Shown here: positions 1 to 64,000 of the stretch, in pieces | Numbering within the stretch: position 1 is the stretch's first letter | How the letters are laid out: the number at the start of each line of letters is the position of its first letter | Assembly (NCBI GenBank): GCA_016215325.1 | Contig: JACRJV010000026.1 | Span: 95,955 to 159,954, forward strand | Reading direction: 5' to 3' | Length of the DNA stretch: 64,000 nt | DNA from: Candidatus Uhrbacteria bacterium | Lineage (GTDB): Bacteria; Patescibacteriota; Patescibacteriia; JACRJV01 | Notes under the pieces: generated by a model | Told to the model about the DNA's origin: nothing | Seen by the model: the letters and a program-made list of their open reading frames with translations, nothing else | The model's database searches: none | Program-made: the position numbers and the translations under genes

Positions 1-10
1 TCATATCAAG

Positions 11-424
11 TTACGGGCGTGTCACGGTCACGCTTAATCCTTCGCTCGCCTGTTTATACGATCCCCGCGCGCTGATCGTCATCGAAGCGGTTTTGGCAGG
101 ATTCGTCCTATCTGGTGTGTACTGGAACTGACGTTTGCACGTTGCTCCATTTTGGAAATTAGCAATATCTTGATCCGAAAACCCTGCAGCAGACAAATCA
201 GTAGATCCCCCGAGCACCACATACTGTCGCAAACTCTGCTCGAGGCATGACTCTGCCGCATAAAACGCGGGGATCGAATCCGTCAAGAATCGCGTCGTCT
301 TATTGGCATTGGTTGCAAGAATGCTTAACGCGAGCGATGAACTCATCAACAGCGAAAGCAGGATTACAGCGTACACAAGAATGCTGCCGCGTTTATGTGT
401 CCGAAAAGAAGAATAAATGGTCAT
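11..424 (-). CDS. PilX-like minor pilin / pseudopilin; N-terminal motif RGSILVYAVILLSLLM followed by a hydrophobic helix. Probable start is the internal Met at 424.
   Basis: The ORF 11..556 contains a PilX_N-like segment (HKRGSILVYAVILLSLLMSSSLALSILA) and lies directly downstream of two prepilin genes on the same strand. Confidence 0.4.
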   Translation of the reverse strand: MTIYSSFRTHKRGSILVYAVILLSLLMSSSLALSILATNANKTTRFLTDSIPAFYAAESCLEQSLRQYVVLGGSTDLSAAGFSDQDIANFQNGATCKRQFQYTPDRTNPAKTASMTISARGSYKQASEGLSVTVTRP

Positions 425-428
425 ACCA

Positions 429-1115
429 TCACGGAGGCATTGGGGTGCAAACAAGGTCAATGTTATTTGCATCAACGATCTTATGATAGACACGCGATGA
501 CGTGGATGTCTGAATATATTCCATCCTGGCCCCACCCTGCTTTGGGACCAACACACCCAACGTCAATGTCACAAACGGCTGGCGGATATTCGCACCATCG
601 TTCATGCATGTCTTGTTATATGGGTTGCAGAGCGGCCGCACGTTGACAGCAAACGATTGAATATCCAAATCTTCGGCCGTGACGCGCGCCGATGGTACCG
701 GGTTCGGAGTGGATGAATCCCGCACACTCGCAATGCTGCCATAAAATGTTTTAACGATACAGCCATTATTCACACCAATAGAGCACGGCCGTTGGAATAC
801 GTAGCGCACGCGCTCTTTATCTTCGTCAATGAGGTACAATACGCCATTCGGCTGTGCGTTCAATCCACAATTACTTGCTGTAAATGTTGGGGATGAACCA
901 TTGGCATAGCCAGCATAATAGACGGTTCCGACGCGCAACGCCGTTGCCATCGCTTCAAGCGCATACCGGGCTTCAGAGATCACTTTATTCTCCCCCTGCG
1001 TACGGCGCTGCAACAATGAGACTTGTTGGTGGATCGCAACAATGAGGATGGACAAAAGAGAGAACACCCCCATCACCGTCAGGAGCTCCAACAATGTGAA
1101 ACCACGAGGATTCAC
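429..1115 (-). CDS. Type IV prepilin-like protein. The likely GTG start gives the leader MNPRG|FTLLELLTVMGVFSLL; the alternative ATG at 1178 would translate the upstream heptamer repeat.
   Basis: Classic prepilin N-terminus G-F-T-L-L-E-L-L followed by a hydrophobic helix. The long ORF 429..1481 overlaps the next pilin gene and is an upstream run-on. Confidence 0.6.
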   Translation of the reverse strand: MNPRGFTLLELLTVMGVFSLLSILIVAIHQQVSLLQRRTQGENKVISEARYALEAMATALRVGTVYYAGYANGSSPTFTASNCGLNAQPNGVLYLIDEDKERVRYVFQRPCSIGVNNGCIVKTFYGSIASVRDSSTPNPVPSARVTAEDLDIQSFAVNVRPLCNPYNKTCMNDGANIRQPFVTLTLGVLVPKQGGARMEYIQTSTSSRVYHKIVDANNIDLVCTPMPP

Positions 1116-1179
1116 AATAAAAATCCAATTTTCAGATATATGGAAAATTGAAAATGGAAAATTGAAAATTCGTCTCATA

Positions 1180-1812
1180 TCACCAATTGTACAACCGATC
1201 TTCGACTTCGATCTTGCGCGCCCGACCCCCCTCTTGCCACGTGACGCGCGCGATGACCTGCACTCCAATCGTCCCGCCTTGCCCAGAATCAATATCGTTA
1301 AACACGCAACTGGACGACGTATCGCTGCCCAAATCATCGACTTGCGTCGACCCAGAGGAGCAAATCGGATAGAGCTGGACCGCTCGATGATATTTTGTCG
1401 CCCCGCTCGAAGGACCTGGTTGGACAAATTGATTGGACTGGAAGGCGATAGTCGTATTATCCGGGGATGATGTTTTGGCAATCAGAATCGGGTTATCGGT
1501 GCCAATAGCAGCAGTGTTGATCGCATAGTCCCCTTCGATGTTGATCCCGGCATTCCACCGGACCGATTCGCCCGTGGCATCCCGCTTATATTTGTTCGAG
1601 TCGCGGATATTGCGGACAATCTCGATCCCCTCCCGGGCAAAGTTCGCGGCTTGCACTTCATTCAAACTTGTTTTCGTCTGCACCGCATTGCCAAAACTTA
1701 ACCCGATAATTGCAAACAGCCCAGTCGTAATTACAAACAAGGCGATCAACATCTCTAAGACTGTGTTTCCGCGTTCTCGATGGAACCTATTTTTATTTGG
1801 GTTCAACTGCAT
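1180..1812 (-). CDS. Type IV pilin / pseudopilin (leader MQLNPNKNRFHRERG|NTVLEMLIALFVITTGLFAII)
   Basis: Prepilin-type N-terminal methylation motif G-x-T-V-L-E plus a hydrophobic helix; it sits in tandem with the neighbouring pilin gene. Confidence 0.6.
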   Translation of the reverse strand: MQLNPNKNRFHRERGNTVLEMLIALFVITTGLFAIIGLSFGNAVQTKTSLNEVQAANFAREGIEIVRNIRDSNKYKRDATGESVRWNAGINIEGDYAINTAAIGTDNPILIAKTSSPDNTTIAFQSNQFVQPGPSSGATKYHRAVQLYPICSSGSTQVDDLGSDTSSSCVFNDIDSGQGGTIGVQVIARVTWQEGGRARKIEVEDRLYNW

Positions 1813-1830
1813 AATCGCCGAAAACCAACA

Positions 1831-1969
1831 TTCAATTTCTAATTCCCAATTTCTAATTTCTAATGTCCGCCAGAGGCTGATCAGCCCTTGGCTGAAAATG
1901 TACGCTATCGTAATTTGTTATTTTGACATTGAAATTTTCATTGGAAATTAGGAATTGGGTATTGGAAAT
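1831..1969. repeat. Large imperfect palindrome: left arm (TTCTAAT/TCCCAAT)n at 1831-1864, right arm (ATTGGAA/ATTAGGA)n at 1931-1969, with the perfect 12-bp palindrome GGCTGATCAGCC (1875-1886) in the middle.
   Basis: Read directly from the sequence. This locus belongs to the dispersed heptamer-palindrome family described in the findings. Confidence 0.7.
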
Positions 1970-2544
1970 CCGCCGCTGATGCGCCTTAATACTTCCGCTT
2001 CCAACCGGCAATCTTCCAGTGCATCATGGAATCCCCGCGGCGGCAAGCCAAAATGTTGGAACACGGTTTCAGAATCTGGAATGTTATTCCAACCCTTTTG
2101 CATCAGGTGCGCCCACGTGAGGGTAAAGAGGTCCAGCGCATGGTGGTTATATTCGCGACCCCATTGATAGCCAATGGATTTGAGCAGTTGACTCAAAAAC
2201 GCAACATCAAAGGCTACCACCCACGCCGCCACGATCACATCGGTGCCAAAGGTCGCTACAAACTTCTCGGTCACGTCTTCCATCCGCGGCGCTTGCGCAA
2301 TCGCATTGTAGTCAATCTGGATTTTTTTCAGTGCCCATTGCTCGATAGGGAAATGTTCGTCTTGGTGGATATGGGAAACAAATGATTTTTTCTCTACAAG
2401 TGTCTCACGGTCCAACAGCACCGCGCCGATTTGCAACGGCACATGGACATACGGGTCTGATCCGCTTGTTTCGATATCGATGATGAGGAGGTCTTTGGGG
2501 AACATAGAATTCGAACCTAGTATACTATAAAACCGCTCTTCCAC
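1948..2544 (-). CDS. DEDDh 3'-5' exonuclease (DnaQ / Pol III epsilon-like)
   Basis: Exo I motif IIDIETSG and Exo III motif H-DALEDC, in a stand-alone protein of about 198 aa. Confidence 0.6.
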   Translation of the reverse strand: MEERFYSILGSNSMFPKDLLIIDIETSGSDPYVHVPLQIGAVLLDRETLVEKKSFVSHIHQDEHFPIEQWALKKIQIDYNAIAQAPRMEDVTEKFVATFGTDVIVAAWVVAFDVAFLSQLLKSIGYQWGREYNHHALDLFTLTWAHLMQKGWNNIPDSETVFQHFGLPPRGFHDALEDCRLEAEVLRRISGGFPIPNS

Positions 2545-2577
2545 GCTAGCTTGGAAGAGCGGTTCCTTGTTGACGTA

Positions 2578-3513
2578 TTACCCTTGATTTCCAACCGATT
2601 GATGACGTCGGCGCCACCAGAATACTACAATCAATACTGGGATCCATACCACCGCAAACACTACGATCCAGATGATCGCATTGGCTGCATTCTGGCCGAC
2701 ATCTTTTAGTGATCTTAATGCGGCCTTCATAACGGCCAGGGGTTCCCATCGTTTCTGGGGATCGACGATCGGCAGTTGCGACTCTTCAGTCGACATATAG
2801 ACCGTAAGGGTCGCGAGATGAGCCGATTGGCTCAAATACTTTTGGCGCCCCAACACGCGCTCAATTTCTCCGCGTACCCGCTCGAGTTCACGCTGGACTT
2901 CAAGCACCTCACTAATCTTACCCGAGCGTTTCATGATTTCTAAAAATTGTTGTTCACTCGCGCGCAAATTCCGCAGTTGGCTCTCCAAATCCACATACTC
3001 CTCGGTCACATCCTGTCCGCTGCTGGTTTCGCTGGCGATTTTGACGGCTTTGCCCTTTACCCACTCATACGTCTGCCCGTACTTCTCCACCGGGATGCGC
3101 ACGGTCATGGAAGCTGTTGGATTGGCGCTCGCGCTGTTCAAAGAGCCACTCACCAAAAATCCGCTCTGGCCTTCCACATAGACCCGAACTTCATCCATCA
3201 CTAATGGAACATCCTTGACGACAAGGCTCATGGAGCCAGTGCGGATAATCAACCGATCCTTGGGCGCATTCGCATCCCCTCCGGCGCTCTGATCGGCTTG
3301 CGGCGCATACTCGGCCAACGGCGCCATCGACGGAGCGGCCAATTTGTTAAATGCCATGGAACGAGAGGAAACCATCCCCAACTCGTTCTGACCGAACATG
3401 TCCGGCGCTCCCGGAGTGACATACGGCCGCACACCTCCATTACGACTATTCACTAACACTGCCAGCGCGGCGACCACGATGACAACCCCTGCGATGTGAA
3501 AAAATTTTCGCAT
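2578..3513 (-). CDS. Membrane protein with a DUF4349-like architecture: N-terminal TM, central coiled coil, C-terminal TM
   Basis: N-terminal FFHIAGVVIVVAALAVLV; coiled-coil region LESQLRNLRASEQQFLEI...VQRELERVRGEIERV; C-terminal helix IIWIVVFAVVWIPVLIVVFWWRRR. Confidence 0.35.
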   Translation of the reverse strand: MRKFFHIAGVVIVVAALAVLVNSRNGGVRPYVTPGAPDMFGQNELGMVSSRSMAFNKLAAPSMAPLAEYAPQADQSAGGDANAPKDRLIIRTGSMSLVVKDVPLVMDEVRVYVEGQSGFLVSGSLNSASANPTASMTVRIPVEKYGQTYEWVKGKAVKIASETSSGQDVTEEYVDLESQLRNLRASEQQFLEIMKRSGKISEVLEVQRELERVRGEIERVLGRQKYLSQSAHLATLTVYMSTEESQLPIVDPQKRWEPLAVMKAALRSLKDVGQNAANAIIWIVVFAVVWIPVLIVVFWWRRRHQSVGNQG

Positions 3514-3624
3514 ACTTCAAATAATTAGAGGTGTAAGTACTGACAGTATAGCACAGAATTCCCAAAGCCCTCTGCGGTTGCTCAACTCACAACGGCGGAT
3601 GCTCCTCCGCCGTTCAATCAGATT

Positions 3625-4722
3625 CTAGAGTTCTTTTTGTAATTCCTCCAACAAGCGTTTTGCGTTGCGCGAAAGCCGCTTGGGCGTTTCAACCGTCACC
3701 TGCACGTATAAATCTCCGCGGCCGCGATTAGTTTGGATGCCTTTGCCTTTTACGCGCAGCCGCTGGCCAGACCCAATCCCGGCCGGGACTTCAACGTCCA
3801 ATTTTTCTTCGATCGCATCGATGGTCTTTGTTGTCCCCAGCGCTGCTTCCGCAACATTGACGGTGAGAGAGGTCACCAAATCAGCGGTTTCGGGGATCCG
3901 TTTAATGATGTGGTGTGGCCGCACCCGTACATGAATAAACAGGTCCCCCGTGGTTCCGTTTTGCACTGCCTCGCCTTTTCCTTTGAGCCGCAACGTCATG
4001 CCATCGTCAATGCCGGGCGGAACTTCCACGCGCAAATCTTCCTTTTTTGACTCCGTCCCCCGCCCACGGCAATGATCGCACTTTGTTTCAATAATTTTCC
4101 CGGTCCCACGGCACGTGGGGCAGACCCCAACCGATTGGAACACCCCAAACATCGTCTGCCGCGTGGTCGCCCGTTGTCCGTTGCCGCCGCAATCGCCGCA
4201 CGTCTTGAGCGCCGTGCCGCCTTTCGCTCCAGTCCCCTTGCACTGGTCGCAGGCAACATCGCGCTGGATATTGAGTTCAACCGTTCCGCCCATGACCATG
4301 GTGGTAAAATCCACGGTCACCGTTGTTTCGAGATCCCGCCCCCGAGCGGCGGCTGCCGCGCGACCACGCCGCCCGCCCCCCATACCAAACATATCGCCGA
4401 GATTGCCAAAAATATCGCCGATATCCTGGGCGTTAAATCCGCCCGCTTGCGCATAATTGCTCCAATCGCGGAATCCTTCAAATCCCCCGAATCCCCCTTG
4501 CGATTGGGCTTGTTCAAACGTCTGGCCGTACTGATCATACTGCGCCCGCTTGTCTTTGTCCGAAAGTACTTGGTACGCCTCATTAATCTCTTTAAACTTG
4601 GTGGCATCCCCCGTGGATTTATCTGTATGGTATTGATGCGCTAAACGCCGGAAGGCAGATTTGATCTCCTCCGGCGTTGCATGTTTTTCTACGCCTAATA
4701 CTTTATAGTAGTCTTTGGCCAC
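3625..4722 (-). CDS. dnaJ: Molecular chaperone DnaJ
   Basis: J-domain start MAKDYYKVLGV with HPD-type motif; G/F-rich linker; four CxxCxGxG zinc-finger repeats. Confidence 0.92.
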   Translation of the reverse strand: MAKDYYKVLGVEKHATPEEIKSAFRRLAHQYHTDKSTGDATKFKEINEAYQVLSDKDKRAQYDQYGQTFEQAQSQGGFGGFEGFRDWSNYAQAGGFNAQDIGDIFGNLGDMFGMGGGRRGRAAAAARGRDLETTVTVDFTTMVMGGTVELNIQRDVACDQCKGTGAKGGTALKTCGDCGGNGQRATTRQTMFGVFQSVGVCPTCRGTGKIIETKCDHCRGRGTESKKEDLRVEVPPGIDDGMTLRLKGKGEAVQNGTTGDLFIHVRVRPHHIIKRIPETADLVTSLTVNVAEAALGTTKTIDAIEEKLDVEVPAGIGSGQRLRVKGKGIQTNRGRGDLYVQVTVETPKRLSRNAKRLLEELQKEL

Positions 4723-4785
4723 AACACGAAGGTTCTAGGTTTTAACTAGAAAAAAATGCAATAACGTTTTACTAGAACCTCGCAA

Positions 4786-6774
<1,989 letters not shown>

Positions 6775-7275
6775 CTATTCTTGCTTATCCCTATCTTGTT
6801 CGGATTGATAAATAACGACTCTCGCTGGCCGCAGCACCCGCCCTTGTATCCGATACCCCTTGGCCACGACGCGCGCGATCTTCTGGTCCTGTTCCCTCTG
6901 CCCGGGCTCGTGCTCCACTGCTTCGTGCAATGACGGATCAAATACCTCACCAATCTGCCCATACGACTCCACCGCGTGGCGTTTGAGCAAATCTTCCAGC
7001 TCCCGACGGATGTGCGTAATTCCTTGGAGCCACCCCCCAGTCTCCGGTGGTACATGGGCGATCGCCTGATCAAAGTGGTCGACCACGGGCAATAAATCGT
7101 GCACCATCATGCTCACGGACCATGCGGCCAATTCTTTCTGCGCGGTTTCCGTTTCTCGTTTGAGATTCTGATAATCGGCCAGCGCCCGCTTCCAACCGGC
7201 TTCAAATTCTTTCATTTTGCGTTCGCATTCAGCATGGCTTGTATCATTAGCTTGTAGTGTATTCTCATCACTCAT
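6775..7275 (-). CDS. grpE: Nucleotide exchange factor GrpE
   Basis: It lies between hrcA and dnaK; coiled-coil N-terminus followed by a GrpE-like C-terminus (…HAVESYGQIGEVFDPSLHEAV…). Confidence 0.8.
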   Translation of the reverse strand: MSDENTLQANDTSHAECERKMKEFEAGWKRALADYQNLKRETETAQKELAAWSVSMMVHDLLPVVDHFDQAIAHVPPETGGWLQGITHIRRELEDLLKRHAVESYGQIGEVFDPSLHEAVEHEPGQREQDQKIARVVAKGYRIQGRVLRPARVVIYQSEQDRDKQE

Positions 7276-7976
7276 ATCATTTCTTGCGCTATCAATTCTT
7301 GCATGCGTTCAAACAGATTAATGTATTTCCCATACGCCATCCGCATCGGGCCCAATACCCCCACCATCGTCGGTGGATCGGTTGGCAGCGTCGTGCTAAT
7401 GGTACTCAAACGACTGCACAAGGGGTTTTCCCGGCCAATCATCACAGAAACTGTCCCGGATTCCCTGGCGTCCATCATCAGCGGCCACAATTCTTCCAAC
7501 CGATCAATGGCCTGGCTCCATGCATACACCAGTTCTGGATCGGCAAACTCCGGCTGGACAAACAACCGAGATGCACCCGTCCAATACACATGGTGCGGCT
7601 CTTGCGCAACAATCACCGCTTCATGAATATGTGCAGACATCGCATGGGCCAGCGTGCGTAACTGCTCAAATGGATCCGGGCGTTGGAACGCCTCTAATAC
7701 TTGCTGCTCCCATCCTGATCGCGTGGCCTTTTGGTGCTCGGTGGGCGAAGATTCACGCACATACCATTGGTAGGCTTGTTCGGTGGGAATTCGGCCAGCC
7801 GAGGTGTGCGGTTGCTCTAAAAATCCTTCTTGCTCCAGGTCGCGCATCTCATTGCGGATCGTGGCAGAACTCACTGGAAAATGATACTCTCGAACAACCA
7901 GCTGCGAACCAATCGGTTCTGCGCGGTCGATATACGCTTCGATAATAGTCTTCAAGAGATCAAATTTTCTGTCCAT
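7272..7976 (-). CDS. hrcA: Heat-inducible transcription repressor HrcA (short form)
   Basis: N-terminal wHTH (EPIGSQLVVREYHFPVSSATIRNEMRDLEQEGFL); gene is first in hrcA-grpE-dnaK-dnaJ and a CIRCE operator lies upstream. Confidence 0.8.
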   Translation of the reverse strand: MDRKFDLLKTIIEAYIDRAEPIGSQLVVREYHFPVSSATIRNEMRDLEQEGFLEQPHTSAGRIPTEQAYQWYVRESSPTEHQKATRSGWEQQVLEAFQRPDPFEQLRTLAHAMSAHIHEAVIVAQEPHHVYWTGASRLFVQPEFADPELVYAWSQAIDRLEELWPLMMDARESGTVSVMIGRENPLCSRLSTISTTLPTDPPTMVGVLGPMRMAYGKYINLFERMQELIAQEMI

Positions 7977-7985
7977 ATTTACTAT

Positions 7986-8012
7986 TTAGCACTCCATTAT
8001 ATAGAGTGCTAA
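7986..8012. promoter_or_regulatory. CIRCE operator TTAGCACTC-N9-GAGTGCTAA (HrcA binding site)
   Basis: Exact consensus match: ttagcactc cattatata gagtgctaa, 10 bp upstream of the hrcA start. Confidence 0.9.
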
Positions 8013-8054
8013 AATCATTATATCCACTTTTTAAACGGTGTCAAGGGAGGAGGG

Positions 8055-9896
8055 TCACTGCAGCAACTCTCCGACCACCGCATCGCCTTCAGACAACCCC
8101 GACTGAACTTCAACCCACCCATCATCCCCTCGCATGCCAATGGTCACCGTACGCGATTGGAGCTTACCATCCCCCATCAATACCGTCACAGCGGCGGGTG
8201 TTGTTTTGGGGGCAAGCCAACCCGGTATCGCAACCACGGGATTGCCCGTGCTCAATACGATTGTTGCTGTTACTGATGCAGATCCCCCCTCTGCCACAGA
8301 CCGCAATGGAGAAAGTTGAATAACACCCGCATCCGTCCGCCCGTGGACAATCGCAGTTTCAACGCTGGTTGCACTTCCGGTACCCGTAAGTTCCACAACC
8401 ATTCCCGGTGCAATAGTCGCAGCGTCGTTGGGGTCAACCTGTGTTTCCAACGTAGCGCCTATCGAACGGATACGAAGCAATGGCTCGCCCGCGTGCACGA
8501 CATCACCGATATGCACCAACGTTGCATCAATAACACCCGCAACCGGGGCATGGATCGTCAGTTCCTCCAGAGCCTCTTGTTGGAGGGCCACGTTCGTTTG
8601 CAACGCCGCAGATCCTTTTGCACTCGCAGGAGCCCGCTGACCACCCTTCGTCTTTGCGTCAAAGAGTGCCGAGAGTCGCTTCTGTTGCTCGATCAATGCC
8701 GAACGCTGTTGCCGGCTTGCGACAACCTGGGCCCAGGCAGAGGCAATCGCGCGGTCATAAGCGGTCAATTCTTTTGACCGTGCAATAAACGCGGCCTGCA
8801 GCGCCGCTCGGATTTGCTGCCCCGCCGCAAGCTCCTTTGCTAGGCTGTCCCCTCGTTCTTGCCAAACCCCAAGAAATCGCTGTTCATGCGCTTGGAGGGT
8901 ATCAAGGGTCGCCTCGATCGCAGATCGATTGCGCTCGATCAATCGCTCTGTGGCTTGATGCTCGGCCAGCGGGAACTTGTCCGACGGTTCAATCGTTCCC
9001 AGAAGGTCTTTGAGCCCACCGAGGATATCAATTGCCGTTTCACTAATAGCCTTAGAAGTCAACAACAGTTGTTGTTCCGCTTGCGCGTCATCGCTTGCCG
9101 GTTGCTTCAAACGATCCGAAACGATTCTTTGGAGGCGCTGGGCCTCCAGCAATTTTTCCCACAACGGTACCGCCAATTGCGGTTGGGGCAACGCCTTCAG
9201 GAAACTGCTCGTGGTCCCATCCACACCGAACAACGAACGGATATCGCTCAAGGTCAGGTCTTCAGACAGTGCCCCCCCTTCCACCGAGATCCGCATGAGC
9301 GATATGGCATCCTGCACTTCTTTGGACTGGGACTGTTGTTCTCCTTGGGTCGCTGGTTGCGGCAAATCCGCCAAGTCTTTCTCAAACCCCGCAATCGCAT
9401 CCTGTATTTTTTTTAGCACCTGCTCATGCTCGGCAACAACGGTGCGGGCACGCTGCAACGCCTGGTCCGCTTGCTTGTTGGCAGTATTCAGTTTGCCCTC
9501 AAGACTTTGAAGTTGGTCACTCGCTTCTCGCGCGCTCATCGTGGAATCGGCGACCGGCATCGATTGAAGATATTGCTCTACGGCGCTCAACACCAGATTC
9601 TCTTGAGCCGACCGCTCAAATTCAACCAACACATCCCCCCGGGCTACGGTCTGCCCCTCCAAGGCGGGAACAATACTCACAATCCCGTCGCGCGCCGCCT
9701 TCACCTCAACAAGCGTGTCGGTGCCGGTCCGATGCGCCGTTGTTTGGATCCGTCGTGTAATAGGGCGCAGTTGCGCCTTCACTGTGGGCACCGGAGTTTT
9801 GGCAAACCCGCGATACACGGTCCAGGCACCCACCACAACGGCCCAAAGGCCGAGCAGCATGATAAGCGTGCGCGCTTGCGGAGAACGAGAAAGCAT
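8055..9896 (-). CDS. HlyD-family membrane-fusion / periplasmic adaptor protein with an unusually long coiled coil
   Basis: N-terminal TM; biotinyl/lipoyl-like beta start (EVKAARDGIVSIVPALEGQTVARGDVLVEFE); about 350 aa of coiled coil; C-terminal beta-barrel segment (HAPVAGVIDATLVHIGDVV…VTIGMRGDDGWVEVQSGLSEGDAVV). Confidence 0.55.
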   Translation of the reverse strand: MLSRSPQARTLIMLLGLWAVVVGAWTVYRGFAKTPVPTVKAQLRPITRRIQTTAHRTGTDTLVEVKAARDGIVSIVPALEGQTVARGDVLVEFERSAQENLVLSAVEQYLQSMPVADSTMSAREASDQLQSLEGKLNTANKQADQALQRARTVVAEHEQVLKKIQDAIAGFEKDLADLPQPATQGEQQSQSKEVQDAISLMRISVEGGALSEDLTLSDIRSLFGVDGTTSSFLKALPQPQLAVPLWEKLLEAQRLQRIVSDRLKQPASDDAQAEQQLLLTSKAISETAIDILGGLKDLLGTIEPSDKFPLAEHQATERLIERNRSAIEATLDTLQAHEQRFLGVWQERGDSLAKELAAGQQIRAALQAAFIARSKELTAYDRAIASAWAQVVASRQQRSALIEQQKRLSALFDAKTKGGQRAPASAKGSAALQTNVALQQEALEELTIHAPVAGVIDATLVHIGDVVHAGEPLLRIRSIGATLETQVDPNDAATIAPGMVVELTGTGSATSVETAIVHGRTDAGVIQLSPLRSVAEGGSASVTATIVLSTGNPVVAIPGWLAPKTTPAAVTVLMGDGKLQSRTVTIGMRGDDGWVEVQSGLSEGDAVVGELLQ

Positions 9897-10223
9897 AGAT
9901 ACTCTCTAGTATATCCTAACATTGGGCAATTCAGCAATTGGGTATTATGTGGATCGTAGCTCTCGTCATACGTAAGGAGTATACCAACGAGCTTCTACAT
10001 CCCAATTTCGCCATTCTGGTCACCGCAGCGGGCGGAGTCCCGCCCTCGGCGTTGCCTTGGGCAGAATCTGACGAAATTGACTTGAGTACAATGCCCGACC
10101 TGGACAAGATTCCAGGTTTGTGCTATACTTACTTCTCAAAAAGAAACTGCCGTGCTGACAAACGTCGAGGTTCGCCCACAGTTATCGATTTGAATTTTAT
10201 TCGCCCATTTCTTGACTATTGCT

Positions 10224-10427
10224 ATGCAACAAGGAACAATCGCCCGTCTCACAGACCGTGGCTTTGGATTTATCGCCCGCGAAGGTGAGGAAAAAGAACT
10301 CTTTTTCCACGCTAGCGCCCTGGTCGGTGTCCAATTCACCGATCTCAAAGAGGGGGACAAAGTGACCTTCGAAGTCGGACAAGGCCCAAAAGGCCCGAAC
10401 GCCACGAATGTCCAACGCGTGAGCTAA
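10224..10427 (+). CDS. cspA: Cold-shock protein (CspA family)
   Basis: MQQGTIARLTDRGFGFIAREGEEKELFFHASAL… carries the RNP1/RNP2 motifs; 67 aa. Confidence 0.9.
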   Translation: MQQGTIARLTDRGFGFIAREGEEKELFFHASALVGVQFTDLKEGDKVTFEVGQGPKGPNATNVQRVS

Positions 10428-10439
10428 CTCCTTCCGCAA

Positions 10440-10470
10440 AAAACACTCCGGTTCACCGGAGTGTTTTTAT
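10440..10470 (+). terminator. Rho-independent terminator of cspA
   Basis: Stem aacactccgg / ccggagtgtt with a ttca loop, followed by TTTTAT. Confidence 0.8.
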
Positions 10471-10526
10471 GTACCAAAATTCTTCGGAATGGGAGAGTGC
10501 TGGGGGTCATAACCCGTTTTTATGTT

Positions 10527-11003
10527 TTACAAATCACTCACGTTGTCTGGCAGATGATCGATTCCGCCAAATTCTTTAACAATGATGGATTTGATTTTTT
10601 GTTTCATTTCCGGTTTTACGAAAGTAATGGTCATTCCTTTTTCGCCGCCGATACTTTCGCAATCGTCTTCGATTAAAATTTCGGGTATGACACGCTCTGC
10701 TACATCTTTGTATTCTTCGGCATCTTTTCTAAATTCCAAAGTACCTGTGGGGAAATTTTGTAGGACACCACGAATATCATTGATCTCTTTATCAGTTCGG
10801 CGAGAAGTTAAATAAACGATTTCCTCACCTTGCTCTTTCCATTTTTTGATTTTCTCAATAGCATCTCCAATCGGTACATATTCAGCGTAACTTTTTACGG
10901 AGGACTCTTGCTCTATAACTTGCTTAACAATTGTAGAGCGGTCATGTCCGACTCCATTTTTTGGCATTAAGATTGTACCTTCGGTAAAGATGAGGATTTT
11001 CAT
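10527..11003 (-). CDS. Hypothetical protein in an AT-rich insertion
   Basis: 158-aa ORF with clean coding appearance. Its 4-nt overlap with the downstream gene suggests an operon. No motif recognised. Confidence 0.4.
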   Translation of the reverse strand: MKILIFTEGTILMPKNGVGHDRSTIVKQVIEQESSVKSYAEYVPIGDAIEKIKKWKEQGEEIVYLTSRRTDKEINDIRGVLQNFPTGTLEFRKDAEEYKDVAERVIPEILIEDDCESIGGEKGMTITFVKPEMKQKIKSIIVKEFGGIDHLPDNVSDL

Positions 11004-11398
11004 ATATTTGCCTTCATAACTAATTCTTTGTGTCCGCTTTCCGAGTCAAACTCTCTTGAGAATTCCAAATCCTCAATCTCCCCAATAGCAACCTCTGCCG
11101 TAACTCCAACCACTGAACCGTCCTTTAAGTGTCCACCAAAAGTTTTACCCTCTTCATCAGAAAGACAAACATGGATATGACTATTTCCCGCTTCTACCGT
11201 TCCAACTACGGAAACAATTTCAAAACTCCCATCCCATGTCTTAATAATTTTTGCGTTAGCCATGCGCAAAACAGCTTTTGTTAAATTGCCCACGCAAGTA
11301 AGAATGATGCCAGCGCGAATATTATTTTGTACAACATATTTATCAATTTCTTCTTTGAAGTTTTGTCCTGGATGCAAACGAAAGATGTGAGTTTTCAT
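11000..11398 (-). CDS. PPC (DUF296) domain DNA-binding protein
   Basis: Matches the PPC/DUF296 pattern: …NIRAGIILTCVGNLTKAVLR…FEIVSVVGTV…HIHVCLSDEEGKTFGGHL. Confidence 0.5.
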   Translation of the reverse strand: MKTHIFRLHPGQNFKEEIDKYVVQNNIRAGIILTCVGNLTKAVLRMANAKIIKTWDGSFEIVSVVGTVEAGNSHIHVCLSDEEGKTFGGHLKDGSVVGVTAEVAIGEIEDLEFSREFDSESGHKELVMKANI

Positions 11399-11540
11399 AG
11401 TTTATTCTCTGAATAAGTCCATCTCCTTATTCCACTTCTCAACTCGCAATATAGCATTTTTGTACACTGTCGATTTTGGCTGGTCAATCAATTCTGCTAA
11501 ATCGCAAAGTTCGTTGATTCGCCCGTAGATTACCATTCGC

Positions 11541-11582
11541 AAAATGGGGTCAGCCACCAAATGAAAATGGGGTCAGCCACCA
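11541..11582. repeat. Left terminal repeat of the RAYT element: tandem aaaatggggtcagccacca x2
   Basis: It is an imperfect inverted repeat of tggtgactgaccctatttttcatttgg at 12270-12296. Confidence 0.55.
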
Positions 11583-12247
11583 TTTCTTGGCCTCCCAACC
11601 CCACGCACCGTTTGATCCAGTCCAAAGCGTTGAATCATTGTACTCTGCCATTCTGGTTCTCCAAAGGGCATGCTTTTTAGTACACTCCGTTGAATAGATT
11701 TTTCCTCATCTTCGGTCTGCGGCTTGTTAAGCCACGTGAGATACCCCCTACCCGGTGGAATGGGCCAGATAGACAATAACTTTTTTTGTTCATCGGAACC
11801 ATTCTCTCTTCTCCAAACACTTGACCACTTCCAATCTTCTGCCTTTTCTACAATGTTTGCCCGTTTTGCATTGCGCTCCACGTATCGAACCAATGTAAGA
11901 AAATATATATCGTCCTGCACGAGAAATGCCTTATAGCGACCTTGATACAAGTGGCCTTGTCCAATAGTTTCTTTTTGCGCGTGCCATCGGCGCGTATGCG
12001 TATTGGTGAGCCAGCCCATAAACTGAGAAAGATCCCCATCGTTCTGAGGATGCACCACTAGATGCCAATGATTTGGCATGACACAATATGCCAGTAAACG
12101 CATCTTGTACTTTTCGATCGCCTCCTCGAGGATTTCTTCGAACTGTTGGTAGTCTTTCTTATTATCAAAGATACGCACGCGAGCGTTAGCGCGATTGAGA
12201 ACGTGATAGATATAATCGCCAGCATCGACGCGTGCTAATCTGGGCAT
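11573..12247 (-). CDS. IS200/IS605-family Y1 (HUH) transposase, RAYT / REP-associated tyrosine transposase type
   Basis: HUH motif CVMPNHWHLVV; N-terminal YHVLNRANAR; YxxxY…RY tyrosine region (RYVERNAKRANIV). Confidence 0.7.
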   Translation of the reverse strand: MPRLARVDAGDYIYHVLNRANARVRIFDNKKDYQQFEEILEEAIEKYKMRLLAYCVMPNHWHLVVHPQNDGDLSQFMGWLTNTHTRRWHAQKETIGQGHLYQGRYKAFLVQDDIYFLTLVRYVERNAKRANIVEKAEDWKWSSVWRRENGSDEQKKLLSIWPIPPGRGYLTWLNKPQTEDEEKSIQRSVLKSMPFGEPEWQSTMIQRFGLDQTVRGVGRPRNGG

Positions 12248-12269
12248 ATGATAGCATTATATCATAATA

Positions 12270-12296
12270 TGGTGACTGACCCTATTTTTCATTTGG
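12270..12296. repeat. Right terminal inverted repeat of the RAYT element
   Basis: tggtgactgaccctatttttcatttgg is approximately the reverse complement of aaatgaaaatggggtcagccacca. Confidence 0.55.
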
Positions 12297-12575
12297 AACA
12301 AACCCAAAATGCCTGGCTCGAACCCATGCGAGAATGGATAAAAGAGGCCCAAACTATAGGTGCAATCGCAAGGAATGACGACCTCTTTGCGAAAAAGGTC
12401 ATCGCCAAAAAAATATTTGGCTCAAACCTCCGTTTGGGGACCCGAAATTTAACGCTCGAATCGATATCGGAGGGGGGAAATGTATTGAAAACCAAAGAGG
12501 AAACGCACTGGGCGGCCTTTGTGGCCGCCCGTGAAAAGTTTTTGCGTTGTCCGGAAATGGACGTTTGTATGATGT

Positions 12576-12653
12576 TGGTAGCCCCATGGGGATTCGAACC
12601 CCAGTTTTCTGGCTGAGAACCAGACGTCCTAGACCGGGCTAGACGATGAGGCC
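12576..12653 (-). tRNA. tRNA-Glu, anticodon CUC, with encoded CCA and a G1-U72 wobble pair
   Basis: On the minus strand: GGCCTCA TC GTC… anticodon arm TCTGG-TTCTCAG-CCAGA; T-arm TGGGG-TTCGAAT-CCCCA; 3' acceptor TGGGGCT-A-CCA. The acceptor pairs throughout, with two G-U wobbles. Confidence 0.6.
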
Positions 12654-12700
12654 CCGAAAGACTGAACTTGAGTATACTCAAACGCTCGCGAATAGACAAT

Positions 12701-12748
12701 GACGGCTCGAACCCAGGGCGTACGCGGACACCGTGAACTCGAGCCGTC
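12701..12748. repeat. Hairpin GACGGCTCGA-N28-TCGAGCCGTC at the edge of high-GC islet 1
   Basis: Perfect 10-bp inverted repeat read from the sequence. Confidence 0.5.
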
Positions 12749-12779
12749 GGAATGAAAGTGAGGTCAGCCGTCGCCTGTG

Positions 12780-13073
12780 CTACGGCTTGCCCACGCCGGC
12801 CACGGCCTGGGCGTGCTGCTCCAGATCCGGGCGGGGATTGCCCGCATCGGTGGCGTTGGCGGATGTGGCGTCGACTTGGGCACCTAACGCGTCTTCGATG
12901 ACGTCGAACTTCCGGACTGTCGAAGCCAACTCCCGGAGCTTTCCTAGGGTGTACACCCTAGGCTCCTTGAACTCGTCGTCGACGAATTCCCAGTGGACGA
13001 TTCTGCCCTGATTGTCCTTCTTGAGGATCAGGGTGAGCCCTTTGGCCACGCTGATCTGCTCGATGAGAGTCAA
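12780..13073 (-). CDS. Hypothetical 97-aa protein encoded in a high-GC islet
   Basis: ORF MTLIEQISVAKGLTLILKKDNQGRIVHWEFVDDEF… sits in a roughly 0.4-kb stretch clearly GC-richer than its flanks. Confidence 0.3.
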   Translation of the reverse strand: MTLIEQISVAKGLTLILKKDNQGRIVHWEFVDDEFKEPRVYTLGKLRELASTVRKFDVIEDALGAQVDATSANATDAGNPRPDLEQHAQAVAGVGKP

Positions 13074-13187
13074 TGATAAATGAGTATGACAAAATCACTG
13101 GTGGCAGTCAACGACACGTACTATTAAATACACCGTCCAAATTCTTTGGACGGTGTATTCGGATGGGAGAGGACACTCTGCGGTAGT

Positions 13188-14318
13188 CTAGATCAACGTC
13201 TCGCGGTTCAAGGGAAACGTCGTGCCATCCATCACATTCTCTGATCCTCTTACCCATTGAATGATCCGCGACATGCCAAAACCGCAGCCCGCGTGCGGGA
13301 CGCTCCCGGCACGAATACGCGAGAGGTACCACTCAAAGTCCTTGATATCGCCGCCCTTCTCCAGCAGCCGTTTGTACATCCGCGAGTTTAAGAGCCTCGC
13401 CTGCATTTGGTCGGCATCGTGCACCCGTGCTGCAGAACCCACCGACTCTCCCGAAAACGGGAGGATGAGATCTGAACTTAACACGCGTCCGGGGTTTTCT
13501 GGGTCTGGGAGCATATTAAAGAACTTTTCAACCTCGATGTGTTTGCCAAAGTCCACCATCGGGTCAGGATAGCGCGTGATAAACACGGGGGCATTGCCAT
13601 GGTGCTGGATGAGGATGCGTTCTAGGGCACTGCTGATGTCATCCCCCCATTCAATGCGGTTGCCGAGTTTTTGGAGCTCTTCGATCGCTTCGTCATACGT
13701 GATCCGATCAAACACTTTGGGGCAGGCTTTGAGGCGTTCGATGTCGGCCGCAATTAACCCTAAAGTCGCAGGGTCCTGGGCATTGGCAATATCTTGGGCA
13801 ATCGCATACACAAATCCATTGATGTAGCCCAGCAGGTCATCGAATGAGCCCGGGAATTCGATTTCCATCATTTGGAATTCTACTAAATGCCGTGCGTCGG
13901 CAATCGGTTCAGCGCGGAAGCTGGGACCAGAGCAATATACTTTCCCGAGTGTCGGCACTAACGCTTCCAGATAGAGTTGCCCTGTTTGCGAAAGGTACGC
14001 GCGCCGACCGTTGAACCACTTAGTATCCTCATCAACCGCTACTTCAAACAACGTATTCACGTTTTCGCACGCGCCACTGGCGCGCACCAGGTGCGGGGTC
14101 ATGACTTCCACAAATCCCTGACTTTCCAAGTACGACCGACCGCTTTTAAATACCGCCGCAACCAGCCGCGTGGCATCTAACCATGCCTTCGGAGCACCGA
14201 TGGATGGATCAACCGTCGTATGCGTGGGGTGGATCGGCAATGTCGGGGAAGCTGGCGTTGAAGTGACGGATTGCGTGAGTGTCGCGTTTGGTAAGATGGC
14301 TCCGGGTTGTGGGGACAT
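13188..14318 (-). CDS. AsnRS-like class II aminoacyl-tRNA-synthetase catalytic core without an anticodon-binding domain (archaeal AsnA / AS-AR-like asparagine synthetase candidate)
   Basis: GFVEVMTPHL…; motif 2 SGPSFRAEPIADARHLVEFQMMEIE (FRAE is AsnRS-type); motif 3 GCGFGMSRII. The N-terminal roughly 45 aa are low-complexity P/T-rich instead of an OB fold. Confidence 0.55.
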   Translation of the reverse strand: MSPQPGAILPNATLTQSVTSTPASPTLPIHPTHTTVDPSIGAPKAWLDATRLVAAVFKSGRSYLESQGFVEVMTPHLVRASGACENVNTLFEVAVDEDTKWFNGRRAYLSQTGQLYLEALVPTLGKVYCSGPSFRAEPIADARHLVEFQMMEIEFPGSFDDLLGYINGFVYAIAQDIANAQDPATLGLIAADIERLKACPKVFDRITYDEAIEELQKLGNRIEWGDDISSALERILIQHHGNAPVFITRYPDPMVDFGKHIEVEKFFNMLPDPENPGRVLSSDLILPFSGESVGSAARVHDADQMQARLLNSRMYKRLLEKGGDIKDFEWYLSRIRAGSVPHAGCGFGMSRIIQWVRGSENVMDGTTFPLNRETLI

Positions 14319-14324
14319 AGAAGT

Positions 14325-14365
14325 TAAGAGATAAAGAGATAAGGAGATGAAGAGATAAAGAATAC
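14325..14365 (-). promoter_or_regulatory. CU-rich tandem octamers (CTTTATCT CTTCATCT CCTTATCT CTTTATCT, mRNA sense) ending 6 nt before the AsnRS-like start codon
   Basis: Read from the sequence; a related copy lies ahead of pyrE at 15217-15245. Confidence 0.4.
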
Positions 14366-14378
14366 GCTCATAAAAAAA

Positions 14379-14409
14379 GACTCTCCGTCAACGGAGAGTC
14401 TGGAAAAAC
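14379..14409 (-). terminator. Rho-independent terminator after pyrE
   Basis: Minus-strand stem GACTCTCCGT-tgac-GGAGAGTC followed by a T8 run. Confidence 0.7.
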
Positions 14410-14554
14410 GAAACAATGAGTTGTTGCGCGGTATCGTACTGGCACTGGTGATTGAAGAACCTCACAGGTTTCTTATCATGGATTTATGTACAAATTACAT
14501 AGTATAATAGCACAACTATTGATTCTGTCAAGGGCCTTGGTTATCCACACTCAA

Positions 14555-15208
14555 CTACAACGCCTTTGCGGCCGGAACGCCAGTTTGGCCTACCAAATAC
14601 CCACGGACCTTGTCGTACATCTCTGCGGTGATCATACCGCTCTCTTTGTAATACGCCAACATATCCGAAAGCGTCATCACGGCATGGAGCGTCACCCCGT
14701 GCTCCTTGAGCTCCGCCGTTCCGCCTTGTTCGCGATCCACCAATACCACAACATCGTTGACCACGAGCCCTGCCTCGCGCAGGGCATTCGCGCCTTCGAC
14801 TTTGGTATCAGCCTTGGTAACCAAATCGTCGACCATCAAGGCGGTCTGCCCTTTTTGGAAGACGCCTTCAATTTTAGCACTAATCCCATGGGTTTTGGTG
14901 TCTTTCTTCGGGGTAATCATCGGGATATCGGTACGATCCATGAGCAACGTTGCAATCGGTGTGGCAGCCGTTGGTAAGTCTGCCAACACATCGCATTTGA
15001 TTCCATCGCGCGCCATCATCGCCTTGAGTTCATCCACGGCCAAGCGGATGGCATACGGGAACGACCGAAGCACGCGAAGATCGACATAGATCGGCGAAAG
15101 TGGAGCATCGGGGTTGGTCTCGTGGAGTTTGAGCTTAAACGCGCCGAACTTTACCGACCCGATATCGAACAGTGCTTTCGCGAACTTTTGACTTGTTTCG
15201 GTGAGCAT
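14555..15208 (-). CDS. pyrE: Orotate phosphoribosyltransferase
   Basis: PRPP-binding motif ALMVDDLVTKADTKVEGANAL; N-terminal FDIGSVKFGAFKLKLHETNPDAPLSPIYVD. Start trimmed to Met-47. Confidence 0.75.
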   Translation of the reverse strand: MLTETSQKFAKALFDIGSVKFGAFKLKLHETNPDAPLSPIYVDLRVLRSFPYAIRLAVDELKAMMARDGIKCDVLADLPTAATPIATLLMDRTDIPMITPKKDTKTHGISAKIEGVFQKGQTALMVDDLVTKADTKVEGANALREAGLVVNDVVVLVDREQGGTAELKEHGVTLHAVMTLSDMLAYYKESGMITAEMYDKVRGYLVGQTGVPAAKAL

Positions 15209-15245
15209 AGACGTGGGAGATAAAGATATGAAGATATTAGGGGTG

Positions 15246-16130
15246 TTAAGATTGATTGAACTGCGTAATATCATCGTGCATTTTTTGGGCCACTGCTCTT
15301 GCGGCCAGGGCAAAATCGGGGCCACTCGATGCGAATAGTACTCCACTGGAATTATTGATGATCATCCCCTGCTTTTTGGCATTGCGGCCATTCTTGACCG
15401 CTTTTTCCAAATCCCCTCCTTGTTTGCCAATACCGGGGATGAGCAATGGCATATCGCCCACGAGTTGACGAATGATGCCAAGTTCTTCGGGATACGTCGC
15501 GCCAGCAACAATAGCACAATTGCCATTTGAGTTCCACACTTCTGATACTTGTTTTGCAACCACCTGATATAATATCGCACTGTCCAAAGCTGGCTTCACT
15601 GGATTTACCGGCTTTACCGGCGAGCTGATCGTAAGATCCTGGAACTCCCCTGCCCCGGGGTTTGAGGTCCGAGCGAGCACAATGATCATTTTATCGGCAC
15701 GATCCAAAAAGGGCTTGAGGGCCTCTTTGCCGAGATACGGATGCACCGTGATCGCATCCGCCCCCAGCCAATCAAACGCGAATTTCACGTACCCATTGTT
15801 GGTATTGCCAATGTCCGCCCTCTTGGCATCAAGGATCAAGGGGACCTCCGGAGCTTTTTCATGAATGAAATCCACGGTGCGCTTGAGCACAGAGATCCCG
15901 CAGGTGCCGAGCGCCTCATAAAATGCGCTGTTCGGCTTATAAGCGCAGACAATATCTTTGGTCGCCTCAATAATCTCGGCATTAAAATCCACAATCGCGT
16001 CTTCCTCAAAATCCGGTTCCTTTTTAAGGTGCGGCGGGAGTTTTTCGTAATCACTATCAAGCCCCACGCACACAAACTTCCCTTCAGCCCAACGGGCATT
16101 GAATAATTCCATGGCGTTACGATCGGACAT
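15246..16130 (-). CDS. pyrF: Orotidine-5'-phosphate decarboxylase (type 2, long form)
   Basis: LDAKRADIGNT, …VCVGLDSDYEKLPPHL…, and VHPYLG. Confidence 0.75.
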   Translation of the reverse strand: MSDRNAMELFNARWAEGKFVCVGLDSDYEKLPPHLKKEPDFEEDAIVDFNAEIIEATKDIVCAYKPNSAFYEALGTCGISVLKRTVDFIHEKAPEVPLILDAKRADIGNTNNGYVKFAFDWLGADAITVHPYLGKEALKPFLDRADKMIIVLARTSNPGAGEFQDLTISSPVKPVNPVKPALDSAILYQVVAKQVSEVWNSNGNCAIVAGATYPEELGIIRQLVGDMPLLIPGIGKQGGDLEKAVKNGRNAKKQGMIINNSSGVLFASSGPDFALAARAVAQKMHDDITQFNQS

Positions 16131-16155
16131 AAACGATGATAAAAAATCTTAAATT

Positions 16156-16521
16156 TTATTGCGGCTCTCTTTCTTGCTCTTTCAAAAGCTCGAGCACCTT
16201 CGCCTTCGCGCGTTCGAGCACGGCTTTTGCCTCAGCGCTGCTCCATCGGGCTTGAGGGATTTCTTCTCGGATGACAATTTCGGTATAGGCATTGGCCATA
16301 ATCTCTTGCAGTTCCGGCCGCGGCGTTATGTTGTTGGTGGACTCTGCGAGTTTCCCGATCGCTCGATCAACCGCTGTTTCGATAACAGTGTCGGGGACTG
16401 TTTGGAGTTCGTGGGTTTTTGCTTCAATAACTCCACCGTGATCAGGCCCAGCAACAGTCATCGCCGGGGTCTCGGCATCCTCGTTCGAATGAAGCCATTC
16501 GGGGATCGGAGCATCTTGCAT
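16156..16521 (-). CDS. Hypothetical acidic protein
   Basis: 121-aa ORF between pyrF and pyrD; no recognisable motif. Confidence 0.35.
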   Translation of the reverse strand: MQDAPIPEWLHSNEDAETPAMTVAGPDHGGVIEAKTHELQTVPDTVIETAVDRAIGKLAESTNNITPRPELQEIMANAYTEIVIREEIPQARWSSAEAKAVLERAKAKVLELLKEQEREPQ

Positions 16522-16538
16522 ACGCTCGTAATATTATT

Positions 16539-16886
16539 GTGTTTAAAGAAAGGACCTTGATCTTTATTGAGCACTCATTATACTGGAAGTACTATCATTC
16601 ACCACACTCTACTATGGGAGCCGAAATGCCTCAATCTCTTCCAGAGCAAGAAATAACGGACAGAATCAAAGAGTTCACCCGCGGGATGGCCCCCCTTGTA
16701 GGGTCCCCGGAATCCATCGCAGAACATTCTACGGAAATTCAGGGATTATTGGATCGTTTCCAAGGGCTCATTATTCAAATGGAGAGTGACGCCGTACTCA
16801 TGAGTAAACCCTATGGACCAACATTGTTAGATTCTGCAAAAACAGCACGGAGAGGGTATGTGGAAACTCTCAATAAAGCCGTGTAG
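16539..16886 (+). CDS. Hypothetical protein (start possibly at Met 16614)
   Basis: ORF divergent from the previous one; no recognisable motif. Confidence 0.35.
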   Translation: MFKERTLIFIEHSLYWKYYHSPHSTMGAEMPQSLPEQEITDRIKEFTRGMAPLVGSPESIAEHSTEIQGLLDRFQGLIIQMESDAVLMSKPYGPTLLDSAKTARRGYVETLNKAV

Positions 16887-16918
16887 GTGGCAAAAGAACG
16901 ATCAAACTAACGTCGGTC

Positions 16919-17872
16919 TTACGCCCCATGCGCCACCCCGATCAATTCTTTAATATCGGTGATATTGTTTTGATCCATATAGTCCAATAGTTGCTGCTTG
17001 AGCTCAACGATCACTTTCATGCCTTTGGTGTACGTCACGGTGCCGATCCCCACGAGCGCAGAACCCGCCATAAACATTTGGACAATATCGGTAACTGTCG
17101 AAACTCCGCCCATCCCAATTATCGGAATGTTTACGGCATTGTAAATTTCGTACACGCATCGCACGGCAATGGGCAAAATCGCCGGGCCGCTGACGCCCCC
17201 CATCTTGGCGCCAATGATGGGCTTCCTCTTTTTAATATCAATAATCATCCCCGGGCCGGCGGTATTAATGGCGGTGATGCCATCGGCGCCGCCGTCTGCG
17301 CAAGCCTTGGCGATCTCCGCAATGTTGGTCACATTGGGCGAAAGTTTTGCAATCACCGGAATAGATCCAGAAATTTTTTTTACCTCTGCCACAATCTGCC
17401 CGGCCGCGCCCTTTTCCATGCCGAGGGGTTTACCAAATTCATCATCCACATTCGGACAAGAAAGATTAAGTTCGATCGCTGCGGGGGCTTGAGGCACAAT
17501 CTTCTCCACGAGATACAAAAATTCTTTTATCTTGGTTGCGAACAAACTCACAATAATCGGCGCTTGGGCGCCATAGGTTTTGATAAACTCTCCAGCCTCT
17601 TTACTCCCCTCTTCGATACCAGCGTTTCGCAGACCCACCGAATTAATGAGTCCCGCATCGTATTTCCAAAGCCGCGGCAAAGGGTTGCCTTCTCGTCGCT
17701 CAAACGTAAATGATTTGAGCGTGATGCCGCCATAGCCCGCTTCCACGGCCCGCTTATGCTCGGCCGTTTCAGTCACAATACCAGAGGGTAAAATAAAGGG
17801 ATTTTCGAACAAAACTTCGAAAACGTTGGTCGCAAGGGTGGCCATAGGAGCTTGATGAAAGCGATGATGCAC
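16919..17872 (-). CDS. pyrD: Dihydroorotate dehydrogenase, class 1 catalytic subunit
   Basis: LKSFTFERREGNPLPRLW, GLINSVGLRNAGIE, NLSCPNV, and C-terminal GMGGV…GAS…G. Confidence 0.8.
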   Translation of the reverse strand: MHHRFHQAPMATLATNVFEVLFENPFILPSGIVTETAEHKRAVEAGYGGITLKSFTFERREGNPLPRLWKYDAGLINSVGLRNAGIEEGSKEAGEFIKTYGAQAPIIVSLFATKIKEFLYLVEKIVPQAPAAIELNLSCPNVDDEFGKPLGMEKGAAGQIVAEVKKISGSIPVIAKLSPNVTNIAEIAKACADGGADGITAINTAGPGMIIDIKKRKPIIGAKMGGVSGPAILPIAVRCVYEIYNAVNIPIIGMGGVSTVTDIVQMFMAGSALVGIGTVTYTKGMKVIVELKQQLLDYMDQNNITDIKELIGVAHGA

Positions 17873-17904
17873 GATATACTGATAATATCCTTGTTTTCAA
17901 TTCT

Positions 17905-18093
17905 ATGCAAGAATTTCGTTGCCGCGTTGACCATAAATTGCTGCTCAAGGCATGTTTGGTCGATGCCGATGTCGAGATTAAATGCCGCAGTTGCGGCACC
18001 ATGAATCTCTTCAAAAAACATGAGCATGTGGATCCAACGATGCTCTGTTACAAAGAAGGATGCCCCAATCGCGTTCAGCAACCGGCGACGTAA
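17905..18093 (+). CDS. Small CxxC zinc-ribbon protein
   Basis: CRVDH…CRSCGTMNLF…CYKEGCPN; it overlaps the upstream part of the sufS ORF frame, so low confidence. Confidence 0.25.
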   Translation: MQEFRCRVDHKLLLKACLVDADVEIKCRSCGTMNLFKKHEHVDPTMLCYKEGCPNRVQQPAT

Positions 18094-18193
18094 ATGTCCT
18101 GCCTACATAAACAGAGCCCCGGCGATACCGATGACGCCCTCGCACAACGAAGCATTCAATGCTCATGCGATACATGAGTTTTCTTTTTGGTTT

Positions 18194-19411
18194 ATGGATC
18201 TACAAAAACTCCGCAATGACTTCCCACTCCTGGCTTCGCCTTCGAACAAGCCAGTGATGTATTTTGACAATGCGTGCATGAGTTTGAAGCCCCGAGCAGT
18301 GATCAACGCAATGAACCAATATTATGAACAGTTCCCCGCCTGCGGCGGCCCTGGCCGCAGCGGCCATGCGCTGGGGGCCCGCGTCCGGGAGGCAGTCGAT
18401 CAGTCGCGCCAAACAATCGCACGCGCCATCGGCGCCCAACACCCCAATGAGATTATCTTCACCCGCAACACCACAGAGAGCATCAACCTCGTTGCCCGCA
18501 GTTTCCGTTGGAACGCCGGCGATGTCGTGCTCACCACCGACAAAGAGCATAACTCTAATTTGATCCCGTGGCTCAATACCCGGAGGTTGTCCAACATCCG
18601 GCATGCCGTAATCCCGTCCCTGCCGGACAACACATTCGATTTAAGCGCGTTCGAGCAGCTGCTCAAACTGGGCTCCGTCCGGCTCGTGAGTGTTGGCCTC
18701 GTCTCCAATCTCGATGGCGTGCGCGTCCCTATTGCTGAAATCATCAAACGCGCTCACGCCGCCGGCGCAATGGTCATGGTTGATGCGGCACAGGCGATGC
18801 TCCATTCCCCCCTAAACGTCCAAGCGCTTGGTGTCGACTTCCTCGCATTCTCCGGCCATAAAATGCTCGGGCCCACCGGTACGGGCGTTTTGTATGGTAA
18901 ACGGGAGCTGCTCGAAAATCTCGAACCATTCCTACTGGGCGGCGATACCGTGAGCGCAACAACCTATACCGATTTCCAACTCTTGGACGTGCCAGAGCGT
19001 TTTGAAGCAGGACTCCAAGACTACGCCGGCATCATCGGCCTAGGGGCAGCAATGGAGTACCTGCAATCCATTGGTTGGCCATTCATTGAGTCGCAGGATC
19101 AGCAGATGAATCGGATCATCACAGAAGGGATTGCCCACCTAAAAGGAGTACACATGATCGGACCAGCTGATCCGGCCCTTCGTGGCGGCATTGTGGCATT
19201 TACCATCAAGGGCATGGACCATCACCAAGTGGCGGTGATGCTCGAGCAGATGAACGCCATTCTTGTGCGGTCTGGCCAACACTGTGTACACTCTTGGTTT
19301 GGGAGCCGCGGCATCCCCGGCTCGGTACGCGCTTCGGTGGCCTTCTACAACACTGTCGACGAAGCCGAGCAGTTTGTGCAAGCCATGGAAAAAATAACGA
19401 CGTTGCTCTAA
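18194..19411 (+). CDS. sufS: Cysteine desulfurase (SufS / class V aminotransferase)
   Basis: MDLQKLRNDFPLL…VMYFDNACMS…; PLP-lysine region SGHKMLGPTGTGVLYGK; the C-terminal Cys motif is typical of SufS. Confidence 0.8.
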   Translation: MDLQKLRNDFPLLASPSNKPVMYFDNACMSLKPRAVINAMNQYYEQFPACGGPGRSGHALGARVREAVDQSRQTIARAIGAQHPNEIIFTRNTTESINLVARSFRWNAGDVVLTTDKEHNSNLIPWLNTRRLSNIRHAVIPSLPDNTFDLSAFEQLLKLGSVRLVSVGLVSNLDGVRVPIAEIIKRAHAAGAMVMVDAAQAMLHSPLNVQALGVDFLAFSGHKMLGPTGTGVLYGKRELLENLEPFLLGGDTVSATTYTDFQLLDVPERFEAGLQDYAGIIGLGAAMEYLQSIGWPFIESQDQQMNRIITEGIAHLKGVHMIGPADPALRGGIVAFTIKGMDHHQVAVMLEQMNAILVRSGQHCVHSWFGSRGIPGSVRASVAFYNTVDEAEQFVQAMEKITTLL

Positions 19412-19456
19412 CAATTTTTACCGCGATTCATTAGACATGAGAAATTTTGCAGGAGT

Positions 19457-20389
19457 ATGGTCTGTATCCTTTCCTTTATCGTCCTTTCTATCACAGGGCT
19501 CTTTAGCTCAACGCACCGGGAGCTCGCCAAAGAGGCATGGGGGTGCGTGTGGCGGCGCGTGACATTGCGACCCTGCACGGTCGGGTTCAAAGAAAAAATA
19601 AAAGGCCGGCTCGTGGCATGGCTGTTGGGCCGATCCACACTCGCGGCAAAAATCCTCAACCGCTACTTTGAACTCCTTTCCTGGACGTTAGTGGTGCTTA
19701 CCATGGTGAGTACATTCTGGACCGTGCGCGGGCTCTACAACTATTATTTCTATGGCAGTTGTAATGGTTTAAACAGTACCGGCTTTTGCGTGTTTGACCC
19801 TGCCGGAGAAAATAATCAAGTTTCCTCGCTCAATACCCAATGCAGCGACAAACCGCAAAAAGAATCCGACGTAATTCTCTCCCCGGTCCCTGTGGAGGAA
19901 TTCCCCACCAAAAATGCGGGAGTAAAAAATCAGGTCGTCTTCATTGGGTGCTACAGCTGCGACTATACGCGGAAGTCGTATCCGCTGATCCAACAACTCA
20001 TCAAAGAAACAGGTGCTCAATATACGTTTGTCCATTTCCCGGTCAAACCGGAAACCAAATATTTAAGCGCCTACGCGCAGTGCATCGCAGATCAGAATAT
20101 CGAACAATTCTGGAAATGGAATGATGTCGTCTTTGCTTCAGAGAAATCCGATATTGCCAAACCAGAATACATTCAAACGCTGATGGAAAAGAATGGCATT
20201 GATACAAAAAAAGTTTTGGAGTGCGTCAACGACCCCAAAACCGCCGAAACCGTCAATCGACAGTATAACCAAATCAAGTCCACGCATCTCTACGGCACGC
20301 CCACGATTTTTTTCAACGGACGCGCCTACGTTGGCCCCAAGCCTTACCGCGTCTACCGCAACGCCCTGCGACGATTCCTTCCCTGGTAA
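19457..20389 (+). CDS. Membrane-anchored thioredoxin-fold thiol:disulfide oxidoreductase (DsbA-like)
   Basis: N-terminal TM segments followed by the CxxC motif VVFIGCYSCDYTRKSYP in a Trx-like domain. Confidence 0.5.
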   Translation: MVCILSFIVLSITGLFSSTHRELAKEAWGCVWRRVTLRPCTVGFKEKIKGRLVAWLLGRSTLAAKILNRYFELLSWTLVVLTMVSTFWTVRGLYNYYFYGSCNGLNSTGFCVFDPAGENNQVSSLNTQCSDKPQKESDVILSPVPVEEFPTKNAGVKNQVVFIGCYSCDYTRKSYPLIQQLIKETGAQYTFVHFPVKPETKYLSAYAQCIADQNIEQFWKWNDVVFASEKSDIAKPEYIQTLMEKNGIDTKKVLECVNDPKTAETVNRQYNQIKSTHLYGTPTIFFNGRAYVGPKPYRVYRNALRRFLPW

Positions 20390-20495
20390 ACCATGTACTT
20401 CCTTTTAAAAGCGCCTACAAAGGATTTATCCCATACCCCTCTCATGAAAGCCGCTTAAGACAGTCCGGCGGATTGTCTTTCTTGATAGCGAGGAC

Positions 20496-21785
20496 TCATC
20501 TCCACCACCACTGCTGTCGCACCAGCAACTGCGCCGCTTCTAAGGGTTTGGCCATCAGCTCTTTCACCACGCGCTCCATGCGCATCACTTGCGAGCCCTT
20601 CACAAGGATGACATCCCCCTCGCGAATATTCTCTTGCAGGAATCTCCCCGCTTCCCACGCATCCGTCATTTTGTATACCCTCTCCGGCGGGAAACCCGCC
20701 GCAATCGCTTCGGAAGCAAAGAATCGCGCATTAATCCCGACCACCACCAGCGCCCCGGGCCGCTTCTCTGCAATGGTTTTGCCAACGTCTCGATGCGCGC
20801 TTTCGGTCTCGGCTCCCAAATCGGCCATATCACCGAGCACGGTCCAGGTAGTGCGCCCCTCATTGAGGCCAAGATACTCCAATACGTTCACAGCCTGCAG
20901 TACTGCCTTTGGCGAAGCATTGTACGAATCGTCAATCAATATCGAATTGCGGATCCCATCCAAAATGCGCATCCGTCCCGCGGGCCATTCTACGCGCTTG
21001 AGTGCATCGCTGACCGCAATGAGATTCATGCCTTGCGATAATCCCACTGCCGCAGCCATGCAGCTGCTTTCGACCACGGCCCAGCCGGCGACGTCCACGA
21101 GCGTGCAGGGGACGACCGAACCGTTCCAATGCAATTTAAAAAATGTTCCTCGGCCCGGCGCCCCTCCTGGTCGGGAGACGCGGATGCTCACATCCGTCGC
21201 AAACACATCGGCGCTCGAATCGATCCCGGCCGTCGTCATACGAGCGCGCGTGGCCCCCTTCACATCCCACGAGCGCGCCACGGAGCTATTCACGATCGCT
21301 GAACCGTTTGCCGGCAAGGCAGAAAGCAAACTAAGTTTTTCTTTTGCGACATGTTGAATCGTGCGCAACTTCTCCAAATGGACGGCTGAAATGGATGTGA
21401 CGACTCCCACGTGCGGCCGCACCCAGCGGGCAAGCCGCGCAATATCGCCCGGTCGATCCGCCCCAAGCTCAAGGACGATCGTCTTGGGGTATGAGCTGTC
21501 GTGCCACAAGAGCATCCCTACCCCGCGCGCGAGCACTCGCAACCATTTCCAGGGCGATCCCGCGGGGTACTGCCCCCCGATAATAGTCAGCGGCACCCCC
21601 CAATCGGTATTAAAACTCCCTTGTGCCACGCGCGTTGTGGGGTCAGAAGCGGCCAACAAGGCGCCAATCGCTTGCTTGGTTGAGGTCTTTCCCACCGATC
21701 CGGTCACGGCAATAATCCGCGGTTGATAAATAGACAGCAACGACCGGGCTATTTCGGTGATCATCCGGCGGAGCAGACGTTTCAT
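20496..21785 (-). CDS. murF: UDP-N-acetylmuramoyl-tripeptide--D-alanyl-D-alanine ligase
   Basis: Mur ligase P-loop TGSVGKTSTK, the GxDRxxD-type middle domain, and position within the dcw cluster. Confidence 0.8.
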   Translation of the reverse strand: MKRLLRRMITEIARSLLSIYQPRIIAVTGSVGKTSTKQAIGALLAASDPTTRVAQGSFNTDWGVPLTIIGGQYPAGSPWKWLRVLARGVGMLLWHDSSYPKTIVLELGADRPGDIARLARWVRPHVGVVTSISAVHLEKLRTIQHVAKEKLSLLSALPANGSAIVNSSVARSWDVKGATRARMTTAGIDSSADVFATDVSIRVSRPGGAPGRGTFFKLHWNGSVVPCTLVDVAGWAVVESSCMAAAVGLSQGMNLIAVSDALKRVEWPAGRMRILDGIRNSILIDDSYNASPKAVLQAVNVLEYLGLNEGRTTWTVLGDMADLGAETESAHRDVGKTIAEKRPGALVVVGINARFFASEAIAAGFPPERVYKMTDAWEAGRFLQENIREGDVILVKGSQVMRMERVVKELMAKPLEAAQLLVRQQWWWR

Positions 21786-21860
21786 AACGAGATTGAATGA
21801 TGTATTAATTTATTACTTTATTCGTTTGTTGACGCACACCAAAAATAAATAAACGAAAAA

Positions 21861-23624
21861 CTATCTTGAGATCGTTCTCGTCGGCGGAATCTGATCATAT
21901 GGAAGCAAAAATTTGATAATTTTGCCAGCAGTGGGAACAGCGGTCGCCTCCGCATACAACGCTTCCGGGCTCTTAATGCTCACCACCACCAAAAACGATG
22001 GGTCTTCTACCGGACCAAACCCGACAAATGTATGATTAAATTTGCTGGTATACCCCCGGGCTCCCTGCGCGGCAATTTGGGCCGTCCCGGTTTTCCCCGC
22101 AATGTAGTATCCTGGGGCAGCAGCGCCTTTCGAGTGCCCCTCTTCGACCACTTCTACCATCATACTGGAAATGAGCGAACTAGTTTCCGGTGAAATCACT
22201 CGGATCTTGGGCTTTGGCACTTGATTGATGGTTATCCCATCGGATGTACGGAAGGACTGGATAATGGTCGGCGCAACAAGCTCCCCCCCGTTGGCAATGG
22301 CCGAGAATGCCCGTGCTAACTGGATCGGAGTCACCGTAATGCCCTGCCCGAACGAAGCAGTGGCGGTATAAATAAATTGCGGTTTGCCCAACGATGAAAG
22401 CCATCCCGAATTTTCGTTTGGTAATTCAATACCCGTCAACTGACCGAATTGAAAATTTTTGATGTATTTGGTCAACCGATCTCCGCCCAAGCGTTGGGCA
22501 ACAAATACCGCACCCGTATTAATCGATTCTTTGAGCACCCCCACCATGTCCTGGAGCCCGTATGACTTATCGGCGGCATTATGGATCGTATCGGGTCCGA
22601 TGCTCACAAACCCTTGGTCTACATAGGTCGTCTTCGGGTTTACCGCCTTTTCTTCGATACCGGCAGCCATGGTGATCACCTTCATCACAGAGCCCGGTTC
22701 GTAGGCATCATCAACCGCCAAATGATTGTACACCCCGATATCGCCCACTGCATTATAACTATTCGGGTCAAACGATGGCAGCGAGCATAGCGCTCGAATC
22801 GCGCCGGTCTTAGGGTTTAACACGATCACGCTTCCGCCGAGTGCTTTAAACCGATCAACGGTTTCCTTGAGCGCCTCGCAGGCGGTAAACTGCACCGACC
22901 GCTCAATGGTGAGGATGATATTAATCCCGTCCATGGGCTTACTGCTGCTCGTCCCCGGCGCTGGAATCAATCGGCCGCGTCCATCGCGCAACAGATACTC
23001 CCACCCTTTCTGTCCGGACAATTCTTTGTCAAAATACCCTTCAATTCCATATTGCCCGCGCAAGGTATCATCGTCTTGGCGCACAAATCCCGTGATGGAC
23101 CCCAAGAGCTCCTTTTCCGGGTATATTCGCCCGGCAGATGACTGGGTATAAATCCCCTTCCAATGCTGCTGCTCAATCTGTTGGGCGGTGGCCACATCTA
23201 CACGCCGCTTGAGCGCTGCGTACTGCGTGTCGCGTTTGGAGAGTTTGGCGGCCACCTCTTTTGGATCGAGTGAAAGCAGACGCGCGAGCTGCTCGGATAC
23301 GATTCCCCCTTCTTCCACTTCTGGCGGCACGGCATACACCGTCACAAATGGTTGATTGGCCGCCGCCGGCAACTCTTCTTGGCCGTGGTCATCGGTAATA
23401 GAGATTTCGCCACGGCTGGGCAGCACCTTTAAAATTTTTTGCCGGCGAACAAAGATGTCCTGTCCAGAATTGCCGCTCGAACGGATAATCTGAATCCAAA
23501 ATAATCGGGAAATAATCAATACCGCAATCAATGCGCAACCCATCATGCCGATCCAATACCGCTGCCCAGTATTGATGATGTGGGGAGTAAAAGAATGCCG
23601 CACACCCGGACCCCGAGCATTCAT
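21861..23624 (-). CDS. ftsI: Peptidoglycan D,D-transpeptidase (PBP2 / FtsI class)
   Basis: N-terminal TM; active-site SxxK (GSVMK); SxN; KTG (AGKTGTAQ). Confidence 0.8.
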   Translation of the reverse strand: MNARGPGVRHSFTPHIINTGQRYWIGMMGCALIAVLIISRLFWIQIIRSSGNSGQDIFVRRQKILKVLPSRGEISITDDHGQEELPAAANQPFVTVYAVPPEVEEGGIVSEQLARLLSLDPKEVAAKLSKRDTQYAALKRRVDVATAQQIEQQHWKGIYTQSSAGRIYPEKELLGSITGFVRQDDDTLRGQYGIEGYFDKELSGQKGWEYLLRDGRGRLIPAPGTSSSKPMDGINIILTIERSVQFTACEALKETVDRFKALGGSVIVLNPKTGAIRALCSLPSFDPNSYNAVGDIGVYNHLAVDDAYEPGSVMKVITMAAGIEEKAVNPKTTYVDQGFVSIGPDTIHNAADKSYGLQDMVGVLKESINTGAVFVAQRLGGDRLTKYIKNFQFGQLTGIELPNENSGWLSSLGKPQFIYTATASFGQGITVTPIQLARAFSAIANGGELVAPTIIQSFRTSDGITINQVPKPKIRVISPETSSLISSMMVEVVEEGHSKGAAAPGYYIAGKTGTAQIAAQGARGYTSKFNHTFVGFGPVEDPSFLVVVSIKSPEALYAEATAVPTAGKIIKFLLPYDQIPPTRTISR

Positions 23625-23629
23625 ACGCT

Positions 23630-23977
23630 CTACGGCGTCCCGACCCGATAGGCAACCGGGGAAGCGGGACGAGCGTATTCAACCGCACCTTCGGGGATAA
23701 AGCTCAACTCTTTCAACCGCTTTGCGACAGAATTCATCGACTGCGCAATAGAAGCGTTCTGCTTAATCTTCGCCAATTCTTCTGCTGTTTGCGCCGAAGT
23801 GGTACGCAGCGATTGAATTTCGTAGCCCTTTGTCGACACATCATTCACCAAAAACACGTAGGTCACACCGGCCGTGGCCGTAAGGATTGCCAACAGCAAC
23901 TGCAGACGGATGGAACCGCGTGCCATCTTGCGACGCGTGCGAAATACCGTTTGTCGTCCAAGTTGGTGGTGGAGCAT
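23630..23977 (-). CDS. ftsL: Cell-division protein FtsL-like (single TM plus coiled coil)
   Basis: Sits between rsmH and ftsI; TM LLLAILTATAGVTYVFLV followed by a coiled coil. Confidence 0.55.
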   Translation of the reverse strand: MLHHQLGRQTVFRTRRKMARGSIRLQLLLAILTATAGVTYVFLVNDVSTKGYEIQSLRTTSAQTAEELAKIKQNASIAQSMNSVAKRLKELSFIPEGAVEYARPASPVAYRVGTP

Positions 23978-23980
23978 AGA

Positions 23981-24931
23981 TTATACGTGTTCGGCGGCCC
24001 GCAATCGTGCACTGCGCGAGGTGGGGTACTGGCGGAGTTCTTCGGTCGAAGGAGTAATAGATCTTGCCGTTAACAATTTGACGGTCGCCGAGGTACCGCA
24101 AATGCAAATCGGCGCCTCGGGCGGGCAAACGCAGGACTTCGCTAACATCCGCAGCGTCTGTTTTACAATCCGATCTTCGAGCGAATGATACGAAATAATC
24201 ACAATCCGGCCGTTTGGGTTCAGGACATCCACCCACACCTTGATGGCACGCTGGATAATGGCCAGCTCATCATTGACCGCAATCCGAAGGGCTTGGAGCA
24301 CCAGTGTCATCGGATTGTGGCGGCGATGCGCTCGCACAAGAGGGACAACAAGGAACTCTAACTCGCCAACAGTGGTCAGCGGCGATACGCCGCGATACTG
24401 GACGATAGTGCGTGCAAGCTGTTTTGCAGATGGCACTTCTCCATATTCGCGCAACCAGCGTTCGATCTCTTGCGCACTCTTGTCGCGTAAGAGGTCTGCA
24501 GCGGTCGGGATGGCGGCGCTCGGATCAAATCGCAGATCCAACGGGGCGGAGGCGTAGCGGAAACTCATCCCGCGTCTGGGATCTTCGAGGTGCTGGATCG
24601 CCACTCCCAGATCGAGCAGCACTCCATCGACGTGGGTTTTACCGGCAGCCCCGAGAATCTCTGCCACGTGGTCATAAGAGTTATGGACAAGCATGACACA
24701 ACTCTTCCAGGCAGCAAGGGTTTCCGCGGCAGCCAGCAGCTGCTGCGGATCTCGATCGACGCCGATGAGCATCCCATCATGACCAGCGCAAATGACTTCT
24801 GCAATGCGTTTGGCATGCCCTCCGGATCCGACAGTACCATCGACCACTGTCTGACCGGGAGCGCACGCTAAGTATTGAATAGCTTCATTCGCGAGGACGG
24901 GATGATGGCTCAAAAAAATTCCAATTTCCAA
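23981..24931 (-). CDS. rsmH: 16S rRNA (cytosine1402-N4)-methyltransferase RsmH / MraW
   Basis: VDGTVGSGGHA…, DLGVA-type SAM-binding motifs; gene adjacent to mraZ. Confidence 0.85.
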   Translation of the reverse strand: MEIGIFLSHHPVLANEAIQYLACAPGQTVVDGTVGSGGHAKRIAEVICAGHDGMLIGVDRDPQQLLAAAETLAAWKSCVMLVHNSYDHVAEILGAAGKTHVDGVLLDLGVAIQHLEDPRRGMSFRYASAPLDLRFDPSAAIPTAADLLRDKSAQEIERWLREYGEVPSAKQLARTIVQYRGVSPLTTVGELEFLVVPLVRAHRRHNPMTLVLQALRIAVNDELAIIQRAIKVWVDVLNPNGRIVIISYHSLEDRIVKQTLRMLAKSCVCPPEAPICICGTSATVKLLTARSITPSTEELRQYPTSRSARLRAAEHV

Positions 24932-25004
24932 TTTCCAATTTCCAATGAGCGATCGGCATCGATATTGAAAATTGAAAATTGAAAATTCATTGTAAATTGA
25001 AAAT
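24918..25004. repeat. mraZ-rsmH intergenic palindrome: (TTCCAAT)x4 on the left arm, (GAAAATT)n on the right
   Basis: attccaatttccaatttccaatttccaat … gaaaattgaaaattgaaaattcattgtaaattgaaaattt. Confidence 0.7.
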
Positions 25005-25469
25005 TTATACTCCCAGTTCTCTCATCTGCTCGGCAATATCCACACTATTGGTTTCTGCCTGGAGCTTGTACTGCTCCCACGCCTCCTCATCCCATAATTC
25101 GATCCGAGAATACAAACCGGCGACAACCACCTGCTTATTCAACTTTGCGTATTGGCGGAGGTATTCGGGCAATACGATCCGACCATTACCATCGAGCTCC
25201 GCGTCCATAGCGCCGCCGAACATGAGCCGAGCGAATGCCCGCGGATTGGATTGGGATATCGGCAGCGCGGAGAGCTTTTCTGCCAACTGCTTCCAGGAGT
25301 CTGCGGGGAACAAAAAAAGACACTGGTCAATTCCGCGAGTAACAACAGCGCCTTTCTTGAATTGTGCTTGATATTTTTTGGGGATGGCAAGCCGCCCCTT
25401 ATCGTCCAATGTGTGGTGGTATTCTCCGATGAAGATTGCCATACGTGAATGAACAGGACTTATCCCCAC
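25005..25469 (-). CDS. mraZ: Transcriptional regulator MraZ
   Basis: MFLGEYHHTLDDKGRLAIP motif duplicated (…GAMDAELDGNGRIVLP…). Confidence 0.9.
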   Translation of the reverse strand: MGISPVHSRMAIFIGEYHHTLDDKGRLAIPKKYQAQFKKGAVVTRGIDQCLFLFPADSWKQLAEKLSALPISQSNPRAFARLMFGGAMDAELDGNGRIVLPEYLRQYAKLNKQVVVAGLYSRIELWDEEAWEQYKLQAETNSVDIAEQMRELGV

Positions 25470-25546
25470 TTATATCCACTTTGAACCACTATGTACCAAT
25501 TATACTCCAAATTGTCCACAACGTCAACCAATCTTAACCACAGGTC

Positions 25547-25647
25547 GCTGAACGAATTACGACCGAATCAGACCGAATAGTCAAGAACATAAAAGACCAC
25601 GCACGGGGGCGCGGCTCATTCGTCCTGATTCGTTAGATTCGTTCAGT
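25547..25647. repeat. Palindrome upstream of mraZ: gctgaacgaat-tacgac-cgaatcagaccgaatag … cctgattcgttagattcgttcagtg
   Basis: Arms of about 25 nt built from (CGAATCAGAC)-type units, roughly 45 nt apart. Confidence 0.6.
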
Positions 25648-26068
25648 GTTTCGCTGATTTTGTGATATTCGGCTTTCTGCCATAGCGAATTGTTGGCAGT
25701 AACCGTGCAGGGAATCGGCCCCAAACGGGGGGGAGGTCGATCGGATGTTCTAATAGATTCATGGGGAGATATCGAACAAACGGAGTGTCAGAGTTTGTAC
25801 GAGCCAGGATATGCGCAAACACGATTGCCTGTCGCAAACGGCTAAACGGCCCGGGACCGCGATAAACACCCACCTCAAGTCCTTCGTGCGGTATTGGGAT
25901 AAGCATCGATTCCGCCAGCTCTGGGAAAGACTCGCGCGCCAAGCCATACGATTCTTTCCAGTCCCAACGGCTTGTCAACCGTCGCCCCAACAAGATCCGG
26001 CGATTAAGGCCGTCGACAATCAGAATAACCCGGGGGGTGTGTATTATTTTTTTGGTATTCATAGTCAC
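25643..26068 (-). CDS. tsaB: TsaB/YeaZ-like tRNA t6A protein (short, N-terminal ASKHA half only)
   Basis: VILIVDG near the N-terminus, then …GVYRGPGPFSRLRQAIVFAHILA, which matches the TsaB GPGSFTGLRIG motif. Confidence 0.45.
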   Translation of the reverse strand: MTMNTKKIIHTPRVILIVDGLNRRILLGRRLTSRWDWKESYGLARESFPELAESMLIPIPHEGLEVGVYRGPGPFSRLRQAIVFAHILARTNSDTPFVRYLPMNLLEHPIDLPPVWGRFPARLLPTIRYGRKPNITKSAKH

Positions 26069-26105
26069 TCTACGCTATACTAACATCAAATAGCTCCCCC
26101 TTGCC

Positions 26106-28403
26106 ATGGCCGAATCCTATTTTTTGCCATTTGAATACCCGCATAAAAGCACGAGTCGCTCTCATCGCGTCTGGGTTGCTCCTGTTTCGAGTCGGCAACA
26201 AGAATCCTGGGGCACGCTGTGTGCCGTGGTTCAGGTCCCCTCTTCCGCCAATGCCGACCATCTCTTCCGCCAATTGTGCGATCTATTTACCAAGTTGTAT
26301 TATCCCACCACCATCGCAACAAGAACCAAACAGAGCCAAAGCGATCAAGCGCACGCGCGCACGCTCCAGTTTGAACAAATGCTGCAAGAGCTCAACGAAG
26401 ATTTTGTCAATCTCGAACGATTCGGGATTGATGCGCGAGAGCGCACGGAATTTGACGTATTGCTCGCACTCATCCACCCCGACGAAGTATTGATTGCCAA
26501 CCACGTTGGCGCACATGCCTGGTTCGTGGGCGCCAACGGCCAAGGACCATCAGAAGATTTCCGGATGGAGCAGCTCACAAATGAAAACAATGGCGAAGAC
26601 TTCTTCTCGTCCGTAACCAGCGGCACCTTGTCTTCCAGCGAAACAATCGTATTGGCCACGGGAGATTTTTTCTCGTATTGGCGGCCCGAGCGGGTGATCC
26701 ATCAGATCGATACGGCCGAAAGCACCGAAGAGCTCCTAGAGATATTAGAACAGGAAGGCAACGATTCGCAAGCACAACCGCAAGCGGCATTATTTGTTCT
26801 CGGGTTAAGCCCCGAAACCCAATCGGAGCCAGAAGAAGGAGAGGACGAAGAACCAGTCTCGGAGTCCGGCGAGGTCTCATCACGGCCCACAAGGCCTGGG
26901 ACGCACACCACAACATCCCCCCAATCCAATGGCCGGCAACTTCATCAAGCTGCCCAAGCAACAGTTGTATCGTTAGCGCCGATCCTGCAATTTTTCGCCA
27001 ACGCCGTCATCCGCAGCGTGCGATCTCTTGGGGTCGGGAGCGTACGCGCCGTCCGCTGGCTTGTCCGCAACCGGCATGAATTGCCGCAGGTCGCCAAAAC
27101 AATTGCAGATCGTTTCCAACGGGCAATCCGCTGGGTGGTGATGGTGTTGTTATGGTGCTGGTCGCTCGTGCGCAGCGTACTCCTGCTGCTGGGATTTGGC
27201 GTGGCAACGCTCATTGGGCACACCGCAGGGAAAGACGCGTTTGCAAAACAATTGGAGAAAGAACCGGCCATGCGCAGCGCCCGCCTCACCACTGCAATCC
27301 AACAACAGTCGAATGTTGCCAATGCCATTGCGATTGGGATGGTACTGATTATTATCGCCGGCGCCGGAGCGGTCACGCGCCTCCAATACAGCCGCCTCAA
27401 ACAACTCGAGCAAGACCAGCGCCAAGAAATTGAGCAAAAAATTACCCAAGCGCAAGGGCCGCTCATCTATGGTGACGATACGACGGCAAAGTCGCTGCTC
27501 GAGCAGGCGCGCGCATTATTAGATCAGCTCCCCGATCGCGCCAACGACCCTACCAAAAGCCAAATTCAAAAAGAATTGGATGAGTTAGCGCAGCAACTCC
27601 GGCATGAGATTCTACTGCCCGCGCCGACCGTAACGATTCCAGCGATCGAGGAGGCGGCGGCCATGGCAGCAACGCCCACAACGTTCGTGGTCGCGAGTAC
27701 GAGCCAAGTCGCTATTTTTGATGCACGCGACCTTGCCCGCAAGCGAGTCCCAAGAATTATTAAACTGCCCGCCGGCAAAATCCAAACGATCAGCTCGATT
27801 GATCTCACCACAACCCTGGCGCTGATCCATGACGGACCCAATGTTCATCGAATTCCATTAGATGGAAAATCCCCAATGACAACGGTGGCACTCCCCTCGA
27901 CGGTCGGCCGCGTTCGCACACTGTTTAACAGCCGTCTCTATGCGGTCGACGCCGCAGGGAAACAATTGCTCAAATTAAATCCTGCCAGCAATACATGGGC
28001 AAAACCCACCGTGTGGTTTACCGATCCAGCACTTCAGCTACCGCGTGGACTCAGCGCAATCGCCGTGGATGGGGCGGTGTATGCATCGACCGACCATGAC
28101 GTCGTCAAGTATTATCAAGGCAAACCAGAACTGTTTACCACCACAATCGAGCCGCCCCTTGAGCGCCCGCAACACATAATCGCGCCGGAAAATGATCCAA
28201 ATCTTTTTGTACTCGATTCAAAGAGAGTTATTGTTCTTGACAAGGGGGCAACAAAGAAAGAACGCGGCGGCATTACCGTTGGACAATTAGTGGACAAGCG
28301 CTGGAATCAGGTTCAAGATTTTGTTGTCGACACAAAACTCAAACATTTGATAGTACTGGCAGACGGCAATATTCTGCAGTACCCCCTGCCGACACTTAAA
28401 TAG
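26106..28403 (+). CDS. Large hypothetical membrane protein: cytoplasmic N-domain, acidic linker, two TM helices, C-terminal repeat domain
   Basis: Two TM helices (VVMVLLWCWSLVRSVLLLLGFGVATLIGH and VANAIAIGMVLIIIAGAGAV); acidic segment PEEGEDEEPVSESGEV; repetitive beta-rich C-terminal region. Confidence 0.5.
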   Translation: MAESYFLPFEYPHKSTSRSHRVWVAPVSSRQQESWGTLCAVVQVPSSANADHLFRQLCDLFTKLYYPTTIATRTKQSQSDQAHARTLQFEQMLQELNEDFVNLERFGIDARERTEFDVLLALIHPDEVLIANHVGAHAWFVGANGQGPSEDFRMEQLTNENNGEDFFSSVTSGTLSSSETIVLATGDFFSYWRPERVIHQIDTAESTEELLEILEQEGNDSQAQPQAALFVLGLSPETQSEPEEGEDEEPVSESGEVSSRPTRPGTHTTTSPQSNGRQLHQAAQATVVSLAPILQFFANAVIRSVRSLGVGSVRAVRWLVRNRHELPQVAKTIADRFQRAIRWVVMVLLWCWSLVRSVLLLLGFGVATLIGHTAGKDAFAKQLEKEPAMRSARLTTAIQQQSNVANAIAIGMVLIIIAGAGAVTRLQYSRLKQLEQDQRQEIEQKITQAQGPLIYGDDTTAKSLLEQARALLDQLPDRANDPTKSQIQKELDELAQQLRHEILLPAPTVTIPAIEEAAAMAATPTTFVVASTSQVAIFDARDLARKRVPRIIKLPAGKIQTISSIDLTTTLALIHDGPNVHRIPLDGKSPMTTVALPSTVGRVRTLFNSRLYAVDAAGKQLLKLNPASNTWAKPTVWFTDPALQLPRGLSAIAVDGAVYASTDHDVVKYYQGKPELFTTTIEPPLERPQHIIAPENDPNLFVLDSKRVIVLDKGATKKERGGITVGQLVDKRWNQVQDFVVDTKLKHLIVLADGNILQYPLPTLK

Positions 28404-28498
28404 TACAAATCGCTGACCGAATACGAAAACGCCGTCCAATGTTAGACGGCGTTTTTCGATTCGGGAAAATTCGGACCGGGTTCGGTCACCGATTCGTA

Positions 28499-28909
28499 CT
28501 ACTTGAGGGTTACTTTCCCGCCAGCCTCTTCCAGCTTTTTCTTGATGGTTTCGGCTTCTTGCTTTGACACGCCTTCCTTCACCACCTTTGGCGCCCCGTC
28601 CACAAGATCTTTAGCTTCTTTCAAGCCCTTTTCCGTCACCTCGCGGATCACTTTAATCACATTGATCTTGTTGGCGCCAGAATCCGTAAGTTCAACCGTA
28701 AAGGCGGTCTTCTCTTCTGCCGCTTCGGCCGGGGCGGCGCCGGCGGCCGGCATCGCACCCATCATCACCGGGGCTGCAGCGGACACGCCAAACTTCTTCT
28801 CCAAAATCTTCACGAGTTCTGCGCAATCCAGCACAGAAAGTTTTTCGATCGAATCCACCAGAGTTTTAAACTTCTCTGGCACTTCGACCACTTGCATTTC
28901 TTCAGACAT
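28499..28909 (-). CDS. rplL: 50S ribosomal protein L7/L12
   Basis: …[22 protein letters not shown]…, an alanine-rich hinge, and C-terminal KVIREVT…GLKEAKDLV. Confidence 0.9.
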
Positions 28910-28915
28910 ACATTC

Positions 28916-28992
28916 GAGTGAATCCCGCTTAGCCAGTGAATCCCGCCGGCCAGCTACTGGCTCACCGGATTTACTGGATTTACTGGATTTAC
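28916..28992. repeat. rplJ-rplL intergenic palindrome: (AGTGAATCCCGC)x2 on the left arm, (GGATTTACT)x3 on the right
   Basis: gagtgaatcccgcttagccagtgaatcccgcc … ggatttactggatttactggatttact. Confidence 0.65.
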
Positions 28993-29514
28993 TTATTTCT
29001 TAGAATTTCCAATCGCGTCAATAACACTGACGAGTTGTCGAATATTGGCATTGAGCGCTCCCACCACGCCGGAAATCGGCGCATTGAGTAACCCAACCAA
29101 TTGGCCGCGCAGTTGTTGTTTTGTCGGCAGCGTACTCACCGCTGTGACCTCTTCCGCAGTAATCCATCGCCCCTCGAAGATTCCCCCGAGCGGGTTGATC
29201 ACCTCATTTTTCTTGCGGAAGGTCATCAAGACCTTTGCGGGTGCGACTTCGTCGCCATATCCCAGCAACAGACTGATGCTCCCGGCTAAGCTGCGGGCCG
29301 ACACGGTCCAACCCGTGTCCTTCACCGCCACGTCAAGCAAAGTTTTCTTGACCGAGACATATTCAGCCTGTTCTGCTTCCAGTTGTTTGCGCAGCTCCTG
29401 GCTCTGAGCAACGCTCATCGCGTTGTAGCTTGCAACCACAACAGACTTGGCACGGCCCAAATGATCCTTGAGCCCGGCAACGATTTCTTCTTTTCGACTT
29501 CGTGTTTTTGCCAT
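28993..29514 (-). CDS. rplJ: 50S ribosomal protein L10
   Basis: [19 protein letters not shown]…[21 protein letters not shown]. Confidence 0.85.
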
Positions 29515-29825
29515 AAAACAATAAAACTGTGGTTCTTATCCCACAGTGTTCTATCACTTTCCGTCACTGTCATCCTTGGGCTTGATCCCGCTTCTCGCAG
29601 AGGCGGGATGACCCGACGAGGATCCAGAAAAGAAAAGGTTTTTTCCTATCATCGGATTTACGGTCTCTGACGACCTTTAAGGCAGAGATGACCGATGGTC
29701 TGTGGAAATAGATTGTGCCAATACGATACCGGATATCGGCTGACTTGTCAACTATTCAGCACTTCCGCTACACTGCCGCTACCACAGTGTATCCTTAACC
29801 CTAACCAAGCCCGGAAGGAGGGCTC

Positions 29826-30239
29826 ATGAATCACAACGGAGGGGACCACCTCGCACTTGCCCAGGCGATCATGGTCGAGTGCATGGGCAACAACTTCACT
29901 CGGTTTCCCATGCTCAAGGATCTGATCTCGCGCAACAAGGTGAGGTTCACTCAGCTCGGGATCGAGACGGCAACCCTCAACCAGTGGGAGTTCGGCTGGA
30001 AGGAGGAGACGGAAGTCGAGGCCGAGCTCGAGCGCGAGCGGCTTCGAGACCAGGCGAAGGAGTTCCTGTACAGGGGGCTCCAGCCCTACGTCGGTCGCCA
30101 TGGCGAGACCAAAGCGCGCGTGGGGATCAAGAAGATCTTCCAGGACTTCGCGGGCGCTGCTCGCGAGAACCGCGATAAGGTCGCCAAATTCCTGAAAATC
30201 CACCCGGCAGAACTGCAACGCATCCTCGCTGGACAATAG
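29826..30239 (+). CDS. Hypothetical protein, first gene of high-GC islet 2; preceded by the strong RBS GGAAGGAGGG
   Basis: ORF with canonical SD spacing in a region clearly GC-richer than its flanks; no motif recognised. Confidence 0.45.
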   Translation: MNHNGGDHLALAQAIMVECMGNNFTRFPMLKDLISRNKVRFTQLGIETATLNQWEFGWKEETEVEAELERERLRDQAKEFLYRGLQPYVGRHGETKARVGIKKIFQDFAGAARENRDKVAKFLKIHPAELQRILAGQ

Positions 30240-30245
30240 GAGGAA

Positions 30246-30626
30246 TTGATGAGCACCGAAGAACAGGAACTCATGGAGCAACTCAAGCAGCGGATTGGTG
30301 AGGTCAGCGTCGACTCTCACCTCGCCACCGCCGAGCGCATCCGTGAGCATATGCACGATTTCAGCCCCGAACTCGTGGCAAGAGCAATCGGGGTCGAACT
30401 GCGGGTGCTGGAGAGCGTGCTGCACGCCATCGAAGTCAAGCAGGCCGCCTGGCTGCTGGAGCAGTACCGGAAGGCTCCGGGCGAGACGTGCCATGGCGGC
30501 GATCTCTGCTGGCTGATGGTCGGACGGGAAATCGCCGATCACGAAATCGGCCTCACGCCGTGCGAAAATCAGGCCCTCGGCCTGGATCGGTGCCGGCAAT
30601 TGATCCGGCAGCTCCAGCAAGCCTAG
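30246..30626 (+). CDS. Hypothetical protein, second gene of the islet operon; RBS AGGAGGAATTG
   Basis: Starts 6 nt after the previous stop and has a strong SD. Confidence 0.45.
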   Translation: MMSTEEQELMEQLKQRIGEVSVDSHLATAERIREHMHDFSPELVARAIGVELRVLESVLHAIEVKQAAWLLEQYRKAPGETCHGGDLCWLMVGREIADHEIGLTPCENQALGLDRCRQLIRQLQQA

Positions 30627-30858
30627 GGCAATCACGAATAGACCATCAACAACGAGCACTGTGGGAGCCCCGGAATCGATGCGAAGGAGGCGCGTCGGTC
30701 CGGGGTTTCTCATATTGTTCCTGCCATCCCAGACTAGAACCTGGGATCCAGAAACGTCAAAATAAACGAGTCTTGTGCTAACGTATTAACACGCTAATAC
30801 AGAACAACTAGGGCAGGAGGAATGCATGTCCCCTGCCCCGCTGAAATCGCTCCTCCCT

Positions 30859-31365
30859 TCAGGGATCGATATCTCCGCCATATTGTTCCCATAGTTCCTG
30901 GAAGTCTGCTTCGACCTGCCGATGCAACCGATCGTCGTCTTCATCGGCAAGTTCTGCCGCGATTGGACCGTCTACCTCGGGCTCGGGCATTGGGGGCAGC
31001 GGACTTGGCGCTGCCGACGGTGTTTCGGTCACCGCGGTATTGTCCAGCGGCTTGGTGCTGCTATCGGCATCGAGGGGATGTTCTGGGGAAGGCCCAGAGC
31101 GATGGTTGCGTGGCGGGATCCGCCGGGCACGCAACCAAAGCCGGTATGTACCACGCCGAAGAAGTTCAAGGTGTCGCTCATCCGAAAAGATGACTTGAAT
31201 CGCCTGCACCAGCTCTTCCGCCCCATCCACAGCGCATGCCCAAAGGATCGATCCCCGCCAGGAGCGAATCGTGATCCGGAATCGAAACAAAAACGCCTCC
31301 CCAAAGGAAGGCAAATGCGGTTGATTCCTGATCAACTGATGATACAGTTGCCGGATGTCGCGCAT
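30859..31365 (-). CDS. Hypothetical protein with a Pro-rich / acidic C-terminus, convergent in the high-GC islet
   Basis: ORF in the high-GC segment with a low-complexity tail; it could still be an antisense artefact. Confidence 0.3.
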   Translation of the reverse strand: MRDIRQLYHQLIRNQPHLPSFGEAFLFRFRITIRSWRGSILWACAVDGAEELVQAIQVIFSDERHLELLRRGTYRLWLRARRIPPRNHRSGPSPEHPLDADSSTKPLDNTAVTETPSAAPSPLPPMPEPEVDGPIAAELADEDDDRLHRQVEADFQELWEQYGGDIDP

Positions 31366-31434
31366 CTCACACTCCCTTCAAGGTAGAGCGTCCGTATGGC
31401 GTTGCCGATACTATAGCAAAATACTTCCTTCTCG

Positions 31435-32160
31435 TCACGGATGCAGCGTTGTTGCGGCAAACGCTTTGCCCTCTAAAGCATTTTTCAAATTGGCCAATTT
31501 ACCCCCATCCATAACCGTGACTGTCAACCCGTGGCGCTGCGCAAACGCAGCGGCCACTGGGTCAAACGGCGCGTGGGCGGACGGTTTGAACGTCTTCATA
31601 CCCAGAATTTTTTTGTACTGCTTCCACGTGAGCTCTGGGTATGCCACCGCATGTTTATCATAACGAGGGTCGCCGGAGTAAACGTAGTCCACGTTTGTAA
31701 GATTAAAAATTCGCTTTGCATGGTAGGTCTTGCCGAGCACCACCGCATCTTTGTCCGTTGAATGCCCAGGTAACCACCCGGCCGCGATCGCAACAGGATG
31801 ATCAAGATTCACTCGTACCGTTGGGTCACCCAGCACGGCGGGATGGCTATAGGGGGAAAACAACACCCTAAAAAATTCTGCGTTTAATTTTGTGGCCGCA
31901 ATGCCAATCCAATGGCGGTCTACTTCCTTGGCTTTGGGGTTCAACGCCAAAGCAGCCTTGGCATAGGAACGACTCGGTCCCCCGCCGCCGGTGACAATAA
32001 TAAACCGCTGTCCACGCCGAACATACTTGAGGATCAGCTCTCGGAACTTCTTAAGATAAACACCCTCAATATGGCCGATGGTCTTGCCAGAATGATCCGT
32101 TGGGGCAATCAGAGACCCGCCGATAGACAGAACGATCATACTTAGATTTCTAATTATCAA
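31435..32160 (-). CDS. pyrH: Amino-acid-kinase family protein, archaeal-type UMP kinase-like
   Basis: MIVLSIGGSLI…; RFIIVTGGGGPSRSY; the C-terminal region is AAK-like. Confidence 0.5.
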   Translation of the reverse strand: MIIRNLSMIVLSIGGSLIAPTDHSGKTIGHIEGVYLKKFRELILKYVRRGQRFIIVTGGGGPSRSYAKAALALNPKAKEVDRHWIGIAATKLNAEFFRVLFSPYSHPAVLGDPTVRVNLDHPVAIAAGWLPGHSTDKDAVVLGKTYHAKRIFNLTNVDYVYSGDPRYDKHAVAYPELTWKQYKKILGMKTFKPSAHAPFDPVAAAFAQRHGLTVTVMDGGKLANLKNALEGKAFAATTLHP

Positions 32161-32201
32161 AATTTGGACATCAAAAATTTTATTGGGAATTGGGAATTAG
32201 A
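32143..32201. repeat. Weak member of the heptamer-palindrome family (…ctaattatcaaaat … attgggaattgggaattag)
   Basis: Read from the sequence. Confidence 0.4.
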
Positions 32202-32937
32202 TATTATGTTTCCGTATAATAATATTTTTTGCTGCTTGATACCTCTCTATCGTCTTCTTCCACCATGGCAAATATTTAAAGGGGGCGTGATACGCGAATG
32301 AGGGAACCCACTGGCTCATGGTCCCGCCGGTGGCTATGGTGTAGAGTACTTCCGGGATGAATACCCCCCTGCCGCCGCGCTCGGCAATTGTTAAAAAGAG
32401 GTCCCAGTCCTGGAATTTCTTGAGGCTCTCGTCAAACCGCGGGAAGGCACCGCGGCGCAGTAAAGAGCTAGTATGAATGTAGTTCAATTGGCGCAATGTT
32501 GCAAGATCAAAGGGGAATGAACTAAACTTCTTATGACTAAAAAGGAATTGGCTGTAGCTGAATGCCGCGTCCGGGTGTTGCTCGAGCGCTTCCCACATTT
32601 TTTCAAGACAATCCGGCTCCAGACGAATATCGGCATCACAAAAAAAGAGAAGGTCACCATTGCAAGCATCAAACCCGCGATTGCGCGCAGCGGCTGCTCC
32701 CCTATTTTGTTGATCAATCCATTGTATGGAGAATCCCTTACGTTGTAGTAAATCTGCAATCTGCAATCTGCAATCTGCAATCGTATCCGTCGATCCATCA
32801 TTGACAATAATAATCTCAGTTTCTATTCTAATGTTTTTAAGAACATTAGAATAGATAGATTGTTCAAGAATACTCTCGACACAGGCTTCGAGTTCTTTGG
32901 CGTGATTATATACCGGGATGATGATCGAAACTAGCAT
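32197..32937 (-). CDS. Family 2 glycosyltransferase
   Basis: MLVSIIIPVYN…; IIVNDGSTD; …FCDAD. Confidence 0.8.
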   Translation of the reverse strand: MLVSIIIPVYNHAKELEACVESILEQSIYSNVLKNIRIETEIIIVNDGSTDTIADCRLQIADLLQRKGFSIQWIDQQNRGAAAARNRGFDACNGDLLFFCDADIRLEPDCLEKMWEALEQHPDAAFSYSQFLFSHKKFSSFPFDLATLRQLNYIHTSSLLRRGAFPRFDESLKKFQDWDLFLTIAERGGRGVFIPEVLYTIATGGTMSQWVPSFAYHAPFKYLPWWKKTIERYQAAKNIIIRKHNI

Positions 32938-33003
32938 AATCTAAGTCACAGAGGTACAATAGTCGCAACACTGCTAGAGTATCAGAAGCATCAAAAATCA
33001 ACA

Positions 33004-33330
33004 ATGTTTATGGATCCCATTGAATTCCTCCGACAATTCCGCTTTGGTGGATATGCCATTTTCGATTTTACCACGGCATTTTTAGGCATCGCCATCATTT
33101 CGCCGTTACTGTCAAAACTGTTCCGCAAGATCAGACTCGATATCCCCAAACGAAACTGGATATTTTTGACATTGCCAATCGGCATCATCACTCATCTACT
33201 GATCAACAAAATCACACCAATGACCGCGCGCTTCCTAGACCTCCAGGGTCATTATATTCTCAAAATAGTGATCGTCGCTCTGCTCATTCTGGGGTTACGC
33301 GGGATTAAAGTGGTCCAGAAATCTAAATAA
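33004..33330 (+). CDS. Small membrane protein (three predicted TM helices)
   Basis: Three hydrophobic segments; lies in the AT-rich island. Confidence 0.4.
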   Translation: MFMDPIEFLRQFRFGGYAIFDFTTAFLGIAIISPLLSKLFRKIRLDIPKRNWIFLTLPIGIITHLLINKITPMTARFLDLQGHYILKIVIVALLILGLRGIKVVQKSK

Positions 33331-33336
33331 CATCTT

Positions 33337-34311
33337 ATGCACCCCGACAGAACCATTCCCGGCATCACCCACACCGCAGACTCACCAATAACTGAGCATG
33401 CCTCAATGGAAGCGGATCGGACGAAGCAAAATACGGAACGAGCCGCACAAGAGCTACAGGAACGATTGGAACAGATCAAACGCGAAGTTCTCCTACTGCT
33501 AAAACAAAAAGAAGAAGCCTCCACGAGCGCCTCCCAAGAGCGCGGCAAACTTTTAGATTTATGGAGGAAGAAGCTCATTAGCTCAAAAGATGAGTTCAAA
33601 CTTCTCTCCGATAAACTTTCGGAATTAGAAAATTCTATCGACAATCAAATCGTCAGAAAGAAAACAGAGTACCGACTAACAAGAATGGAGTATCTTTCTG
33701 AAACGACTCCTCCCGATGCCATCCGCCAACGCGTACTGGACTTGCATATCGAGGATAACATCGAACAATTTACAAACCTCAGCATCCAAGCGGGGGGCTC
33801 GAATGCTCAAGGAGTTTTTGAAATTGAAAATGGTGACTTTGTGTTAATAAAGAAAGTGCCGGAAAGTTATGAATACAACGTTGCCCTGCCCTTCATCATG
33901 CAGGGAATACAAAGCGATAGGATTCCTCGTGTACTGCAAATCTTTAAAACCGATGATGCAACGTATACTGTTACAGAGAGGGCACGGGGCACTCAAGTCG
34001 ATCAACTCTCCGAGGAACAAATCGCAGAGATTCCACAAGAGCATTTTAATCAGTTCCTCCGCGATCTTGCAATGTTAGGCGAAAAAGGGTTGCAGATCGA
34101 CCCCTCCAAAAAAAGTAATTTCTTCTATGATGCTCAGAAAGGGTTTAGCATCATTGATATTGGAGACCATCACAACGCCCCAACGCAAACCGGGATACCG
34201 AACAATCTACGCGTTAACGATCTGCAAGCAATTCTCACAGGACCAAAGCAAGACCAAAGAATTATTGATAAAATCCAAGAAGCTCTTACACAGATAAATC
34301 GCCCACTATGA
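33337..34311 (+). CDS. Coiled-coil protein with a C-terminal atypical protein-kinase-like domain
   Basis: Gly-rich loop GGSNAQGVFEI; Lys strand VLIKKV; catalytic-loop-like LQIDPSKKSNFFYD; DFG-like IIDIGD. Confidence 0.35.
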   Translation: MHPDRTIPGITHTADSPITEHASMEADRTKQNTERAAQELQERLEQIKREVLLLLKQKEEASTSASQERGKLLDLWRKKLISSKDEFKLLSDKLSELENSIDNQIVRKKTEYRLTRMEYLSETTPPDAIRQRVLDLHIEDNIEQFTNLSIQAGGSNAQGVFEIENGDFVLIKKVPESYEYNVALPFIMQGIQSDRIPRVLQIFKTDDATYTVTERARGTQVDQLSEEQIAEIPQEHFNQFLRDLAMLGEKGLQIDPSKKSNFFYDAQKGFSIIDIGDHHNAPTQTGIPNNLRVNDLQAILTGPKQDQRIIDKIQEALTQINRPL

Positions 34312-34478
34312 AGGTAACACTATACATGGCAACAACCATCAATGGATATGTTTGAGTACCAAAAAATTATCGAAAGATACTATACAATTGCATTATGAGA
34401 TTTCGCGTTGATCATCATTGGTCTGCTTATTCTGGGGTTATGGAAGACAAAGACTGTGAAATAATAAGACGAACATGA

Positions 34479-34808
34479 ATGTCTAATCTAATACATATAA
34501 CATCTATGCGTCCAAAGAACCTAGGCATACTGGTCGTAATTGTGATGGTAATTATTTTAGGTGTTTCACTTTATATTGATATTGCAACAGAAAATGAAAA
34601 AATACCCCGGATTCTCACCACAACAGAGCAGTACGCGTGTCCTGACCGCAATAAACTTGATTATAACAAAACAACACAAACGTACATCCAATGGAATAAC
34701 TGCATGCCCTGTCCAGGAGTGAGACCGCCATGTCTCCCTGATTCTCAATTTGAACAATGGGTCAACAAAAATTGTGGGATAAAATTCAAAATTAACGTCG
34801 CGGAGTAG
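34479..34808 (+). CDS. Small secreted or membrane-anchored cysteine-rich protein (6 Cys)
   Basis: N-terminal signal/anchor LGILVVIVMVIILGVSLYI, then CPDR…CMPCPGVRPPC…NC. Confidence 0.4.
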   Translation: MSNLIHITSMRPKNLGILVVIVMVIILGVSLYIDIATENEKIPRILTTTEQYACPDRNKLDYNKTTQTYIQWNNCMPCPGVRPPCLPDSQFEQWVNKNCGIKFKINVAE

Positions 34809-34821
34809 AACAGACTCTTGA

Positions 34822-35817
34822 ATGCATTGTGTTATGCCCAACGCGATCGAACTCCAAAACTTGAGAAAAATATTCACGTTCTCGGTAAAAAATCCGCGCT
34901 ATAGCATTTGGAAAAACTTTTTTAATCCAGACCGTCAAGAAATCGTAGCGGTGGATTCAATATCCCTCGCGGTTGAACGCGGGGAATCTGTGGCCTTCAT
35001 CGGCCCCAACGGCGCTGGCAAATCCACGACCATCAAGATGCTCGCTGGCATTCTATACCCCACCAGCGGAACGATTTCTGTGCTGGGCTTAAATCCGCAG
35101 CGTGAGCGGCAACGCCTAAGCTACAACATTGGAACGGTGTTCGGGCAGCGCTCGCAGTTGGTGTTTAATCTTCCGGTTCGCGATTCCTTTCGGTTGTTCG
35201 GAAAAATCTATGAGCTCTCCGATCGGATGATCCAGCAGCGCCAGAAAGAATTGGTGGCGCTGTTTGCGATTGAAGACATTATGGATCAACCGGTGCGCAA
35301 ACTCTCCCTTGGGCAGCGCATGCGGGCGGAGATTGCGGTGTCGCTCATCCACCGGCCGAAGATTATTTTCTTGGACGAACCCACCATTGGCTTGGATATT
35401 GTTGCTAAGCGCCGGTTGCGCGAAGTGCTCAAGAACCTCAACCGAAAGTTTGGCACCACAATTTTCCTCACATCTCACGATGCGGGTGATATTGAGGCGC
35501 TGTGTGCGCGAACGATTATCATCAATCACGGGAGGGCGATTTTGGATATGGAAACGGCAGTCTTACAACGAAAATTTCTTACTCAAAAACGCGTGCGCGT
35601 GGATTTTAGCCAGCCCACCAAATTTACGGCGATCGCCGACACCAGACTCGTGCACCGTGATGACAATTCAGTACAGTTTATGGTTGATACGTCGAAGATT
35701 GCGCTCAAAGATGTTCTTGATGAACTGACAACACACTACTCTATTGAAGATATGGACGTCGAACATCCATCATTGGAAGAAATTATCAGCACAATCTATG
35801 GCCAGCAGGCACGGTAG
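34822..35817 (+). CDS. ABC transporter ATP-binding protein with a C-terminal extension
   Basis: Walker A GPNGAGKST; signature LSLGQRMR; Walker B IIFLDEPT; H-loop TSHD. Confidence 0.85.
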   Translation: MHCVMPNAIELQNLRKIFTFSVKNPRYSIWKNFFNPDRQEIVAVDSISLAVERGESVAFIGPNGAGKSTTIKMLAGILYPTSGTISVLGLNPQRERQRLSYNIGTVFGQRSQLVFNLPVRDSFRLFGKIYELSDRMIQQRQKELVALFAIEDIMDQPVRKLSLGQRMRAEIAVSLIHRPKIIFLDEPTIGLDIVAKRRLREVLKNLNRKFGTTIFLTSHDAGDIEALCARTIIINHGRAILDMETAVLQRKFLTQKRVRVDFSQPTKFTAIADTRLVHRDDNSVQFMVDTSKIALKDVLDELTTHYSIEDMDVEHPSLEEIISTIYGQQAR

Positions 35818-36610
35818 CGCCAAGTACTGGCACATTTTCTCAGCGTCATTTCGAGAAAAATTCGATTCTCGCGGCACGATCGTTACGTATGGTATCATGT
35901 GGTCAGTGCGGGTGATTGTCCTGCTGCTCATATACTCCTTCGCCTTTCGATATCGCGGCGGATCTCCCGTCAACGGGATCACCTTGCCCACAGCACTGTG
36001 GAGCATGGCAATTTATTTTATCGTTCTTTCGTTTGATATTCGCTGGCTATACCGCGCCATCTCCCGAGACATCCGCCTGGGAACCATCGAAGTAAAGATA
36101 ACGAAACCGTATCACTACGTACTCTATCACGCATCACACAATTGCGGACGAGGATCCGCTTCGTTGCTATTTGTTCTTTTTATCACCATTGCAGTGCTCC
36201 CATGGTTGGCCGGCTTTCCCCCCGTGGTACTTACGGGGCAAATCATTGTTGCGGGCACACTCCTGTTGTTCATGGGAAGTACCATTGCAATTCTCCTGTA
36301 TTCTGCGATTGGACTTTCGGCCGTGTGGCTCCATGACGCCGACCCGCTCTACTGGATTATGGACAAAACCATCATGGTGCTCGGGGGATCATTCGTGCCG
36401 ATGGCGCTGTTCCCCCCGTCGGTGCGATGGTTTGCCGAACATAGCCCCTGGGGAGCAACGATGTTTATCACACAGATTGTCAATCCTGATTTTATAGAGC
36501 GGTGGCCGCAGCTGGCGCTCTCCCAAATATTTTGGGTAATGATAATGGCGGCAATCACGGGACTGATCGCACAGCAAGCCAATAAACGACTTTCTATTCA
36601 TGGGGGCTGA
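35801..36610 (+). CDS. ABC-2 family permease (6 TM)
   Basis: Multi-TM protein whose start overlaps the ATPase stop; start trimmed to MASRHG. Confidence 0.6.
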   Translation, partial: ASRHGSAKYWHIFSASFREKFDSRGTIVTYGIMWSVRVIVLLLIYSFAFRYRGGSPVNGITLPTALWSMAIYFIVLSFDIRWLYRAISRDIRLGTIEVKITKPYHYVLYHASHNCGRGSASLLFVLFITIAVLPWLAGFPPVVLTGQIIVAGTLLLFMGSTIAILLYSAIGLSAVWLHDADPLYWIMDKTIMVLGGSFVPMALFPPSVRWFAEHSPWGATMFITQIVNPDFIERWPQLALSQIFWVMIMAAITGLIAQQANKRLSIHGG

Positions 36611-37415
36611 TATGGTTACAATCTTCAAAGAATTGCGGATTGCGTTAGAAATACTTCGCACCCATTTTGCGGCGGCACGCGAAATCCGTTCTGCTTTTGC
36701 GCTCCAAGTGGTGGGTATGATGATCAACAATATTGCATTGGTTTTGGTGTGGATTTTTTTCTTTGAAGCGTTTGGGGAGATCCAGGGCTGGAGCTCGATG
36801 GAATATGTTGCGATGCTGGGCATGAGTGCCTTGGCGTTTGGCATTGCCTTTACCTTTATGAGCGGCGCAGAAATGCTTTCAGAATACGTCTACAATGGGA
36901 CATTGGACCAATTTCTGCTCACGCCGCGGCCGCTGTACCTTCGAATCCTTTCATCCTGTGTCCGCGTCTCAGCGATTGGCGACATGTTTTTTGGCCTTAT
37001 TTTGCTAGCCATCTACGCGGTGTGGTCTCATGCATCGTTGCTCACTATGGCGATGCTCTTGAGCTCAGCAGTACCGGCGGCATTACTGATGAGCAACATC
37101 GCATTAGCAACTTCGCTGGTGAGCTTTTTTATTCCCGACGCAGAATTCATCGCCCATAATCTGTTCGAAGTGTTTCTCTCCCCGAGCCTCTACCCGGGTG
37201 GATTATTTCAAGGAGCATTACGATTCGTGTTTGTATTTATCATTCCCTCGTTGCTGGTCGGGGGCCTGCCGGCCGAAGCGGCGATTGCGAACAATGGGTG
37301 GCTGTATCTGTTTATTTGGGCAATGGCCGGGGCGTGGACAGCGCTCACACTCGTGTTGCTCGGCCGGGCCGTGAAAAGATATGAGAGTGGGAACCTCACC
37401 GGCGCCCGAGTGTAA
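36600..37415 (+). CDS. ABC-2 family permease, second subunit
   Basis: Multi-TM paralogue; its start overlaps the previous gene. Confidence 0.6.
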   Translation: MGADMVTIFKELRIALEILRTHFAAAREIRSAFALQVVGMMINNIALVLVWIFFFEAFGEIQGWSSMEYVAMLGMSALAFGIAFTFMSGAEMLSEYVYNGTLDQFLLTPRPLYLRILSSCVRVSAIGDMFFGLILLAIYAVWSHASLLTMAMLLSSAVPAALLMSNIALATSLVSFFIPDAEFIAHNLFEVFLSPSLYPGGLFQGALRFVFVFIIPSLLVGGLPAEAAIANNGWLYLFIWAMAGAWTALTLVLLGRAVKRYESGNLTGARV

Positions 37416-37588
37416 TAATAATGTTAACTGACCCCATCCATACGCCCTTGCATGATAGGCACGTCATCGGATACATGGAGGGAGTCGCTTTCACAGGGGC
37501 TTTTTCTGTTGTAGAATATCAGCACCACCCAAAGGGTAGCAAACACCAACAAAAACAGTAATCAAGCGTTTGAGAATGTTGGCATGTA

Positions 37589-38179
37589 TTGAGGAAAACT
37601 ATGCTTCGGCTTACTCGGCATATTCATTATCCTAAACTTCTTACACTGTTGGCCTGCATTGTCGCAGCCTATATCCTATTCCAAACGGATTTCTTTTTGG
37701 CAATCTCACAGGCATTCAATTCCAGCGGTTACTCTACCATCCTGCTTGCGGGGTTCTTATTCGCCTATGGATTCACGGCGCCGTTTGCCGTGGGCTTGTT
37801 TGCTTCCGTTGCTTCCGAGGTGAATATCTTTACCGCTGCGCTGCTGGCCGGCGGTGGCGCGCTCGTTGCTGACCTCATCATATTCCAATTTATTAAAACA
37901 TCCTTTGCCGATGAATTCGACCATCTCCGCCTCACCCGATTATTCCAGCGTATCCGTGACATACTGGACCACAATTTCGGCGATACCCTCAAAAAATATC
38001 TACTCTGGACAGTTGCCGGATTTTTGATTGCTTCACCGCTACCAGATGAATTTGGCGTCACCATGATCAGTGGATTCACCACCATCAATAAGCGGATTTT
38101 TAGCGTGCTGTCCTACGCACTCAATACCCTTGGGATTCTGGCCATTTTGGCGATTGCGAAGATGAGTGCGGGTGTCTAA
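37589..38179 (+). CDS. Hypothetical membrane protein
   Basis: Multiple hydrophobic helices; no motif recognised. Confidence 0.4.
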   Translation: MRKTMLRLTRHIHYPKLLTLLACIVAAYILFQTDFFLAISQAFNSSGYSTILLAGFLFAYGFTAPFAVGLFASVASEVNIFTAALLAGGGALVADLIIFQFIKTSFADEFDHLRLTRLFQRIRDILDHNFGDTLKKYLLWTVAGFLIASPLPDEFGVTMISGFTTINKRIFSVLSYALNTLGILAILAIAKMSAGV

Positions 38180-38184
38180 ATCCT

Positions 38185-38631
38185 ATGGCAGCAGAAAGCT
38201 CTGACCGCTATCGCTTATTCGCCGCAACGTACCTCGTTCTAGAGCAGGGCAGCAAGATCCTGCTCCTCCGCAGATTCAATACCGGGTACAAAGACGGTTT
38301 CTATAGTTTGCCCGGTGGGCACTTTAATGGCGGCGAAACCGCTCGCGCATGCATGGTCCGCGAGGCAAGCGAAGAAGTCGGTATCACCATTCGGCCAGAA
38401 GACCTAACCGTTGCCCATACAATGCACCGCTGTACACCCAGCCGGGAGTATGTCGATTTTTATTTGTTGGCTCACGCTTGGGAAGGAACACCAAGTCTCA
38501 ACGAGCCGGACAAATGCGACGATCTCCAATGGTGCGCACGCAAGAATCTCCCGGAAAATCTCGTGCCCGAAGTCCGGCAAGCGTTGGACTGCATGGACCA
38601 AGGCATTCCGTACAGTGAATTCGGCTGGTGA
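38185..38631 (+). CDS. NUDIX hydrolase
   Basis: Nudix box GGHFNGGETARACMVREASEEVGI. Confidence 0.8.
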   Translation: MAAESSDRYRLFAATYLVLEQGSKILLLRRFNTGYKDGFYSLPGGHFNGGETARACMVREASEEVGITIRPEDLTVAHTMHRCTPSREYVDFYLLAHAWEGTPSLNEPDKCDDLQWCARKNLPENLVPEVRQALDCMDQGIPYSEFGW

Positions 38632-38667
38632 CACGCATCAGGTGGCGAAATAAACCGCGGTCGCGGT

Positions 38668-39792
38668 TTATAATGCACCTCCGGTGCGTTCCAGGATACG
38701 AGACAACTTCTGTACCCGTTGAGTCCACTGAAACTCTCTTAACACCCGCTCTCTTCCTGTAGCTCCCATAGTATTCATCCTGTCCGAGTCATTCAACAAA
38801 TCAATAATGTCCTGGACGATTTTTTTGATATCTGTCGGGCTCGTGAGCACCCCAGTGCCGCCATCTTCCACCGCCTCCGGCACGCCTCCACTGCGTGCTG
38901 CCACCACCGGCAAACCATACAGTGCCGCTTCCAGGCACACCATGCCAAACCCTTCCACATCGCCGTTGGGCAGTTCTCGCGGCAAAAAGACAAAGCAGTC
39001 GGCAGCGCGATAGAATTGAGCAAGCCGCTCTACAGAGGCCGAAGGTTCAAATCGAATGACATCGTGGACATCGAGTTGATCGGCCAATACTTCAATGCGC
39101 CGGCGATCCGGTCCGTCGCCGACAAACGTCCAGTGGAATTTCTTTCCCTGTTTTTTGAGTTCGGCGGCAACAGACACGGCGGCATCGTATCCTTTGCGTT
39201 CAACAAACCGGGCGATGGTAAGGAGGCGCCAGGTCGTCGCGTCATCCTGAGGGAAGGCCGAAGGATCTCGAGATTCTACGCTCGACCCAGAATGACGAAC
39301 AGCGGCAATGACGGTTGCCGACGGACACGGAGTGAGCACTGTTATTTTTTCTTTATCAATTCCGTACTCCAAAACAATCTTTTTTGTATATTCCGAATTC
39401 GTGATGACCCAGGTTGCACGCTGCATCACCTTTTTTGCAATCCATCGCTTGCGGCCGTTCAGTGCGAGATCAAGACCATGCGCAAAAATTCCGTAACGAA
39501 ATCCAGGTATTAAATCATTAAACCAATAAACTAATAAATCAATAAACCAAACCGCTTCTCCAACAGGCAATACCTCGCCCGCAAATATGATGCTTGCCTT
39601 GTGTCTTTTCATCTCCCTGAGAATCCGCCACAGCATCGGGAGCCACCGCGGAAAAAATCCCCAGTATAATTTTTCTTCGCCCACGAACGGAATAATCTTT
39701 CCTTCACTCGCATCCACAAGTCCGCGATAATATTCCCCCACTCCGCCCACCATGGGCGGGTATTCCAACGCGGCTAACAGTATTCTGTTCAT
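38668..39792 (-). CDS. Family 4 (GT-B) glycosyltransferase
   Basis: …FVFLPRELPNGDVEGFGMVCLEAALYGLPVVAARSGGVPEAVEDGGTGVL (EX7E-type motif). Confidence 0.8.
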   Translation of the reverse strand: MNRILLAALEYPPMVGGVGEYYRGLVDASEGKIIPFVGEEKLYWGFFPRWLPMLWRILREMKRHKASIIFAGEVLPVGEAVWFIDLLVYWFNDLIPGFRYGIFAHGLDLALNGRKRWIAKKVMQRATWVITNSEYTKKIVLEYGIDKEKITVLTPCPSATVIAAVRHSGSSVESRDPSAFPQDDATTWRLLTIARFVERKGYDAAVSVAAELKKQGKKFHWTFVGDGPDRRRIEVLADQLDVHDVIRFEPSASVERLAQFYRAADCFVFLPRELPNGDVEGFGMVCLEAALYGLPVVAARSGGVPEAVEDGGTGVLTSPTDIKKIVQDIIDLLNDSDRMNTMGATGRERVLREFQWTQRVQKLSRILERTGGAL

Positions 39793-41246
39793 ACTACTGC
39801 GGACGTGCTGTGTTTCGCAAATGCGCGGACAAGACGCTCAACATCCGCGCGCGTGATAAGCCCAACCGCAACACTCAAAAGCATAAACACCATCGCACCG
39901 ATAAGAATCACCACAACAAGCGGCATAGTCTCCAACAGCGATCGCACGACAACCATCATTGCTGCTCCGGCAACGATAGAGCGTGCAAATAACCCAAGGA
40001 TGCCGCCAAAGGGGAGCGCAATCACCTGATGCGCCTTATACCAGCTCACCAGTAGAAATACGGTGTTCGCGATCAGCGAGGCAACCACAGCCCCCATCAT
40101 GCCCCACTGGGGAACAAACAAAAAATTCGCAATCACATTCACCACCATCCCCACCCCCATGGCTGTGGTTTGAAACCGCTGGTTGTTGGAACTGTTGAGC
40201 AATGCGCCAATCGGATACTGGGCGAACAAAATCACCAGCACCAGCGGCAACACTTGCGTTGCCGCAATAGCAGGTGAAAAATTGTTCCCATAAATGAGCG
40301 GCACCAATATACTGGCAATCGATGCGATCCCAAATCCAATCGCAGCGGATGCCACCACGAGCAACCGCACGCTTTCCATAAAGACTGTTGCAAGGTCCGG
40401 GCTTTTTTGTTTATAAAGGTGGCTCATGGCGGGATAGAGCGTGGCCACGAGTGCCAATGGGATAAATTGGAAGGAATAGGTGAGCTTGTACGGCACGCTA
40501 TAAAACCCAACAATTTCCTTGGGGTAATACAACCCCAACACCACGGTGTCGGTATACGCAATCATCTTGACAAACACGGCCGCCAAGGCAAACGGCCAAC
40601 ACTCCCTCAACATGGAGCGCACCGCAGTTGTATCAAATCGCGGGCGTACCCACGTGAGCGTGAACCGATGCACCAGACCCACGGAATACAGGAGGTGGAA
40701 TATGCTCGCCAACGCTAACACCAGCAAGAGCAAGGCGACCGAGCGGGATGTTGCCAGAACGGCAATCCCCCCTAAAACAGTGAGAATCTGCGCTAACACC
40801 ACCGCGATGGCCTCGTATCCGATTTTCTGTAATCCCCGTAGATAGGAATAGAGTGTGACCTGGAGCGCCTCCATGCCTACGACAAAAAATGCGATGGTCA
40901 GCAACATAGTGTCTATCGGCAACCATCCCAAAAAATGGAACAGCGCGATCCAAGCGCTCACAAACCCCATCAATATAATTTTGGCGCCCAGCGCGTCTTC
41001 GGCGTACCGCAGGCCCTGGCGATCGTCGCGAGCCGTCTCACGCACAATATAATTGGCAAATCCCCCATCCAAAAAAACGGATAGAACCTGCGAAACCGAC
41101 AATGCGTAAAAATAAATCCCCGTATTTTCGGCTCCCAGCAGTCGTGCAATCGCCGCAAAATAAAAAAAAGACAGCACTTTTTGCGCAGTGCTGGCAAAGG
41201 CCATGTAACTTGCGTTGCGAATAATCGTGCGACCGGTATGGGGCAT
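39789..41246 (-). CDS. Polysaccharide / lipid-linked oligosaccharide flippase (Wzx/MOP superfamily)
   Basis: About 14 TM helices; Wzx-like N-terminus (…FASTAQKVLSFFYFAAIARLLGAENTGIY…). Confidence 0.6.
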   Translation of the reverse strand: MPHTGRTIIRNASYMAFASTAQKVLSFFYFAAIARLLGAENTGIYFYALSVSQVLSVFLDGGFANYIVRETARDDRQGLRYAEDALGAKIILMGFVSAWIALFHFLGWLPIDTMLLTIAFFVVGMEALQVTLYSYLRGLQKIGYEAIAVVLAQILTVLGGIAVLATSRSVALLLLVLALASIFHLLYSVGLVHRFTLTWVRPRFDTTAVRSMLRECWPFALAAVFVKMIAYTDTVVLGLYYPKEIVGFYSVPYKLTYSFQFIPLALVATLYPAMSHLYKQKSPDLATVFMESVRLLVVASAAIGFGIASIASILVPLIYGNNFSPAIAATQVLPLVLVILFAQYPIGALLNSSNNQRFQTTAMGVGMVVNVIANFLFVPQWGMMGAVVASLIANTVFLLVSWYKAHQVIALPFGGILGLFARSIVAGAAMMVVVRSLLETMPLVVVILIGAMVFMLLSVAVGLITRADVERLVRAFAKHSTSAVV

Positions 41247-41248
41247 AA

Positions 41249-41851
41249 TTATGAATTGTTTGGAATCCTAGGGTTAACCTTAGGATTCTTTTTGTACAGC
41301 CGCTCCAGCAGCGCATCAACTCCTTGCTTTGTTTTGGTGGAAAAAGGAATAATCTCTGCCTCAGGAATTTCGTTTTGAAGGGCGCTCAATTGCCACTGGA
41401 CCGGTTTAAGCTTATCAATTTTATTGGCAATAACAACAAAGGGTATTCCCCCCGCAGTCAAAACTTGGATCATCTCGCGATCAAAACCGGTGAGCCCCAC
41501 CACGCTATCGATGGCCAGGGCCACTGTCAACGACTCGACTCCCGACCGCGTCAGATACCAAAGGATCATCTTTCGAATTTTTTCACGCTCGTCATGACTG
41601 GTGCGCGCATACCCATAGCCCGGTAAATCTACAAAATAAAATTCGTTGTTGATCAAATAAAAATTAATCTCCGTGGTCTTTCCGGGTTTTTTCCCCACGC
41701 GCGCCAACTCATTCTGGAGCGTCAACGCATTGAGGAGGCTGGATTTGCCCACGTTGGATCGCCCCACAAAAGCAATCTGCTTGCGACCATCCGTCACAAT
41801 ATCATCTGTCCCCCGAATTCCTTTAATAAACCTCGCAGATCGTATCATCAT
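41249..41851 (-). CDS. engB: Ribosome-biogenesis GTPase EngB (YsxC/YihA)
   Basis: IAFVGRSNVGKSSLLNALT (G1); DLPGYGY (G3); NKIDK (G4). Confidence 0.85.
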   Translation of the reverse strand: MMIRSARFIKGIRGTDDIVTDGRKQIAFVGRSNVGKSSLLNALTLQNELARVGKKPGKTTEINFYLINNEFYFVDLPGYGYARTSHDEREKIRKMILWYLTRSGVESLTVALAIDSVVGLTGFDREMIQVLTAGGIPFVVIANKIDKLKPVQWQLSALQNEIPEAEIIPFSTKTKQGVDALLERLYKKNPKVNPRIPNNS

Positions 41852-42417
41852 ACATCCCCGTCCTTCACCAACCCAATATCCTTAAAAAAAATTTTGATGG
41901 TCTCTCCTTCGCTGCAGTCCGCAGACGGATGTTGAAATATTTCAAAGTGGAGATGTGGCAGAAACCCATATCCGGTTCTGCCGCTATATCCAATGAGTTC
42001 GCCTTCAACCACACGTTGCCCAACATGAACCAATACTCCTTGTGGTTTAAAATGCTCATACGCGCTGTACTCATCATGATCGTGCCGAATCACCACGCGA
42101 TTGCCTTGGAGCCAATATTTTTTTGCGACCCCTCCGTAGAGTCCATCATTTTTTACCCAAACGACAAGGCCGGATGCTGCGGCTACAATCGGCGTGCCCG
42201 TTGGTACCATGATATCAATCGCATGACGCACGGTACCCGAGTGCGCCCCAGCCACCCAATCTTCAATCAACCATAATAATTTTCTCCAACGTTTTGGACC
42301 GAGACGTGATAGGTCCAAGGGCAACCGATAGTCATTTTTAGATTGCATACCCCAACACCATAGCACGATCAGAAAACTTAATATACCCCTCGATAGGCAG
42401 AAAACGTACCGACACAC
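41848..42417 (-). CDS. M23 family metallopeptidase (LytM domain) with an N-terminal signal-like segment
   Basis: HxxxD…HLHFE pattern: …VVIRHDHDEYSAYEHF…GYSGRTGYGFLPHLHFEI. Confidence 0.75.
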   Translation of the reverse strand: MCRYVFCLSRGILSFLIVLWCWGMQSKNDYRLPLDLSRLGPKRWRKLLWLIEDWVAGAHSGTVRHAIDIMVPTGTPIVAAASGLVVWVKNDGLYGGVAKKYWLQGNRVVIRHDHDEYSAYEHFKPQGVLVHVGQRVVEGELIGYSGRTGYGFLPHLHFEIFQHPSADCSEGETIKIFFKDIGLVKDGDV

Positions 42418-42452
42418 TCATTCTCACATTCTCAAGTTTGTAAGGGTGTTTG
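42415..42452. repeat. Copy 1 of the conserved 31-nt element cattctcacattctcaagtttgtaagg(g/a)tgt
   Basis: Direct repeat occurring at 42415, 43393 and 43759. Confidence 0.75.
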
Positions 42453-42453
42453 T

Positions 42454-43383
42454 CTAGTACCGGAACTCACTACTGTTAAAGCGCCATCCGCGCCCTTCTT
42501 CGATCTGTTTTTGCTCATCGGGCTTTAATACGGTCAACAAGAAATGTTCATCAAAAATGTGCCACACAAACTGATAGCCTGAATCCTTGATCAACTCATT
42601 TAACTCTCGGAATGGCTTGGCGGTCCACCACCGCTCATAGGGATGTGGAAAATGGATGACAAGAGGCCGTCCATTCCAGCGGAATCGAACGGGGATCCAC
42701 TTTTGCTCATTCTCATAATCTTTCTCCGGGTCACCCGACAACGTCGCGCGCCACAATTCTTCCCGGCGCTCCCATTCTTCACCAGACACCGATTCCCACC
42801 GATGCTCATGTTCGGAATAATCGATATCCGTTGGCGTAAATACTCCCCGCGAGATGCTTCCCCACTGCTCGAGAAATTTTTTATACGAATCTTTGTCGGT
42901 ATTCTCTGAGATATGTTCGGTGCTGAATACCCAAACGCGTGTCGTATCGCACTGCAACAAAAGAATATCTTCTCCGGGATATTCCGGATCGAAGCCAGTG
43001 CATGGGTCCTGCGGAAGAAACACACTCTGAAGCGCATCCTTGCCCTCGTTTCGAATACGAATGATTTCTTGTGTAACGTCTTGGTCGCTCATTGCGGACT
43101 TACCGGCAAAATCAAAGAATCCGAATGATCCATAAAATCGAGTCGATTCAAGAAGCCACTGCTCGGGCGATAACATCTCCAGATATTTACGATTGCGCCT
43201 CATCGTTCTTTTTACTTTTCGATCGGGAGAAAACCGATCGTAGAGGAAAATGACAATGGCCAGTTTGACAACCAATCCAATTGTTTTATATGGATCGACC
43301 ACTCCGTTATCAATCATCCCCAATACAGTCAGTATGACGTCAAAAAGATACACTAGGATAACAAAGGAGATGAAACGCGTCAT
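42454..43383 (-). CDS. Hypothetical membrane protein (two N-terminal TM helices plus a large acidic domain)
   Basis: Start trimmed to MTRFISFV because the ORF-track start lies inside the conserved 31-nt element. Confidence 0.45.
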   Translation of the reverse strand: MTRFISFVILVYLFDVILTVLGMIDNGVVDPYKTIGLVVKLAIVIFLYDRFSPDRKVKRTMRRNRKYLEMLSPEQWLLESTRFYGSFGFFDFAGKSAMSDQDVTQEIIRIRNEGKDALQSVFLPQDPCTGFDPEYPGEDILLLQCDTTRVWVFSTEHISENTDKDSYKKFLEQWGSISRGVFTPTDIDYSEHEHRWESVSGEEWERREELWRATLSGDPEKDYENEQKWIPVRFRWNGRPLVIHFPHPYERWWTAKPFRELNELIKDSGYQFVWHIFDEHFLLTVLKPDEQKQIEEGRGWRFNSSEFRY

Positions 43384-43392
43384 ATTGACAAA

Positions 43393-43430
43393 ACTCATTC
43401 TCACATTCTCAAGTTTGTAAGGATGTTGTT
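43393..43430. repeat. Copy 2 of the conserved 31-nt element
   Basis: actcattctcacattctcaagtttgtaaggatgttgtt. Confidence 0.75.
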
Positions 43431-43713
43431 AGTTCCGCTGGAACGACTTCAAGAATCGGACAAGTGTTTTGCCGTACGGGGAGAGCGTATGCTCAACAAA
43501 CTTCCCGCGATATTTCTTGTCAATCAGTCCTGCAGTAAACAAACGGCGCGTATGTTCCCCGATCGTTTTCGTATTTGCCCCGACCTCATCGACAATGTCG
43601 AATAACGTCATGGGCCCGCGCTGTGCAACGAGCAGCAAGATCTCAATGCGATAATGATTGGCGACCCCCTTGAGGTGGCGCTCCATCTGTTTGGCGGTTT
43701 TAACTTTTTGCAT
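43429..43713 (-). CDS. ArsR/SmtB-family winged-helix transcriptional regulator
   Basis: HYRIEILLLVAQRGPMTLFDIVDEVGANTKTIGEHTRRLFTAGLI (HTH plus wing). Confidence 0.65.
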   Translation of the reverse strand: MQKVKTAKQMERHLKGVANHYRIEILLLVAQRGPMTLFDIVDEVGANTKTIGEHTRRLFTAGLIDKKYRGKFVEHTLSPYGKTLVRFLKSFQRN

Positions 43714-43747
43714 ACACAAAACAATTACCCATCGTCGAGATAACGGG

Positions 43748-43776
43748 AGTATATCAAAACATTCTCACATTCTCAA
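43748..43776 (-). promoter_or_regulatory. Putative sigma-70-type promoter of the ArsR gene: -35 TTGAGA (inside the 31-nt element), 17-nt spacer, -10 TATACT
   Basis: Minus strand reads TTGAGAATGTGAGAATGTTTTGATATACT; spacing counted directly. Confidence 0.35.
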
Positions 43777-43794
43777 GTTTGTAAGGATGTCAGG
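43759..43794. repeat. Copy 3 of the conserved 31-nt element
   Basis: acattctcacattctcaagtttgtaaggatgtcagg. Confidence 0.75.
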
Positions 43795-43927
43795 ACTCAA
43801 TCCGCTTTGTAGTTGACCGAAGAAATGTGGATCATCCACCTCTGCTGACGCTGTGGCGAGAACATTCTTTCGTCGTATCAAAAACACCCCCACAGAAAGG
43901 GGTGTTTAGTGTTTTTGATCCCCGGGC

Positions 43928-44542
43928 TTAGCGTTTGGAGAATTGTGGCGCTCGGCGCGCTCCCTTGAGTCCTGGCTTCTTTCGTTCACGACGGCGCGGA
44001 TCGCGCGTGAGATACCCACTCTTTTTAAGAGCCTTTCGGAATACAGGGTTGAGCTCGAGCATGAGTCGCGAGATTCCATGGCGTACCGCCTCGGCCTGGC
44101 CCATCGTGCCACCGCCGCTGACCTTGCAAGTAATCTCGTGCCGCTCCCATTGGCCGACCGCTTTCAGCGGCGAGCTTACCATCAGTTGCAATACTTCGGT
44201 CGGAAAATATTCTTCCCAGGGTCGGCCATTCACCGTAATCGACGCGCTCTTCCCACCCCGCTGCAACCGCACCCGCGCCACGGAAGTCTTCCGGCGTCCC
44301 ACGGCTTCAATATACGTACCGCGGTTAGCGACTTGGACGGCGCGAACTTCCGATTCAATCGGTGCCGGCACTAATGATGGTTCTTCTGTTTCTTTCTTCA
44401 CAGCAGTTTTGCGCGGGCTGGTTTTGCGGACAGCGTCTGATTTTGCCGTAGCTGATTTACGCGACGCCCTTCGTGGCTTGGCTGGTTCAGTCTGTTCCGA
44501 TTGTACGGGAGTCGTTGTGGCAGTCGGTTCTGGCATAATCAA
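43928..44542 (-). CDS. rpsI: 30S ribosomal protein S9 with a Lys/Ala/Thr-rich N-terminal extension of about 70 aa
   Basis: …GRRKTSVARVRL…GGGTMGQAEAVRHGISRLMLE…RDPRRRERKKPGLKGARRAPQFSKR. Confidence 0.85.
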   Translation of the reverse strand: MIMPEPTATTTPVQSEQTEPAKPRRASRKSATAKSDAVRKTSPRKTAVKKETEEPSLVPAPIESEVRAVQVANRGTYIEAVGRRKTSVARVRLQRGGKSASITVNGRPWEEYFPTEVLQLMVSSPLKAVGQWERHEITCKVSGGGTMGQAEAVRHGISRLMLELNPVFRKALKKSGYLTRDPRRRERKKPGLKGARRAPQFSKR

Positions 44543-44545
44543 ATA

Positions 44546-44908
44546 TTATTCAATTATTAGGCGTTTCATCATCCCGATTCGGAGGCGATTTTCCGGCAAC
44601 ATTCCCATCACGGCATGCTTGAGTACCCACGCCGGATCCTTCGACCAAATCTCGTTAAGCTTGCGCTCTTTCATGCCGCCCAGATAGCCGGAGTAATGAT
44701 AATACACTTTTGTCGCGAGCTTAGAACCCTTGATGCTGGCTTTAGAAATATTTTTGACCACAACCATATCGCCCTCATCCAAATGGACACGGAATGATGG
44801 TTTATGTTTTCCACGCAATAGTGTCGCAATCCGCGTTGCTAAGCGTCCGACCGACTGGCCTTCGGCATCCAGCTCGTGGCGATCACGATGGAGAGTTCGA
44901 GTAGGCAT
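44546..44908 (-). CDS. rplM: 50S ribosomal protein L13
   Basis: …VVVKNISKASIKGSKLATKVYYHYSGYLGGMKE…. Confidence 0.85.
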   Translation of the reverse strand: MPTRTLHRDRHELDAEGQSVGRLATRIATLLRGKHKPSFRVHLDEGDMVVVKNISKASIKGSKLATKVYYHYSGYLGGMKERKLNEIWSKDPAWVLKHAVMGMLPENRLRIGMMKRLIIE

Positions 44909-44913
44909 AGATT

Positions 44914-45306
44914 TTAGGCTTTTTTGCTTAGTTGCGTTCCCGCTTCTGGAGCACTTTCGACAAACAATAACGCGCTCATTTCGGCGTTATCCCCTTTTCG
45001 GGCAGCTAATTTTACCCGTCGAGTGTATCCACCGGGTCGGCTCTGATACCGGACCGAAAGAACTTCGAGCACCTTGCTGACCGCCTTTGGTTTTGGAAGC
45101 AACTTTAACAATTGCCGGCGATGTGCCAGGGTCGGCTGTTTGCCAATGGTGATCAGCTTTTCCACAAATGGCTGCACCGCGCGCGCCTTTGCATGCGTTG
45201 TCACAATTTTTTCATGATAGACAAGCGATTCGGCCAGGTGTTGCAATAATGCCTTTCGCGGGGCCTTTGCTCTATCTAAAACAAATCCCTTTTTTCGATG
45301 GCGCAT
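44914..45306 (-). CDS. rplQ: 50S ribosomal protein L17
   Basis: MRHRKKGFVLDRAKAPRKALLQHLAESLVYHEKIVTTHAKAR…. Confidence 0.85.
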   Translation of the reverse strand: MRHRKKGFVLDRAKAPRKALLQHLAESLVYHEKIVTTHAKARAVQPFVEKLITIGKQPTLAHRRQLLKLLPKPKAVSKVLEVLSVRYQSRPGGYTRRVKLAARKGDNAEMSALLFVESAPEAGTQLSKKA

Positions 45307-45314
45307 ACGGAAGC

Positions 45315-46064
45315 TTAGGGTTGATCAGTGCTTTCCAAAGGGGCTTCTTGTTCAACCACTACTCCCTGGCCCGTAGAAAGTGTTTGCAAAAATTGAAATT
45401 GATCGATCAAAATAGCAAGGGACTGTTCCACCGCCTCTTGTGGCGAAACCGTCCCGTCGGTTTCCACCGCTAGTTGGAGTTTATCATAGTTGGTCATCTG
45501 CCCGACACGAACGTTTTCGAGGTGTACTCCAACGCTGCGCACAGGGGTAAAAATGGCATCCACAGCAATTGTGCCAATCGCGAGCTTCTGTTTTGTATCG
45601 CGAGTTTCCGTCGGAACATATCCTCTCCCCCGTTCAATGGTAAACTCCATTGAAAGGCGAGCGTCCTTCGCTGTGAGGGTAGCAATGACTTGTTCCGACG
45701 ACGCAACCTCTACCTGCGCATTGGGTTCAATGTCAGCAGCAGTCACTGTTTTCGCCCCTCGCGCATTAAGACGAACGGTGACCGGTTCATCGCCGTGGAG
45801 GCGGAATCGCAACTGTTTGATGTTTAACAAAATTTCGACGATATCTTCCTTCACGTTTTCTATCGTTGAAAACTCATGACTTACGCCATCAATCCGGACA
45901 GCGACGACGGCAGCGCCGGGTAACGAATTGAGTAATACCCTTCGCAAGGCATTGCCCAGCGTTGTCCCATACCCTGGGAACAACGGCTCAATGACGAGCG
46001 TCTTACGGTTGCTCGAATCGCCCTGTTGCCATGCAAATTTGCTTGGCTTGGAAATAGTTTCCAT
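45315..46064 (-). CDS. rpoA: DNA-directed RNA polymerase alpha subunit, N-terminal domain only (no alpha-CTD)
   Basis: LFPGYGTTLGNALRRVLLNSLPGAAVVAVRIDGVSHEFSTIENVKEDIVEILLN; the protein ends at about 249 aa. Confidence 0.85.
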   Translation of the reverse strand: METISKPSKFAWQQGDSSNRKTLVIEPLFPGYGTTLGNALRRVLLNSLPGAAVVAVRIDGVSHEFSTIENVKEDIVEILLNIKQLRFRLHGDEPVTVRLNARGAKTVTAADIEPNAQVEVASSEQVIATLTAKDARLSMEFTIERGRGYVPTETRDTKQKLAIGTIAVDAIFTPVRSVGVHLENVRVGQMTNYDKLQLAVETDGTVSPQEAVEQSLAILIDQFQFLQTLSTGQGVVVEQEAPLESTDQP

Positions 46065-46070
46065 AATGCG

Positions 46071-46688
46071 TTACCGTGAATAGAATTCGACAATCGAACG
46101 AATATTAAATTGCGGGGGCATCTCATTTGCTTCGGGGCGCCGAACAATCGTGGCTTCCAGAGTCTGATTATTGATCGCAATCCATTGCGGTAGCGCGCGA
46201 TCCGATCGCTGGTCAGCAATCGATTTTATCCCGGTGGGTACCTGGCCGCTCCCATTGCGCTTGAGGCCAATGACATCCCCTGGTTTCGTCTGATAGGACG
46301 GAACGTCCACGCGTTTCCCATTCACCGTAATGTGGCCATGGCTTACGATCTGTCGGGCCTGAAATTGTGTCTGCGCATATCCCGATCGCACGACAACGCT
46401 ATCCAAACGCAATTCGAGTGCTTGCCCCATCAGTGTTCCAGTATTGCCTTTAATACCGATCGCAATATCGTAATATCGTCGCATTTGGCGCTCTCGCAAC
46501 CCGTAACTGCGTTTGACCTTTTGTTTTTCGCGCAACTGTGTTCCGTAGGGGGTCAGCTTCCCGTAGCCATTCGGCCCATGGATCCCCGGAGGAGACGGAC
46601 GGCGTTTGACCGCGCATTTGACGCGGCCGCACAACGATACGCCTTCGCGGCGACACATTTTGCAGGTTACTCGATACACACTAGCCAT
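46071..46688 (-). CDS. rpsD: 30S ribosomal protein S4 (start trimmed to MASVYR)
   Basis: CKMCRREGVSLCGRVKCAVKRRPSPPGIHG…; S4 domain. Confidence 0.85.
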   Translation of the reverse strand: MASVYRVTCKMCRREGVSLCGRVKCAVKRRPSPPGIHGPNGYGKLTPYGTQLREKQKVKRSYGLRERQMRRYYDIAIGIKGNTGTLMGQALELRLDSVVVRSGYAQTQFQARQIVSHGHITVNGKRVDVPSYQTKPGDVIGLKRNGSGQVPTGIKSIADQRSDRALPQWIAINNQTLEATIVRRPEANEMPPQFNIRSIVEFYSR

Positions 46689-46697
46689 ACTGTCGAT

Positions 46698-46789
46698 AAT
46701 TTTCAATTTTCAGTTTACAATTTTCAATTCAGTCGCATGTTTGAAAATTGTGTCTTGAAAATTCATTGGAAATTGATAATTGAAAATTT
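46698..46789. repeat. rpsK-rpsD intergenic palindrome of (AATTTTC)n and (GAAAATT)n arms
   Basis: aattttcaattttcagtttacaattttcaatt … ttgaaaattgtgtcttgaaaattcattggaaattgataattgaaaattt. Confidence 0.7.
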
Positions 46790-46797
46790 ACTATATA

Positions 46798-47286
46798 CTA
46801 TACTCGACGTACTTTGGGCGGTCTCGGCCCATTATGCGGCAATGGAGTAATGTCCTTGATCGATAATACCTCGAGACCATTGGCATTGAGCGCCCGCACG
46901 GCAGCTTCCCTGCCTGCTCCGACACCTTTCACGAACACTTCCACCTCTTTGAGCCCCGATCCTTCGATACGGCTCACTGCATCGCGCACCACGATCCCTG
47001 CGGCATAGGACGTCGACTTCTTGGGTCCCCGGAAGCCCACCTTCCCAGACGAAGACCACGATAAGACGTTGCCTTGCGGATCAGTAAACGTGATGATGGT
47101 ATTATTGTACGTTGCCTGGACATAAGCGCGTCCACGCGGCACCATCCGGACCAACTTTTTCTTTTTTCTACGATCTTTCGAGGGTTTTTTTTCTGCCCCT
47201 TCAGACTTCACAACATCCGTAGCAAGACTTGCGTCTAGGGCCGCTTCTTCTGTTGCTGGAAGTATTGTTTGATCATCCATTGCCAT
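46798..47286 (-). CDS. rpsK: 30S ribosomal protein S11 with an N-terminal extension
   Basis: …AYVQATYNNTIITFTDPQGNVLSWSSSGKVGFRGPKKSTSYAA…. Confidence 0.85.
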   Translation of the reverse strand: MAMDDQTILPATEEAALDASLATDVVKSEGAEKKPSKDRRKKKKLVRMVPRGRAYVQATYNNTIITFTDPQGNVLSWSSSGKVGFRGPKKSTSYAAGIVVRDAVSRIEGSGLKEVEVFVKGVGAGREAAVRALNANGLEVLSIKDITPLPHNGPRPPKVRRV

Positions 47287-47310
47287 ACCGTGTGGTACGA
47301 TAAATTCTTA

Positions 47311-47703
47311 TTACGTCTTCTGCGCGGGCGCCTTACGGCCGCTGCCCATGGTCTTGCGTACGTTGCCGCGGACGGTACGGGTGTTTGTTTTGGTGCGCTG
47401 GCCGCGAACCGGCAAATGTTTTGAATGCCGGATTCCACGATACGAACCAATTTCCTTGAGTCGCTTGATATTAAGCAATACCTCTCTACGCAAGTCTCCT
47501 TCAATGATGTAACTTTTTTCAATAAAACTTCGGAGTTTGGTTGCCTGATCTTCGGTAAGATCCTTGGTTCGAATCCCTGGCGCCACACCGGTCTGTTCCA
47601 ATGCAATATTCGCGCGTTTGGGGCCGACGCCATACAAATACCGCAGTGCAATTTCAATGCGCTTGTTTGCCGGCAACATCAGTCCTTTGATAATAACGGC
47701 CAT
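47311..47703 (-). CDS. rpsM: 30S ribosomal protein S13
   Basis: …IALRYLYGVGPKRANIALEQTGV…. Confidence 0.85.
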   Translation of the reverse strand: MAVIIKGLMLPANKRIEIALRYLYGVGPKRANIALEQTGVAPGIRTKDLTEDQATKLRSFIEKSYIIEGDLRREVLLNIKRLKEIGSYRGIRHSKHLPVRGQRTKTNTRTVRGNVRKTMGSGRKAPAQKT

Positions 47704-47708
47704 AGTGT

Positions 47709-47789
47709 AATTTCAGATTTTAGATTGTAGATTGATGATTCTAGAGCGTATGCGATTATTCTGCAATCTGAAATCTAAAATCTGCAATG
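47709..47789. repeat. rpsM-rpmJ intergenic palindrome of (CAGATTT/TAGATTG)n arms
   Basis: aatttcagattttagattgtagattgatgattctag … attctgcaatctgaaatctaaaatctgcaatg. Confidence 0.7.
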
Positions 47790-47792
47790 TGT

Positions 47793-47906
47793 TCAACCTT
47801 GTCTCTGTTTGTGCTTTGGCACAATACAACTCACCACAACGCGGCGACGGCGACGGCTTAATACACATTTATCGCAAATTTTTTTCACGCTCGGTCGAAC
47901 CTTCAT
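47793..47906 (-). CDS. rpmJ: 50S ribosomal protein L36 (37 aa, absent from the ORF track)
   Basis: Hand translation of the minus strand gives [37 protein letters not shown]. Confidence 0.8.
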
Positions 47907-47911
47907 AACTA

Positions 47912-48148
47912 TTAAAACCGATACACGATCCTCCCTTTTGTGAGGTCGTACGGTGTCATCTGCACCTTCACCTGATCGCCGGGAATAATCCGTATACTAT
48001 TAAGGCGCATCTTTCCCGAAAGATGCGCGATCACAACATGTCCATTTTCCAGTTCTACCCGGAATGTCCCCGCAGGCAATAATTCAACGACTTTTCCAGT
48101 AAATTCAATGACTTCTTTGGAATCACTCACAAGGGACAGAGATAACAT
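47912..48148 (-). CDS. infA: Translation initiation factor IF-1
   Basis: …[66 protein letters not shown]. Confidence 0.85.
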
Positions 48149-48205
48149 CGACTCCCCAAGATTTCGGAGAGTTTAGCCACACGATAGCATAAATGAAGGG
48201 TGGGG

Positions 48206-50140
48206 TCAAGACCGCCCTGGGTACTCTTCACCGGCCTGTTCGCCCTCGGCCATGGTACTGCCCCCGGAAATCACGGCTTTAATGCGACGAATGCCAGCGC
48301 TCACCGCTTCCTCCTTGGTGATCTTGAGCGTCCCGACTTGGCTCGTATGCCGCACATGCGGCCCTCCGCAAATTTCGACAGAGTAATATTGCCCCAAGGC
48401 GCCCATCTTGTAGACTTTGACCGTTTCGCTGTAGCGCTCATCAAAAACGCCGGTCGCGTTCTCCGCCCTCGCCTGCTCTAATGGCATCACCTCATAATGC
48501 ACCGGTAAATCCTTCGACAGATGTTCGTTGGTCAACGTTTCGATTTCGGCAATCTGCTGGGTGGTTAACCTTTCGGGATAATTAAAGTCTAACCGCAGAC
48601 GCTCGGAAGTAATGTTACTCCCCCTTTGGTTCACATCGCGGCCCAACACGCGCTTCATGCTTTCGAGCAACATGTGATTGGCGGTATGGAGCCGTACGGT
48701 GTTCACGGCGTGGTCCGCAAGCCCGCCATGAAATTTTTGCCCTGCACCCGAGCGTGAACGCTCTTGGTGCTTTTTGAGCTCTTCGTCAAACGCCGCTCGA
48801 TCGATCATGATCCCCCGTTCAACGGCGAGCTCTTGGGTCATCTCCACGGGGAATCCATAACTTTGGTACAAATCAAACGTTTGTTGCGTGGGTAACGTTC
48901 CCCCCGCGCTCACTGCGCCGCTGGCTTGCTCAAACACTTTGAGGCCAACGGCAAGGGTCTTGCGGAATTTTTCTTCTTCCGCTTGCATAATCAGCGCCAC
49001 ATCATCTTTTTTTGTTGTAAGGTATGGCATCGATCGTGCATATTCTTCGATCACTGCTGCCGCAACATCAGCGCAGAATCCCGGCCGAAGATCAAGGACA
49101 TTGCCAAACCGGATCGCCCGGCGCATGAGTCGGCGCGTAAAATAGCCTTGATCTTTATTCGATGGCAATGCCCCATCGGCAATCAAAAATGTTGCCGCCC
49201 GAAGGTGATCCATAACGACACGGAATGCCTTTGTGTGCTCTGGATCCGCGCCATAGGATTTGCCGCTGGATTGTTCGAGGATTGTTTTTGACTTTGCAAA
49301 CAAATCAATCAAGAACATATCCGGGCTATCATTGAGTGCCGCAGCGATCCGTTCAAGCCCTCCGCCAAAATCAACGTTTTTTTGTGGGAGTTCTTTAAAC
49401 CCCTCTTGGACACGCTGGTATTGCATGAACACGCTGTTGCCGATTTCAAAAAACCGTCCGCAATCGCAATTGACATGGCAGGGGAGGGCCTTCCATGGCG
49501 ATTGCTCATGCAATTCCCGCTCCACTCCAAAATCCCAAAAGATTTCGGTGTCTGGTCCCCCGGGCTCCCCCACCGGCATATTAGCTGGTACCCCGGATCG
49601 GCTCCACCAATTCTTTTTTTCATCGTAGTAAAAGATCCGGCCGTCGCGCATACCCAGTGTTACTGCATCCGCATACGCAATCGCATCAATGCCAACCTGT
49701 GCATAGACTTCCTTCCAAAGCGCTACCGCTTCGTCATCGCGAGGGATCCCGATTTCTGCATTGCCGCCAAACACCGTACCATACAATCGTTTGGGATCAA
49801 GCCCGACCTCCGTAGTCAAAAATTCAAACACCCACGGGATCTGCTCTGCTTTAAAATAGCTGCCCAACGACCAATTACCCAACATTTCAAAAAAAGTCGT
49901 ATGGCGATTGTCGCCCACCTCATCCATATCAACAGCGCGGAAACAGCGTTGGGAATTTACCAACCGATTGCCTTCAGGGTGCTTTTCTCCTAGCAAAAAT
50001 GGGACCAACGGCTGCATGCCCGAACTTGTAAATAACGTCGTCGGATCGTTATCCGGCAACAACGGCGCCGAGGGCAGCACCGCATGGCCGCGAGCCTTAA
50101 AAAAATCAAGATATTTTTGGCGGAGTTCATGGGAAGTCAT
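48206..50140 (-). CDS. alaS: Alanine--tRNA ligase, short form lacking the C-terminal DHHA1 extension
   Basis: MTSHELRQKYLDFFKARGH…FTSSGMQPLVPFLLG…NRHTTFFEMLGNWSLG…; editing-domain HxxxH region present. Confidence 0.85.
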   Translation of the reverse strand: MTSHELRQKYLDFFKARGHAVLPSAPLLPDNDPTTLFTSSGMQPLVPFLLGEKHPEGNRLVNSQRCFRAVDMDEVGDNRHTTFFEMLGNWSLGSYFKAEQIPWVFEFLTTEVGLDPKRLYGTVFGGNAEIGIPRDDEAVALWKEVYAQVGIDAIAYADAVTLGMRDGRIFYYDEKKNWWSRSGVPANMPVGEPGGPDTEIFWDFGVERELHEQSPWKALPCHVNCDCGRFFEIGNSVFMQYQRVQEGFKELPQKNVDFGGGLERIAAALNDSPDMFLIDLFAKSKTILEQSSGKSYGADPEHTKAFRVVMDHLRAATFLIADGALPSNKDQGYFTRRLMRRAIRFGNVLDLRPGFCADVAAAVIEEYARSMPYLTTKKDDVALIMQAEEEKFRKTLAVGLKVFEQASGAVSAGGTLPTQQTFDLYQSYGFPVEMTQELAVERGIMIDRAAFDEELKKHQERSRSGAGQKFHGGLADHAVNTVRLHTANHMLLESMKRVLGRDVNQRGSNITSERLRLDFNYPERLTTQQIAEIETLTNEHLSKDLPVHYEVMPLEQARAENATGVFDERYSETVKVYKMGALGQYYSVEICGGPHVRHTSQVGTLKITKEEAVSAGIRRIKAVISGGSTMAEGEQAGEEYPGRS

Positions 50141-50494
50141 AAGCGATTACCATTGTACTCAAATTGTCGCATTGGAGCAAGAAAAAGTCACCGGAATCTT
50201 GAAAGCATGGGCCCAACGCAAGGGGGGGCGGAGCGCAGAGCATTGGCTTTACAAGGTGAACGCGCGAGCGACCGCAGTGTTGCAGCTCGCTTGTTCGATC
50301 CGGTGACTTGAGTGAATGTGGCGGCCGAAGAGGCGGTACTGGGATCAACCGTGGCGCTGCAGATTTACATAAGTATCACGCGGCGCCGCGAATGTGGCGG
50401 CGATCGTACCGCCTGCTCCGGCCATGATCGAGAAGACTTACACGTCTGAGGCTTTGTGTACCAGCAGCCGCAAACGCGTAAGTCCTCAATAGTG

Positions 50495-51685
50495 TTAACG
50501 TTCCACCATTTCAATAATCCCCCCTCCCAGCAGTTCAAGCCCTTCCGCAGTGTCCTGGTAGAATACCACGCTTTGGCCGGACGTCAAAGCCCGCTCCGGC
50601 TGATCGAACGTGCAGATGATCGTCTGCGCACTGGCCCCTGGAACTCCCGCCTCAGCGGGGCCCCGCCCTGGCGGTGACTGGCCCCTGGAACCTGAAACCA
50701 CGGCTGTCGCGCCCGGGTGCCGATACCGCGGCTTAGCAATCACCCGAATCGGCTCTGGTGGAGGTTGACCGCTCAACCAGTTCACTTTTGATAAAATAAC
50801 AGTCCGCGCAAAAAGCGTCTTATCTTCTGCACCGATCGAAACCACCAGAGTATTTGTTACATAATCTTTTTGTGCCACATAATACGGCCCGCCGCCGCCC
50901 AGCCCCAACCCCTCGCGCTGGCCAATCGTATAAAATGCGAGCCCGCGATGCCGGCCGATTTCCTCGCCCGTTGTGGTCACAACCACTCCTTCAGATTGCT
51001 GCCGGATTCGCGATTGTAAAAACTCTTGGACATTGTTTTTAATAAAACACACCTCTTGGCTTTCCTTTTTGAGCGCCACGGGCAACTCCATCTCTTGCGC
51101 CAATGTCCGCACCTGCGGCTTGGCGAACTCGCCAATCGGGAATAGGAGGCGCTTGAGCTTTTCTTGCGTCAAGGTATACAAAAAATACGACTGATCTTTG
51201 TGGGGGTCTTGGGCGACAAACAATCGTTGCCGAAATTGGGAATTGGGAATTGGGAATTGAAAATTTCGTACATAGTGCCCGGTGGCAAAATAAATACTCT
51301 CTTTCTCTGCTTCTGCCGCTTCAGAAAGGATCCTGTCAATCAGCTCAAACTTAATCGTTCGATTGCACTCCACGCAAGGGTTCGGGGTGAGCCCAGACTC
51401 ATATCCAACCAAAAATGGTTTCACCACGTTCTGACGAAATTGTTCTCGTAGATCCATCACCGTCAACGGGATGCCAAGGTGGTCGCACACGCGTTGGGCA
51501 TCATTCATGGCATCCAAATTGCAGCAATTGGTAAAATCCTTTCCACCCGGCACAAGGCCATCCACATCCCCCCAGTAGCGCATAAAAACTCCGCGTACCT
51601 CAAAACCGCGCTGCCCAAGCAGCGCGGCGGCGACCGAGGAATCAACTCCGCCGGACATCGCGACGTAGACTATTGTTCTATCCAC
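50495..51685 (-). CDS. mnmA: tRNA-specific 2-thiouridylase MnmA (carries an in-frame copy of the heptamer repeat)
   Basis: PP-loop VAMSGGVDSSVAA; …KDQSYFLYTL…; C-terminal GQSVVFYQD…GGGII. Confidence 0.85.
   Translation of the reverse strand: MDRTIVYVAMSGGVDSSVAAALLGQRGFEVRGVFMRYWGDVDGLVPGGKDFTNCCNLDAMNDAQRVCDHLGIPLTVMDLREQFRQNVVKPFLVGYESGLTPNPCVECNRTIKFELIDRILSEAAEAEKESIYFATGHYVRNFQFPIPNSQFRQRLFVAQDPHKDQSYFLYTLTQEKLKRLLFPIGEFAKPQVRTLAQEMELPVALKKESQEVCFIKNNVQEFLQSRIRQQSEGVVVTTTGEEIGRHRGLAFYTIGQREGLGLGGGGPYYVAQKDYVTNTLVVSIGAEDKTLFARTVILSKVNWLSGQPPPEPIRVIAKPRYRHPGATAVVSGSRGQSPPGRGPAEAGVPGASAQTIICTFDQPERALTSGQSVVFYQDTAEGLELLGGGIIEMVER
51231..51268. repeat. Intragenic copy of the (AATTGGG)n heptamer element, in-frame in mnmA (encodes NFQFPIPNSQFR)
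   Basis: cgaaattgggaattgggaattgggaattgaaaatttcg with palindromic ends cgaaatt/aatttcg. Confidence 0.65.
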
Positions 51686-51990
51686 AAATTTATTTTATAC
51701 CATCATCTCGTTTAATAATCCGATCAAGATTCGAAACAATCTCTTGGAGCCGTGCACGGAATTCTGGCAACATCGTGGGGCTCATGTGCTTGAAGATTGC
51801 ATCATAGTCTTCGCTTGCTGCCCCGCGCAGTCCCGACCAGAGCGTATTCAATGCATGAATAAACGGCGCGCTCTCAACAGGCTGGGAGAAATCGACGTTC
51901 TCAACTGCGTGCCCCCCCCGCTACAGGATTAATGGGCCGATTGGGATCAAACGGTTTTTCGCCTTCCATAGACGTTTTTTAATAGATACA

Positions 51991-53895
51991 TCATTGCCGC
52001 AACCGCATGCTCTGCCCAGGCTTCAGCACCGTGGGTTTCACAGGGACCGGTTTGGGCTCTGGGGCCCCGCGATCTGAGGCCCCAACAATGGGGGATGTAG
52101 CCGGGGCATCGGCTGGTGATGGTATTGCGCTTGGCCCACCGCTCGTTCTGGGTTGTTGTACTCGGCCGCGGAAATCTACCGGCTTCATCTGCATCGCCGC
52201 ATCCAGACTCATGGGGGCAGGCGTCTCTGCGCTTTTGGCAGACAGAGCAGGAGGTTTCTCTGCGACAACCACCACCGGCGCTGCTCTGCCGGAGCGTACC
52301 TCTTTGAGGCACTCTTTGCAATAAATCGGTTTGGAGGGGTCTGGAATAAAATTGAGCATGGTGTCGGTCCCGCAGCGGCTGCACTTGTATACGGCTGGGT
52401 TGTCCACCGGCGGCTTGGCGTTTTCGGGCGGCTTCTTTTTTTTGCGTTTTTTTGTTTGGAGTTCACCACTGCCTGCTCCGCTGCCCGGGATGGCTGCGGG
52501 GGCGGGGACAATCGTTTTTACGGGTTGCGCCGCAGGCGCTGCATCCATTCGGCGTACCACAACAGGGGCGCTGGAGGCAGCCGAACCCGTTGTGGTCGCA
52601 ATCCCTTCGCTCCATCGATTAATCTTATCCTCAACCACCTCTCTGCTCGTGCCATACCGTTCGCGAGAGACTGCGATCACTTTCGCGTTGTTGTTTTGCC
52701 GCTGCGAAAGCGGCGGCAAAATCGTTGCAGAAAATGGGTCCGAAGAGACTCCGTCAATCATGAGTTTCAAATATACGGAGTATTTAGCCAGATTCACAAG
52801 GTCTTCCTCCGTAAATCGGGGGGTAAACTCTGGCACCAATTTGAGCGCATCCGCCCCGCCCACCCGGAACGAAATAATCGTGCCCACGTTGCCGAACACC
52901 GCGGCTGCCACTTTCTCATCCAGCTGTTCAATATACTGGTGTGCGACAATAAGGCTCAAACGATATTTCCGCGCCTCGGACAAAATGTTAGAAAAACTTT
53001 CTGTCGCAAAATTCTGGAACTCATCCACGTATAAGTAAAAGTCTCGGCGGTCATCTTCGGGCGTGTCCACGCGCTCCATGGCGGCCAGTTGAATCTTGGT
53101 GATTAGCATCCCGCCCAAAAGCCTTGAATTATCCTCTCCAATGCGCCCTTTTGCCAGGTTCATCACAAAAATCTTCCCGCTGTCCATGATATCGCGCACG
53201 TTAATGGTCGAACGGACTTGGCCCACAATATTGCGGATCACCGCCGTCGACAGAAATTGTCCAACCTTATTTTGGATTGGCGCGATGGCTTCGGATGCGT
53301 AGCGGTCATTGTATTTCGCAAATTCATTCACCCAGAACGATTTGACCACCGGGTCGTTAATCTTGGCGATCACGCGTTTACGGAAGTTGGTGTCCGCCAA
53401 CATCCGGTTGATCCCCAGCAGCGTCGATCCCGGGTAATCCAAAAGCGCTAAGACAGTATTATTTAAGATGTATTCCATGCGCGCGCTCCACACATCCGGC
53501 CAGATTTTTTTGAACACGCCCATGAGTCCCGACGCGATCAAGTGTTTGTGCGTTTCATCCACGGTTTCGAGTATATTGAATGCAAGCGGATAATTCACAT
53601 CCGACGGATTCATATAGACCACGTCGTTGATCCGATGCGAGGGAATAAAATCAAGGATGCGCTCTGCAAAATCGCCATGCGGATCCACGATGCCCACCCC
53701 ATGTCCGGCCATGATGTCATTGAATAAGAGATTTTCGAGCAAATTGGTTTTGCCCATGCCGGTTTTCCCAATCACATACATATGCCGGCGTCGATCGTCG
53801 GTTTTAATGCCAAACCGACGCCGTTGGTTCCGAAAGTTCGTTTCGGCAAACACGGCGATTTCATCATTATGGTCGTGGTCGTATTCTATCGGCAC
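51991..53895 (-). CDS. VirD4/TraG-type (type IV coupling protein-like) P-loop ATPase with a C-terminal zinc ribbon
   Basis: Walker A IGKTGMGKTNLL; VDPHGDF; Walker B/DEF YLYVDEFQNF; ARKYRLSLIVAHQYIEQL; C-terminal CSRCG…CKEC. Confidence 0.55.
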   Translation of the reverse strand: MPIEYDHDHNDEIAVFAETNFRNQRRRFGIKTDDRRRHMYVIGKTGMGKTNLLENLLFNDIMAGHGVGIVDPHGDFAERILDFIPSHRINDVVYMNPSDVNYPLAFNILETVDETHKHLIASGLMGVFKKIWPDVWSARMEYILNNTVLALLDYPGSTLLGINRMLADTNFRKRVIAKINDPVVKSFWVNEFAKYNDRYASEAIAPIQNKVGQFLSTAVIRNIVGQVRSTINVRDIMDSGKIFVMNLAKGRIGEDNSRLLGGMLITKIQLAAMERVDTPEDDRRDFYLYVDEFQNFATESFSNILSEARKYRLSLIVAHQYIEQLDEKVAAAVFGNVGTIISFRVGGADALKLVPEFTPRFTEEDLVNLAKYSVYLKLMIDGVSSDPFSATILPPLSQRQNNNAKVIAVSRERYGTSREVVEDKINRWSEGIATTTGSAASSAPVVVRRMDAAPAAQPVKTIVPAPAAIPGSGAGSGELQTKKRKKKKPPENAKPPVDNPAVYKCSRCGTDTMLNFIPDPSKPIYCKECLKEVRSGRAAPVVVVAEKPPALSAKSAETPAPMSLDAAMQMKPVDFRGRVQQPRTSGGPSAIPSPADAPATSPIVGASDRGAPEPKPVPVKPTVLKPGQSMRLRQ

Positions 53896-53904
53896 AAAAT
53901 CGTA

Positions 53905-53975
53905 TGAATTCCCAATTCCTAATCTCTAATACCCAATGAAATGGCGGGTATTGGAAATTGGAAATTGGAAATTGG
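53905..53975. repeat. Palindrome of (CCCAATT/CTAAT)n and (ATTGGAA)x3 arms between the ATPase gene and its membrane partner
   Basis: gaattcccaattcctaatctctaatacccaatg … cgggtattggaaattggaaattggaaattt. Confidence 0.7.
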
Positions 53976-53979
53976 AAAT

Positions 53980-55401
53980 TTACGCTACCGGAAGGTCTCC
54001 CGGCACTCCATCTTGCTCGTGCGCTGGCTCTTGTGCCGGTGTACGGAAGGGGGCGTGTTTCACGCCGGTAGACTCGCGCGAAATCCGCGAACCGGCATAC
54101 CGCTCCGAGACCGGCAACGCAAATGGCGGCTCGGCCTGCTTGGTGAGGGCCTTACTAATCAGCGGCGCCTTTACCGTTGCCACTGGGAAGTGGTAGAGCG
54201 TTGCGAGCTCTTCGATGTTGAGCACTTTACCCTCACCTTCTCCAGCCTCATCCTCGCGCAAATGAAACGCATGCATAAGCTTTCGTTGTTTGCTCGCAAT
54301 CCGTTCCTTCACAAAATAATATTTTGCGGCCGTCGTCACCTTCCCGCTCGGGCTCAACCCATTCATGTGTTGGGTGCTAAACTGGCGCATGGCACCCAAA
54401 ATCGGTACCACCCCCCGCGCTTTGTTAAAGACTTCTTTTTTGGCGATATACACAAATCGCATTTTGGTAAAATACCCGATCTTCGCCATTTTGAGCTGCA
54501 CCCCCTCTAACACCGCGCGTTCGCCCGGCGTTAAATATTGCACTTTATTGGGAGCCTCGTCTCCCCCGCCATGCTCACCACCGCCTTCACCCGGTGGGAA
54601 TATAAACGAAAGCAAAAATTCAAAGAGCTTAACTGGGTACCCCAATAACGTTGTGATAAAGGGTGGCGCGTGCTCACGATGCGCCCCAATCATCTCGTCG
54701 ACGATGTGCTGGGCGTGCTCTTTCCACCCATCCCCGGTCGGCTGCACGACATACTGGAGCCAAATATGCTCATCAGGTCCCAGTTTGCTCATACTCTCGA
54801 GCATTCCCGCTAAGGGGTCTTTGAGCTCTTGGCTCATGGTGTGTTCAAATTCGGGATAGGTGCGCAACGGGTAAGCTTCGTGCTTCGTAAGAATAAATTC
54901 CGTGCCCCACATGTCCCACTCCGGGTTGGGGAATTTATGCGGGAAGTGATGCGTGTAGTCTTCCACTTCGATAATCTCGGCATCCGGATACTGCGAAAAA
55001 AATGCGGCTTCGATAAGATCACGGAATGCCGTGTTGGTCCATACAAAAAATCGAATATATCCGCCGCTGGAAACAATCTCAAAGCTAAACCGCTCTTGCG
55101 TTTTGCCCAGCCACCATTTTTCGTAGAAATCTGCTCCCGAAAGCGCGCCATGCACTTGAGCAAAAATTTGTTCGACAGCTTTGGGGCTTTGTTCATTCAG
55201 TTTCGGGATATTAATCGCCAATAGCAGGAATGAACGCTGATGTTCAAAGTGATGTCGGACGCGCTTGAGCCACACGAGCTGTGAAATTTTGATACCCCCC
55301 CAGACAACAATAATCCACCCGCCGTGGGTAATGATGTACCACAAGAGGGAAAAAAATGAGAGATTCGCGAAATTCGCAAAGAAATCAAGGTTCAATACCA
55401 T
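53980..55401 (-). CDS. Hypothetical membrane protein co-oriented with, and 5' of, the VirD4-like ATPase
   Basis: N-terminal TM pair (FFSLLWYIITHGGWIIVVWGGI…); large soluble domain with a Gly-rich acidic loop GEGGGEHGGGDE. Confidence 0.45.
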   Translation of the reverse strand: MVLNLDFFANFANLSFFSLLWYIITHGGWIIVVWGGIKISQLVWLKRVRHHFEHQRSFLLLAINIPKLNEQSPKAVEQIFAQVHGALSGADFYEKWWLGKTQERFSFEIVSSGGYIRFFVWTNTAFRDLIEAAFFSQYPDAEIIEVEDYTHHFPHKFPNPEWDMWGTEFILTKHEAYPLRTYPEFEHTMSQELKDPLAGMLESMSKLGPDEHIWLQYVVQPTGDGWKEHAQHIVDEMIGAHREHAPPFITTLLGYPVKLFEFLLSFIFPPGEGGGEHGGGDEAPNKVQYLTPGERAVLEGVQLKMAKIGYFTKMRFVYIAKKEVFNKARGVVPILGAMRQFSTQHMNGLSPSGKVTTAAKYYFVKERIASKQRKLMHAFHLREDEAGEGEGKVLNIEELATLYHFPVATVKAPLISKALTKQAEPPFALPVSERYAGSRISRESTGVKHAPFRTPAQEPAHEQDGVPGDLPVA

Positions 55402-55521
55402 ACATGACGAGAATGTCTATGGAATATCGGTGGTCGAGGCCCGCATTGGTTGGTAGGTCTCGTCAGCTGGCCGGCTCCCGATGACCGTTTGACAATACGG
55501 GCATCGAGATCCGATAACCCA

Positions 55522-56658
55522 TTATCCCTGCGCTTTTACCGTTTGGGCGAGTTGATACCGACCGTCAGCCGTTCGATCAAAACGGGAACGATCGGTCAGC
55601 GCAAGCACAATCGTACTCTTGCGCACCATGCGCCGTTTGAGGACCTCTTGGATGATTGTATCGCGATGGAGGGGTGCGGGGGAAGTGGAAAGAATCTCTG
55701 CGATCACATCCGAAACAACCCCGGGGGTATACCCCCATTCGGCCAAGGCATAAATGCCCCGCCCCACAAGGATATACTTCTTATCGAGGATCAGTTCATT
55801 ATGGACGGTCGATGGGTACGCCGTCTTTTGGTCAAATCCGGTTTCGTTAATGCGTTGGGTAATGTCATTAAAGTGCAACGGTTTCCCCTCTTTCTTGAGA
55901 ATCAAATAAATCTTGTCATTCACGCGTCGCGGTGCAATCACATTCCAATGATGCAGACCCCACTGGCCTAAGACATTCTTGCGGATCCGTTTTGAAAGTC
56001 GAATATGCGATCGGATGACGGATTCCGAATGGTCCGGATGCCGATCAGACAGTGACCGGAAAAAAATCGGCTCATCCATCGGTGCGGCATGTGCTTCCAA
56101 CACCGCTATGGCAGAAGTAACTGTCTTAAGCCATCCCTCGATATCAAAAAAATGGAGTTTCCAACCCTCATGCCGATCTTTGGTTTCAGCCAACGCGTCA
56201 ATCCGATCACCCAGTAAATGCTCAAGGACAAATTCCAACGCTTGTCGTACCCCGCTATCCGGTGATGACGTATCGCTATGTTCGCAAATGACTTCCCACA
56301 ACTGTTGTCGGTTGATAATCCCCCCATGGCCTTCAATTAAATGGACGGTGCTCGTAATCATGGGGTCGACGACATCGCGCACAGAAGCGTCGCGGACGAG
56401 TTCTTTGAGCCGCGCCAGCGCGCTGGACTCGATTTGGCGGACGCGTTCACGGGTGATCGCAAATTGCGACCCAATATCCTTGAGAGTGAGTTGTTGTTGG
56501 CCATATAAGCCAAATCGGCGGGTCAAGATGTCCCGCTCGCGGCTCGTGAGGCGCGAAAATAGCGCATCCAACATCTCCGGGATCTGGAGATGCGATGCTC
56601 TCTCGTTTACTTGCGCTTCCATGACCTTATCGAGAATCGAATGGTCCATAAGAACCAA
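55522..56658 (-). CDS. DNA-binding protein with a sigma-70 region-4-type HTH at the N-terminus and about 290 aa of unknown C-terminal domain
   Basis: LTSRERDILTRRFGLYGQQQLTLKDIGSQFAITRERVRQIESSALARLKEL. Confidence 0.5.
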   Translation of the reverse strand: MVLMDHSILDKVMEAQVNERASHLQIPEMLDALFSRLTSRERDILTRRFGLYGQQQLTLKDIGSQFAITRERVRQIESSALARLKELVRDASVRDVVDPMITSTVHLIEGHGGIINRQQLWEVICEHSDTSSPDSGVRQALEFVLEHLLGDRIDALAETKDRHEGWKLHFFDIEGWLKTVTSAIAVLEAHAAPMDEPIFFRSLSDRHPDHSESVIRSHIRLSKRIRKNVLGQWGLHHWNVIAPRRVNDKIYLILKKEGKPLHFNDITQRINETGFDQKTAYPSTVHNELILDKKYILVGRGIYALAEWGYTPGVVSDVIAEILSTSPAPLHRDTIIQEVLKRRMVRKSTIVLALTDRSRFDRTADGRYQLAQTVKAQG

Positions 56659-56760
56659 CTATCAGCAGGGTCAAATAAAATTGCTTAAAATATGCCAAAA
56701 AATTCTGCTTTTTTTGATATAAACATAATATAGCACAAAATTAACATTCTGTCAAGAATT

Positions 56761-57930
56761 TTGCTTTTCTCCCTACTTTGTGGTATATCTACGACAATTC
56801 ATGATGTCATCCGGTCCACTATGGTACTTTCAAAAGAAATACAACAAGCATGGTTCAAATTATCACTCTTCCCCCACTTTGGACCGGCGCGCCTCATGCG
56901 GATTTACTCGCGATGCCCAGATCCGCAATTATTATTCGGCCCAGAAGCACGCCCTGTCCTCGAGCAAGCGCATATTGAAAACGCGCTCATCGAACAATTT
57001 TTAAGTATCCAACACGACCCGTCATGGCAAGCGCGATGGCGCACCATTGAGGATGAACACATCAGCATCACGGTGTTTGGCAGCGCAACATACCCGCCGC
57101 TGCTATCGACCATTGCTCATCCGCCGGTCGTTCTGTTCCATCGCGGGCCACTGGAGCAGCCGTGGCAGAACATGATCGCAGTGGTCGGCACTCGCTCGCT
57201 CTCGCCCTATGGCCGCGCAATCACCCCACTGCTCGTTGGGCAAATCGCGACGCGCGGCGTCGGTGTTGTCAGCGGGCTTGCCTTTGGCATTGACGCGCTT
57301 TCCCATCAAGCCGCATTGGAGGCCAATGGCCCAACGGTGGCGGTCATCGCTAGCGGCGTTGATCGAGCTTCGATCTTTCCCTCGGCGCACTCAATGCTTG
57401 CCGAGCGCATTGTGGATTGCGGGGGGTGCGTCATGAGTGAATTTCCTCCCGGTACCATGCCGCTCAAACACTATTTTCCTATGCGCAATCGCATTATTGC
57501 CGGGCTTGTCCGCGCAACGCTGGTCATTGAGGCGGATACGCAGTCTGGGGCGCTCATTACTGCGCGGTCTGCTTTAGAGGAAAACCGCGATGTTTTTGCC
57601 GTACCGGGCCCCATCACGACACAAACGTCTGCCGGCACCAATGCCCTTATCCGATTGGGCGCCCACTGCGTTACCAATGCAAATGATTTGCTGGACGATC
57701 TGGAACTTTCCACAGTAAGAACAGCGATTGTTCCTCGGCGGCCGCAATACGCCGATATCAACACGCAAGAACGCTCCCTCCTTGATCATCTCACCGCCGA
57801 ACCCATGGAGATAGATACGATCATTCGTGCGTCTGGACTGCCCGCTACCGACGTGTTGAGTACGTTATCGTTAATGGAATTGAAGGGTTGGGTGCGCTCC
57901 GTAGGGCCGTCGTTGTTCGTAAAAGTGTAA
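56761..57930 (+). CDS. dprA: DNA-processing protein DprA (Smf)
   Basis: …[14 protein letters not shown]…[33 protein letters not shown]…[11 protein letters not shown]…. Confidence 0.85.
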
Positions 57931-57989
57931 CAGATATTCGACATGCGCATCGATGGTGTGTTAGACTATCGCCAATGCATTGCAAAATT

Positions 57990-58346
57990 ATGCCTCCATC
58001 AAAAAAAATAAAAACCCTGGTGATTGTAGAGTCGCCCACCAAAGCAAAGACCATCGCAAAGATGCTTGGCCGCGAATTTAGCGTAAAATCATCATTTGGT
58101 CACATCCGCGATCTGCCAAAAAGTAACATGGGGATCGACCTTGCCCACGACTTCGATCCCCAATATGTGATCCCGAAAGAAAAGCAGCAGCATGTCACAG
58201 AATTAAAGGCCGGCGCGAAAGCCGCTGGGCGTATCATCCTTGCGACGGATGAAGACCGCGAAGGAGAAGCAATCGCATGGCACCTTGCCCAAGCCCTTGG
58301 CTTGGAGAGCGCAAAAGGCAAAGCGCAAAACCCGTTGATCGGATAG
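57990..58346 (+). CDS. topA: DNA topoisomerase I, N-terminal TOPRIM fragment; ends at a frameshift
   Basis: …[18 protein letters not shown]…GHIRDLP…[15 protein letters not shown]…, terminating just before the conserved RIVFHEITK. Confidence 0.7.
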
Positions 58347-60280
58347 TGTTTCACGAAATTACCAAGCGGGCGATTGAGCAGGCGCTGGAGCACCCGCGCA
58401 CCATCAACAAGGATCTTGTTGATGCGCAACAAGCGCGGCGCGTGCTCGATCGGCTCGTCGGGTACGAACTTTCGCCATTCTTATGGCGCAAAGTGGCCCG
58501 CGGGCTATCGGCCGGACGCGTGCAATCAGCGGCGCTGCGGCTGATTGTCGAGCGAGAAGAAGAACGCGAGCAATTCAAGCAACAAGAATACTGGACCATC
58601 GAGGCCGAAATGCAATCAGCATCCGGATCATTCCATGCTGTGCTCACGCACCTTGATAACACTCTGCTATCAAAGTTCGCAATCCCTTCTCAGCAGCGCG
58701 CCGATGAAATTTTGAGTGCCATTGCCCACGGCAAGAGCACCATTGACAAGATCGAAAACAAATCTGCCCGCCGCACGCCCCCGCCGCCGTTCACCACCTC
58801 AACACTCCAACAAGAAGCCAACCGTCGCCTTGGGTACTCGGCAAAACAGACCATGCGCCTCGCCCAACAACTCTACGAAGGAATCGATTTGGGAGCAGAA
58901 GGGCACGCAGGCCTTATCACCTACATGCGTACTGATTCGGTCAACCTCTCGCAAGATTTTCTCGCTGAAGCCAAAGAAGCGATCCAACAACAATTTGGCC
59001 CAACGTACTGGCAGAGCTCGCGCGCATTCACCACAAAATCAAAACTTGCCCAAGAAGCGCACGAGGCAATCCGACCGTCCATGGCTCATCGATCGCCAGA
59101 ACTCGTGAAACCATTCCTTGATCCGCAACAATGGAGACTCTATGACCTGATTTGGCGGCGAGCGGTGGCAAGCCAAATGGCTTTGGCCGAAGTGGATCAA
59201 ACCACCGTGGCAATCCGCACCATCGCCAAACAGCACGCCCAATGGCATGCCAGCGGTGCGGTGATCCGTTTTGACGGTTGGCTTCGTTTGTACCCCACGA
59301 ATACCAAGGAGGGAGAATTGCCAGCACTTTCGGAAGGCGCGCCCGTCACACCAAATCCGATCACACCAGTCCAACATTTTACCCAAGCGCCCGCACGCTA
59401 TAGTGATGCAACTCTCGTCAAGGCTTTGGAAGAGCACGGGATTGGCCGCCCATCCACATATGCCCCGACCATTTCAACGGTCGTTGACCGTAATTACGTT
59501 GAGCGCGACGATGACAAGCGCTTGAAGCCCACGGACATGGGCCGACTCGTCACAAAGGTACTCAAAGAACACTTCCCGAATATTGTCGATCTTGCCTTTA
59601 CCGCAACCATGGAAGATGACCTCGATGCGGTGGCGGAAGGCAAAAAGAAATGGCAGCCGCTCATTGCATCATTCTATACGCCGTTCCACGAAAATCTCCT
59701 CGCAAAAGAAGATGTTGTTTCCAAGAAAGAATTAACCGAAGAACACAGCGACGAGCTGTGCCCCAAGTGCGGCAAGCCCATGCTCATCAAGATCGGACGA
59801 TTTGGGAAATTCTATGCCTGTAGCGGTTACCCCGAATGCAAAAGTACCAAACCCCTTGCCACGGAGGCGGCGGAAACCGGGGCCGCAGCGGCCTCGTCCG
59901 AACCAGCGCCCGATTGCCCCGAATGCGGCAAACCCATGGGGCTGAAACGCGGGCGCTTTGGTTCCTTCTGGGGCTGCACGGGGTACCCCGAATGCAAGGG
60001 CATCAAACGCATTGAGCGTTCCACGGGCATTGTCTGCCCAAAATGCGGGAAGGGTGAAATTGTCGCTCGCCGAAGCAAACGTGGCAAAACATTCTACGGG
60101 TGCAACACGTATCCAGATTGCGACTTTGTACTCTGGAGCAAACCCGTCGTGGATCCAGAAACCAAACAGGCAAAACTTTGCCCAAAGTGCAAATCCTTTC
60201 TGGTATTCGGAGCAAAAAATACAATTCGGTGTTCGAATAAGGAATGTGGGTACAGCGAGGAATCGACGATGGCGGAATAA
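58277..60280 (+). CDS. topA: DNA topoisomerase I, main body with four C-terminal zinc ribbons (+2 frame relative to the N-terminal fragment)
   Basis: [16 protein letters not shown]…[20 protein letters not shown]…[16 protein letters not shown]…; four CPxCG…C zinc ribbons. Confidence 0.8.
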
Positions 60281-60320
60281 TGTGGTACGGTGAACGTATC
60301 AGCATTGAATTCTCTTTTCT

Positions 60321-60509
60321 ATGCTCAATGAAGAGTTCAAAAAAGTTCGTGAAGAAATAAAGTCTGCCAAAGACGATACCTTGACCGCATTGGATGAACA
60401 ATCAGTCATCCTTCGGCGCTTAGACCAAGAACGGACATTCGCCTTGGAAAAGGTGAAGAAGTCAGAGGAAGAGGGGCGGCAGATAAAACTCAAACTTGCG
60501 ATTGCATAG
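60321..60509 (+). CDS. Small coiled-coil protein
   Basis: 62-aa ORF followed by a strong terminator hairpin at 60583-60620. Confidence 0.3.
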   Translation: MLNEEFKKVREEIKSAKDDTLTALDEQSVILRRLDQERTFALEKVKKSEEEGRQIKLKLAIA

Positions 60510-60582
60510 CCGTATCAACATCGTGCGCGTTTCCGGGAGGGTACTACTGCTAACTAAACATTGTAACTCAATAAAAAAAGTA

Positions 60583-60620
60583 TGAGCCGCCGGACAGGAA
60601 GAACCTGTTCGGCGGCTTTG
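60583..60620 (+). terminator. Rho-independent terminator GCCGCCGGACAGG-aagaa-CCTGTTCGGCGGC followed by TTTGTCTC
   Basis: Stem and U-tract read from the sequence. Confidence 0.6.
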
Positions 60621-60827
60621 TCTCTTGCATGGTAGGAAACGATGTGGTCTAATACGAGTGGTGGGGTAGGATACACTCCCTAACATCACCTTTGGTTTTC
60701 TAGGGGTTAATATCACTACCTCACCGCATCAAATAATACGAACACCGCGAATAGCGCGGTATTTATTCTGCGCTCGCAATCCCCTCACCCTAACCCTCTC
60801 CCGCGGGAGAGGAAACTCTGCGGTAAT

Positions 60828-60875
60828 AACAAAACTCCTCCGTTCCGTTTCGGACGAAGGAGTTTTGCGTTTTTT
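60828..60875. terminator. Bidirectional terminator hairpin AACTCCTCCGT…ACGAAGGAGTT with T-runs on both strands
   Basis: Followed by TTGCGTTTTTTGG on the + strand and by TTTGTTATTAC on the minus strand (serves the gene 60938..63493). Confidence 0.6.
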
Positions 60876-60937
60876 GGAGTATGCCTTACGGCATCCCTAA
60901 CATCACACATTCACGCTATCACAAATTTGTGCAAATG

Positions 60938-63493
60938 TCAATACGTTGACGCCCCTGCAGGCGCATAAACGCTCAACGCATTCGAAAGACTGGTGATCAT
61001 AACAACATCGCCTGCAGAGGATGCACTCCTTGTAATGCGAACTTTTATCGATTGAGCGGCGATACTCCTAGGGAACTGGGCATGGAATACACTCTGCTGC
61101 CACGATTGCATGACATCACCCCCTGCAACCGGCCGATACACACCGTCTGCCCCAGCAACAAAAATCGCGACTGAGCTCGTTGAGGCCCCGACACCCTCCA
61201 ACGCCAACGTGAGCGATTGGATTGTTTGGAGTTGATTAAGTTGCATTCCAACGCTCGTTGAATCATCCGGGGCGATGATAACCCGTGACGGTGTTGATTC
61301 GTCCGCAACGCTCATCGAAGAAGGCTCTTGACCGGGCGTGACAATCACGGGGCACGATTGTGCTGCCGACAGAATATCACCCGAAGAGGAACGCAGCTCC
61401 ACCTGCACAGGCCACCCGTCGGGGGTGGGGGCTGGTGCAAAGGTATGGTCAATACGAAGATTTGCTTGAGCACTACCGAAGATGGCGGTATTGGATGGGA
61501 CCTGTACGCGTTTGCCATCACCCCAGTCGATAGAGATATCCGGAGTTTGTCCGACATCCGATCGATTCTTCACTGCGAACACCATTGTTGATGGTCCCCC
61601 CGCAGCAGGGTATCGGTTCGGTAACAATCCAATCGCCTCGATAGTGAGCGGATAGGATGGCCGATCCGTCGATGCGGCATTGCAGGACAAAAGAGAGTCA
61701 ACGGTGAGCGCCGCATCTTCTTTAGAAGGCACCGCGCCCCCGGCAACCAGCACCGGACCGTGGAATGGAAGCCCTGGAATCGACGGCAGATCCACGGCCA
61801 TGGCGGCGCTCATAAAGGGCATAAACCACTGGATCCCGCTCACCGTGGCGTGCGCTCCGGGGAAGGAATCTGCCCCACCGATGTGGAACTGGAGCTGCTG
61901 CGCTCGGTCGCACTGCGTGTCCATGCGCAGTTCAAATATTTTTGCTTGTCCGGCTCCCAACCGGATAGGAGTATTGCGATATGTGCTATAGATAAGGTTA
62001 TTCGGCATGACGTTCTCCCAAACGGCTACTTCATTGATTTGAGGATCCGTGATCTCTACTAACCGGGCTCGTCCCGGCTTGTTCATCCCATTATTGCATG
62101 AACCCGTACCAACGAATTCAATGGTCTTCACACGGATATCAGTTGTTTCCGATCGCAATCCAAATCGAAACACCGCCTCATCAATTCGGCCTCCGGTAAA
62201 CCCGGCAATGGGATCCTCGGGCTGTTCAACCAGCAATAGGCTGGGGATGATCATGTGGGCGCCGACGGTGCTTTCCGCTTCGGTAGCCGAAATCGGGTTC
62301 GTGATGGCGACCGAGACCGCTTCCAACGTAACGGCATTGCGTGCCGCTATGCCGGGTTCGATCCCGAGTCGAGCGAGGATAATGTCGCTGCCGATCCGAT
62401 TGAGATCACCGGACAAGACTACATACACCGAACTGTTATTGGGAATCCGCAACGGCTCCTCCGAAAAATCGATTCGCGCTTTGCCGCGGGCATCCAGGGC
62501 AACCCCTCGATCAGAGCCAAGAGCGATCTGATGCCGCATGGTCGGATCGGTATCAGCAAAAACATGTATAGACGACAGCGGCGCAACAACAGCATTGTTC
62601 CTGGATTGGCTTTGGGCGGTAAGCACAACGGGGATGGCGCTCACAACGACATCAGCCCCTCGAGCAGTCAGGCGATATTGTATCCATTGGGTACTGCGCT
62701 CGCCGGAAGAAAAAATGTACTTGAGCGGGAGCTCACGGGAAAGACTTACCTCCAAACGGGCTTCTGCTGCCTCCGACGATGGTGGATCCGTTGGCCCGAC
62801 GACAGACTCCTGCGCTTGGATTTGTACTCCCTCTGTGCTTGTGGAAGAACGCACCGGCCCCAATGGCAAAACCCCATTCACATCGTGGTAAGCGACCCCC
62901 ACCGTGCCGACGAGCCGCCGGGGGCGAACACGCGCATCCGCAGGGACGGTGAATCGGGGCGCGATCTCGGCGAGCCCCACATCGGTGGTGGTGCCACTGA
63001 CTGCATCAATCACGAAACGGAATCCGAGCGTTCGCTTCGGTTCTGCCAGCATCACGGTCGCATTTGGAAACCCCGGATCTGCTAATGACGCGATACCAGC
63101 AATGGACCCATCAGGACGCGGGGCCGGCAGTCGAGACCCGTCAAAGAATTCGAAATGGCCATCCGTGATCGACTGGAGAGCGCTCCCGCGATCGAATAAT
63201 CGGATGGATTCGAGGATCACTTCTTTTGGGAACTGCACCTCGATAAAGGCGCCGCTGCCCTGCCCGTCACTCACCCACTCACCGCTGGCGTTGGGCAAGG
63301 CATTCGTACAGTGATATCGATTACTGGCATCCGGTTTTGTCGTTGAACAGACAACCGTCCAATCAAGGGCGCTCTCGGATGTATTCCCAAACGATTGACC
63401 AGGCCGCACCCAATTGGGTATAACAACCATAGCAGCCATGGCGAGCACCCCCAGTGTGGCCATGGATGCAATATGATAATGGTGCTTATTCAT
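60938..63493 (-). CDS. Large secreted / surface protein of about 850 aa with an N-terminal signal peptide (start trimmed to MNKHHYHIASMATLGVLAMAAMVVI)
   Basis: Signal-like N-terminus and a long Ser/Thr/Gly/Ala/Val-rich body typical of extracellular beta-rich proteins. Confidence 0.5.
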   Translation of the reverse strand: MNKHHYHIASMATLGVLAMAAMVVIPNWVRPGQSFGNTSESALDWTVVCSTTKPDASNRYHCTNALPNASGEWVSDGQGSGAFIEVQFPKEVILESIRLFDRGSALQSITDGHFEFFDGSRLPAPRPDGSIAGIASLADPGFPNATVMLAEPKRTLGFRFVIDAVSGTTTDVGLAEIAPRFTVPADARVRPRRLVGTVGVAYHDVNGVLPLGPVRSSTSTEGVQIQAQESVVGPTDPPSSEAAEARLEVSLSRELPLKYIFSSGERSTQWIQYRLTARGADVVVSAIPVVLTAQSQSRNNAVVAPLSSIHVFADTDPTMRHQIALGSDRGVALDARGKARIDFSEEPLRIPNNSSVYVVLSGDLNRIGSDIILARLGIEPGIAARNAVTLEAVSVAITNPISATEAESTVGAHMIIPSLLLVEQPEDPIAGFTGGRIDEAVFRFGLRSETTDIRVKTIEFVGTGSCNNGMNKPGRARLVEITDPQINEVAVWENVMPNNLIYSTYRNTPIRLGAGQAKIFELRMDTQCDRAQQLQFHIGGADSFPGAHATVSGIQWFMPFMSAAMAVDLPSIPGLPFHGPVLVAGGAVPSKEDAALTVDSLLSCNAASTDRPSYPLTIEAIGLLPNRYPAAGGPSTMVFAVKNRSDVGQTPDISIDWGDGKRVQVPSNTAIFGSAQANLRIDHTFAPAPTPDGWPVQVELRSSSGDILSAAQSCPVIVTPGQEPSSMSVADESTPSRVIIAPDDSTSVGMQLNQLQTIQSLTLALEGVGASTSSVAIFVAGADGVYRPVAGGDVMQSWQQSVFHAQFPRSIAAQSIKVRITRSASSAGDVVMITSLSNALSVYAPAGASTY

Positions 63494-63582
63494 AGGGTAG
63501 AATTCATCTGTACTATAGCAAAAAGCCATTGCTCGTGGAAGTGAATATCCCCCACGCACCAACGATGGTACAATGAGAACGT

Positions 63583-64000
63583 ATGTCCACCCCCCCCACA
63601 TTCCAACGCCTCAAAACCATTTTGCTCACCAACGCCCCAAAACGGGACATCGAATTAGTCCATCGAGCGTATCATTTTGCAAAAGATGCTCACAAGGGCC
63701 AGCGGCGCGCAAGCGGAGAAGAGTATATTGTTCATCCGCTGGCAACAGCCATCACGCTGGCCAAGATGCGGCTGGATAACGCAACGGTTGCGGCAGGCCT
63801 GCTCCACGATGTTTCGGACGATACCCCGATCACCATCAATGAGATTGAAAAGGAATTCGGCTATGATGTTGCGCAACTGGTCAGCGGCGTCACGAAGCTC
63901 GGGAAAGTCCGTTATCGCGGGATTGATCGGTACGTCGAAAACTTGCGCAAGATGTTTGTGGCCATGGCGCAGGACATCCGGGTCATCATCATCAAATTTG
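63583..64000 (+). CDS. relA: (p)ppGpp synthetase/hydrolase RelA/SpoT family, N-terminal HD domain; truncated by the window end
   Basis: Hand translation gives …HRAYHFAKDAHKGQRRASGEEYIVHPLATAITLAKMRLD…AAGLLHDVSDDT…MFVAMAQDIRVIIIKF, a SpoT HD-domain match. The ORF track omits it because it has no stop in the window. Confidence 0.8.
   Translation, partial: MSTPPTFQRLKTILLTNAPKRDIELVHRAYHFAKDAHKGQRRASGEEYIVHPLATAITLAKMRLDNATVAAGLLHDVSDDTPITINEIEKEFGYDVAQLVSGVTKLGKVRYRGIDRYVENLRKMFVAMAQDIRVIIIKF

Follow-up and report, generated by a model that had tools for sequence, protein, structure and literature searches.

About a dozen small self-complementary elements separate the stop codon of one gene from the start codon of the next in a 64-kb stretch (the window) of one 'Candidatus Uhrbacteria' genome, a tiny genome of the Candidate Phyla Radiation (CPR). 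Each arm consists of tandem AT-rich units of 7-12 nt and the centre is a short GC-richer hairpin, sometimes a terminator. The elements behave like a so far undescribed sort of self-copying repeat, whose nearest documented kind is the mainly cyanobacterial STRR heptamer array. With middling confidence, we regard them as small non-autonomous palindromic repeats, STRR- or MITE-like, that copy themselves at the DNA level and are tolerated, and possibly used, as intercistronic hairpins.

Palindromes with tandem-repeat arms in the window

An earlier sequence-only reading of the window had listed 11 loci as one family with one architecture. The sequences described are present at all 11, and eight of them are strong imperfect palindromes with tandem 7-12 nt arm units and a GC-richer centre, whereas 1119-1170, 32143-32201 and 51231-51268, listed as full palindromes, proved one-armed or weak. 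The expectation that the arms would fold into hairpins of 60-140 nt is supported; the eight strong palindromes have minimum free energies (MFE) of -23 to -52 kcal/mol and z-scores of -3.3 to -7.6 (stabler strand, against dinucleotide shuffles). Two palindromes (21795-21850 and 28392-28510) and four solo arrays (14326-14361, 15592-15621, 32751-32782 and 39511-39550) had been missed, and there are at least five families (F1-F5) rather than one (Table 1).

The excess over chance is clear within the window. Tandem Repeats Finder (TRF) returned 22 arrays of period 6-13, compared with 0-3 (about 1) per local shuffle in 20 shuffles, and 12 arrays scoring at least 45, compared with none in the same controls. 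An ungapped scan requiring at least 17/20 Watson-Crick pairs found five strict hairpins and none in five shuffles, and the reverse-complement partner of the array stands out at six loci with z = 6-12. The picture of dense, dispersed intergenic palindromes, mostly between co-directional genes, is supported, as is the gene context given for grpE-dnaK, mraZ-rsmH, rplJ-rplL, rpmJ-rpsM and rpsK-rpsD. The N-terminal extensions of predicted reading frames are indeed translated repeats at dnaK and rpsD, and also at rsmH.

Table 1. Palindromes and solo arrays in the window, with their repeat units, fold or pairing values and gene setting
Position	Strand	Class	Units and values	Setting
1119-1170	-	F1 (ATTGRRA heptamer), asymmetric	four units GAAAATT/GGAAAAT vs ~1.5 on opposite arm; fold z about -0.3; partner-arm z 2.7	between pilV-like gene and pilin gene (GVG start near 1113)
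1831-1969	-	F1 palindrome	31-nt arms AATTTCT/GGAAATT, 87% complementary; z -5.7, -7.0; 73-nt centre contains GC hairpin	outer arm runs over last ~7 codons of DEDD exonuclease gene; upstream of pilV-like gene
6696-6774	-	F2 palindrome	9-mer GTAAATCCA x3 paired with CTGGATTTAC; z -5.8, -6.0	grpE-dnaK spacer; grpE stop 1-2 nt from 5' foot; dnaK ATG (6681) 14 nt from 3' foot
14326-14361	-	solo 8-mer array	AAGAGATA x4.5	ends 7 nt upstream of class II aaRS gene start (14318)
15592-15621	-	solo F2-like 9-mer array	CTGGATTTAC / GGCTTTACC	in pyrF; codes most of a 14-aa loop insertion
21795-21850	-	F5 palindrome, decayed	8-mer TTTATTNA	downstream of ftsI; strong copy at orthologous site of relative B (L093 13030-13145)
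24918-25004	-	F1 palindrome	TTCCAAT x4 paired with ATTGAAA x3+; sense MFE -27.3, z -4.4	mraZ-rsmH spacer; ends 5 nt ahead of annotated rsmH TTG start (24913)
25547-25647	-	F4 palindrome	~10-mer CGAATCAGAC; z -3.8, -4.3	encloses intrinsic-terminator-like GC hairpin and T-run (25615-25596); directly upstream of mraZ promoter (25527-25499; consensus matches 11/12)
28392-28510	.	F4-like palindrome, nested	termini AGTACAAATCG / CGATTCGTACT	encloses bidirectional terminator between convergent 765-aa gene and rplL; both stop codons within outer arms; both proteins terminate TLK*
28916-28992	-	F2 palindrome	GTAAATCCA x3 paired with GCGGGATTCAC x2; z -4.6, -7.6	rplJ-rplL spacer; rplJ stop adjoins 5' foot; rplL ATG (28909) ~7 nt from 3' foot
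32143-32201	-	F1 element, weak	(AATTCCC)2; poor partner arm; z -0.7, -1.5	GT2-pyrH spacer, after GT2 stop; heptamers translated as C-terminal extension of GT2 in relative C
32751-32782	-	solo F3 heptamer array	AATCTGC x4.6	in GT2 gene; length unchanged vs orthologues
39511-39550	-	solo F5 8-mer array	TAAACCAA x5	in ORF 38668-39792
46698-46789	-	F1 palindrome	AATTTTC paired with GAAAATT	rpsK-rpsD spacer
47709-47789	-	F3 palindrome	CAGATTT/TAGATTT paired with AAATCTG, 88%; z -3.8, -5.2	rpmJ-rpsM spacer
51231-51268	-	solo F1 heptamer array	AATTGGG x3.7; z about 0, no palindrome	in mnmA; codes ~9-aa insertion (FQFPIPNSQ) in a variable loop, missing from 15 CPR orthologues
53905-53975	-	F1 palindrome	CCCAATT.. 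paired with ATTGGAA x4.4; z -3.4, -5.9	DUF8128-TraG-like spacer; orthologous F1 palindrome in relative C (L250 2336-2444)

Junction placement, turnover and homogenisation

In the window, 11 of the 31 co-directional spacers of at least 50 nt bear an element, compared with 0 of the 5 divergent spacers, and spacers of 300 nt or more, about 4.5 kb in total, contain none. A spacer with an element is the element plus 10-20 nt, the element lying 0-8 nt past the stop codon and 5-22 nt ahead of the start. We compared the window (W) with three syntenic relatives (A, B and C), where presence or absence varies among genomes and a hairpin is kept at two junctions despite turnover of its units. At grpE-dnaK and rplJ-rplL a hairpin is found in W and all three relatives with differing units, whereas rpsK-rpsD has a palindrome in W and a solo array in C but no element in A, the rpmJ-rpsM element occurs in W only, and hrcA-grpE carries one in B and C only. 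Relative C has a half element at mraZ-rsmH, consisting of the 5' arm alone, and a different repeat insertion at the pyrF loop that holds an array in W. Identical families occupy different gene junctions across the related genomes, as F4 lies at 25547 and 28392 in W and at infA-rpmJ and traG-mnmA in A.

Among 27 CPR loci compared for spacer length, junction spacers measure 0-35 nt in most and are long only where hairpins occur, namely in the window, L010, L066 and L078; where an element is present, it is inserted into a junction that most other CPR genomes keep at this short length. The Doudnabacteria locus L010 and the Uhrbacteria locus L066 carry elements at matching ribosomal-protein junctions. 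Inverted-repeat densities in CPR phyla, including Uhrbacteria, have been reported as the highest among all phyla (PMC13155455).

Several palindrome families are present per genome, and the copies of a family have irregular sub-motifs and termini in common. The F1 elements at 24918 and 46698 share a non-periodic 14-mer, CAATGAATTTTCAA (positions 24979 and 46755), and those at 1831 and 53905 a 13-mer, GGGTATTGGAAAT (positions 1957 and 53946), which is also found in relative B; AGTACRAAT termini are present at 28402 and 28492. The grpE-dnaK and rplJ-rplL copies are homologous across ~80 nt, and in a multiple alignment the two copies of one genome share higher identity (W-W 72%, A-A 64%) than orthologous copies do (56% and 58%). 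At both junctions CCAG/CTGG in W against CAAG/CTTG in A is fixed in most units of both arms, with compensatory changes at four stem pairs, and relative C has a different heptamer family there. Copies within one genome are homogenised across units, arms and loci, as seen at a few loci in four genomes.

An RNA-level constraint on pairing did not emerge. Of 26 elements, 11 pair better on the mRNA strand and 14 on the antisense strand (p = 0.24); as the sense strand is not better paired, the contrast between G-U and A-C mismatches gives no RNA signature and the symmetry points to the DNA level.

Relation to known repeat classes

The STRR or heptamer repeats (TAACTGA etc.) of cyanobacteria, Beggiatoaceae, Microcystis and some Bacteroidetes likewise consist of ~7 nt tandem units, lie almost exclusively between genes, often ending a few nucleotides ahead of a start codon, have genome-specific units with arrays varying among close relatives, and are translated into protein on occasion; translational or mRNA roles have been proposed for them (PMC4679880). 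The arrays described here usually face a reverse-complement array across a GC hairpin, whereas just 1 of 170 heptamer sets is inverted in the Beggiatoa genome (PMC4679880). They differ further in their CPR host, in their units, which include 8-12-mers, in the coexistence of several families and in occupying stop-to-start junctions of core operons. The nif-cluster spacers of Anabaena strains have reportedly been called 'highly variable but structured', their STRRs folding into stem-loops.

MITEs (Correia/NEMIS of Neisseria, Nezha of cyanobacteria) and the Rickettsia palindromic elements are likewise non-autonomous palindromic insertions of 60-140 bp that vary in presence among relatives and are co-transcribed with their neighbours. 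Their families have conserved termini, as F4 does (AGTACGAAT...ATTCGTACT), and the Rickettsia elements are occasionally inserted in frame into proteins, as the arrays in mnmA and pyrF are. Unlike these classes, the arms here are internally tandem-repeated and the in-gene copies are solo arrays, not whole palindromes, and no target-site duplication or parent IS was found in the window or the relatives. Quasi-palindrome correction with slipped-strand template switching accounts for arm symmetry, strand-neutral pairing, changes in unit number and the growth of a palindrome into gene ends (28392-28510, with both genes ending in TLK*), but it is a mechanism and not an element family, and alone leaves shared families at unlinked loci and the restriction to operon junctions unexplained.

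Competing explanations and a proposed origin

The sequence-only reading had likened the palindromes to REP/BIME (REPIN) elements moved by the Y1 transposase encoded at 11573-12247. The likeness holds in that REPs of Enterobacteria and Pseudomonas are also small, dense extragenic palindromes in operons, at a similar density, with genome-specific sequences at conserved positions, and form families that evolve within genomes (PMC3116915). The hallmarks, though, are missing: REPs are GC-rich stems of 20-40 nt with a conserved foot tetranucleotide that flank their RAYT gene, whereas the palindromes here, 60-140 nt long, have AT-rich tandem-repeat arms of 25-35 nt, no conserved foot and no single consensus among at least five families. 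The Y1 gene itself matches the Y1_Tnp Pfam family (1.4e-21) and has REP_Tyr_transpos as its best NCBIfam match, but at 68.5 bits it falls under the family cut-off of 80. This sole RAYT-like gene has an inverted repeat of its own on either side, AATGGGGTCAGCCACC, with two copies downstream and one inverted upstream; within the window the repeat occurs at these three sites only and in none of the tandem-arm palindromes, and relative C has an inverted AATGGGGTCAGCCACC pair with no transposase (L090 4947-5072). On our reading the RAYT-like gene of the window does not move these palindromes, and the REP/RAYT explanation is largely refuted and very improbable. REPs have a possible mRNA-stabilising role.

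A somewhat stronger competitor, although still rather unlikely, is that the elements function as intercistronic RNA hairpins and are selected in the polycistronic mRNA, either for differential stability or processing (e.g. RNase III sites or 3'-end protection) or for bringing stop and start together for re-initiation without a Shine-Dalgarno sequence, the tandem repeats being merely an easy route to such hairpins. It draws on a genome essentially without Shine-Dalgarno sequences, the confinement to transcribed co-directional junctions at close distance from stop and start, the hairpins at grpE-dnaK and rplJ-rplL in all four syntenic lineages with the unit wholly turned over and pairing preserved by compensatory changes, the matching junctions of L010 and L066, and the precedent of intergenic stem-loops that set subunit stoichiometry in other bacteria (PMC4423207). 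Sense-strand pairing is not superior, however, most CPR genomes lack an element at these junctions, close relatives differ at rpsK-rpsD, rpmJ-rpsM and hrcA-grpE, and half elements and in-gene solo arrays would have no such role. The strand-neutral pairing would suit purely local mutational by-products, in which slippage and quasi-palindrome correction produce a microsatellite and its mirror image independently in each spacer, without function or any copying from one locus to another. Arbitrary heptamer arrays are indeed common (scrambled controls occur in 17-19 viral contigs, (ATTGGAA)3 in 11), the arms at 24918 have been homogenised separately (TTCCAAT x4 vs ATTGAAA), and solo arrays sit within coding loops. 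We nevertheless consider this origin quite unlikely, given the non-periodic 13-14-mers and termini common to distant loci, the fixation of one unit substitution at two loci separated by 22 kb, the recurrence of families at non-orthologous junctions in relatives and the element-free long spacers. Slightly more doubtful again is the idea that the elements are DNA-level arrays of sites bound by a lineage-specific protein (e.g. a nucleoid protein, regulator or transposase). Inverted tandem units serving as recognition sites would explain why units are conserved across loci within genomes and change together, the pairing symmetry is strand-neutral, and some transposons typically have multi-site inverted ends; but one 64-kb window holds at least five unrelated units, promoter and divergent regions have no element, no candidate protein is tied to the elements, and ATTGGAA elsewhere is not over-represented against scrambled controls.

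We return to DNA-level self-copying repeats. Arrays would originate and change length by replication slippage, and template switching within a palindrome would keep the arms symmetrical and could overwrite flanking gene ends, e.g. at 28392-28510. Units or whole elements may be copied between loci by ectopic template switching, gene conversion or some transposase. As no transposase for the palindromes and no clean empty-site/filled-site pair was found in the window or the relatives, nor a target-site duplication, mobility is something we infer. Elements would survive almost solely at stop-to-start junctions of co-directional genes, because a self-folding insert would hold the upstream stop near the downstream start and leave the Shine-Dalgarno-less start region unpaired; it is from their position that we infer folding as the cause of tolerance. 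Once resident, a hairpin may also influence mRNA stability or processing between cistrons. The hairpins kept at grpE-dnaK and rplJ-rplL and the absence from long spacers could equally mean a selected RNA function, in which case function would come first and selfish spread second.

Architecture and unit families of the tandem-arm palindromes

The sequences at all 11 loci named by the sequence-only reading match its description, and folding confirmed that eight of them form long imperfect hairpins on either strand, with an MFE on the stabler strand of −23 to −52 kcal/mol and, relative to shuffles that preserve dinucleotides, z-scores between −3.3 and −7.6. The described architecture did not hold at 1119-1170, 32143-32201 and 51231-51268. 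As a raw MFE scan with a 110-nt sliding window was driven by GC content and did not single out the AT-rich elements, it was replaced by ungapped stem scans and by TRF with a test for a reverse-complement partner. The strict ungapped stem scan gave five hairpins in the window and none in shuffles, TRF found 22 arrays of period 6–13 compared with 0–3 per shuffle (20 local shuffles), and the reverse-complement partner of the array scored z = 6–12 at six loci. Several loci that had been missed, including solo arrays from TRF, are included in the table.

Tandem-arm palindromes and solo arrays of the window
Position	Unit family	Form	Start of period-7 TRF arrays	Sequence-only reading
1119-1170	F1	asymmetric, four units opposite ~1.5	1143	named
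1831-1969	F1	strong hairpin	1834	named
6696-6774	F2	strong hairpin		named
14326-14361		solo 8-mer array		missed
15592-15621	F2	solo array, within pyrF		missed
21795-21850	F5	decayed 8-mer palindrome		missed
24918-25004	F1	strong hairpin	24919, 24964	named
25547-25647	F4	strong hairpin		named
28392-28510	F4	nested palindrome enclosing bidirectional terminator		missed
28916-28992	F2	strong hairpin		named
32143-32201	F1	weak	32182	named
32751-32782	F3	solo array, within GT2 gene		missed
39511 (start)	F5	solo array, within ORF		missed
46698-46789	F1	strong hairpin	46698, 46765	named
47709-47789	F3	strong hairpin	47710, 47760	named
51231-51268	F1	solo array, within mnmA	51234	named
53905-53975	F1	strong hairpin	53950	named

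The elements measure 60–140 nt. Tandem AT-rich units make up their arms of 25–35 nt, and a higher GC content is confined to the centre; the window as a whole has a G+C content of ~52%. The proposal that they form one family was not borne out, as the loci fall into at least five unit families, namely ATTGRRA heptamers (F1), GTAAATCCA 9-mers (F2), AATCTRM heptamers (F3), CGAATCAGAC-type 10-mers bounded by AGTACRAAT and ATTYGTACT (F4) and AATAAAYY 8-mers (F5), and no flanking motif is common to all elements of the window. TRF arrays other than those of period 7 have periods of 8–12. Non-periodic strings are also shared, CAATGAATTTTCAA by the elements at 24918 and 46698, and GGGTATTGGAAAT by those at 1831 and 53905 and the mraZ/rsmH element of a syntenic relative (relative B); slippage alone would not make such strings.

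Mini-palindromes of the CGATCG/GATCGATC type lie at hairpin centres in the window (24950-24965) and in comparison loci (L088 68-80 and 9948-9960; L006 2475-2490), and recall the core of HIP1 from cyanobacteria (GCGATCGC); the raw count of CGATCG in the window is 44. The solo array at 14326-14361 consists of 4.5 copies of AAGAGATA (TATCTCTT on the sense strand) and stops 7 nt 5′ of where a class II aaRS gene begins, with a terminator-like hairpin, AAAGACTCTCCGTCAACGGAGAGTCT, farther upstream.

Placement between and within genes

NCBIfam and Pfam matches upheld the gene names given earlier: hrcA-grpE-dnaK-dnaJ, mraZ-rsmH-ftsL-ftsI, rplJ-rplL and infA-rpmJ-rpsM-rpsK-rpsD-rpoA-rplQ, together with alaS, mnmA, a TraG-like ATPase and pilin-like genes. 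GrpE, RsmH and S4 of the window have 100% identity to NCBI proteins named 'Candidatus Uhrbacteria bacterium', encoded on a 166,331-nt contig. Intergenic DNA makes up 12% of the window in our own gene map. As had been claimed, the palindromes are extragenic and lie between co-directional genes, the exception being 28392-28510, between convergent genes. Elements occupy 11 of the 31 co-directional spacers of at least 50 nt, none of the five divergent and one of the five convergent spacers, and the window's spacers of 300–650 nt hold none. The occupied spacers are 57–135 nt long, i.e. the element plus 10–20 nt; the upstream stop codon is 0–8 nt from the 5′ foot or within it, and the downstream start codon follows the 3′ foot after 5–22 nt.

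Terminator-like inner hairpins were found in two elements only. The atypical element at 25547-25647 encloses one (25615-25596 plus a T-run; CTTTTATGTT) just 5′ of the mraZ promoter, the strongest promoter-like site of its region. The palindrome at 28392-28510, which holds the other (GACGGCGTTTTTCG), spans both convergent stop codons, of rplL and of a 765-aa gene, and both proteins end in TLK*. Between the same two genes in relative B (L093 6393-6496), TAGAATT heptamers flank a bidirectional terminator, and this palindrome also crosses both stops, giving VLK* and TLK*. The palindrome at 28392-28510 looks as though it grew by template switching.

Repeats are also read in frame, in the window within pyrF, mnmA and the GT2 gene and in relative C at L094 2008-2808. 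The mnmA array codes for FQFPIPNSQ, an insertion of ~9 aa absent in 15 CPR orthologues, while the pyrF array codes for most of a 14-aa loop insertion (PVKPVNPVKP), in whose place relative C carries a different repeat, VNQASQVNQAS. F1 heptamers after the GT2 gene of relative C are read as a C-terminal tail, QFPIPNSQ. The suspicion that several ORF extensions are translated repeats proved correct: the repeats lead to wrong start-codon calls and to spurious N- or C-terminal extensions (dnaK, rpsD, rsmH, GT2). The elements are also likely break points in metagenome assemblies.

Shine–Dalgarno (SD) sequences are nearly absent throughout the window (e.g. starts 6681, 7275, 7976, 28909, 29514, 47703 and 50140), the sole clear one being AAGGAG-N10-ATG at 58262, and T at −1 (TATG/TGTG) precedes ~22 of 31 start codons. 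The same pattern was seen in ribosomal-protein genes of 27 other CPR genomes (3–6 of 4–6 genes each; L002-L078), and the SD is missing in 27 of 27 CPR loci, element-bearing or not. At 25440-25530 (−), a conserved mraZ promoter, TTGACG-17-TATAAT, precedes spaced GTGG repeats, AGTGGTTCAAAGTGGATATAAGTGGGGATAA, which are probably the MraZ operator; promoter and GTGG stretch are near-identical in all four relatives (including L092, L093 and L094, upstream of mraZ). Immediately 5′ of hrcA, at ~7985-8012 (−), an inverted repeat resembling CIRCE, TTAGCACTC-N9-GAGTGCTAA, would be the expected HrcA operator. The rpoA product is just 235–255 aa in the lineage (window 45315-46064; L249 7972-8739; L250 9839-10546), matches only the Pfam domains RNA_pol_L and RNA_pol_A_bac, and appears to lack the alpha C-terminal domain. 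PyrH (31435-32139) matches the archaeal-type UMP kinase model at 1e-42 versus 1e-8 for the bacterial model. AlaRS (48206-50140) is a short form of 644 aa, with 46–65% identity to CPR/Patescibacteria MAGs in the genome collection. A cold-shock-domain gene lies at ~10089-10288; cold-shock proteins bind heptamer repeats according to a Beggiatoa paper (PMC4679880).

Turnover among relatives and distribution in CPR

Three syntenic relatives of the window genome (W) were recovered through GrpE, RsmH and S4 homologue searches: A (GCA_900217965.1; L084, L092, L249; GrpE 74%, S4 86% identity), B (Ga0209515_10000034; L087/L088, L093; GrpE 56%) and C (GCA_040960315.1; L090, L094, L250; GrpE 59%, S4 72%). 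A DUF8128 protein query of the metagenome collection gave only two distant matches.

Occupancy of gene junctions in W and relatives A, B and C
Junction	W	A	B	C
grpE/dnaK	GTAAATCCA	AGTAAATCA	GCTTATCTC, then relic of A-type arm	GAATCAT heptamers
mraZ/rsmH	F1 heptamers	ACATTTGAC unit	F1 heptamers	5′ arm of B only, start codon directly after
hrcA/grpE	genes overlap	genes overlap	F5 hairpin	F5 hairpin
rpsK/rpsD	palindrome	23-nt spacer		solo heptamer array
rpmJ/rpsM	occupied	unoccupied	unoccupied	unoccupied
DUF8128/traG	F1			F1
infA/rpmJ		F4		
traG/mnmA		F4		

Presence or absence differed among relatives at rpsK/rpsD, rpmJ/rpsM and hrcA/grpE, but not at grpE/dnaK, where a tandem-arm hairpin is present in four of four genomes with differing units, nor at rplJ/rplL, which behaves in the same way. 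F4 likewise occupies other sites in A than in W, where it is found at 25547 and 28392. The same old families thus sit at differing junctions from one genome to another. Near-identical assemblies of A, B and C (99.8–100% identity) revealed neither differences in repeat number nor any sign of hypervariability.

The grpE/dnaK and rplJ/rplL copies are homologous end to end within W, A and C. In the multiple alignment, identity is 72% between the two W copies and 64% between the two A copies, compared to 56% and 58% for the orthologous pairs. Moreover, CCAG/CTGG in W versus CAAG/CTTG in A is fixed in most units, in both arms and at both loci, and four stem pairs are altered on both sides between W and A. 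Greater identity within a genome than between orthologues, with a unit substitution fixed at both loci, amounts to concerted evolution of the units, of the two arms and of loci separated by 22 kb.

Across 27 CPR loci in which alaS adjoins the ribosomal-protein operon, junction spacers are mostly 0–35 nt. Long spacers with hairpins are confined to the window, to L078, to L066 from another Uhrbacteria and to L010 from Doudnabacteria, where each of the four junctions has one. Per 10 kb, the window has 3.1 arrays and L010 has 7.3, against a median of 1.0 over 81 loci (80 AlaRS loci and L001). Since most CPR loci have short spacers here, the elements are lineage-specific insertions and were not part of these operons ancestrally. 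ATTGGAA was tested as a special, widely conserved motif, since L010, L077 and 11 viral contigs carry it as well as the window; this was rejected, as two scrambled heptamer triplets matched 19 and 17 viral contigs; the known unit TAACTGA matched 107. Complete tandem-arm hairpins are present on some IMG/VR viral contigs matched by (ATTGGAA)3, namely L103 1665-1855 (TCCAAAT/ATTTGGA), L105 near 127-147 (GGAAATT/AATTTCC) and L095 1056-1166 (CAGAGAA/TCTGAT).

Relation to known repeat classes and possible origin

The sequence-only reading likened the palindromes to REP/BIME elements served by a RAYT-like transposase. ORF 11573-12247 does carry a Y1_Tnp domain (REP_Tyr_transpos score 68.5, cut-off 80). 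Its flanks (11532-11584 and 12262-12290) carry a REP-like repeat, AATGGGGTCAGCCACC (also written GGGGTCAGCC), found nowhere else in the window, as a tandem 23-mer of 2.3 copies downstream and one inverted copy upstream. In relative C, an inverted AATGGGGTCAGCCACC pair ~90 nt apart without a transposase (L090 4947-5072) resembles a REPIN, and the motif recurs at L090 4353-4368. The partner repeat of the Y1 gene is AATGGGGTCAGCCACC, and not the tandem-arm palindromes. The palindromes share with REP/BIME an extragenic position, often between co-transcribed genes, but depart from the class in three of four defining respects: their size and AT-rich arms differ from a short (~20–40 nt) GC-rich stem, their several families from a single consensus with a conserved foot (e.g. 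GTAG), and their sequence from the repeats flanking the RAYT gene. Membership was thus rejected.

Canonical cyanobacterial STRR units are CCCCAGT, TTGGTCA and CAACAGT, none of which is among the TRF consensus units of the window. The elements nevertheless resemble STRRs in having ~7-nt units in at least three copies (the period-7 arrays) and in being intergenic, near start codons and variable among close relatives, and differ in their host, 'Candidatus Uhrbacteria' rather than a cyanobacterium. As for MITEs, F4 copies of W and A have common termini, AGTACRAAT and ATTYGTAYT; in the other families the entire arm is an inverted repeat, so that such termini are undefinable. Inspection of the flanks of F1, F2 and F4 copies revealed no direct target-site duplication, and the 64-kb window holds no autonomous parent element with matching ends. 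The tandem arms also differ from Rho-independent terminators (GC-rich stem and U-run), as no T-run follows them, and Rfam at gathering threshold matched none of the elements, its sole match in the window being a tRNA (12579-12653). Among described phenomena, heptamer repeats, cyanobacterial STRRs included, come closest (PMC4679880), ahead of MITEs and REPINs; TAACTGA repeats are likewise intergenic, near start codons and variable between close relatives (PMC4679880).

Taken together, the data fit best with a small palindromic repeat class that arises, and retains its symmetry, at the level of DNA. Its arms would be generated and kept symmetrical through slippage and template switching, copying or homogenization between loci could proceed by ectopic conversion or some transposase, and copies may survive only at stop-to-start junctions, where a self-folding insert would do little harm. 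A serious rival is that the hairpins act primarily in RNA, in processing, stability or stop–start bridging in an organism lacking SD sequences, which is consistent with their retention at grpE/dnaK and rplJ/rplL and with their avoidance of all other non-coding DNA. Selection on RNA would be visible as asymmetry between G-U and A-C pairs, and the 26 elements of known transcription direction showed no sense-strand bias: 11 are stabler as sense RNA and 14 as antisense RNA (Wilcoxon p = 0.24), so the symmetry has no mRNA-specific (G-U) signature. A bolder possibility, which we consider unlikely, is that previously undescribed, self-propagating tandem-arm palindromes of CPR colonize operon stop-to-start junctions and were co-opted as a standard intercistronic device of SD-less translation, their units co-evolving genome-wide with a trans-acting factor or copying enzyme. 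The hairpin would then bridge the terminating ribosome to the next start, or yield processed short-leader transcripts.

CPR/Patescibacteria genomes are ~1 Mb and densely packed, so one would not expect repeat palindromes to take up ~1 kb in every 64 kb, within the operons of dnaK, dcw and ribosomal proteins. We found no CPR-specific account of tandem-arm palindromes in the literature. In a 2026 survey of 118,019 genomes, CPR phyla including Uhrbacteria are among those with the highest densities of perfect inverted repeats, and neither a tandem-arm architecture nor the nature of the repeats is described (PMC13155455); a survey of short tandem repeats mentions neither CPR nor heptamers (PMC12699852). 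The window provides a concrete anatomy for that inverted-repeat signal. Concerted evolution combined with turnover at fixed junctions offers a tractable model for the emergence and spread of small palindromic repeats where no transposase is evident. If a role in mRNA processing or translational coupling proves true, the elements would be relevant to the decoding of polycistronic mRNAs in organisms that lack Shine–Dalgarno sequences.

Follow-up and report, generated by a model that had tools for sequence, protein, structure and literature searches.

A probable TIRtron beside a tRNA-Glu gene of a Candidatus Uhrbacteria bacterium, within a likely decayed serine-integrase island

The 64-kb window analyzed here, by which we mean the whole stretch of DNA under study (contig JACRJV010000026.1 of Candidatus Uhrbacteria bacterium, assembly GCA_016215325.1), contains a block of low GC content next to a tRNA-Glu gene. 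Within the block, a gene for a Y1 transposase-like protein lies between inverted repeats. What kind of element is this, and how did the block come to lie beside the tRNA? A preliminary description had proposed a three-gene insertion at a tRNA hotspot that carries a RAYT/IS200-type transposase. To evaluate this proposal and its alternatives, we examined the composition of the block, the protein, its repeats, and the corresponding loci of relatives.

A foreign block between csp and tRNA-Glu

The csp gene (10212-10427, plus strand) lies upstream of the block and is followed by a terminator hairpin (10439-10468, plus strand), a perfect 14-bp inverted repeat (AAAAACACTCCGGT/ACCGGAGTGTTTTT) that forms the left edge of the block. 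Immediately past this hairpin, GC content steps from ~0.51 to 0.40. The drop noticed earlier between the csp terminator and tRNA-Glu is real: from 10471 to 12575, GC content is 0.424, compared with 0.514 +/- 0.028 for 2.1-kb windows, which is 3.2 SD below the mean and among the lowest 0.65% of such windows. It is uneven within the block, at 0.38-0.40 in the part with the 158-aa and PCC genes, 0.455 in the transposase unit, and 0.473 beside the tRNA. The right edge is a tRNA-Glu(CTC) gene (12576-12653, minus strand) called by ARAGORN, with 54.4 bits against the Rfam tRNA family. Its 3' end, with an encoded CCA, faces the block; the Rfam scan returned nothing besides this tRNA.

Three minus-strand genes occupy the block, just as first described: one for a 158-aa protein (10527-11003), one for a PCC/DUF296 protein of 132 aa (11000-11398; Pfam PF03479, 98.9 bits), and the Y1 gene, whose product carries the motif CVMPNHWHLVV. 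The PCC gene (GC, 0.388) overlaps the start of the 158-aa gene (GC, 0.382) by 4 nt, forming an operon. The 158-aa protein is weakly HAD/LNS2-like, matching Pfam LNS2_PITM1-3 at an E value of 0.0011, under the cut-off. It is conserved in CPR and DPANN lineages: Patescibacteria and DPANN archaea together yield 2650 homologues that are 60-78% identical, one of them (L100) coupled to an IU-nucleoside hydrolase. The ORF list also holds a small candidate ORF (11402-11560, minus strand; 52 aa from a TTG or 44 aa from an ATG), which ends 3 nt before the PCC gene and takes its first codons from the outer repeat copy described below. It has no Pfam or NCBIfam match even at E=10, and we rejected it as a candidate HTH/excisionase protein for lack of a family match at that threshold.

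Beside 80 related transposase genes, we found no homologues of the PCC, 158-aa, small-ORF, or recombinase-stump sequences. Since the PCC and 158-aa genes are unlinked to the transposase in these loci, the block is a mosaic, not one unit. Thus, the three genes do share a foreign block, but the proposal that they form a single insertion does not stand.

The Y1 protein is a predicted RAYT-like HUH enzyme

The gene at 11573-12247 (minus strand) encodes a 224-aa protein that matches Pfam Y1_Tnp (PF01797) over profile positions 5-121 of 121, with 77.3 bits against a gathering cut-off of 23. H60-W-H62 and Tyr122 are invariant in an alignment of 26 sequences, and Tyr122 aligns with the catalytic tyrosine of ISDra2 TnpA ("KYIESQ"), to which the sequence match is weak. 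An AlphaFold model (pLDDT 87) has the expected beta-alpha-beta-beta-alpha-beta-alpha core; its best PDB match is 4ER8, the E. coli TnpA-REP (Foldseek E=3.5e-8, TM 0.70 on target). With the catalytic residues intact by profile search, alignment, and structure match, the RAYT-like HUH-Y1 identity proposed at first is upheld, and we assign the protein to the class-2 (RAYT-like) HUH-Y1 enzymes, with predicted nuclease/transposase activity.

Beyond the core, the Y motif reads YVERNA (N126 never varies, and at least 90% of the 26 aligned sequences have A127) and is followed by a tail motif, WKWSS, in which W141 and S143 are invariant and S142 is nearly so. The protein also has a C-terminal GRP motif. 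The model predicts, with high confidence, a helical tail, in which no HTH domain is matched by Pfam. Homologues number over 6,700 at E <= 0.001, and the closest 120, at 63-79% identity, come from many Patescibacteria lineages and classes. Judged by these sequences, they represent a large, undescribed clade that is strongly conserved in candidate-phyla-radiation (CPR) bacteria.

Family profiles are less accommodating to the narrower labels. The profile search that had been suggested confirmed the Y1_Tnp domain and gave REP_Tyr_transpos (NF047646) as the best NCBIfam family, with 68.5 bits, under the equivalog cut-off of 80. The NCBIfam IS200 profile scored 26.2 bits, where the cut-off is 55.

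Terminal inverted repeats bracket the gene across the family

The inverted repeats reported around the gene are real and consist of a tandem pair at 11541-11582 and a partner at 12269-12296. The 3' terminal inverted repeat (TIR; 11564-11583, gene strand AATGGTGGCTGACCCCATTTT) is 90% complementary to 12269-12288, and the TGA stop codon of the gene (11573-11575) falls inside it. Outside it lies a duplicated, or "stutter," copy (11541-11559, AAAATGGGGTCAGCCACCA) that recurs with 100% identity at 11564-11582, a direct repeat with a 23-nt period. The 5' TIR (12269-12296, gene strand ...AAAATAGGGTCAGTCACCAT) pairs over those 20 nt, and one indel extends the pairing to 12296; the inverted repeats therefore measure 20-27 nt, with the core GGGGTCAG / CTGACCCC. 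Both 3' copies contain GGGGTCAG, and the slightly degenerate 5' copy has AGGGTCAG, with 2 mismatches to the core. An extended -10 box (TGATATAAT; 12256-12264, minus strand), read from the sequence, stands 8 nt before the ATG; if it functions as a promoter element, it implies a leaderless or near-leaderless mRNA.

Of the 76 testable homologous loci, 68 have an inverted-repeat bracket whose core is GWCAG, which identifies the bracket as a family trait rather than a product of chance. Across the homologous repeats, core positions C11, T12, G13, and C15 never vary, and the intervening A hardly does. The arm pair 5-19 covaries (UA 26, AU 20, GC 5, CG 4), with an arm covariation score of 0.183 versus 0.067 in shuffles (0/500 reach it), above all slid controls. 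The hairpins of the copy studied here are thermodynamically weak (DNA-fold z-scores of -0.7 to -1.2, not significant), so the case for paired arms is one of covariation only, and binding of the duplex by a dimer is equally possible.

The position of the repeats relative to the gene is also conserved. The CTGAC core provides the TGA stop codon in 53 of the 68 loci, and the 5' repeat lies ~25-45 nt upstream of the ATG. Between that repeat and the ATG, 62 of 77 homologous loci have a -10-like hexamer, exactly 6 nt before the ATG in 39 and with an upstream TG in 38 of the 62. Most family members have TIR duplications, full or half, outside their ends. In relatives, half-repeat stutter arrays lie beside both ends and break off discretely at C^TGAC. 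TGAC (25 + 13 + 8 cases) and the full TIR (23) are the most frequent junction points. The repeat itself varies: GGGGTCAG or GGGGACAG fit the consensus GGGGWSAS and GGTGTCAG is one off, and GTGG occurs only in the GCCACC repeat class, not in the GGTACC, GGAACC, or GGAGCC classes.

Could the repeats be merely regulatory, an operator on the 5' side and an mRNA-end hairpin on the 3' side of a fully domesticated gene whose product does not cleave them, in a block that is ancestral? The 5' repeat does abut a conserved -10 box, and a T-run closes the 3' repeat. Gene context is also constant across samples, and the protein keeps its 63-79% identity across Patescibacteria classes. Yet intrinsic terminators would need stronger stems than these, and a terminator scan called none at the 5' or the 3' TIR. 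Moreover, the catalytic HUH and Tyr residues are invariant, and an operator or terminator role leaves the stutter arrays, with their C^TGAC junction at both ends, unexplained. The low GC content, together with the recombinase stump and the synteny of a relative described below, argues for insertion over an ancestral block. We therefore consider this scenario very improbable.

Copy number and dispersal of the element

A classical REP-RAYT system would be a domesticated RAYT that maintains a genome-wide REP/REPIN population, to which the short repeats of the window would belong. Consistent with this, a RAYT is the best structural match (4ER8) and the best NCBIfam family, and the inverted flanking repeats resemble those of REPtrons, which are described as flanking the gene in inverted orientation (PMC6006769). 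Additional repeat copies also lie within 0.3-3 kb of the gene in a few relatives (L045, L037, L009, L054, L051, and L025). However, a search for dispersed copies of the motif, as had been suggested, found the 14-mer core (<=2 mismatches) at only three places in the 64 kb, all at the TIRtron; neither the core (<=3 mismatches) nor the outer-arm 9-mer has a copy elsewhere in the window. The flanks of relatives likewise show that it is rarely dispersed: the 26 extra core copies in 531 kb cluster in 15 of 65 loci, and the other 50 have no cognate core elsewhere in flanks of up to +/-6 kb. The period-7/8 arrays of the window lack the GGTCAG/CTGAC core in repeat and tandem-repeat scans, and we accordingly rejected the earlier proposal that ties the TIRs to this other repeat family. 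Given also a score of 68.5 against 80, a GT[AG]G foot that is not conserved, and a Y motif that is not Y---NP, a REP-RAYT system is unlikely, and the REP-associated label gives way to TIRYT/TIRtron, which fits best.

An active insertion sequence of the IS200/IS605 type, self-inserted beside the tRNA, would agree with the Pfam Y1_Tnp match and with the weak sequence match to ISDra2 TnpA. It would also account for the patchy placement of homologous loci, which include RHS loci and tRNA flanks, and for the 15 of 80 loci found within 300 nt of a contig end (4.9 expected), an excess that may reflect repetition or polymorphism of some copies. In contrast, the IS200 score of 26.2 versus 55, a Y motif other than Y---Q, inverted-repeat ends, and the lack of tnpB or a second transposase copy in the window all speak against it. 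So does the length of the protein, 224 aa with a conserved 100-aa tail, compared with the ~150 aa given for IS200 TnpA (PMC6006769). Identical proteins always occupy one context: P0108 does so in 8 of the 8 contigs listed, of 17 carrying it, and P0044 behaves alike. Same-genome paralogues have diverged, being ~55-65% identical to the query and not identical to each other, and in MAGs with two loci the TIR class differs per locus (L003/L021, L013/L058, L006/L055, and L062/L065). A search of IMG/VR viral contigs turned up no relatives. An active insertion sequence is thus quite improbable here, and the IS200-type label should be dropped for a unit that is not multicopy.

A serine recombinase remnant beside the tRNA

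If the Y1 enzyme did not bring the block to the tRNA, what did? On the plus strand, 12290-12575 encodes ~95 codons homologous to the C terminus of full-length large serine recombinases. The ORF that contains this stump (12248-12616) overlaps the tRNA gene by 41 nt, into the T-arm. Its homologues number 265 in a representative library, and the full-length relatives P0372, P0299, and P0336 have Resolvase, Recombinase, and Zn_ribbon_recom domains. In the alignment, homology begins at "HLEQTQNAW," which coincides with the outer TIR edge; nothing is left of the catalytic, recombinase, and zinc-ribbon domains. By this homology, the 280 nt separating the TIRtron from tRNA-Glu represent an integrase remnant, that is, a predicted pseudogene and not intergenic DNA.

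No att-like repeat of any tRNA-Glu segment was found in 9700-12560. Serine integrases require merely a 2-bp core, so this absence is weak evidence about integration; with no detectable att repeat and only ~95 codons left, however, the integrative element is dead. Among homologous loci, the tRNA 3' end faces the element in 13 of the 13 cases with a tRNA gene within 1 kb.

Comparison with relatives yielded a version of the junction without the block: in L082, tRNA-Glu is followed after 50 nt by an HlyD-like gene. L082 is distant (amino acid identity of 77% for the AsnRS-like and 38% for the HlyD-like protein), so the comparison points to an insertion but does not date it. For the TIRtron itself, neither an empty site nor a transposition event was observed: 99 loci lack the predicted excision junctions GGKGTCATGACMCC and GGTGGCGCCACC, and an exact 25-mer of its left flank has no match in metagenome contigs. 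The AsnRS-like relatives L083-L085 are more distant, and their differing downstream context makes them uninformative for the empty site. Of the tRNA hotspot proposed earlier, what stands is a block foreign in GC content at the tRNA-Glu 3' end; the likelier cause of this location would be a serine-integrase island rather than the Y1 enzyme.

A model for the locus

Overall, the segment 11541-12296 is probably a TIRtron in a mosaic, decayed serine-integrase island at the tRNA-Glu 3' end. A serine-integrase element would have integrated at tRNA-Glu(CTC), leaving the last ~95 codons of its integrase. The TIRtron, a one-gene unit, now abuts this stump, and the low-GC PCC/158-aa operon, elsewhere unlinked to TIRtrons, would fill the rest of the block.

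The TIRYT would bind the covarying palindromic arms of each repeat, whether folded into a single-stranded DNA hairpin whose 9-nt loop shows the invariant CTGAC or present as a duplex near-palindrome, and would cut and rejoin DNA by means of Tyr122 and the HUH metal site. The sharp junction seen in the half-repeat stutters of relatives suggests that nicking occurs at C^TGAC. The 5' repeat would occupy the -35 position just upstream of the extended -10 box, giving a leaderless mRNA, and binding there probably autoregulates the TIRYT gene. Its stop codon comes from the 3' repeat. As a single copy, with same-genome paralogues that have diverged and carry repeats of their own, the unit probably behaves as a low-activity or resident element, neither a hopping insertion sequence nor the driver of a REP population.

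A bolder reading, which we find doubtful, is that the CPR-wide TIRYT clade is a domesticated single-stranded DNA hairpin-loop nickase that cuts its own TIR loops at C^TGAC. Nick-and-rejoin or priming would then make the stutter arrays, and perhaps the heptamer/octamer arrays in the intergenic DNA of CPR bacteria, and the tRNA-facing location would be nonrandom. If true, it would reveal a new type of REP-like repeat-generating system in ultra-small genomes.

To our knowledge, TIRYTs are the least understood RAYT/IS200 branch, and we know of no cleavage site, substrate strand, or role established for them. The comparative data predict a hairpin with covarying arms that shows the invariant CTGAC, a nick at C^TGAC, and autoregulation of the enzyme via a leaderless promoter that overlaps the TIR. 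They also place a large, conserved TIRYT clade in CPR bacteria, which have tiny genomes. For annotation, the label "transposase" hides a resident, single-copy element, and the tRNA-Glu flank is likely a decayed serine-integrase island.

Comparison with known systems

The flank resembles tRNA-targeting large-serine-recombinase elements in that the recombinase ORF runs toward and overlaps the tRNA 3' end, with low-GC cargo next to it. Unlike intact elements of this kind, it retains ~95 codons, without the domains named above or a detected att repeat.

With the TnpA proteins of IS200/IS605 elements (IS608 and ISDra2), the enzyme shares the HUH-Y1 core fold and an aligned catalytic Tyr, and action on single-stranded DNA hairpins is expected. 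The ends of those elements are non-identical same-strand hairpins, whereas here they are inverted repeats. They are also multicopy, often with tnpB, and their TnpA has ~130-150 aa and a Y---Q motif; here, a single copy lies among unrelated neighbor genes and encodes 224 aa with YVERNA.

The E. coli TnpA-REP/RAYT with its REP/BIME repeats (4ER8; Ton-Hoang 2012; Messing 2012) is likewise an HUH protein with a single catalytic Tyr, encoded by a single-copy gene between inverted copies of a short imperfect palindrome. Unlike it, our locus has no genome-wide REP population, as seen in the 64-kb window and the flanks of relatives, and no GTAG guide tetranucleotide, and its protein scores below the equivalog cut-off and adds a conserved tail of ~60 residues to the 165 aa of that RAYT. 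It also departs from RAYT class 2, since the GT[AG]G foot is not conserved and the Y motif is YVERNA, not Y---NP.

The closest published relatives are TIRYTs and TIRtrons, whose TIR consensus is given as GGGGWSAS (Di Nocera, De Gregorio & Rocco 2013, BMC Genomics 14:522; PMC3733652). As described, TIRYTs map largely onto TnpA-Y1 subclass 2.1 (Quentin et al. 2018) and onto RAYT Group 1 (Bertels et al. 2017). The account of subclass 2.1 in Quentin 2018 (PMC6006769) describes low-copy genes without REPs whose proteins, of about 238 aa, have NH[VYF]H as the HuH motif, Y[IV](E/H)LNP as the Y motif, an SS motif in the proximal tail, and an HTH-like distal tail. Our locus agrees in having a RAYT-like gene between TIRs that are not REPs (68/76 loci). 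These TIRs contain GGGGWSAS (here GGGGTCAG) and either overlap the ORF ends or keep a short, constant spacing from them. The protein, in the range of ~220-240 aa, has a conserved C-terminal tail with an "SS" motif (here WKWSS). Copy number per genome is one or a few; the copies have diverged, and every copy has a TIR of its own, which is rarely or moderately repeated. Departures from that account of subclass 2.1 (NHWH instead of NH[VYF]H, YVERNA instead of Y[IV](E/H)LNP, and no Pfam HTH in the tail) leave subclass 2.1 proper unproven and the assignment at "2.1-like." With published TIRYTs compared by description, TIRYT/TIRtron, subclass 2.1-like, appears to be the best published label. Relative to the cited descriptions, four features are particular to the present clade: the invariant CTGAC core includes the stop codon, the element has its own extended -10 box and a predicted leaderless start, half-TIR stutter arrays occur, and tRNA 3' ends tend to face the element. 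The TIRtron is a known kind of element; its clade, unlike the TIRYTs described from Proteobacteria, Acidobacteria, and similar phyla, is hosted by Patescibacteria (CPR).

Organization of the low-GC block

The segment from 10471 to 12575, between the terminator of a csp gene and tRNA-Glu(CTC), has a GC content of 0.424, compared with 0.514 ± 0.028 for 2.1-kb windows, which places it in the lowest 0.65%. All the features named in the preliminary description (csp, three minus-strand genes, tRNA-Glu, and inverted repeats) were found in the window. The csp gene (10212–10427, plus strand) is followed by a perfect terminator hairpin (10439–10468) and then by minus-strand genes for a 158-aa protein (10527–11003), a PCC/DUF296 protein (11000–11398; Pfam, 98.9 bits), and the 224-aa transposase (11573–12247; Y1_Tnp, 77.3 bits); the tRNA-Glu(CTC) gene (12576–12653, minus strand) has its 3′ end towards the block. 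The transposase gene, hereafter the TIRYT gene, and its terminal inverted repeats (TIRs) form a one-gene unit, or TIRtron, at 11541–12296. Between this unit and the PCC gene lies a candidate small ORF (11402–11560, minus strand), whose start overlaps the outer TIR copy and which had no family match in a profile search.

GC content is uneven within the block, at 0.38–0.40 in the 158-aa and PCC genes, 0.455 in the transposase unit, and 0.473 in the part adjoining the tRNA. Neither the PCC nor the 158-aa gene is associated with TIRtrons at the 80 related loci. The 158-aa family, with 59–78% identity among the top 120 matches, occurs in Patescibacteria and DPANN archaea, and in one relative (L100, 4075–5489) the homologous ORF runs over the stop codon of an inosine-uridine nucleoside hydrolase gene, which hints that the protein acts in nucleoside salvage as a HAD-like nucleotidase. 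Elsewhere in the window, a second low-GC stretch (~32500–35000), which at 0.416 over 2.1 kb is the window minimum, may be another acquired segment. A 35-nt sequence, ACTCATTCTCACATTCTCAAGTTTGTAAGG..., found three times (42416–42450, 43393–43427, and 43757–43791; 89–100% identical), each time between ORFs, could be a shared regulatory element.

The enzyme and its terminal inverted repeats

The 224-aa protein belongs among the class-2, RAYT-like HUH-Y1 enzymes rather than the IS200 transposases. This assignment relies on several observations. H60-W-H62 and Tyr122 do not vary among 26 aligned homologues, nor do the WxWS(S) tail motif and the C-terminal GRP motif; the family profile matches ISDra2 TnpA (PDB), whose catalytic tyrosine aligns to Tyr122; and the AlphaFold model (pLDDT 87, pTM 0.86) has as its top Foldseek match the Escherichia coli REP-associated tyrosine transposase 4ER8 (E = 3.5e-8), followed by ISDra2, IS200, and IS608 TnpA. 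Among NCBIfam models, the RAYT equivalog is nearest (68.5 versus a cut-off of 80), and IS200 scores 26.2 versus a cut-off of 55. Of the "RAYT/IS200-type transposase" originally proposed, the first half therefore stands, given 4ER8 and the nearest NCBIfam model, and the second falls with the low IS200 score. The protein is 100% identical to an NCBI entry from Candidatus Uhrbacteria (Patescibacteria/CPR), the source of the window. A protein search returned more than 6,700 homologues at E ≤ 0.001, from which 80 genomic loci (L001–L080) were retrieved; the best 120 of these homologues share 63–79% identity, are 222–284 aa long (nearly all 222–236), and come almost entirely from Patescibacteria.

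In the window, AAAATGGGGTCAGCCACCA occurs twice (11541–11559 and 11564–11582), and its inverted partner lies at 12269–12288, extending to 12296 with one indel. An equivalent bracket, that is, an inverted repeat with at least 13 matched bases that contains GWCAG/CTGWC, is present in 68 of the 76 testable loci, so that the inverted repeats initially seen here prove to be a family-wide trait. When 68 distinct 3′ repeats were aligned on the CTGAC core, C11, T12, G13, and C15 were invariant, and the A between them was nearly so. Within the internal palindrome, arm pair 5-19 covaries (UA 26, AU 20, GC 5, CG 4), with a score of 0.183 versus 0.067 for shuffled alignments (0.183 was reached in 0 of 500) and above every slid control; the repeat interior is unpaired. 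Because the arms covary and the interior is unpaired, the TIR motif may be read in two equally good ways, as a 5–7-bp stem whose 9-nt loop shows CTGAC or as a near-palindromic site in duplex DNA. The hairpins predicted for the window copy are weak, with z-scores between −0.7 and −1.2.

The repeat also reaches into the gene. In 53 of 68 loci, translation ends at the TGA contained in the CTGAC core; therefore, the C terminus ...GRPKNGG* is conserved, with last residues that vary with repeat class. In MAGs with two loci, the paralogues have diverged and their repeats differ, as co-evolution of protein and repeat would predict. At the other end, 62 of 77 loci show a TATAAT-like hexamer downstream of the 5′ repeat and ahead of the ATG, at a distance of exactly 6 nt from the ATG in 39 and with an upstream TG in 38; the window has an extended −10 box, TGATATAAT (12256–12264), 8 nt from the ATG. 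The position of this box predicts a leaderless mRNA, with the 5′ repeat in the place of a −35 element, and the TIRYT gene could be autoregulated through this repeat.

A putative break site in the repeat

Most family members carry tandem partial TIR copies ("stutters") outside both ends, up to about nine in number. Examples are found at L020 (5850–6000 and 6670–6820), L019 (5850–6000), L018, L012, and L007. For each extra copy, we measured the length of its inward match to the true repeat. The junctions peak at "TGAC..." (25 cases; a further 13 reach one base and 8 reach two bases beyond it), with a second peak at the full repeat (23 cases) and almost none between; the 23-nt duplication of the window (11541–11582) is of the full-repeat kind. 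So discrete a junction suggests that the DNA is broken site-specifically at C^TGAC (GTCA^G on the opposite strand), which would fall within the putative loop.

A serine recombinase remnant at tRNA-Glu

A plus-strand ORF (12248–12616) enters the tRNA-Glu gene by 41 nt. Among its 265 homologues, those of full length carry Resolvase, Recombinase, and Zn-ribbon domains and are large serine recombinases. According to the alignment, the window keeps just the last ~95 residues, a C-terminal stump, or integrase pseudogene, at 12290–12575. Homology starts at HLEQTQNAW, where the 5′ TIR has its outer edge; MVTDPIF, just before it, is encoded by the TIR. The ORF ends with GFEP inside the tRNA T-arm; the C termini of its relatives end alike, and we infer that these genes probably overlap tRNA genes too. 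Public data hold at least 150 short ORFs homologous to the stump, those listed being mostly ~60–250 aa; our results suggest that such stumps are common beside tRNAs in CPR genomes.

Two related loci bear on the history of this site. In L082, whose AsnRS-like protein is 77% identical, the order is the AsnRS-like gene, tRNA-Glu(CTC), 50 nt, and an HlyD-like gene; csp, the low-GC block, and the TIRtron are all absent. In L081, a related Uhrbacteria contig, tRNA-Glu(CTC) ends in 13 nt, CCCCTATGCGGTA (10372–10384), that recur 185 nt downstream (10568–10580); such an att-like direct repeat is a sign that this tRNA is used for integration or excision there too. Given the stump, the L082 arrangement, and the L081 repeat, tRNA-Glu(CTC) serves this lineage as an integration site, and the block is a decayed serine-integrase element remnant with later additions. 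The preliminary description was right to consider the block foreign, in view of its low GC content and its absence from L082; in view of the stump, the adjacency of the TIRtron to the tRNA is likelier owed to a serine-integrase island, now dead, than to the transposase. The N-terminal four-fifths of the integrase is not found beyond the TIRtron, which therefore did not arrive by simple insertion, and no att repeat survives at the window locus.

Among the relatives, 13 of 80 loci (L001, L004, L020, L026, L032, L038, L041, L044, L051, L064, L071, L073, and L078) have a tRNA gene no more than 1 kb from the transposase gene, and six of these tRNAs are tRNA-Gln. The tRNA 3′ end faces the element in every case (13:0), and the window is the fourteenth. 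This bias is consistent with residence in tRNA-flanking islands, although in several loci the spacing is just 55–165 nt.

Mobility and kind of element

The core occurs nowhere else in the 64 kb at up to 2 mismatches, the outer-arm 9-mer is absent from the window away from the element, and the transposase gene is single copy there. The flanks of relatives contain 26 extra cognate copies in the 531 kb searched, all in 15 of 65 loci, and some of these frame a second, tandem paralogue. Five loci (L029, L045, L051, L054, and L056) have a second Y1_Tnp paralogue in tandem 0.1–2 kb downstream, which in L045 lies between additional copies of the repeat that brackets the first.

The window also has many short tandem arrays with periods of 7 to 9 nt, within or close to intergenic DNA (ATTGGAA, AATTGGG, ATTGAAA, TTCCAAT, ACTGGATTT, and AATCTGC), at 1140–1170, 1825–1864, 6745–6773, 24919–25005, 28955–28993, 32182–32198, 32751–32782, 46698–46788, 51233–51265, and 53950–53980; some face each other (e.g., 24919–24946 and 24964–25005). 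These arrays lack the TIR core and have no sequence relation to it; therefore, the proposed link between the transposase and another repeat family of the window is unsupported.

The element does not behave like a hopping insertion sequence, although three observations speak against complete immobility: homologous loci occupy unrelated contexts, 15 of 80 lie less than 300 nt from a contig end (4.9 expected), and 10 are directly downstream of giant RHS-repeat genes. These RHS neighbours (1,580–1,818 aa; loci including L007, L009, L011, L012, and L016) are polymorphic-toxin loci. As for recurring TIRYT proteins, the identical protein P0108 has one gene context in all 8 contigs listed, of 17 that carry it, and P0044 has a likewise constant context in several assemblies. 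No TIRYT relatives were found in viral contigs.

Di Nocera et al. (2013; PMC3733652) gave the name TIRYT to RAYT-like genes with a terminal inverted repeat on either side, and TIRtron to the whole unit; they report a common TIR motif, GGGGWSAS, and TIRs that overlap the ORF ends. GGGGTCAG matches this consensus. Most TIRYTs are assigned by Quentin et al. (2018; PMC6006769) to TnpA-Y1 subclass 2.1, whose members measure ~238 aa, occur in low copy number, lack REPs, and carry an "SS" motif in the tail. The counterpart in Bertels et al. (2017) is Group 1, which they regard as the RAYT group nearest to IS behaviour, yet with few duplicates. The element is a TIRtron rather than an IS200 element or a REP-RAYT system. 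A literature search found no published description of the CPR clade, which is new within the known, experimentally uncharacterised TIRYT class. The clade, which spans the CPR, shares the architecture of this class; it differs in that no Pfam HTH domain was detected, in its HuH motif, NHWH, and in its Y motif, which is YVERNA rather than Y---NP.

What the first reader, a model, noticed from the sequence alone, without database searches (positions are those of the whole stretch)
13188..14365. AsnRS catalytic-core paralogue without an anticodon-binding domain, preceded by a CU-rich tandem-octamer leader
The protein has class II motifs of AsnRS type (FRAEP…RHLVEFQMMEIE; GFGMSRII). A P/T-rich low-complexity N-terminus of about 45 aa replaces the OB-fold anticodon-binding domain. 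This is the architecture of archaeal AsnA-type asparagine synthetases (tRNA-independent aspartate-ammonia ligases). Immediately upstream of its start codon the mRNA would carry CUUUAUCU CUUCAUCU CCUUAUCU CUUUAUCU. A related AUCUUCAUAUCUUUAUCUC block precedes pyrE (15217-15245). This is a pyrimidine-rich translational element rather than a Shine-Dalgarno site, possibly S1-dependent initiation or a regulatory protein-binding site.
Basis: partly seen in the sequence, partly recalled or inferred. Interest (0 to 1): 0.55.

Follow-up and report, generated by a model that had tools for sequence, protein, structure and literature searches.

The report
Stand-alone AsnRS core tied to pyrimidine genes
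This candidate-phyla-radiation (CPR) bacterium carries an asparaginyl-tRNA synthetase catalytic core with no tRNA-anticodon domain; the family is widespread, uncharacterised, repeatedly linked to pyrimidine-synthesis genes and sits behind a terminator-containing leader, while the eye-catching CU-rich octamer repeat is a recent local copy of the neighbouring pyrE leader, not a conserved translation signal.

Summary
Window 13188-14318 (minus strand) encodes a 376-aa class II catalytic core of AsnRS type with no OB-fold anticodon domain. An 8-nt array of 4.5 copies lies in a 46-nt G-less tract directly before its ATG.

The protein is NCBI HZA86_04935 (Candidatus Uhrbacteria). I call its family asnL. 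It is monophyletic, lacks the anticodon domain, and occurs in CPR bacteria, Zixibacteria, DPANN archaea, Bathyarchaeia and Nitrososphaeria. It is much closer to true AsnRS than to the characterised archaeal asparagine synthetase AS-AR, and it fails every curated AsnA model. All AsnRS adenylate-forming residues are kept; several AsnRS-invariant residues are lost. The most likely function is a tRNA-independent aspartate-ammonia-type ligase. This is inferred, not shown.

- asnL is the gene most often co-located with pyrB/C/D/E/F (17 of 74 loci), including a PyrR-controlled operon.
- In 25 of 30 CPR loci, asnL follows a terminator hairpin. Here the order is sigma-70 promoter, 135-nt conserved leader, terminator, gene.

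The octamer array is missing from the two closest orthologous leaders. It matches a relative's pyrE leader at 34 of 37 positions, and it is one of 14 intergenic short tandem arrays in the window. A dedicated translational element is not supported.

The parts
13188..14318 (-). asnL coding sequence: 376-aa stand-alone AsnRS-type class II catalytic core (NCBI HZA86_04935).
14184..14318 (-). Codons 1-45: P/T-rich N-terminal extension, predicted disordered and specific to the Uhrbacteria subclade. It is not an anticodon-binding domain.
   Evidence: pLDDT below 50 for residues 1-41. Alignment A2 shows most homologues start near residue 47.
14326..14361 (-). Octamer tandem array (unit CTTTATCT on the mRNA strand, 4.5 copies) inside a 46-nt G-less tract, 14319-14364.
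   Evidence: Insertion relative to L001 and L002. Matches the L001 pyrE leader at 34 of 37 positions.
14324..14371 (-). Possible 15-codon upstream ORF (MSVFFISSSPYLFIS). It starts right after the terminator U-run, spans the array, and stops 5 nt before the asnL ATG. It is not conserved in relatives.
   Evidence: Read from the sequence. Absent in L001 and L002.
14372..14401 (-). Intrinsic terminator: 10-bp stem AGACUCUCCG/CGGAGAGUCU, loop UUGA, U-run.
   Evidence: The stem differs in sequence but is kept in L001 and L002 through changes on both sides. It is the only strong terminator in 12600-18200.
14368..14503 (-). Conserved 5' leader with blocks AUGUAAUUUG, CCUGUGAG, ACCAGUGCCAAUACGA and UCAUUGUUUCGUUUUU, ending in the terminator.
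   Evidence: Alignments A1 and A3. Model R1 scores 145-154 bits in the three Uhrbacteria loci only. No Rfam family reaches threshold.
14504..14531 (-). Sigma-70-type promoter TTGACA-16-TATTAT with TG (11 of 12 matches).
   Evidence: The same promoter sits at the same place in L001 and L002.
14555..15208 (-). pyrE (orotate phosphoribosyltransferase, UMP-synthase-like type).
   Evidence: PDB 3qw4 and 2wns at 1e-35. NCBIfam OPRT models.
15209..15245 (-). pyrF-pyrE spacer carrying the related CU-rich block ATCTTCATATCTTTATCTC.
   Evidence: The L001 pyrE leader has 4 copies of the unit.
15246..16130 (-). pyrF (OMP decarboxylase, subfamily 2).
   Evidence: TIGR02127, 226 bits, above its cutoff.
16919..17845 (-). 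pyrD (class 1 dihydroorotate dehydrogenase).
   Evidence: PF01180 at 6e-69. NF005574, 311 bits, above its cutoff.

Best explanation
The gene encodes a stand-alone adenylate-forming enzyme descended from archaeal-type AsnRS. I call the family asnL. It keeps the full AsnRS machinery for binding ATP/Mg2+, the alpha-amino group and the Asn/Asp side chain. It has no anticodon-binding domain and has lost several AsnRS-invariant residues.

It therefore most likely activates aspartate or asparagine with ATP and passes the acyl group to a small nucleophile rather than to tRNA. By analogy with the two known precedents, bacterial AsnA and archaeal AS-AR, the most probable reaction is Asp + NH3 + ATP -> Asn + AMP + PPi. 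This step is inferred.

Expression comes from the gene's own sigma-70 promoter through a 135-nt conserved leader that ends in an intrinsic terminator. That is a transcription attenuator whose effector is unknown. The anatomy is shown; the regulation is inferred. The gene is the distal member of the pyrD-pyrF-pyrE cluster.

The CU-rich octamer array between terminator and ATG is a lineage-specific copy or expansion of the pyrE 5' leader. It is one of many short tandem arrays in this genome's intergenic DNA, not a conserved initiation signal.
For: Protein:
- Core-only matches to AsnRS models and structures.
- The truncated family forms one clade apart from full-length AsnRS in a neighbour-joining tree of 101 sequences.
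- Every AsnRS catalytic column is kept in 34 CPR-clade (including two Zixibacteria-labelled) and 37 archaeal members: E85, Q111, Q114, E118, R135, E137, R143, H144, F148, E152, E154, D283, E291, R298, H342, R351.
- AsnRS-invariant R136, S214, T216 (changed to D141), Y332 (changed to N268), R391 and R426 are lost or replaced.
- Hundreds of homologues at about 60% identity indicate strong purifying selection.
- Metabolic reconstructions of DPANN genomes list an asnA (PMC11606122).

Leader:
- Promoter and terminator are present and both are conserved in L001 and L002.
- The terminator stem shows compensatory changes.
- L002 has a separate pyrE terminator upstream of the promoter, so the leader terminator belongs to asnL.
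- A terminator-like hairpin lies next to the asnL start in 25 of 30 CPR loci, against 22 of 245 other genes.

Array:
- Absent from the L001 and L002 asnL leaders.
- 34 of 37 identity to the L001 pyrE leader.
- 14 of 20 tandem arrays lie in the 13.8% of the window that is intergenic (p = 1.5e-8).
Against: - No biochemical evidence exists for any member.
- The family fails all curated AsnA models and is closer to AsnRS than to AS-AR.
- The amino-acid pocket is AsnRS-like: Leu117 stands where AspRS has the Lys that binds the beta-carboxylate (own knowledge of AspRS/AsnRS). This would favour Asn over Asp as ligand.
- An asparagine synthetase has no known reason to sit in pyr operons.
- I could not test whether this genome has a full-length asnS, asnB or gatCAB.
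- Regulated read-through of the terminator has not been demonstrated.
- asnL and pyrE have the two most CU-rich leaders of 58 genes, so a shared function of the block is not excluded.
Confidence: 0.5

Rival explanations
1. asnL is a dedicated part of pyrimidine metabolism rather than a housekeeping asparagine synthetase. It could act on an aspartate-derived intermediate: carbamoyl-aspartate and dihydroorotate are N-substituted Asp and a cyclised Asn analogue. Or it could make Asn as the amide-nitrogen carrier for amidotransferases (GatCAB, CarA, PyrG) in organisms that lack glutamine synthetase.
For: - Unbiased clustering of all neighbours in 84 loci puts pyrE/pyrF (10 loci) and pyrD (9 loci) at the top.
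- With pyrB and pyrC added, 17 of 74 truncated-family loci carry a pyr gene within 6 kb, against 0 of 10 full-length AsnRS loci.
- At least ten different arrangements occur. Examples: overlapping asnL-pyrE-pyrD-pyrF in a Nitrosopumilales genome (L036), asnL-pyrD in DPANN (L044, L066), gatB-pyrD-asnL (L039), gatB-pyrB-asnL (L018).
- In a Zixibacteria genome the order is PyrR site (RF00515, 45.9 bits, E 0.002), terminator, pyrR, pyrB, pyrC, asnL.
- gatB is adjacent in 7 CPR loci.
- The family-specific invariant residues N86, D141 and N268 lie in motifs that form the AsnRS active site.
Against: - All six canonical UMP steps already have enzymes.
- L011 has an active-type PyrC with its metal ligands intact, so asnL does not replace it there.
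- Linkage may reflect en-bloc transfer, or shared use of aspartate.
- 77% of loci show no pyr gene nearby.
- No specific chemistry is supported by data.
Confidence: 0.2
2. The CU-rich octamer block is a functional cis element shared by pyrE and asnL. It would be either an S1-type, Shine-Dalgarno-independent translation enhancer or an operator for a common regulator.
For: - The two most pyrimidine-rich -40..-1 regions of 58 genes belong to asnL and pyrE, and the third to pyrD.
- The asnL copy is nearly identical to the pyrE leader of L001 (34 of 37), and both abut the start codon with ...TCTATG.
- Neither gene has a Shine-Dalgarno site.
Against: - The block is absent before asnL in L001 and L002, and before pyrE in L002, whose leader carries a different array, CAAATAC(GA).
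- It occurs at only two sites in 64 kb.
- 49 of 58 genes also lack a Shine-Dalgarno site without such a block.
- The window has 14 intergenic arrays with unrelated units, in either orientation relative to the adjacent genes.
Confidence: 0.2
3. The leader is a divergent PyrR-binding attenuator: a uridine-nucleotide-loaded PyrR protein stabilises the terminator.
For: - The only Rfam match in the leader is RF00515 PyrR, covering the full model: 14371-14479, 23.1 bits, E 0.33.
- The hairpin AGAAACCUGUGAGGUUCU resembles the PyrR loop consensus ARUCCAGAGAGGYU, which I recalled from memory.
- asnL lies in a bona fide PyrR operon in L011.
Against: - The score is far below the gathering threshold of 54.
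- The L001 and L002 leaders give no PyrR match at E <= 10.
- No pyrR gene is found in the window or in any CPR locus fetched.
- L011 is a Zixibacteria genome, not CPR.
- The pyrD upstream regions here carry no such leader.
Confidence: 0.15
4. The protein is still an asparaginyl-tRNA synthetase. It would work without an anticodon domain, or with one supplied in trans, as the AsnRS of a reduced genome.
For: - All residues needed to form Asn-AMP are kept, and the pocket is AsnRS-like.
- JGI annotates relatives as asparaginyl-tRNA synthetase.
- Translation genes (gatB, miaA, miaB, thrS) are frequent neighbours in CPR.
Against: - Several AsnRS-invariant residues, including three arginines, are lost or replaced, and the motif-2 loop is changed.
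- No conserved small OB-fold neighbour appears among the co-located families.
- Full-length AsnRS exists in archaeal phyla that also carry the truncated form (Bathyarchaeota).
- gatB is present in these CPR lineages, so the transamidation route is available.
- The anticodon is the main identity element of tRNA(Asn) (own knowledge).
Confidence: 0.08
5. Non-catalytic partner protein in the manner of HisZ, for example a regulatory subunit of PyrE or another pyr enzyme.
For: - Adjacency to, or overlap with, pyrE (window; L036).
- The precedent of HisZ, a HisRS-like regulator of the phosphoribosyltransferase HisG (own knowledge).
Against: Every catalytic residue of the adenylation site is invariant across the 71 aligned members. 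That is not expected for a purely regulatory scaffold.
Confidence: 0.03

Closest known systems
Asparaginyl-tRNA synthetase, archaeal type (e.g. Pyrococcus horikoshii AsnRS, PDB 1x54)
   Same: - Class IIb catalytic fold: Foldseek top hit, 34% identity, TM-score 0.71 normalised to the query.
- phmmer E-value 3e-45.
- All adenylate-forming and side-chain-binding residues are conserved.
- The closest full-length relatives are archaeal AsnRS at about 42% identity.
   Different: - No OB-fold anticodon-binding domain.
- Scores below the curated asnS cutoffs (208 against 414 bits).
- Loss or replacement of AsnRS-invariant R136, S214, T216, Y332, R391 and R426, plus a family-specific insertion (S312, M314, L318).
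- Forms a separate clade.
Archaeal asparagine synthetase A (AS-AR, Pyrococcus abyssi; PDB 3p8t, 1nnh)
   Same: A stand-alone AspRS/AsnRS-like core without an anticodon domain. It is the precedent for a tRNA-independent Asp + NH3 + ATP reaction.
   Different: - Only marginal sequence similarity (7.8e-5 and 1.4e-4, C-terminal 90 residues only).
- Fails NF005052-NF005055, and ten other family members fail them too.
- Not among the top 50 structural neighbours.
- As I recall the literature, AS-AR derives from AspRS; this family derives from AsnRS.
Other anticodon-domain-less class II paralogues: E. coli AsnA, EpmA/PoxA (LysRS-like EF-P lysyl ligase), HisZ
   Same: The same evolutionary theme: a synthetase core reused for a tRNA-independent task. 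There are weak model matches to EpmA.
   Different: Different parent synthetase and different partners. No efp, hisG or carrier-protein gene is linked to asnL.
Pyrimidine attenuators (PyrR-binding leaders RF00515; E. coli pyrBI UTP-sensitive, translation-coupled attenuator)
   Same: - The order promoter, leader, intrinsic terminator directly before a gene of the pyr cluster.
- A U-rich tract before the terminator.
- In seven other CPR lineages a 26-29-codon leader ORF ends in the terminator loop, as a pyrBI-type mechanism would need.
   Different: - The PyrR model scores only 23 bits here and gives no match in L001 or L002.
- The window's own leader has no conserved leader ORF.
- No effector is known.
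Short tandemly repeated repetitive (STRR) heptamer sequences of cyanobacteria
   Same: Arrays of 7-9-nt units, a few copies each, concentrated in non-coding DNA, with several unit families per genome. The STRR comparison is from my own knowledge.
   Different: Different phylum and different units. Here the arrays often sit directly at gene 5' ends, form inverted pairs, and occasionally lie inside genes.

Membership tests
Asparagine--tRNA ligase (AsnRS) | Class II motifs 1-3 and AsnRS adenylate-site residues | tested here: met
   PF00152 at 6.6e-47. All catalytic columns are conserved.
Asparagine--tRNA ligase (AsnRS) | N-terminal OB-fold anticodon-binding domain | tested here: not met
   - The alignment starts at profile position 134 of 451.
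- Residues 1-41 are disordered.
- Upstream DNA is leader and pyrE.
- About 120 homologues are 325-390 aa long.
Asparagine--tRNA ligase (AsnRS) | Score at or above the curated equivalog cutoff | tested here: not met
   NF003037: 208 against 414 bits. TIGR00457: 187 against 343 bits.
Asparagine--tRNA ligase (AsnRS) | Charges tRNA(Asn) | not testable with these tools
   Needs an enzyme assay. Loss or replacement of AsnRS-invariant R136, R391 and R426 argues against it.
Archaeal asparagine synthetase A (AS-AR / PRK06462) | Stand-alone class IIb core without an anticodon domain | tested here: met
Archaeal asparagine synthetase A (AS-AR / PRK06462) | Score at or above a curated AsnA equivalog cutoff (NF005052-NF005055) | tested here: not met
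   - This protein scores 109, 54, 35 and 30 bits against cutoffs of 368, 309, 389 and 322.
- Ten further members score 43-162 bits on the best model.
Archaeal asparagine synthetase A (AS-AR / PRK06462) | Solved AS-AR is the nearest relative by sequence or fold | tested here: not met
   3p8t at 7.8e-5 against AsnRS at 3e-45. AS-AR is not in the Foldseek top 50.
Archaeal asparagine synthetase A (AS-AR / PRK06462) | Makes Asn from Asp + NH3 + ATP without tRNA | not testable with these tools
   Needs biochemistry or complementation.
PyrR binding site (RF00515) | Covariance-model score at or above gathering (54 bits), conserved in orthologous leaders | tested here: not met
   23.1 bits in the window. 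No match in L001 or L002 at E <= 10.
PyrR binding site (RF00515) | pyrR gene in the same genome | tested here: inconclusive
   No PyrR homologue in the 64-kb window or in the CPR loci. The rest of the genome was not available.
T-box leader (RF00230) | Covariance-model match upstream of the gene | tested here: not met
   No T-box match in the window leader, in L001/L002 at E <= 10, in six further loci searched at E <= 1, or in eleven loci at gathering threshold. A T-box-like match occurs only before thrS in L003.
Transcription attenuator (promoter, leader, intrinsic terminator, gene) | G+C hairpin plus U-run between a promoter and the start codon, kept across relatives through compensatory change | tested here: met
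   Found in 25 of 30 CPR loci against 9% of other genes.
Transcription attenuator (promoter, leader, intrinsic terminator, gene) | Conditional read-through controlled by an effector | not testable with these tools
   Needs in vitro transcription or Term-seq.
Shine-Dalgarno-independent pyrimidine-rich translational enhancer | Element conserved before the orthologous start codons, or general before start codons of the genome | tested here: not met
   Absent in the L001 and L002 asnL leaders. Present at only 2 of 58 genes.

The most novel reading that the evidence does not exclude
asnL is an unrecognised component of the pyrimidine regulon, shared by CPR bacteria, Zixibacteria, DPANN archaea and ammonia-oxidising archaea. 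It would be an AsnRS-derived adenylating enzyme that either catalyses a new ATP-dependent step on an aspartate-derived pyrimidine intermediate or supplies asparagine as the amide-nitrogen currency for pyrimidine and Asn-tRNA synthesis. In CPR it would be controlled by a new class of pyrimidine-responsive attenuator that is translation-coupled or protein-dependent.
Probability: 0.2. Interest if true: 0.8.

Novelty: new variant of a known kind. Interest (0 to 1): 0.6.

Why it matters
- Synthetase cores that have lost their anticodon domain are classic examples of enzyme recruitment (AsnA, AS-AR, HisZ, EpmA). This family would be a further recruitment, apparently separate from AS-AR and this time from AsnRS itself. 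It is conserved at about 60% identity across much of the candidate phyla radiation, yet public records name it only 'hypothetical' or 'ligase-related'.
- CPR and DPANN organisms keep very few biosynthetic enzymes. One that is retained this widely, wired into pyrimidine operons and placed behind its own attenuator probably marks a metabolic need we do not yet understand.
- The leader is a candidate new cis-regulatory RNA for a group in which almost no regulation has been described.
- The repeat analysis is a caution: striking tandem motifs next to start codons in this genome are common, fast-evolving features, not dedicated signals.

Tried and rejected
- **Frameshift or upstream start restoring an OB domain.** Rejected: the upstream DNA is leader, terminator and pyrE, and all close homologues are short.
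- **Split AsnRS with a neighbouring anticodon-domain gene.** The downstream 97-aa ORF has no family match, and no small conserved neighbour family exists.
- **asnL replacing dihydroorotase.** Rejected for L011, where an active-type PyrC precedes it.
- **Known RNA families in the leader.** None at gathering threshold in the window or in 11 CPR loci. None at E <= 1 in six further loci. The weak PyrR match is not reproduced in L001 or L002.
- **Metagenome scan for more copies of the Uhrbacteria leader.** It found only L001's own contig plus two chance matches in GC-rich DNA.
- **Covariance model R1.** It found no further convincing leaders, so covariation rests on three sequences.
- **Leader-peptide attenuation for the window itself.** No conserved ORF in the window or L002, although it is enriched in other CPR leaders.
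- **tRNA(Asn) gene linkage.** None; neighbouring tRNAs are Glu, Arg, Lys, Leu and others.
- **PyrR in CPR.** The only PyrR found belongs to a Zixibacteria genome.
- **Presence of asnS or gatCAB in the source genome.** Could not be tested. The exact-protein contig look-up failed, and literature searches gave nothing specific.
- **Thermotogota and Synergistota hits of the genome scan.** These turned out to be full-length AsnRS, not family members.
Full report
**1. What is there**

The finding lies on the minus strand. ORF 13188..14318 (ATG, 376 aa) carries the quoted motifs.
- Pfam finds only the class II D/K/N core, residues 53-371 (6.6e-47).
- The best curated model, asnS NF003037, aligns from profile position 134 to 445 of 451. 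That is the catalytic domain without the N-terminal OB fold.
- The best solved relative is Pyrococcus horikoshii AsnRS (1x54, 3e-45). The solved archaeal asparagine synthetase AS-AR (3p8t, 1nnh) matches only at about 1e-4, over the last 90 residues.
- An AlphaFold model (pLDDT 79.9) has residues 1-41 disordered.
- Its nearest PDB folds are AsnRS catalytic domains, then AspRS. AS-AR is not in the top 50.
- An identical protein is on record as 'hypothetical protein HZA86_04935 [Candidatus Uhrbacteria bacterium]'.

Directly upstream, Tandem Repeats Finder reports an 8-nt array of 4.5 copies at 14326-14361. It lies inside a 46-nt stretch with no G on the mRNA strand. The related block in front of pyrE is also there (15209-15245). 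Both parts of the observation are confirmed.

**2. The protein family**

Hundreds of proteins of 325-390 aa from Patescibacteria share about 60% identity with this one. They are named 'amino acid--tRNA ligase-related protein', 'hypothetical' or, by JGI, 'asparaginyl-tRNA synthetase'.

A search of 1.8 billion cluster representatives shows dozens of further core-only clusters down to about 34% identity. These are interleaved with full-length AsnRS from about 1e-50. The nearest full-length enzymes are archaeal: Baldr-, Odin-, Bathy- and Thermoplasmatota.

A scan of species-representative genomes returned 73 loci with the truncated form. They come from CPR lineages, Zixibacteriota, Aenigm-, Woese-, Micr-, Nano- and Pacearchaeota, Bathyarchaeia, Nitrososphaeria and Thermoproteales. 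It also returned 10 full-length AsnRS loci from Thermotogota, Synergistota and others.

In a neighbour-joining tree of the catalytic cores, the truncated proteins form one clade separate from all full-length AsnRS. A bacterial (mostly CPR) subclade is sister to an archaeal one. None of eleven tested members reaches any curated 'asparagine synthetase A' cutoff, and all score higher on asnS models.

This is therefore a distinct AsnRS-derived lineage, which I call asnL. It is not the characterised AS-AR family.

**3. What the sequence says about chemistry**

Column-by-column comparison of 34 CPR-clade (including two Zixibacteria-labelled), 37 archaeal and 28 full-length sequences gives three groups of positions.
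- Kept in all: the alpha-amino-binding Glu (E85), QxxQLYxE, motif 2 (R135, E137, R143, H144, F148), the two Glu of ExE (E152, E154), the Mg2+/ATP ligands D283 and E291, R298 of GxxxR, H342 and the motif 3 Arg (R351). From my own knowledge of the Thermus and E. coli enzymes, R298 corresponds to the side-chain-binding Arg of AsnRS and AspRS.
- Changed specifically and invariantly in asnL: T216 to D141 in the motif-2 loop, Y332 to N268 (KAFYM becomes KFFNM), G to N86, F to C345, and a short insertion (S312, M314, L318).
- AsnRS-invariant positions lost or replaced in asnL: R136, S214, R391 and R426.

My reading is inference. The adenylation site is intact and under strong selection, so the protein is an enzyme and not a scaffold. 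The acceptor is probably no longer tRNA. The two precedents for such cores, AsnA and AS-AR, are aspartate-ammonia ligases, and published DPANN reconstructions list an asnA (PMC11606122).

One caveat: position 117 is Leu as in AsnRS, not the Lys that AspRS uses for the beta-carboxylate. The pocket does not obviously prefer Asp.

**4. Genomic context: the pyrimidine link**

In the window the gene follows pyrD (16919-17845), a 121-aa ORF, pyrF (15246-16130) and pyrE (14555-15208). All three are verified. The same order holds in the two closest genomes, L001 and L002.

I clustered all ORFs of 84 loci without prior labels. The families most often co-located with asnL were pyrE/pyrF (10 loci) and pyrD (9 loci). 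They ranked ahead of a TrmB-like regulator, miaA, an ftsE-like gene, gatB (7 CPR loci), thrS and miaB.

With pyrB and pyrC added, 17 of 74 truncated-family loci have a pyr gene within 6 kb. None of the 10 full-length AsnRS loci does.

The arrangements differ between lineages:
- asnL-pyrE-pyrD-pyrF with 4-8-nt overlaps in a Nitrosopumilales genome (L036).
- asnL-pyrD in DPANN (L044, L066).
- gatB-pyrD-asnL (L039) and gatB-pyrB-asnL (L018).
- pyrB-pyrC-asnL in L011.

L011 is a genuine Zixibacteria genome, with TonB, dockerin and TetR neighbours and a PyrR whose relatives are Zixibacteria. Its operon starts with a PyrR-site match (RF00515, 45.9 bits, E 0.002) plus a terminator, followed by pyrR (NF003549, 244 bits). 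Its PyrC has the HxH and DHAPH metal ligands, so asnL is not a dihydroorotase substitute there.

I found no paper describing this linkage. It is the main unexplained result and the basis of the novel reading.

**5. The real cis-regulatory anatomy**

Upstream of the octamers, on the mRNA strand, lie three elements.
- A near-consensus promoter at 14531-14504: TTGACA-16-TATTAT with TG, 11 of 12 matches.
- A 135-nt leader.
- The only strong intrinsic terminator of the region: stem 14401-14378 plus a U-run.

Promoter, leader blocks and terminator are conserved in L001 and L002. The terminator stems differ in sequence but stay paired; 5 pairs change on both sides. L002 has an additional pyrE terminator before the promoter, so the leader terminator belongs to asnL.

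Across CPR, a terminator-like hairpin lies next to the asnL start in 25 of 30 loci, against 22 of 245 other genes.

No Rfam family reaches threshold. The only match is a weak PyrR-site hit in the window (23 bits against a gathering score of 54), and it is not reproduced in L001 or L002.

In seven other CPR lineages an ATG ORF of 26-29 codons starts about 90-98 nt before the U-run and stops in the terminator loop. ORFs of at least 20 codons ending at the terminator occur in 19 of 29 leaders, against 6.6 ± 2.2 in dinucleotide shuffles. Some of these may be ends of upstream genes. A U-rich tract precedes the terminator. This recalls the UTP-sensitive, translation-coupled pyrBI attenuator (my own knowledge), but the window's own leader has no conserved ORF.

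I conclude that asnL is under transcription attenuation by an unknown effector.

**6. The octamer array**

Alignment of the three orthologous leaders shows the array as a roughly 35-nt insertion present only in the window. It sits between the terminator and the last few bases before the ATG.

It aligns at 34 of 37 positions with the pyrE leader of L001, which carries four copies of the unit. The window's own pyrE leader keeps a shorter version. L002 has neither; its pyrE leader carries a different array, CAAATAC(GA).

The unit is found nowhere else in the window, and no tandem pair of it occurs in about 0.9 Mb of related loci outside the L001 pyrE leader.

The window as a whole has 20 arrays of period 6-9. 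Fourteen lie in the 13.8% that is intergenic (p = 1.5e-8; shuffles give 0.1). They have many unrelated units, lie in either orientation relative to the adjacent genes, and often form inverted pairs.

Only 9 of 58 genes have a Shine-Dalgarno-like motif, and many have a -10-like box just before the ATG. Lack of a Shine-Dalgarno site is therefore the rule here, not a special property of asnL.

The array is best explained as a recent copy or expansion of the pyrE leader, produced by whatever process generates these arrays. Two points keep a functional reading alive at about 0.2:
- asnL, pyrE and pyrD have the three most pyrimidine-rich 5' regions of 58 genes.
- In the window the array lies within a 15-codon upstream ORF that stops 5 nt before the asnL ATG. 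Changes in 8-nt copy number would shift that frame.

**7. Limits**

I could not examine the rest of the source genome. The presence of asnS, aspS, gatCAB, asnB, glnA, carAB and pyrR is unknown. The leader covariation rests on three close sequences. The tree is distance-based. Residue roles are assigned by homology and partly from memory. The function of the protein, and regulation by the leader, are inferences.

**8. Verdict**

The protein is a real AsnRS paralogue without an anticodon domain, but it belongs to an uncharacterised lineage distinct from AS-AR. The octamer leader is not a conserved translational element. The more interesting features are the family's repeated embedding in pyrimidine operons and its terminator-containing leader.

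Noticed in passing
window, e.g. 1143-1170, 1834-1864, 6745-6773, 24919-25005, 28967-28993, 46698-46788, 47710-47788, 53950-53980: Intergenic DNA is packed with short tandem arrays (period 7-9, 3-6 copies). The units ATTGGAA, ATTGAAA, ATTGGGA and GTAAATCCA recur, often as inverted pairs of arrays around a spacer and often directly at gene 5' ends (pilin-like gene, dnaK, mraZ/rsmH region, ribosomal protein genes). Fourteen of 20 arrays lie in the 13.8% of the sequence that is non-coding. They resemble cyanobacterial STRR repeats.
   Followed up: partly
window 32751-32782, 39511-39550, 51234-51259: Heptamer and octamer arrays inside coding regions: a GT2 glycosyltransferase (GATTGCA x4.6), a GT4 glycosyltransferase (x5) and the variable loop of MnmA (AATTGGG x3.7). 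Units that are not a multiple of 3 nt suggest slipped-strand phase variation in the surface-sugar genes.
   Followed up: no
window 42419-42434, 43396-43411, 43759-43775: The same block, ccttacaaacT TGAGAATG TGAGAATG, sits upstream of three consecutive minus-strand genes. It looks like a shared promoter or operator of a small paralogous cluster.
   Followed up: no
window 11532-11584 and 11573-12247: An IS200/RAYT-like Y1 transposase gene, identified from its sequence only, is flanked by a 23-nt direct repeat (x2.3) that looks like a REP element.
   Followed up: no
whole window: Only 9 of 58 genes have a GGAG/GAGG/AGGA motif within 20 nt of the start. Many have a TATAAT-like box a few bases before the ATG, which suggests widespread leaderless or very short-leader mRNAs.
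   Followed up: partly
L011 2982-7017: A Zixibacteria genome carries the CPR-type asnL (59% identity) as the last gene of a PyrR-site / pyrR / pyrB / pyrC operon. This implies horizontal transfer of asnL between CPR and Zixibacteria and recruitment into a classical pyr regulon.
   Followed up: yes
L003 12543-12755: A T-box-like leader (42.9 bits, E 3e-6, below gathering) lies upstream of thrS in a CPR genome.
   Followed up: no
L003, L005, L010, L013, L014, L016, L024: about 100 nt upstream of asnL: Small ORFs of 26-29 codons start just after a -10 box and end in the loop of the terminator that precedes asnL. Several share a Trp-Lys pair, encoded by the conserved AAUGGAAAUU. They are candidate leader peptides.
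   Followed up: partly
window 15592-15621: pyrF contains an in-frame 9-nt repeat encoding PVKPVNPVKP. The L001 pyrF has a different 9-nt array at the matching place.
   Followed up: no
window 12576-12653; L001 6232-6303; L002 6194-6268: tRNA-Glu(CUC) is conserved just downstream of asnL in the three Uhrbacteria loci. In the window a 97-aa ORF with no family match is inserted between them.
   Followed up: no
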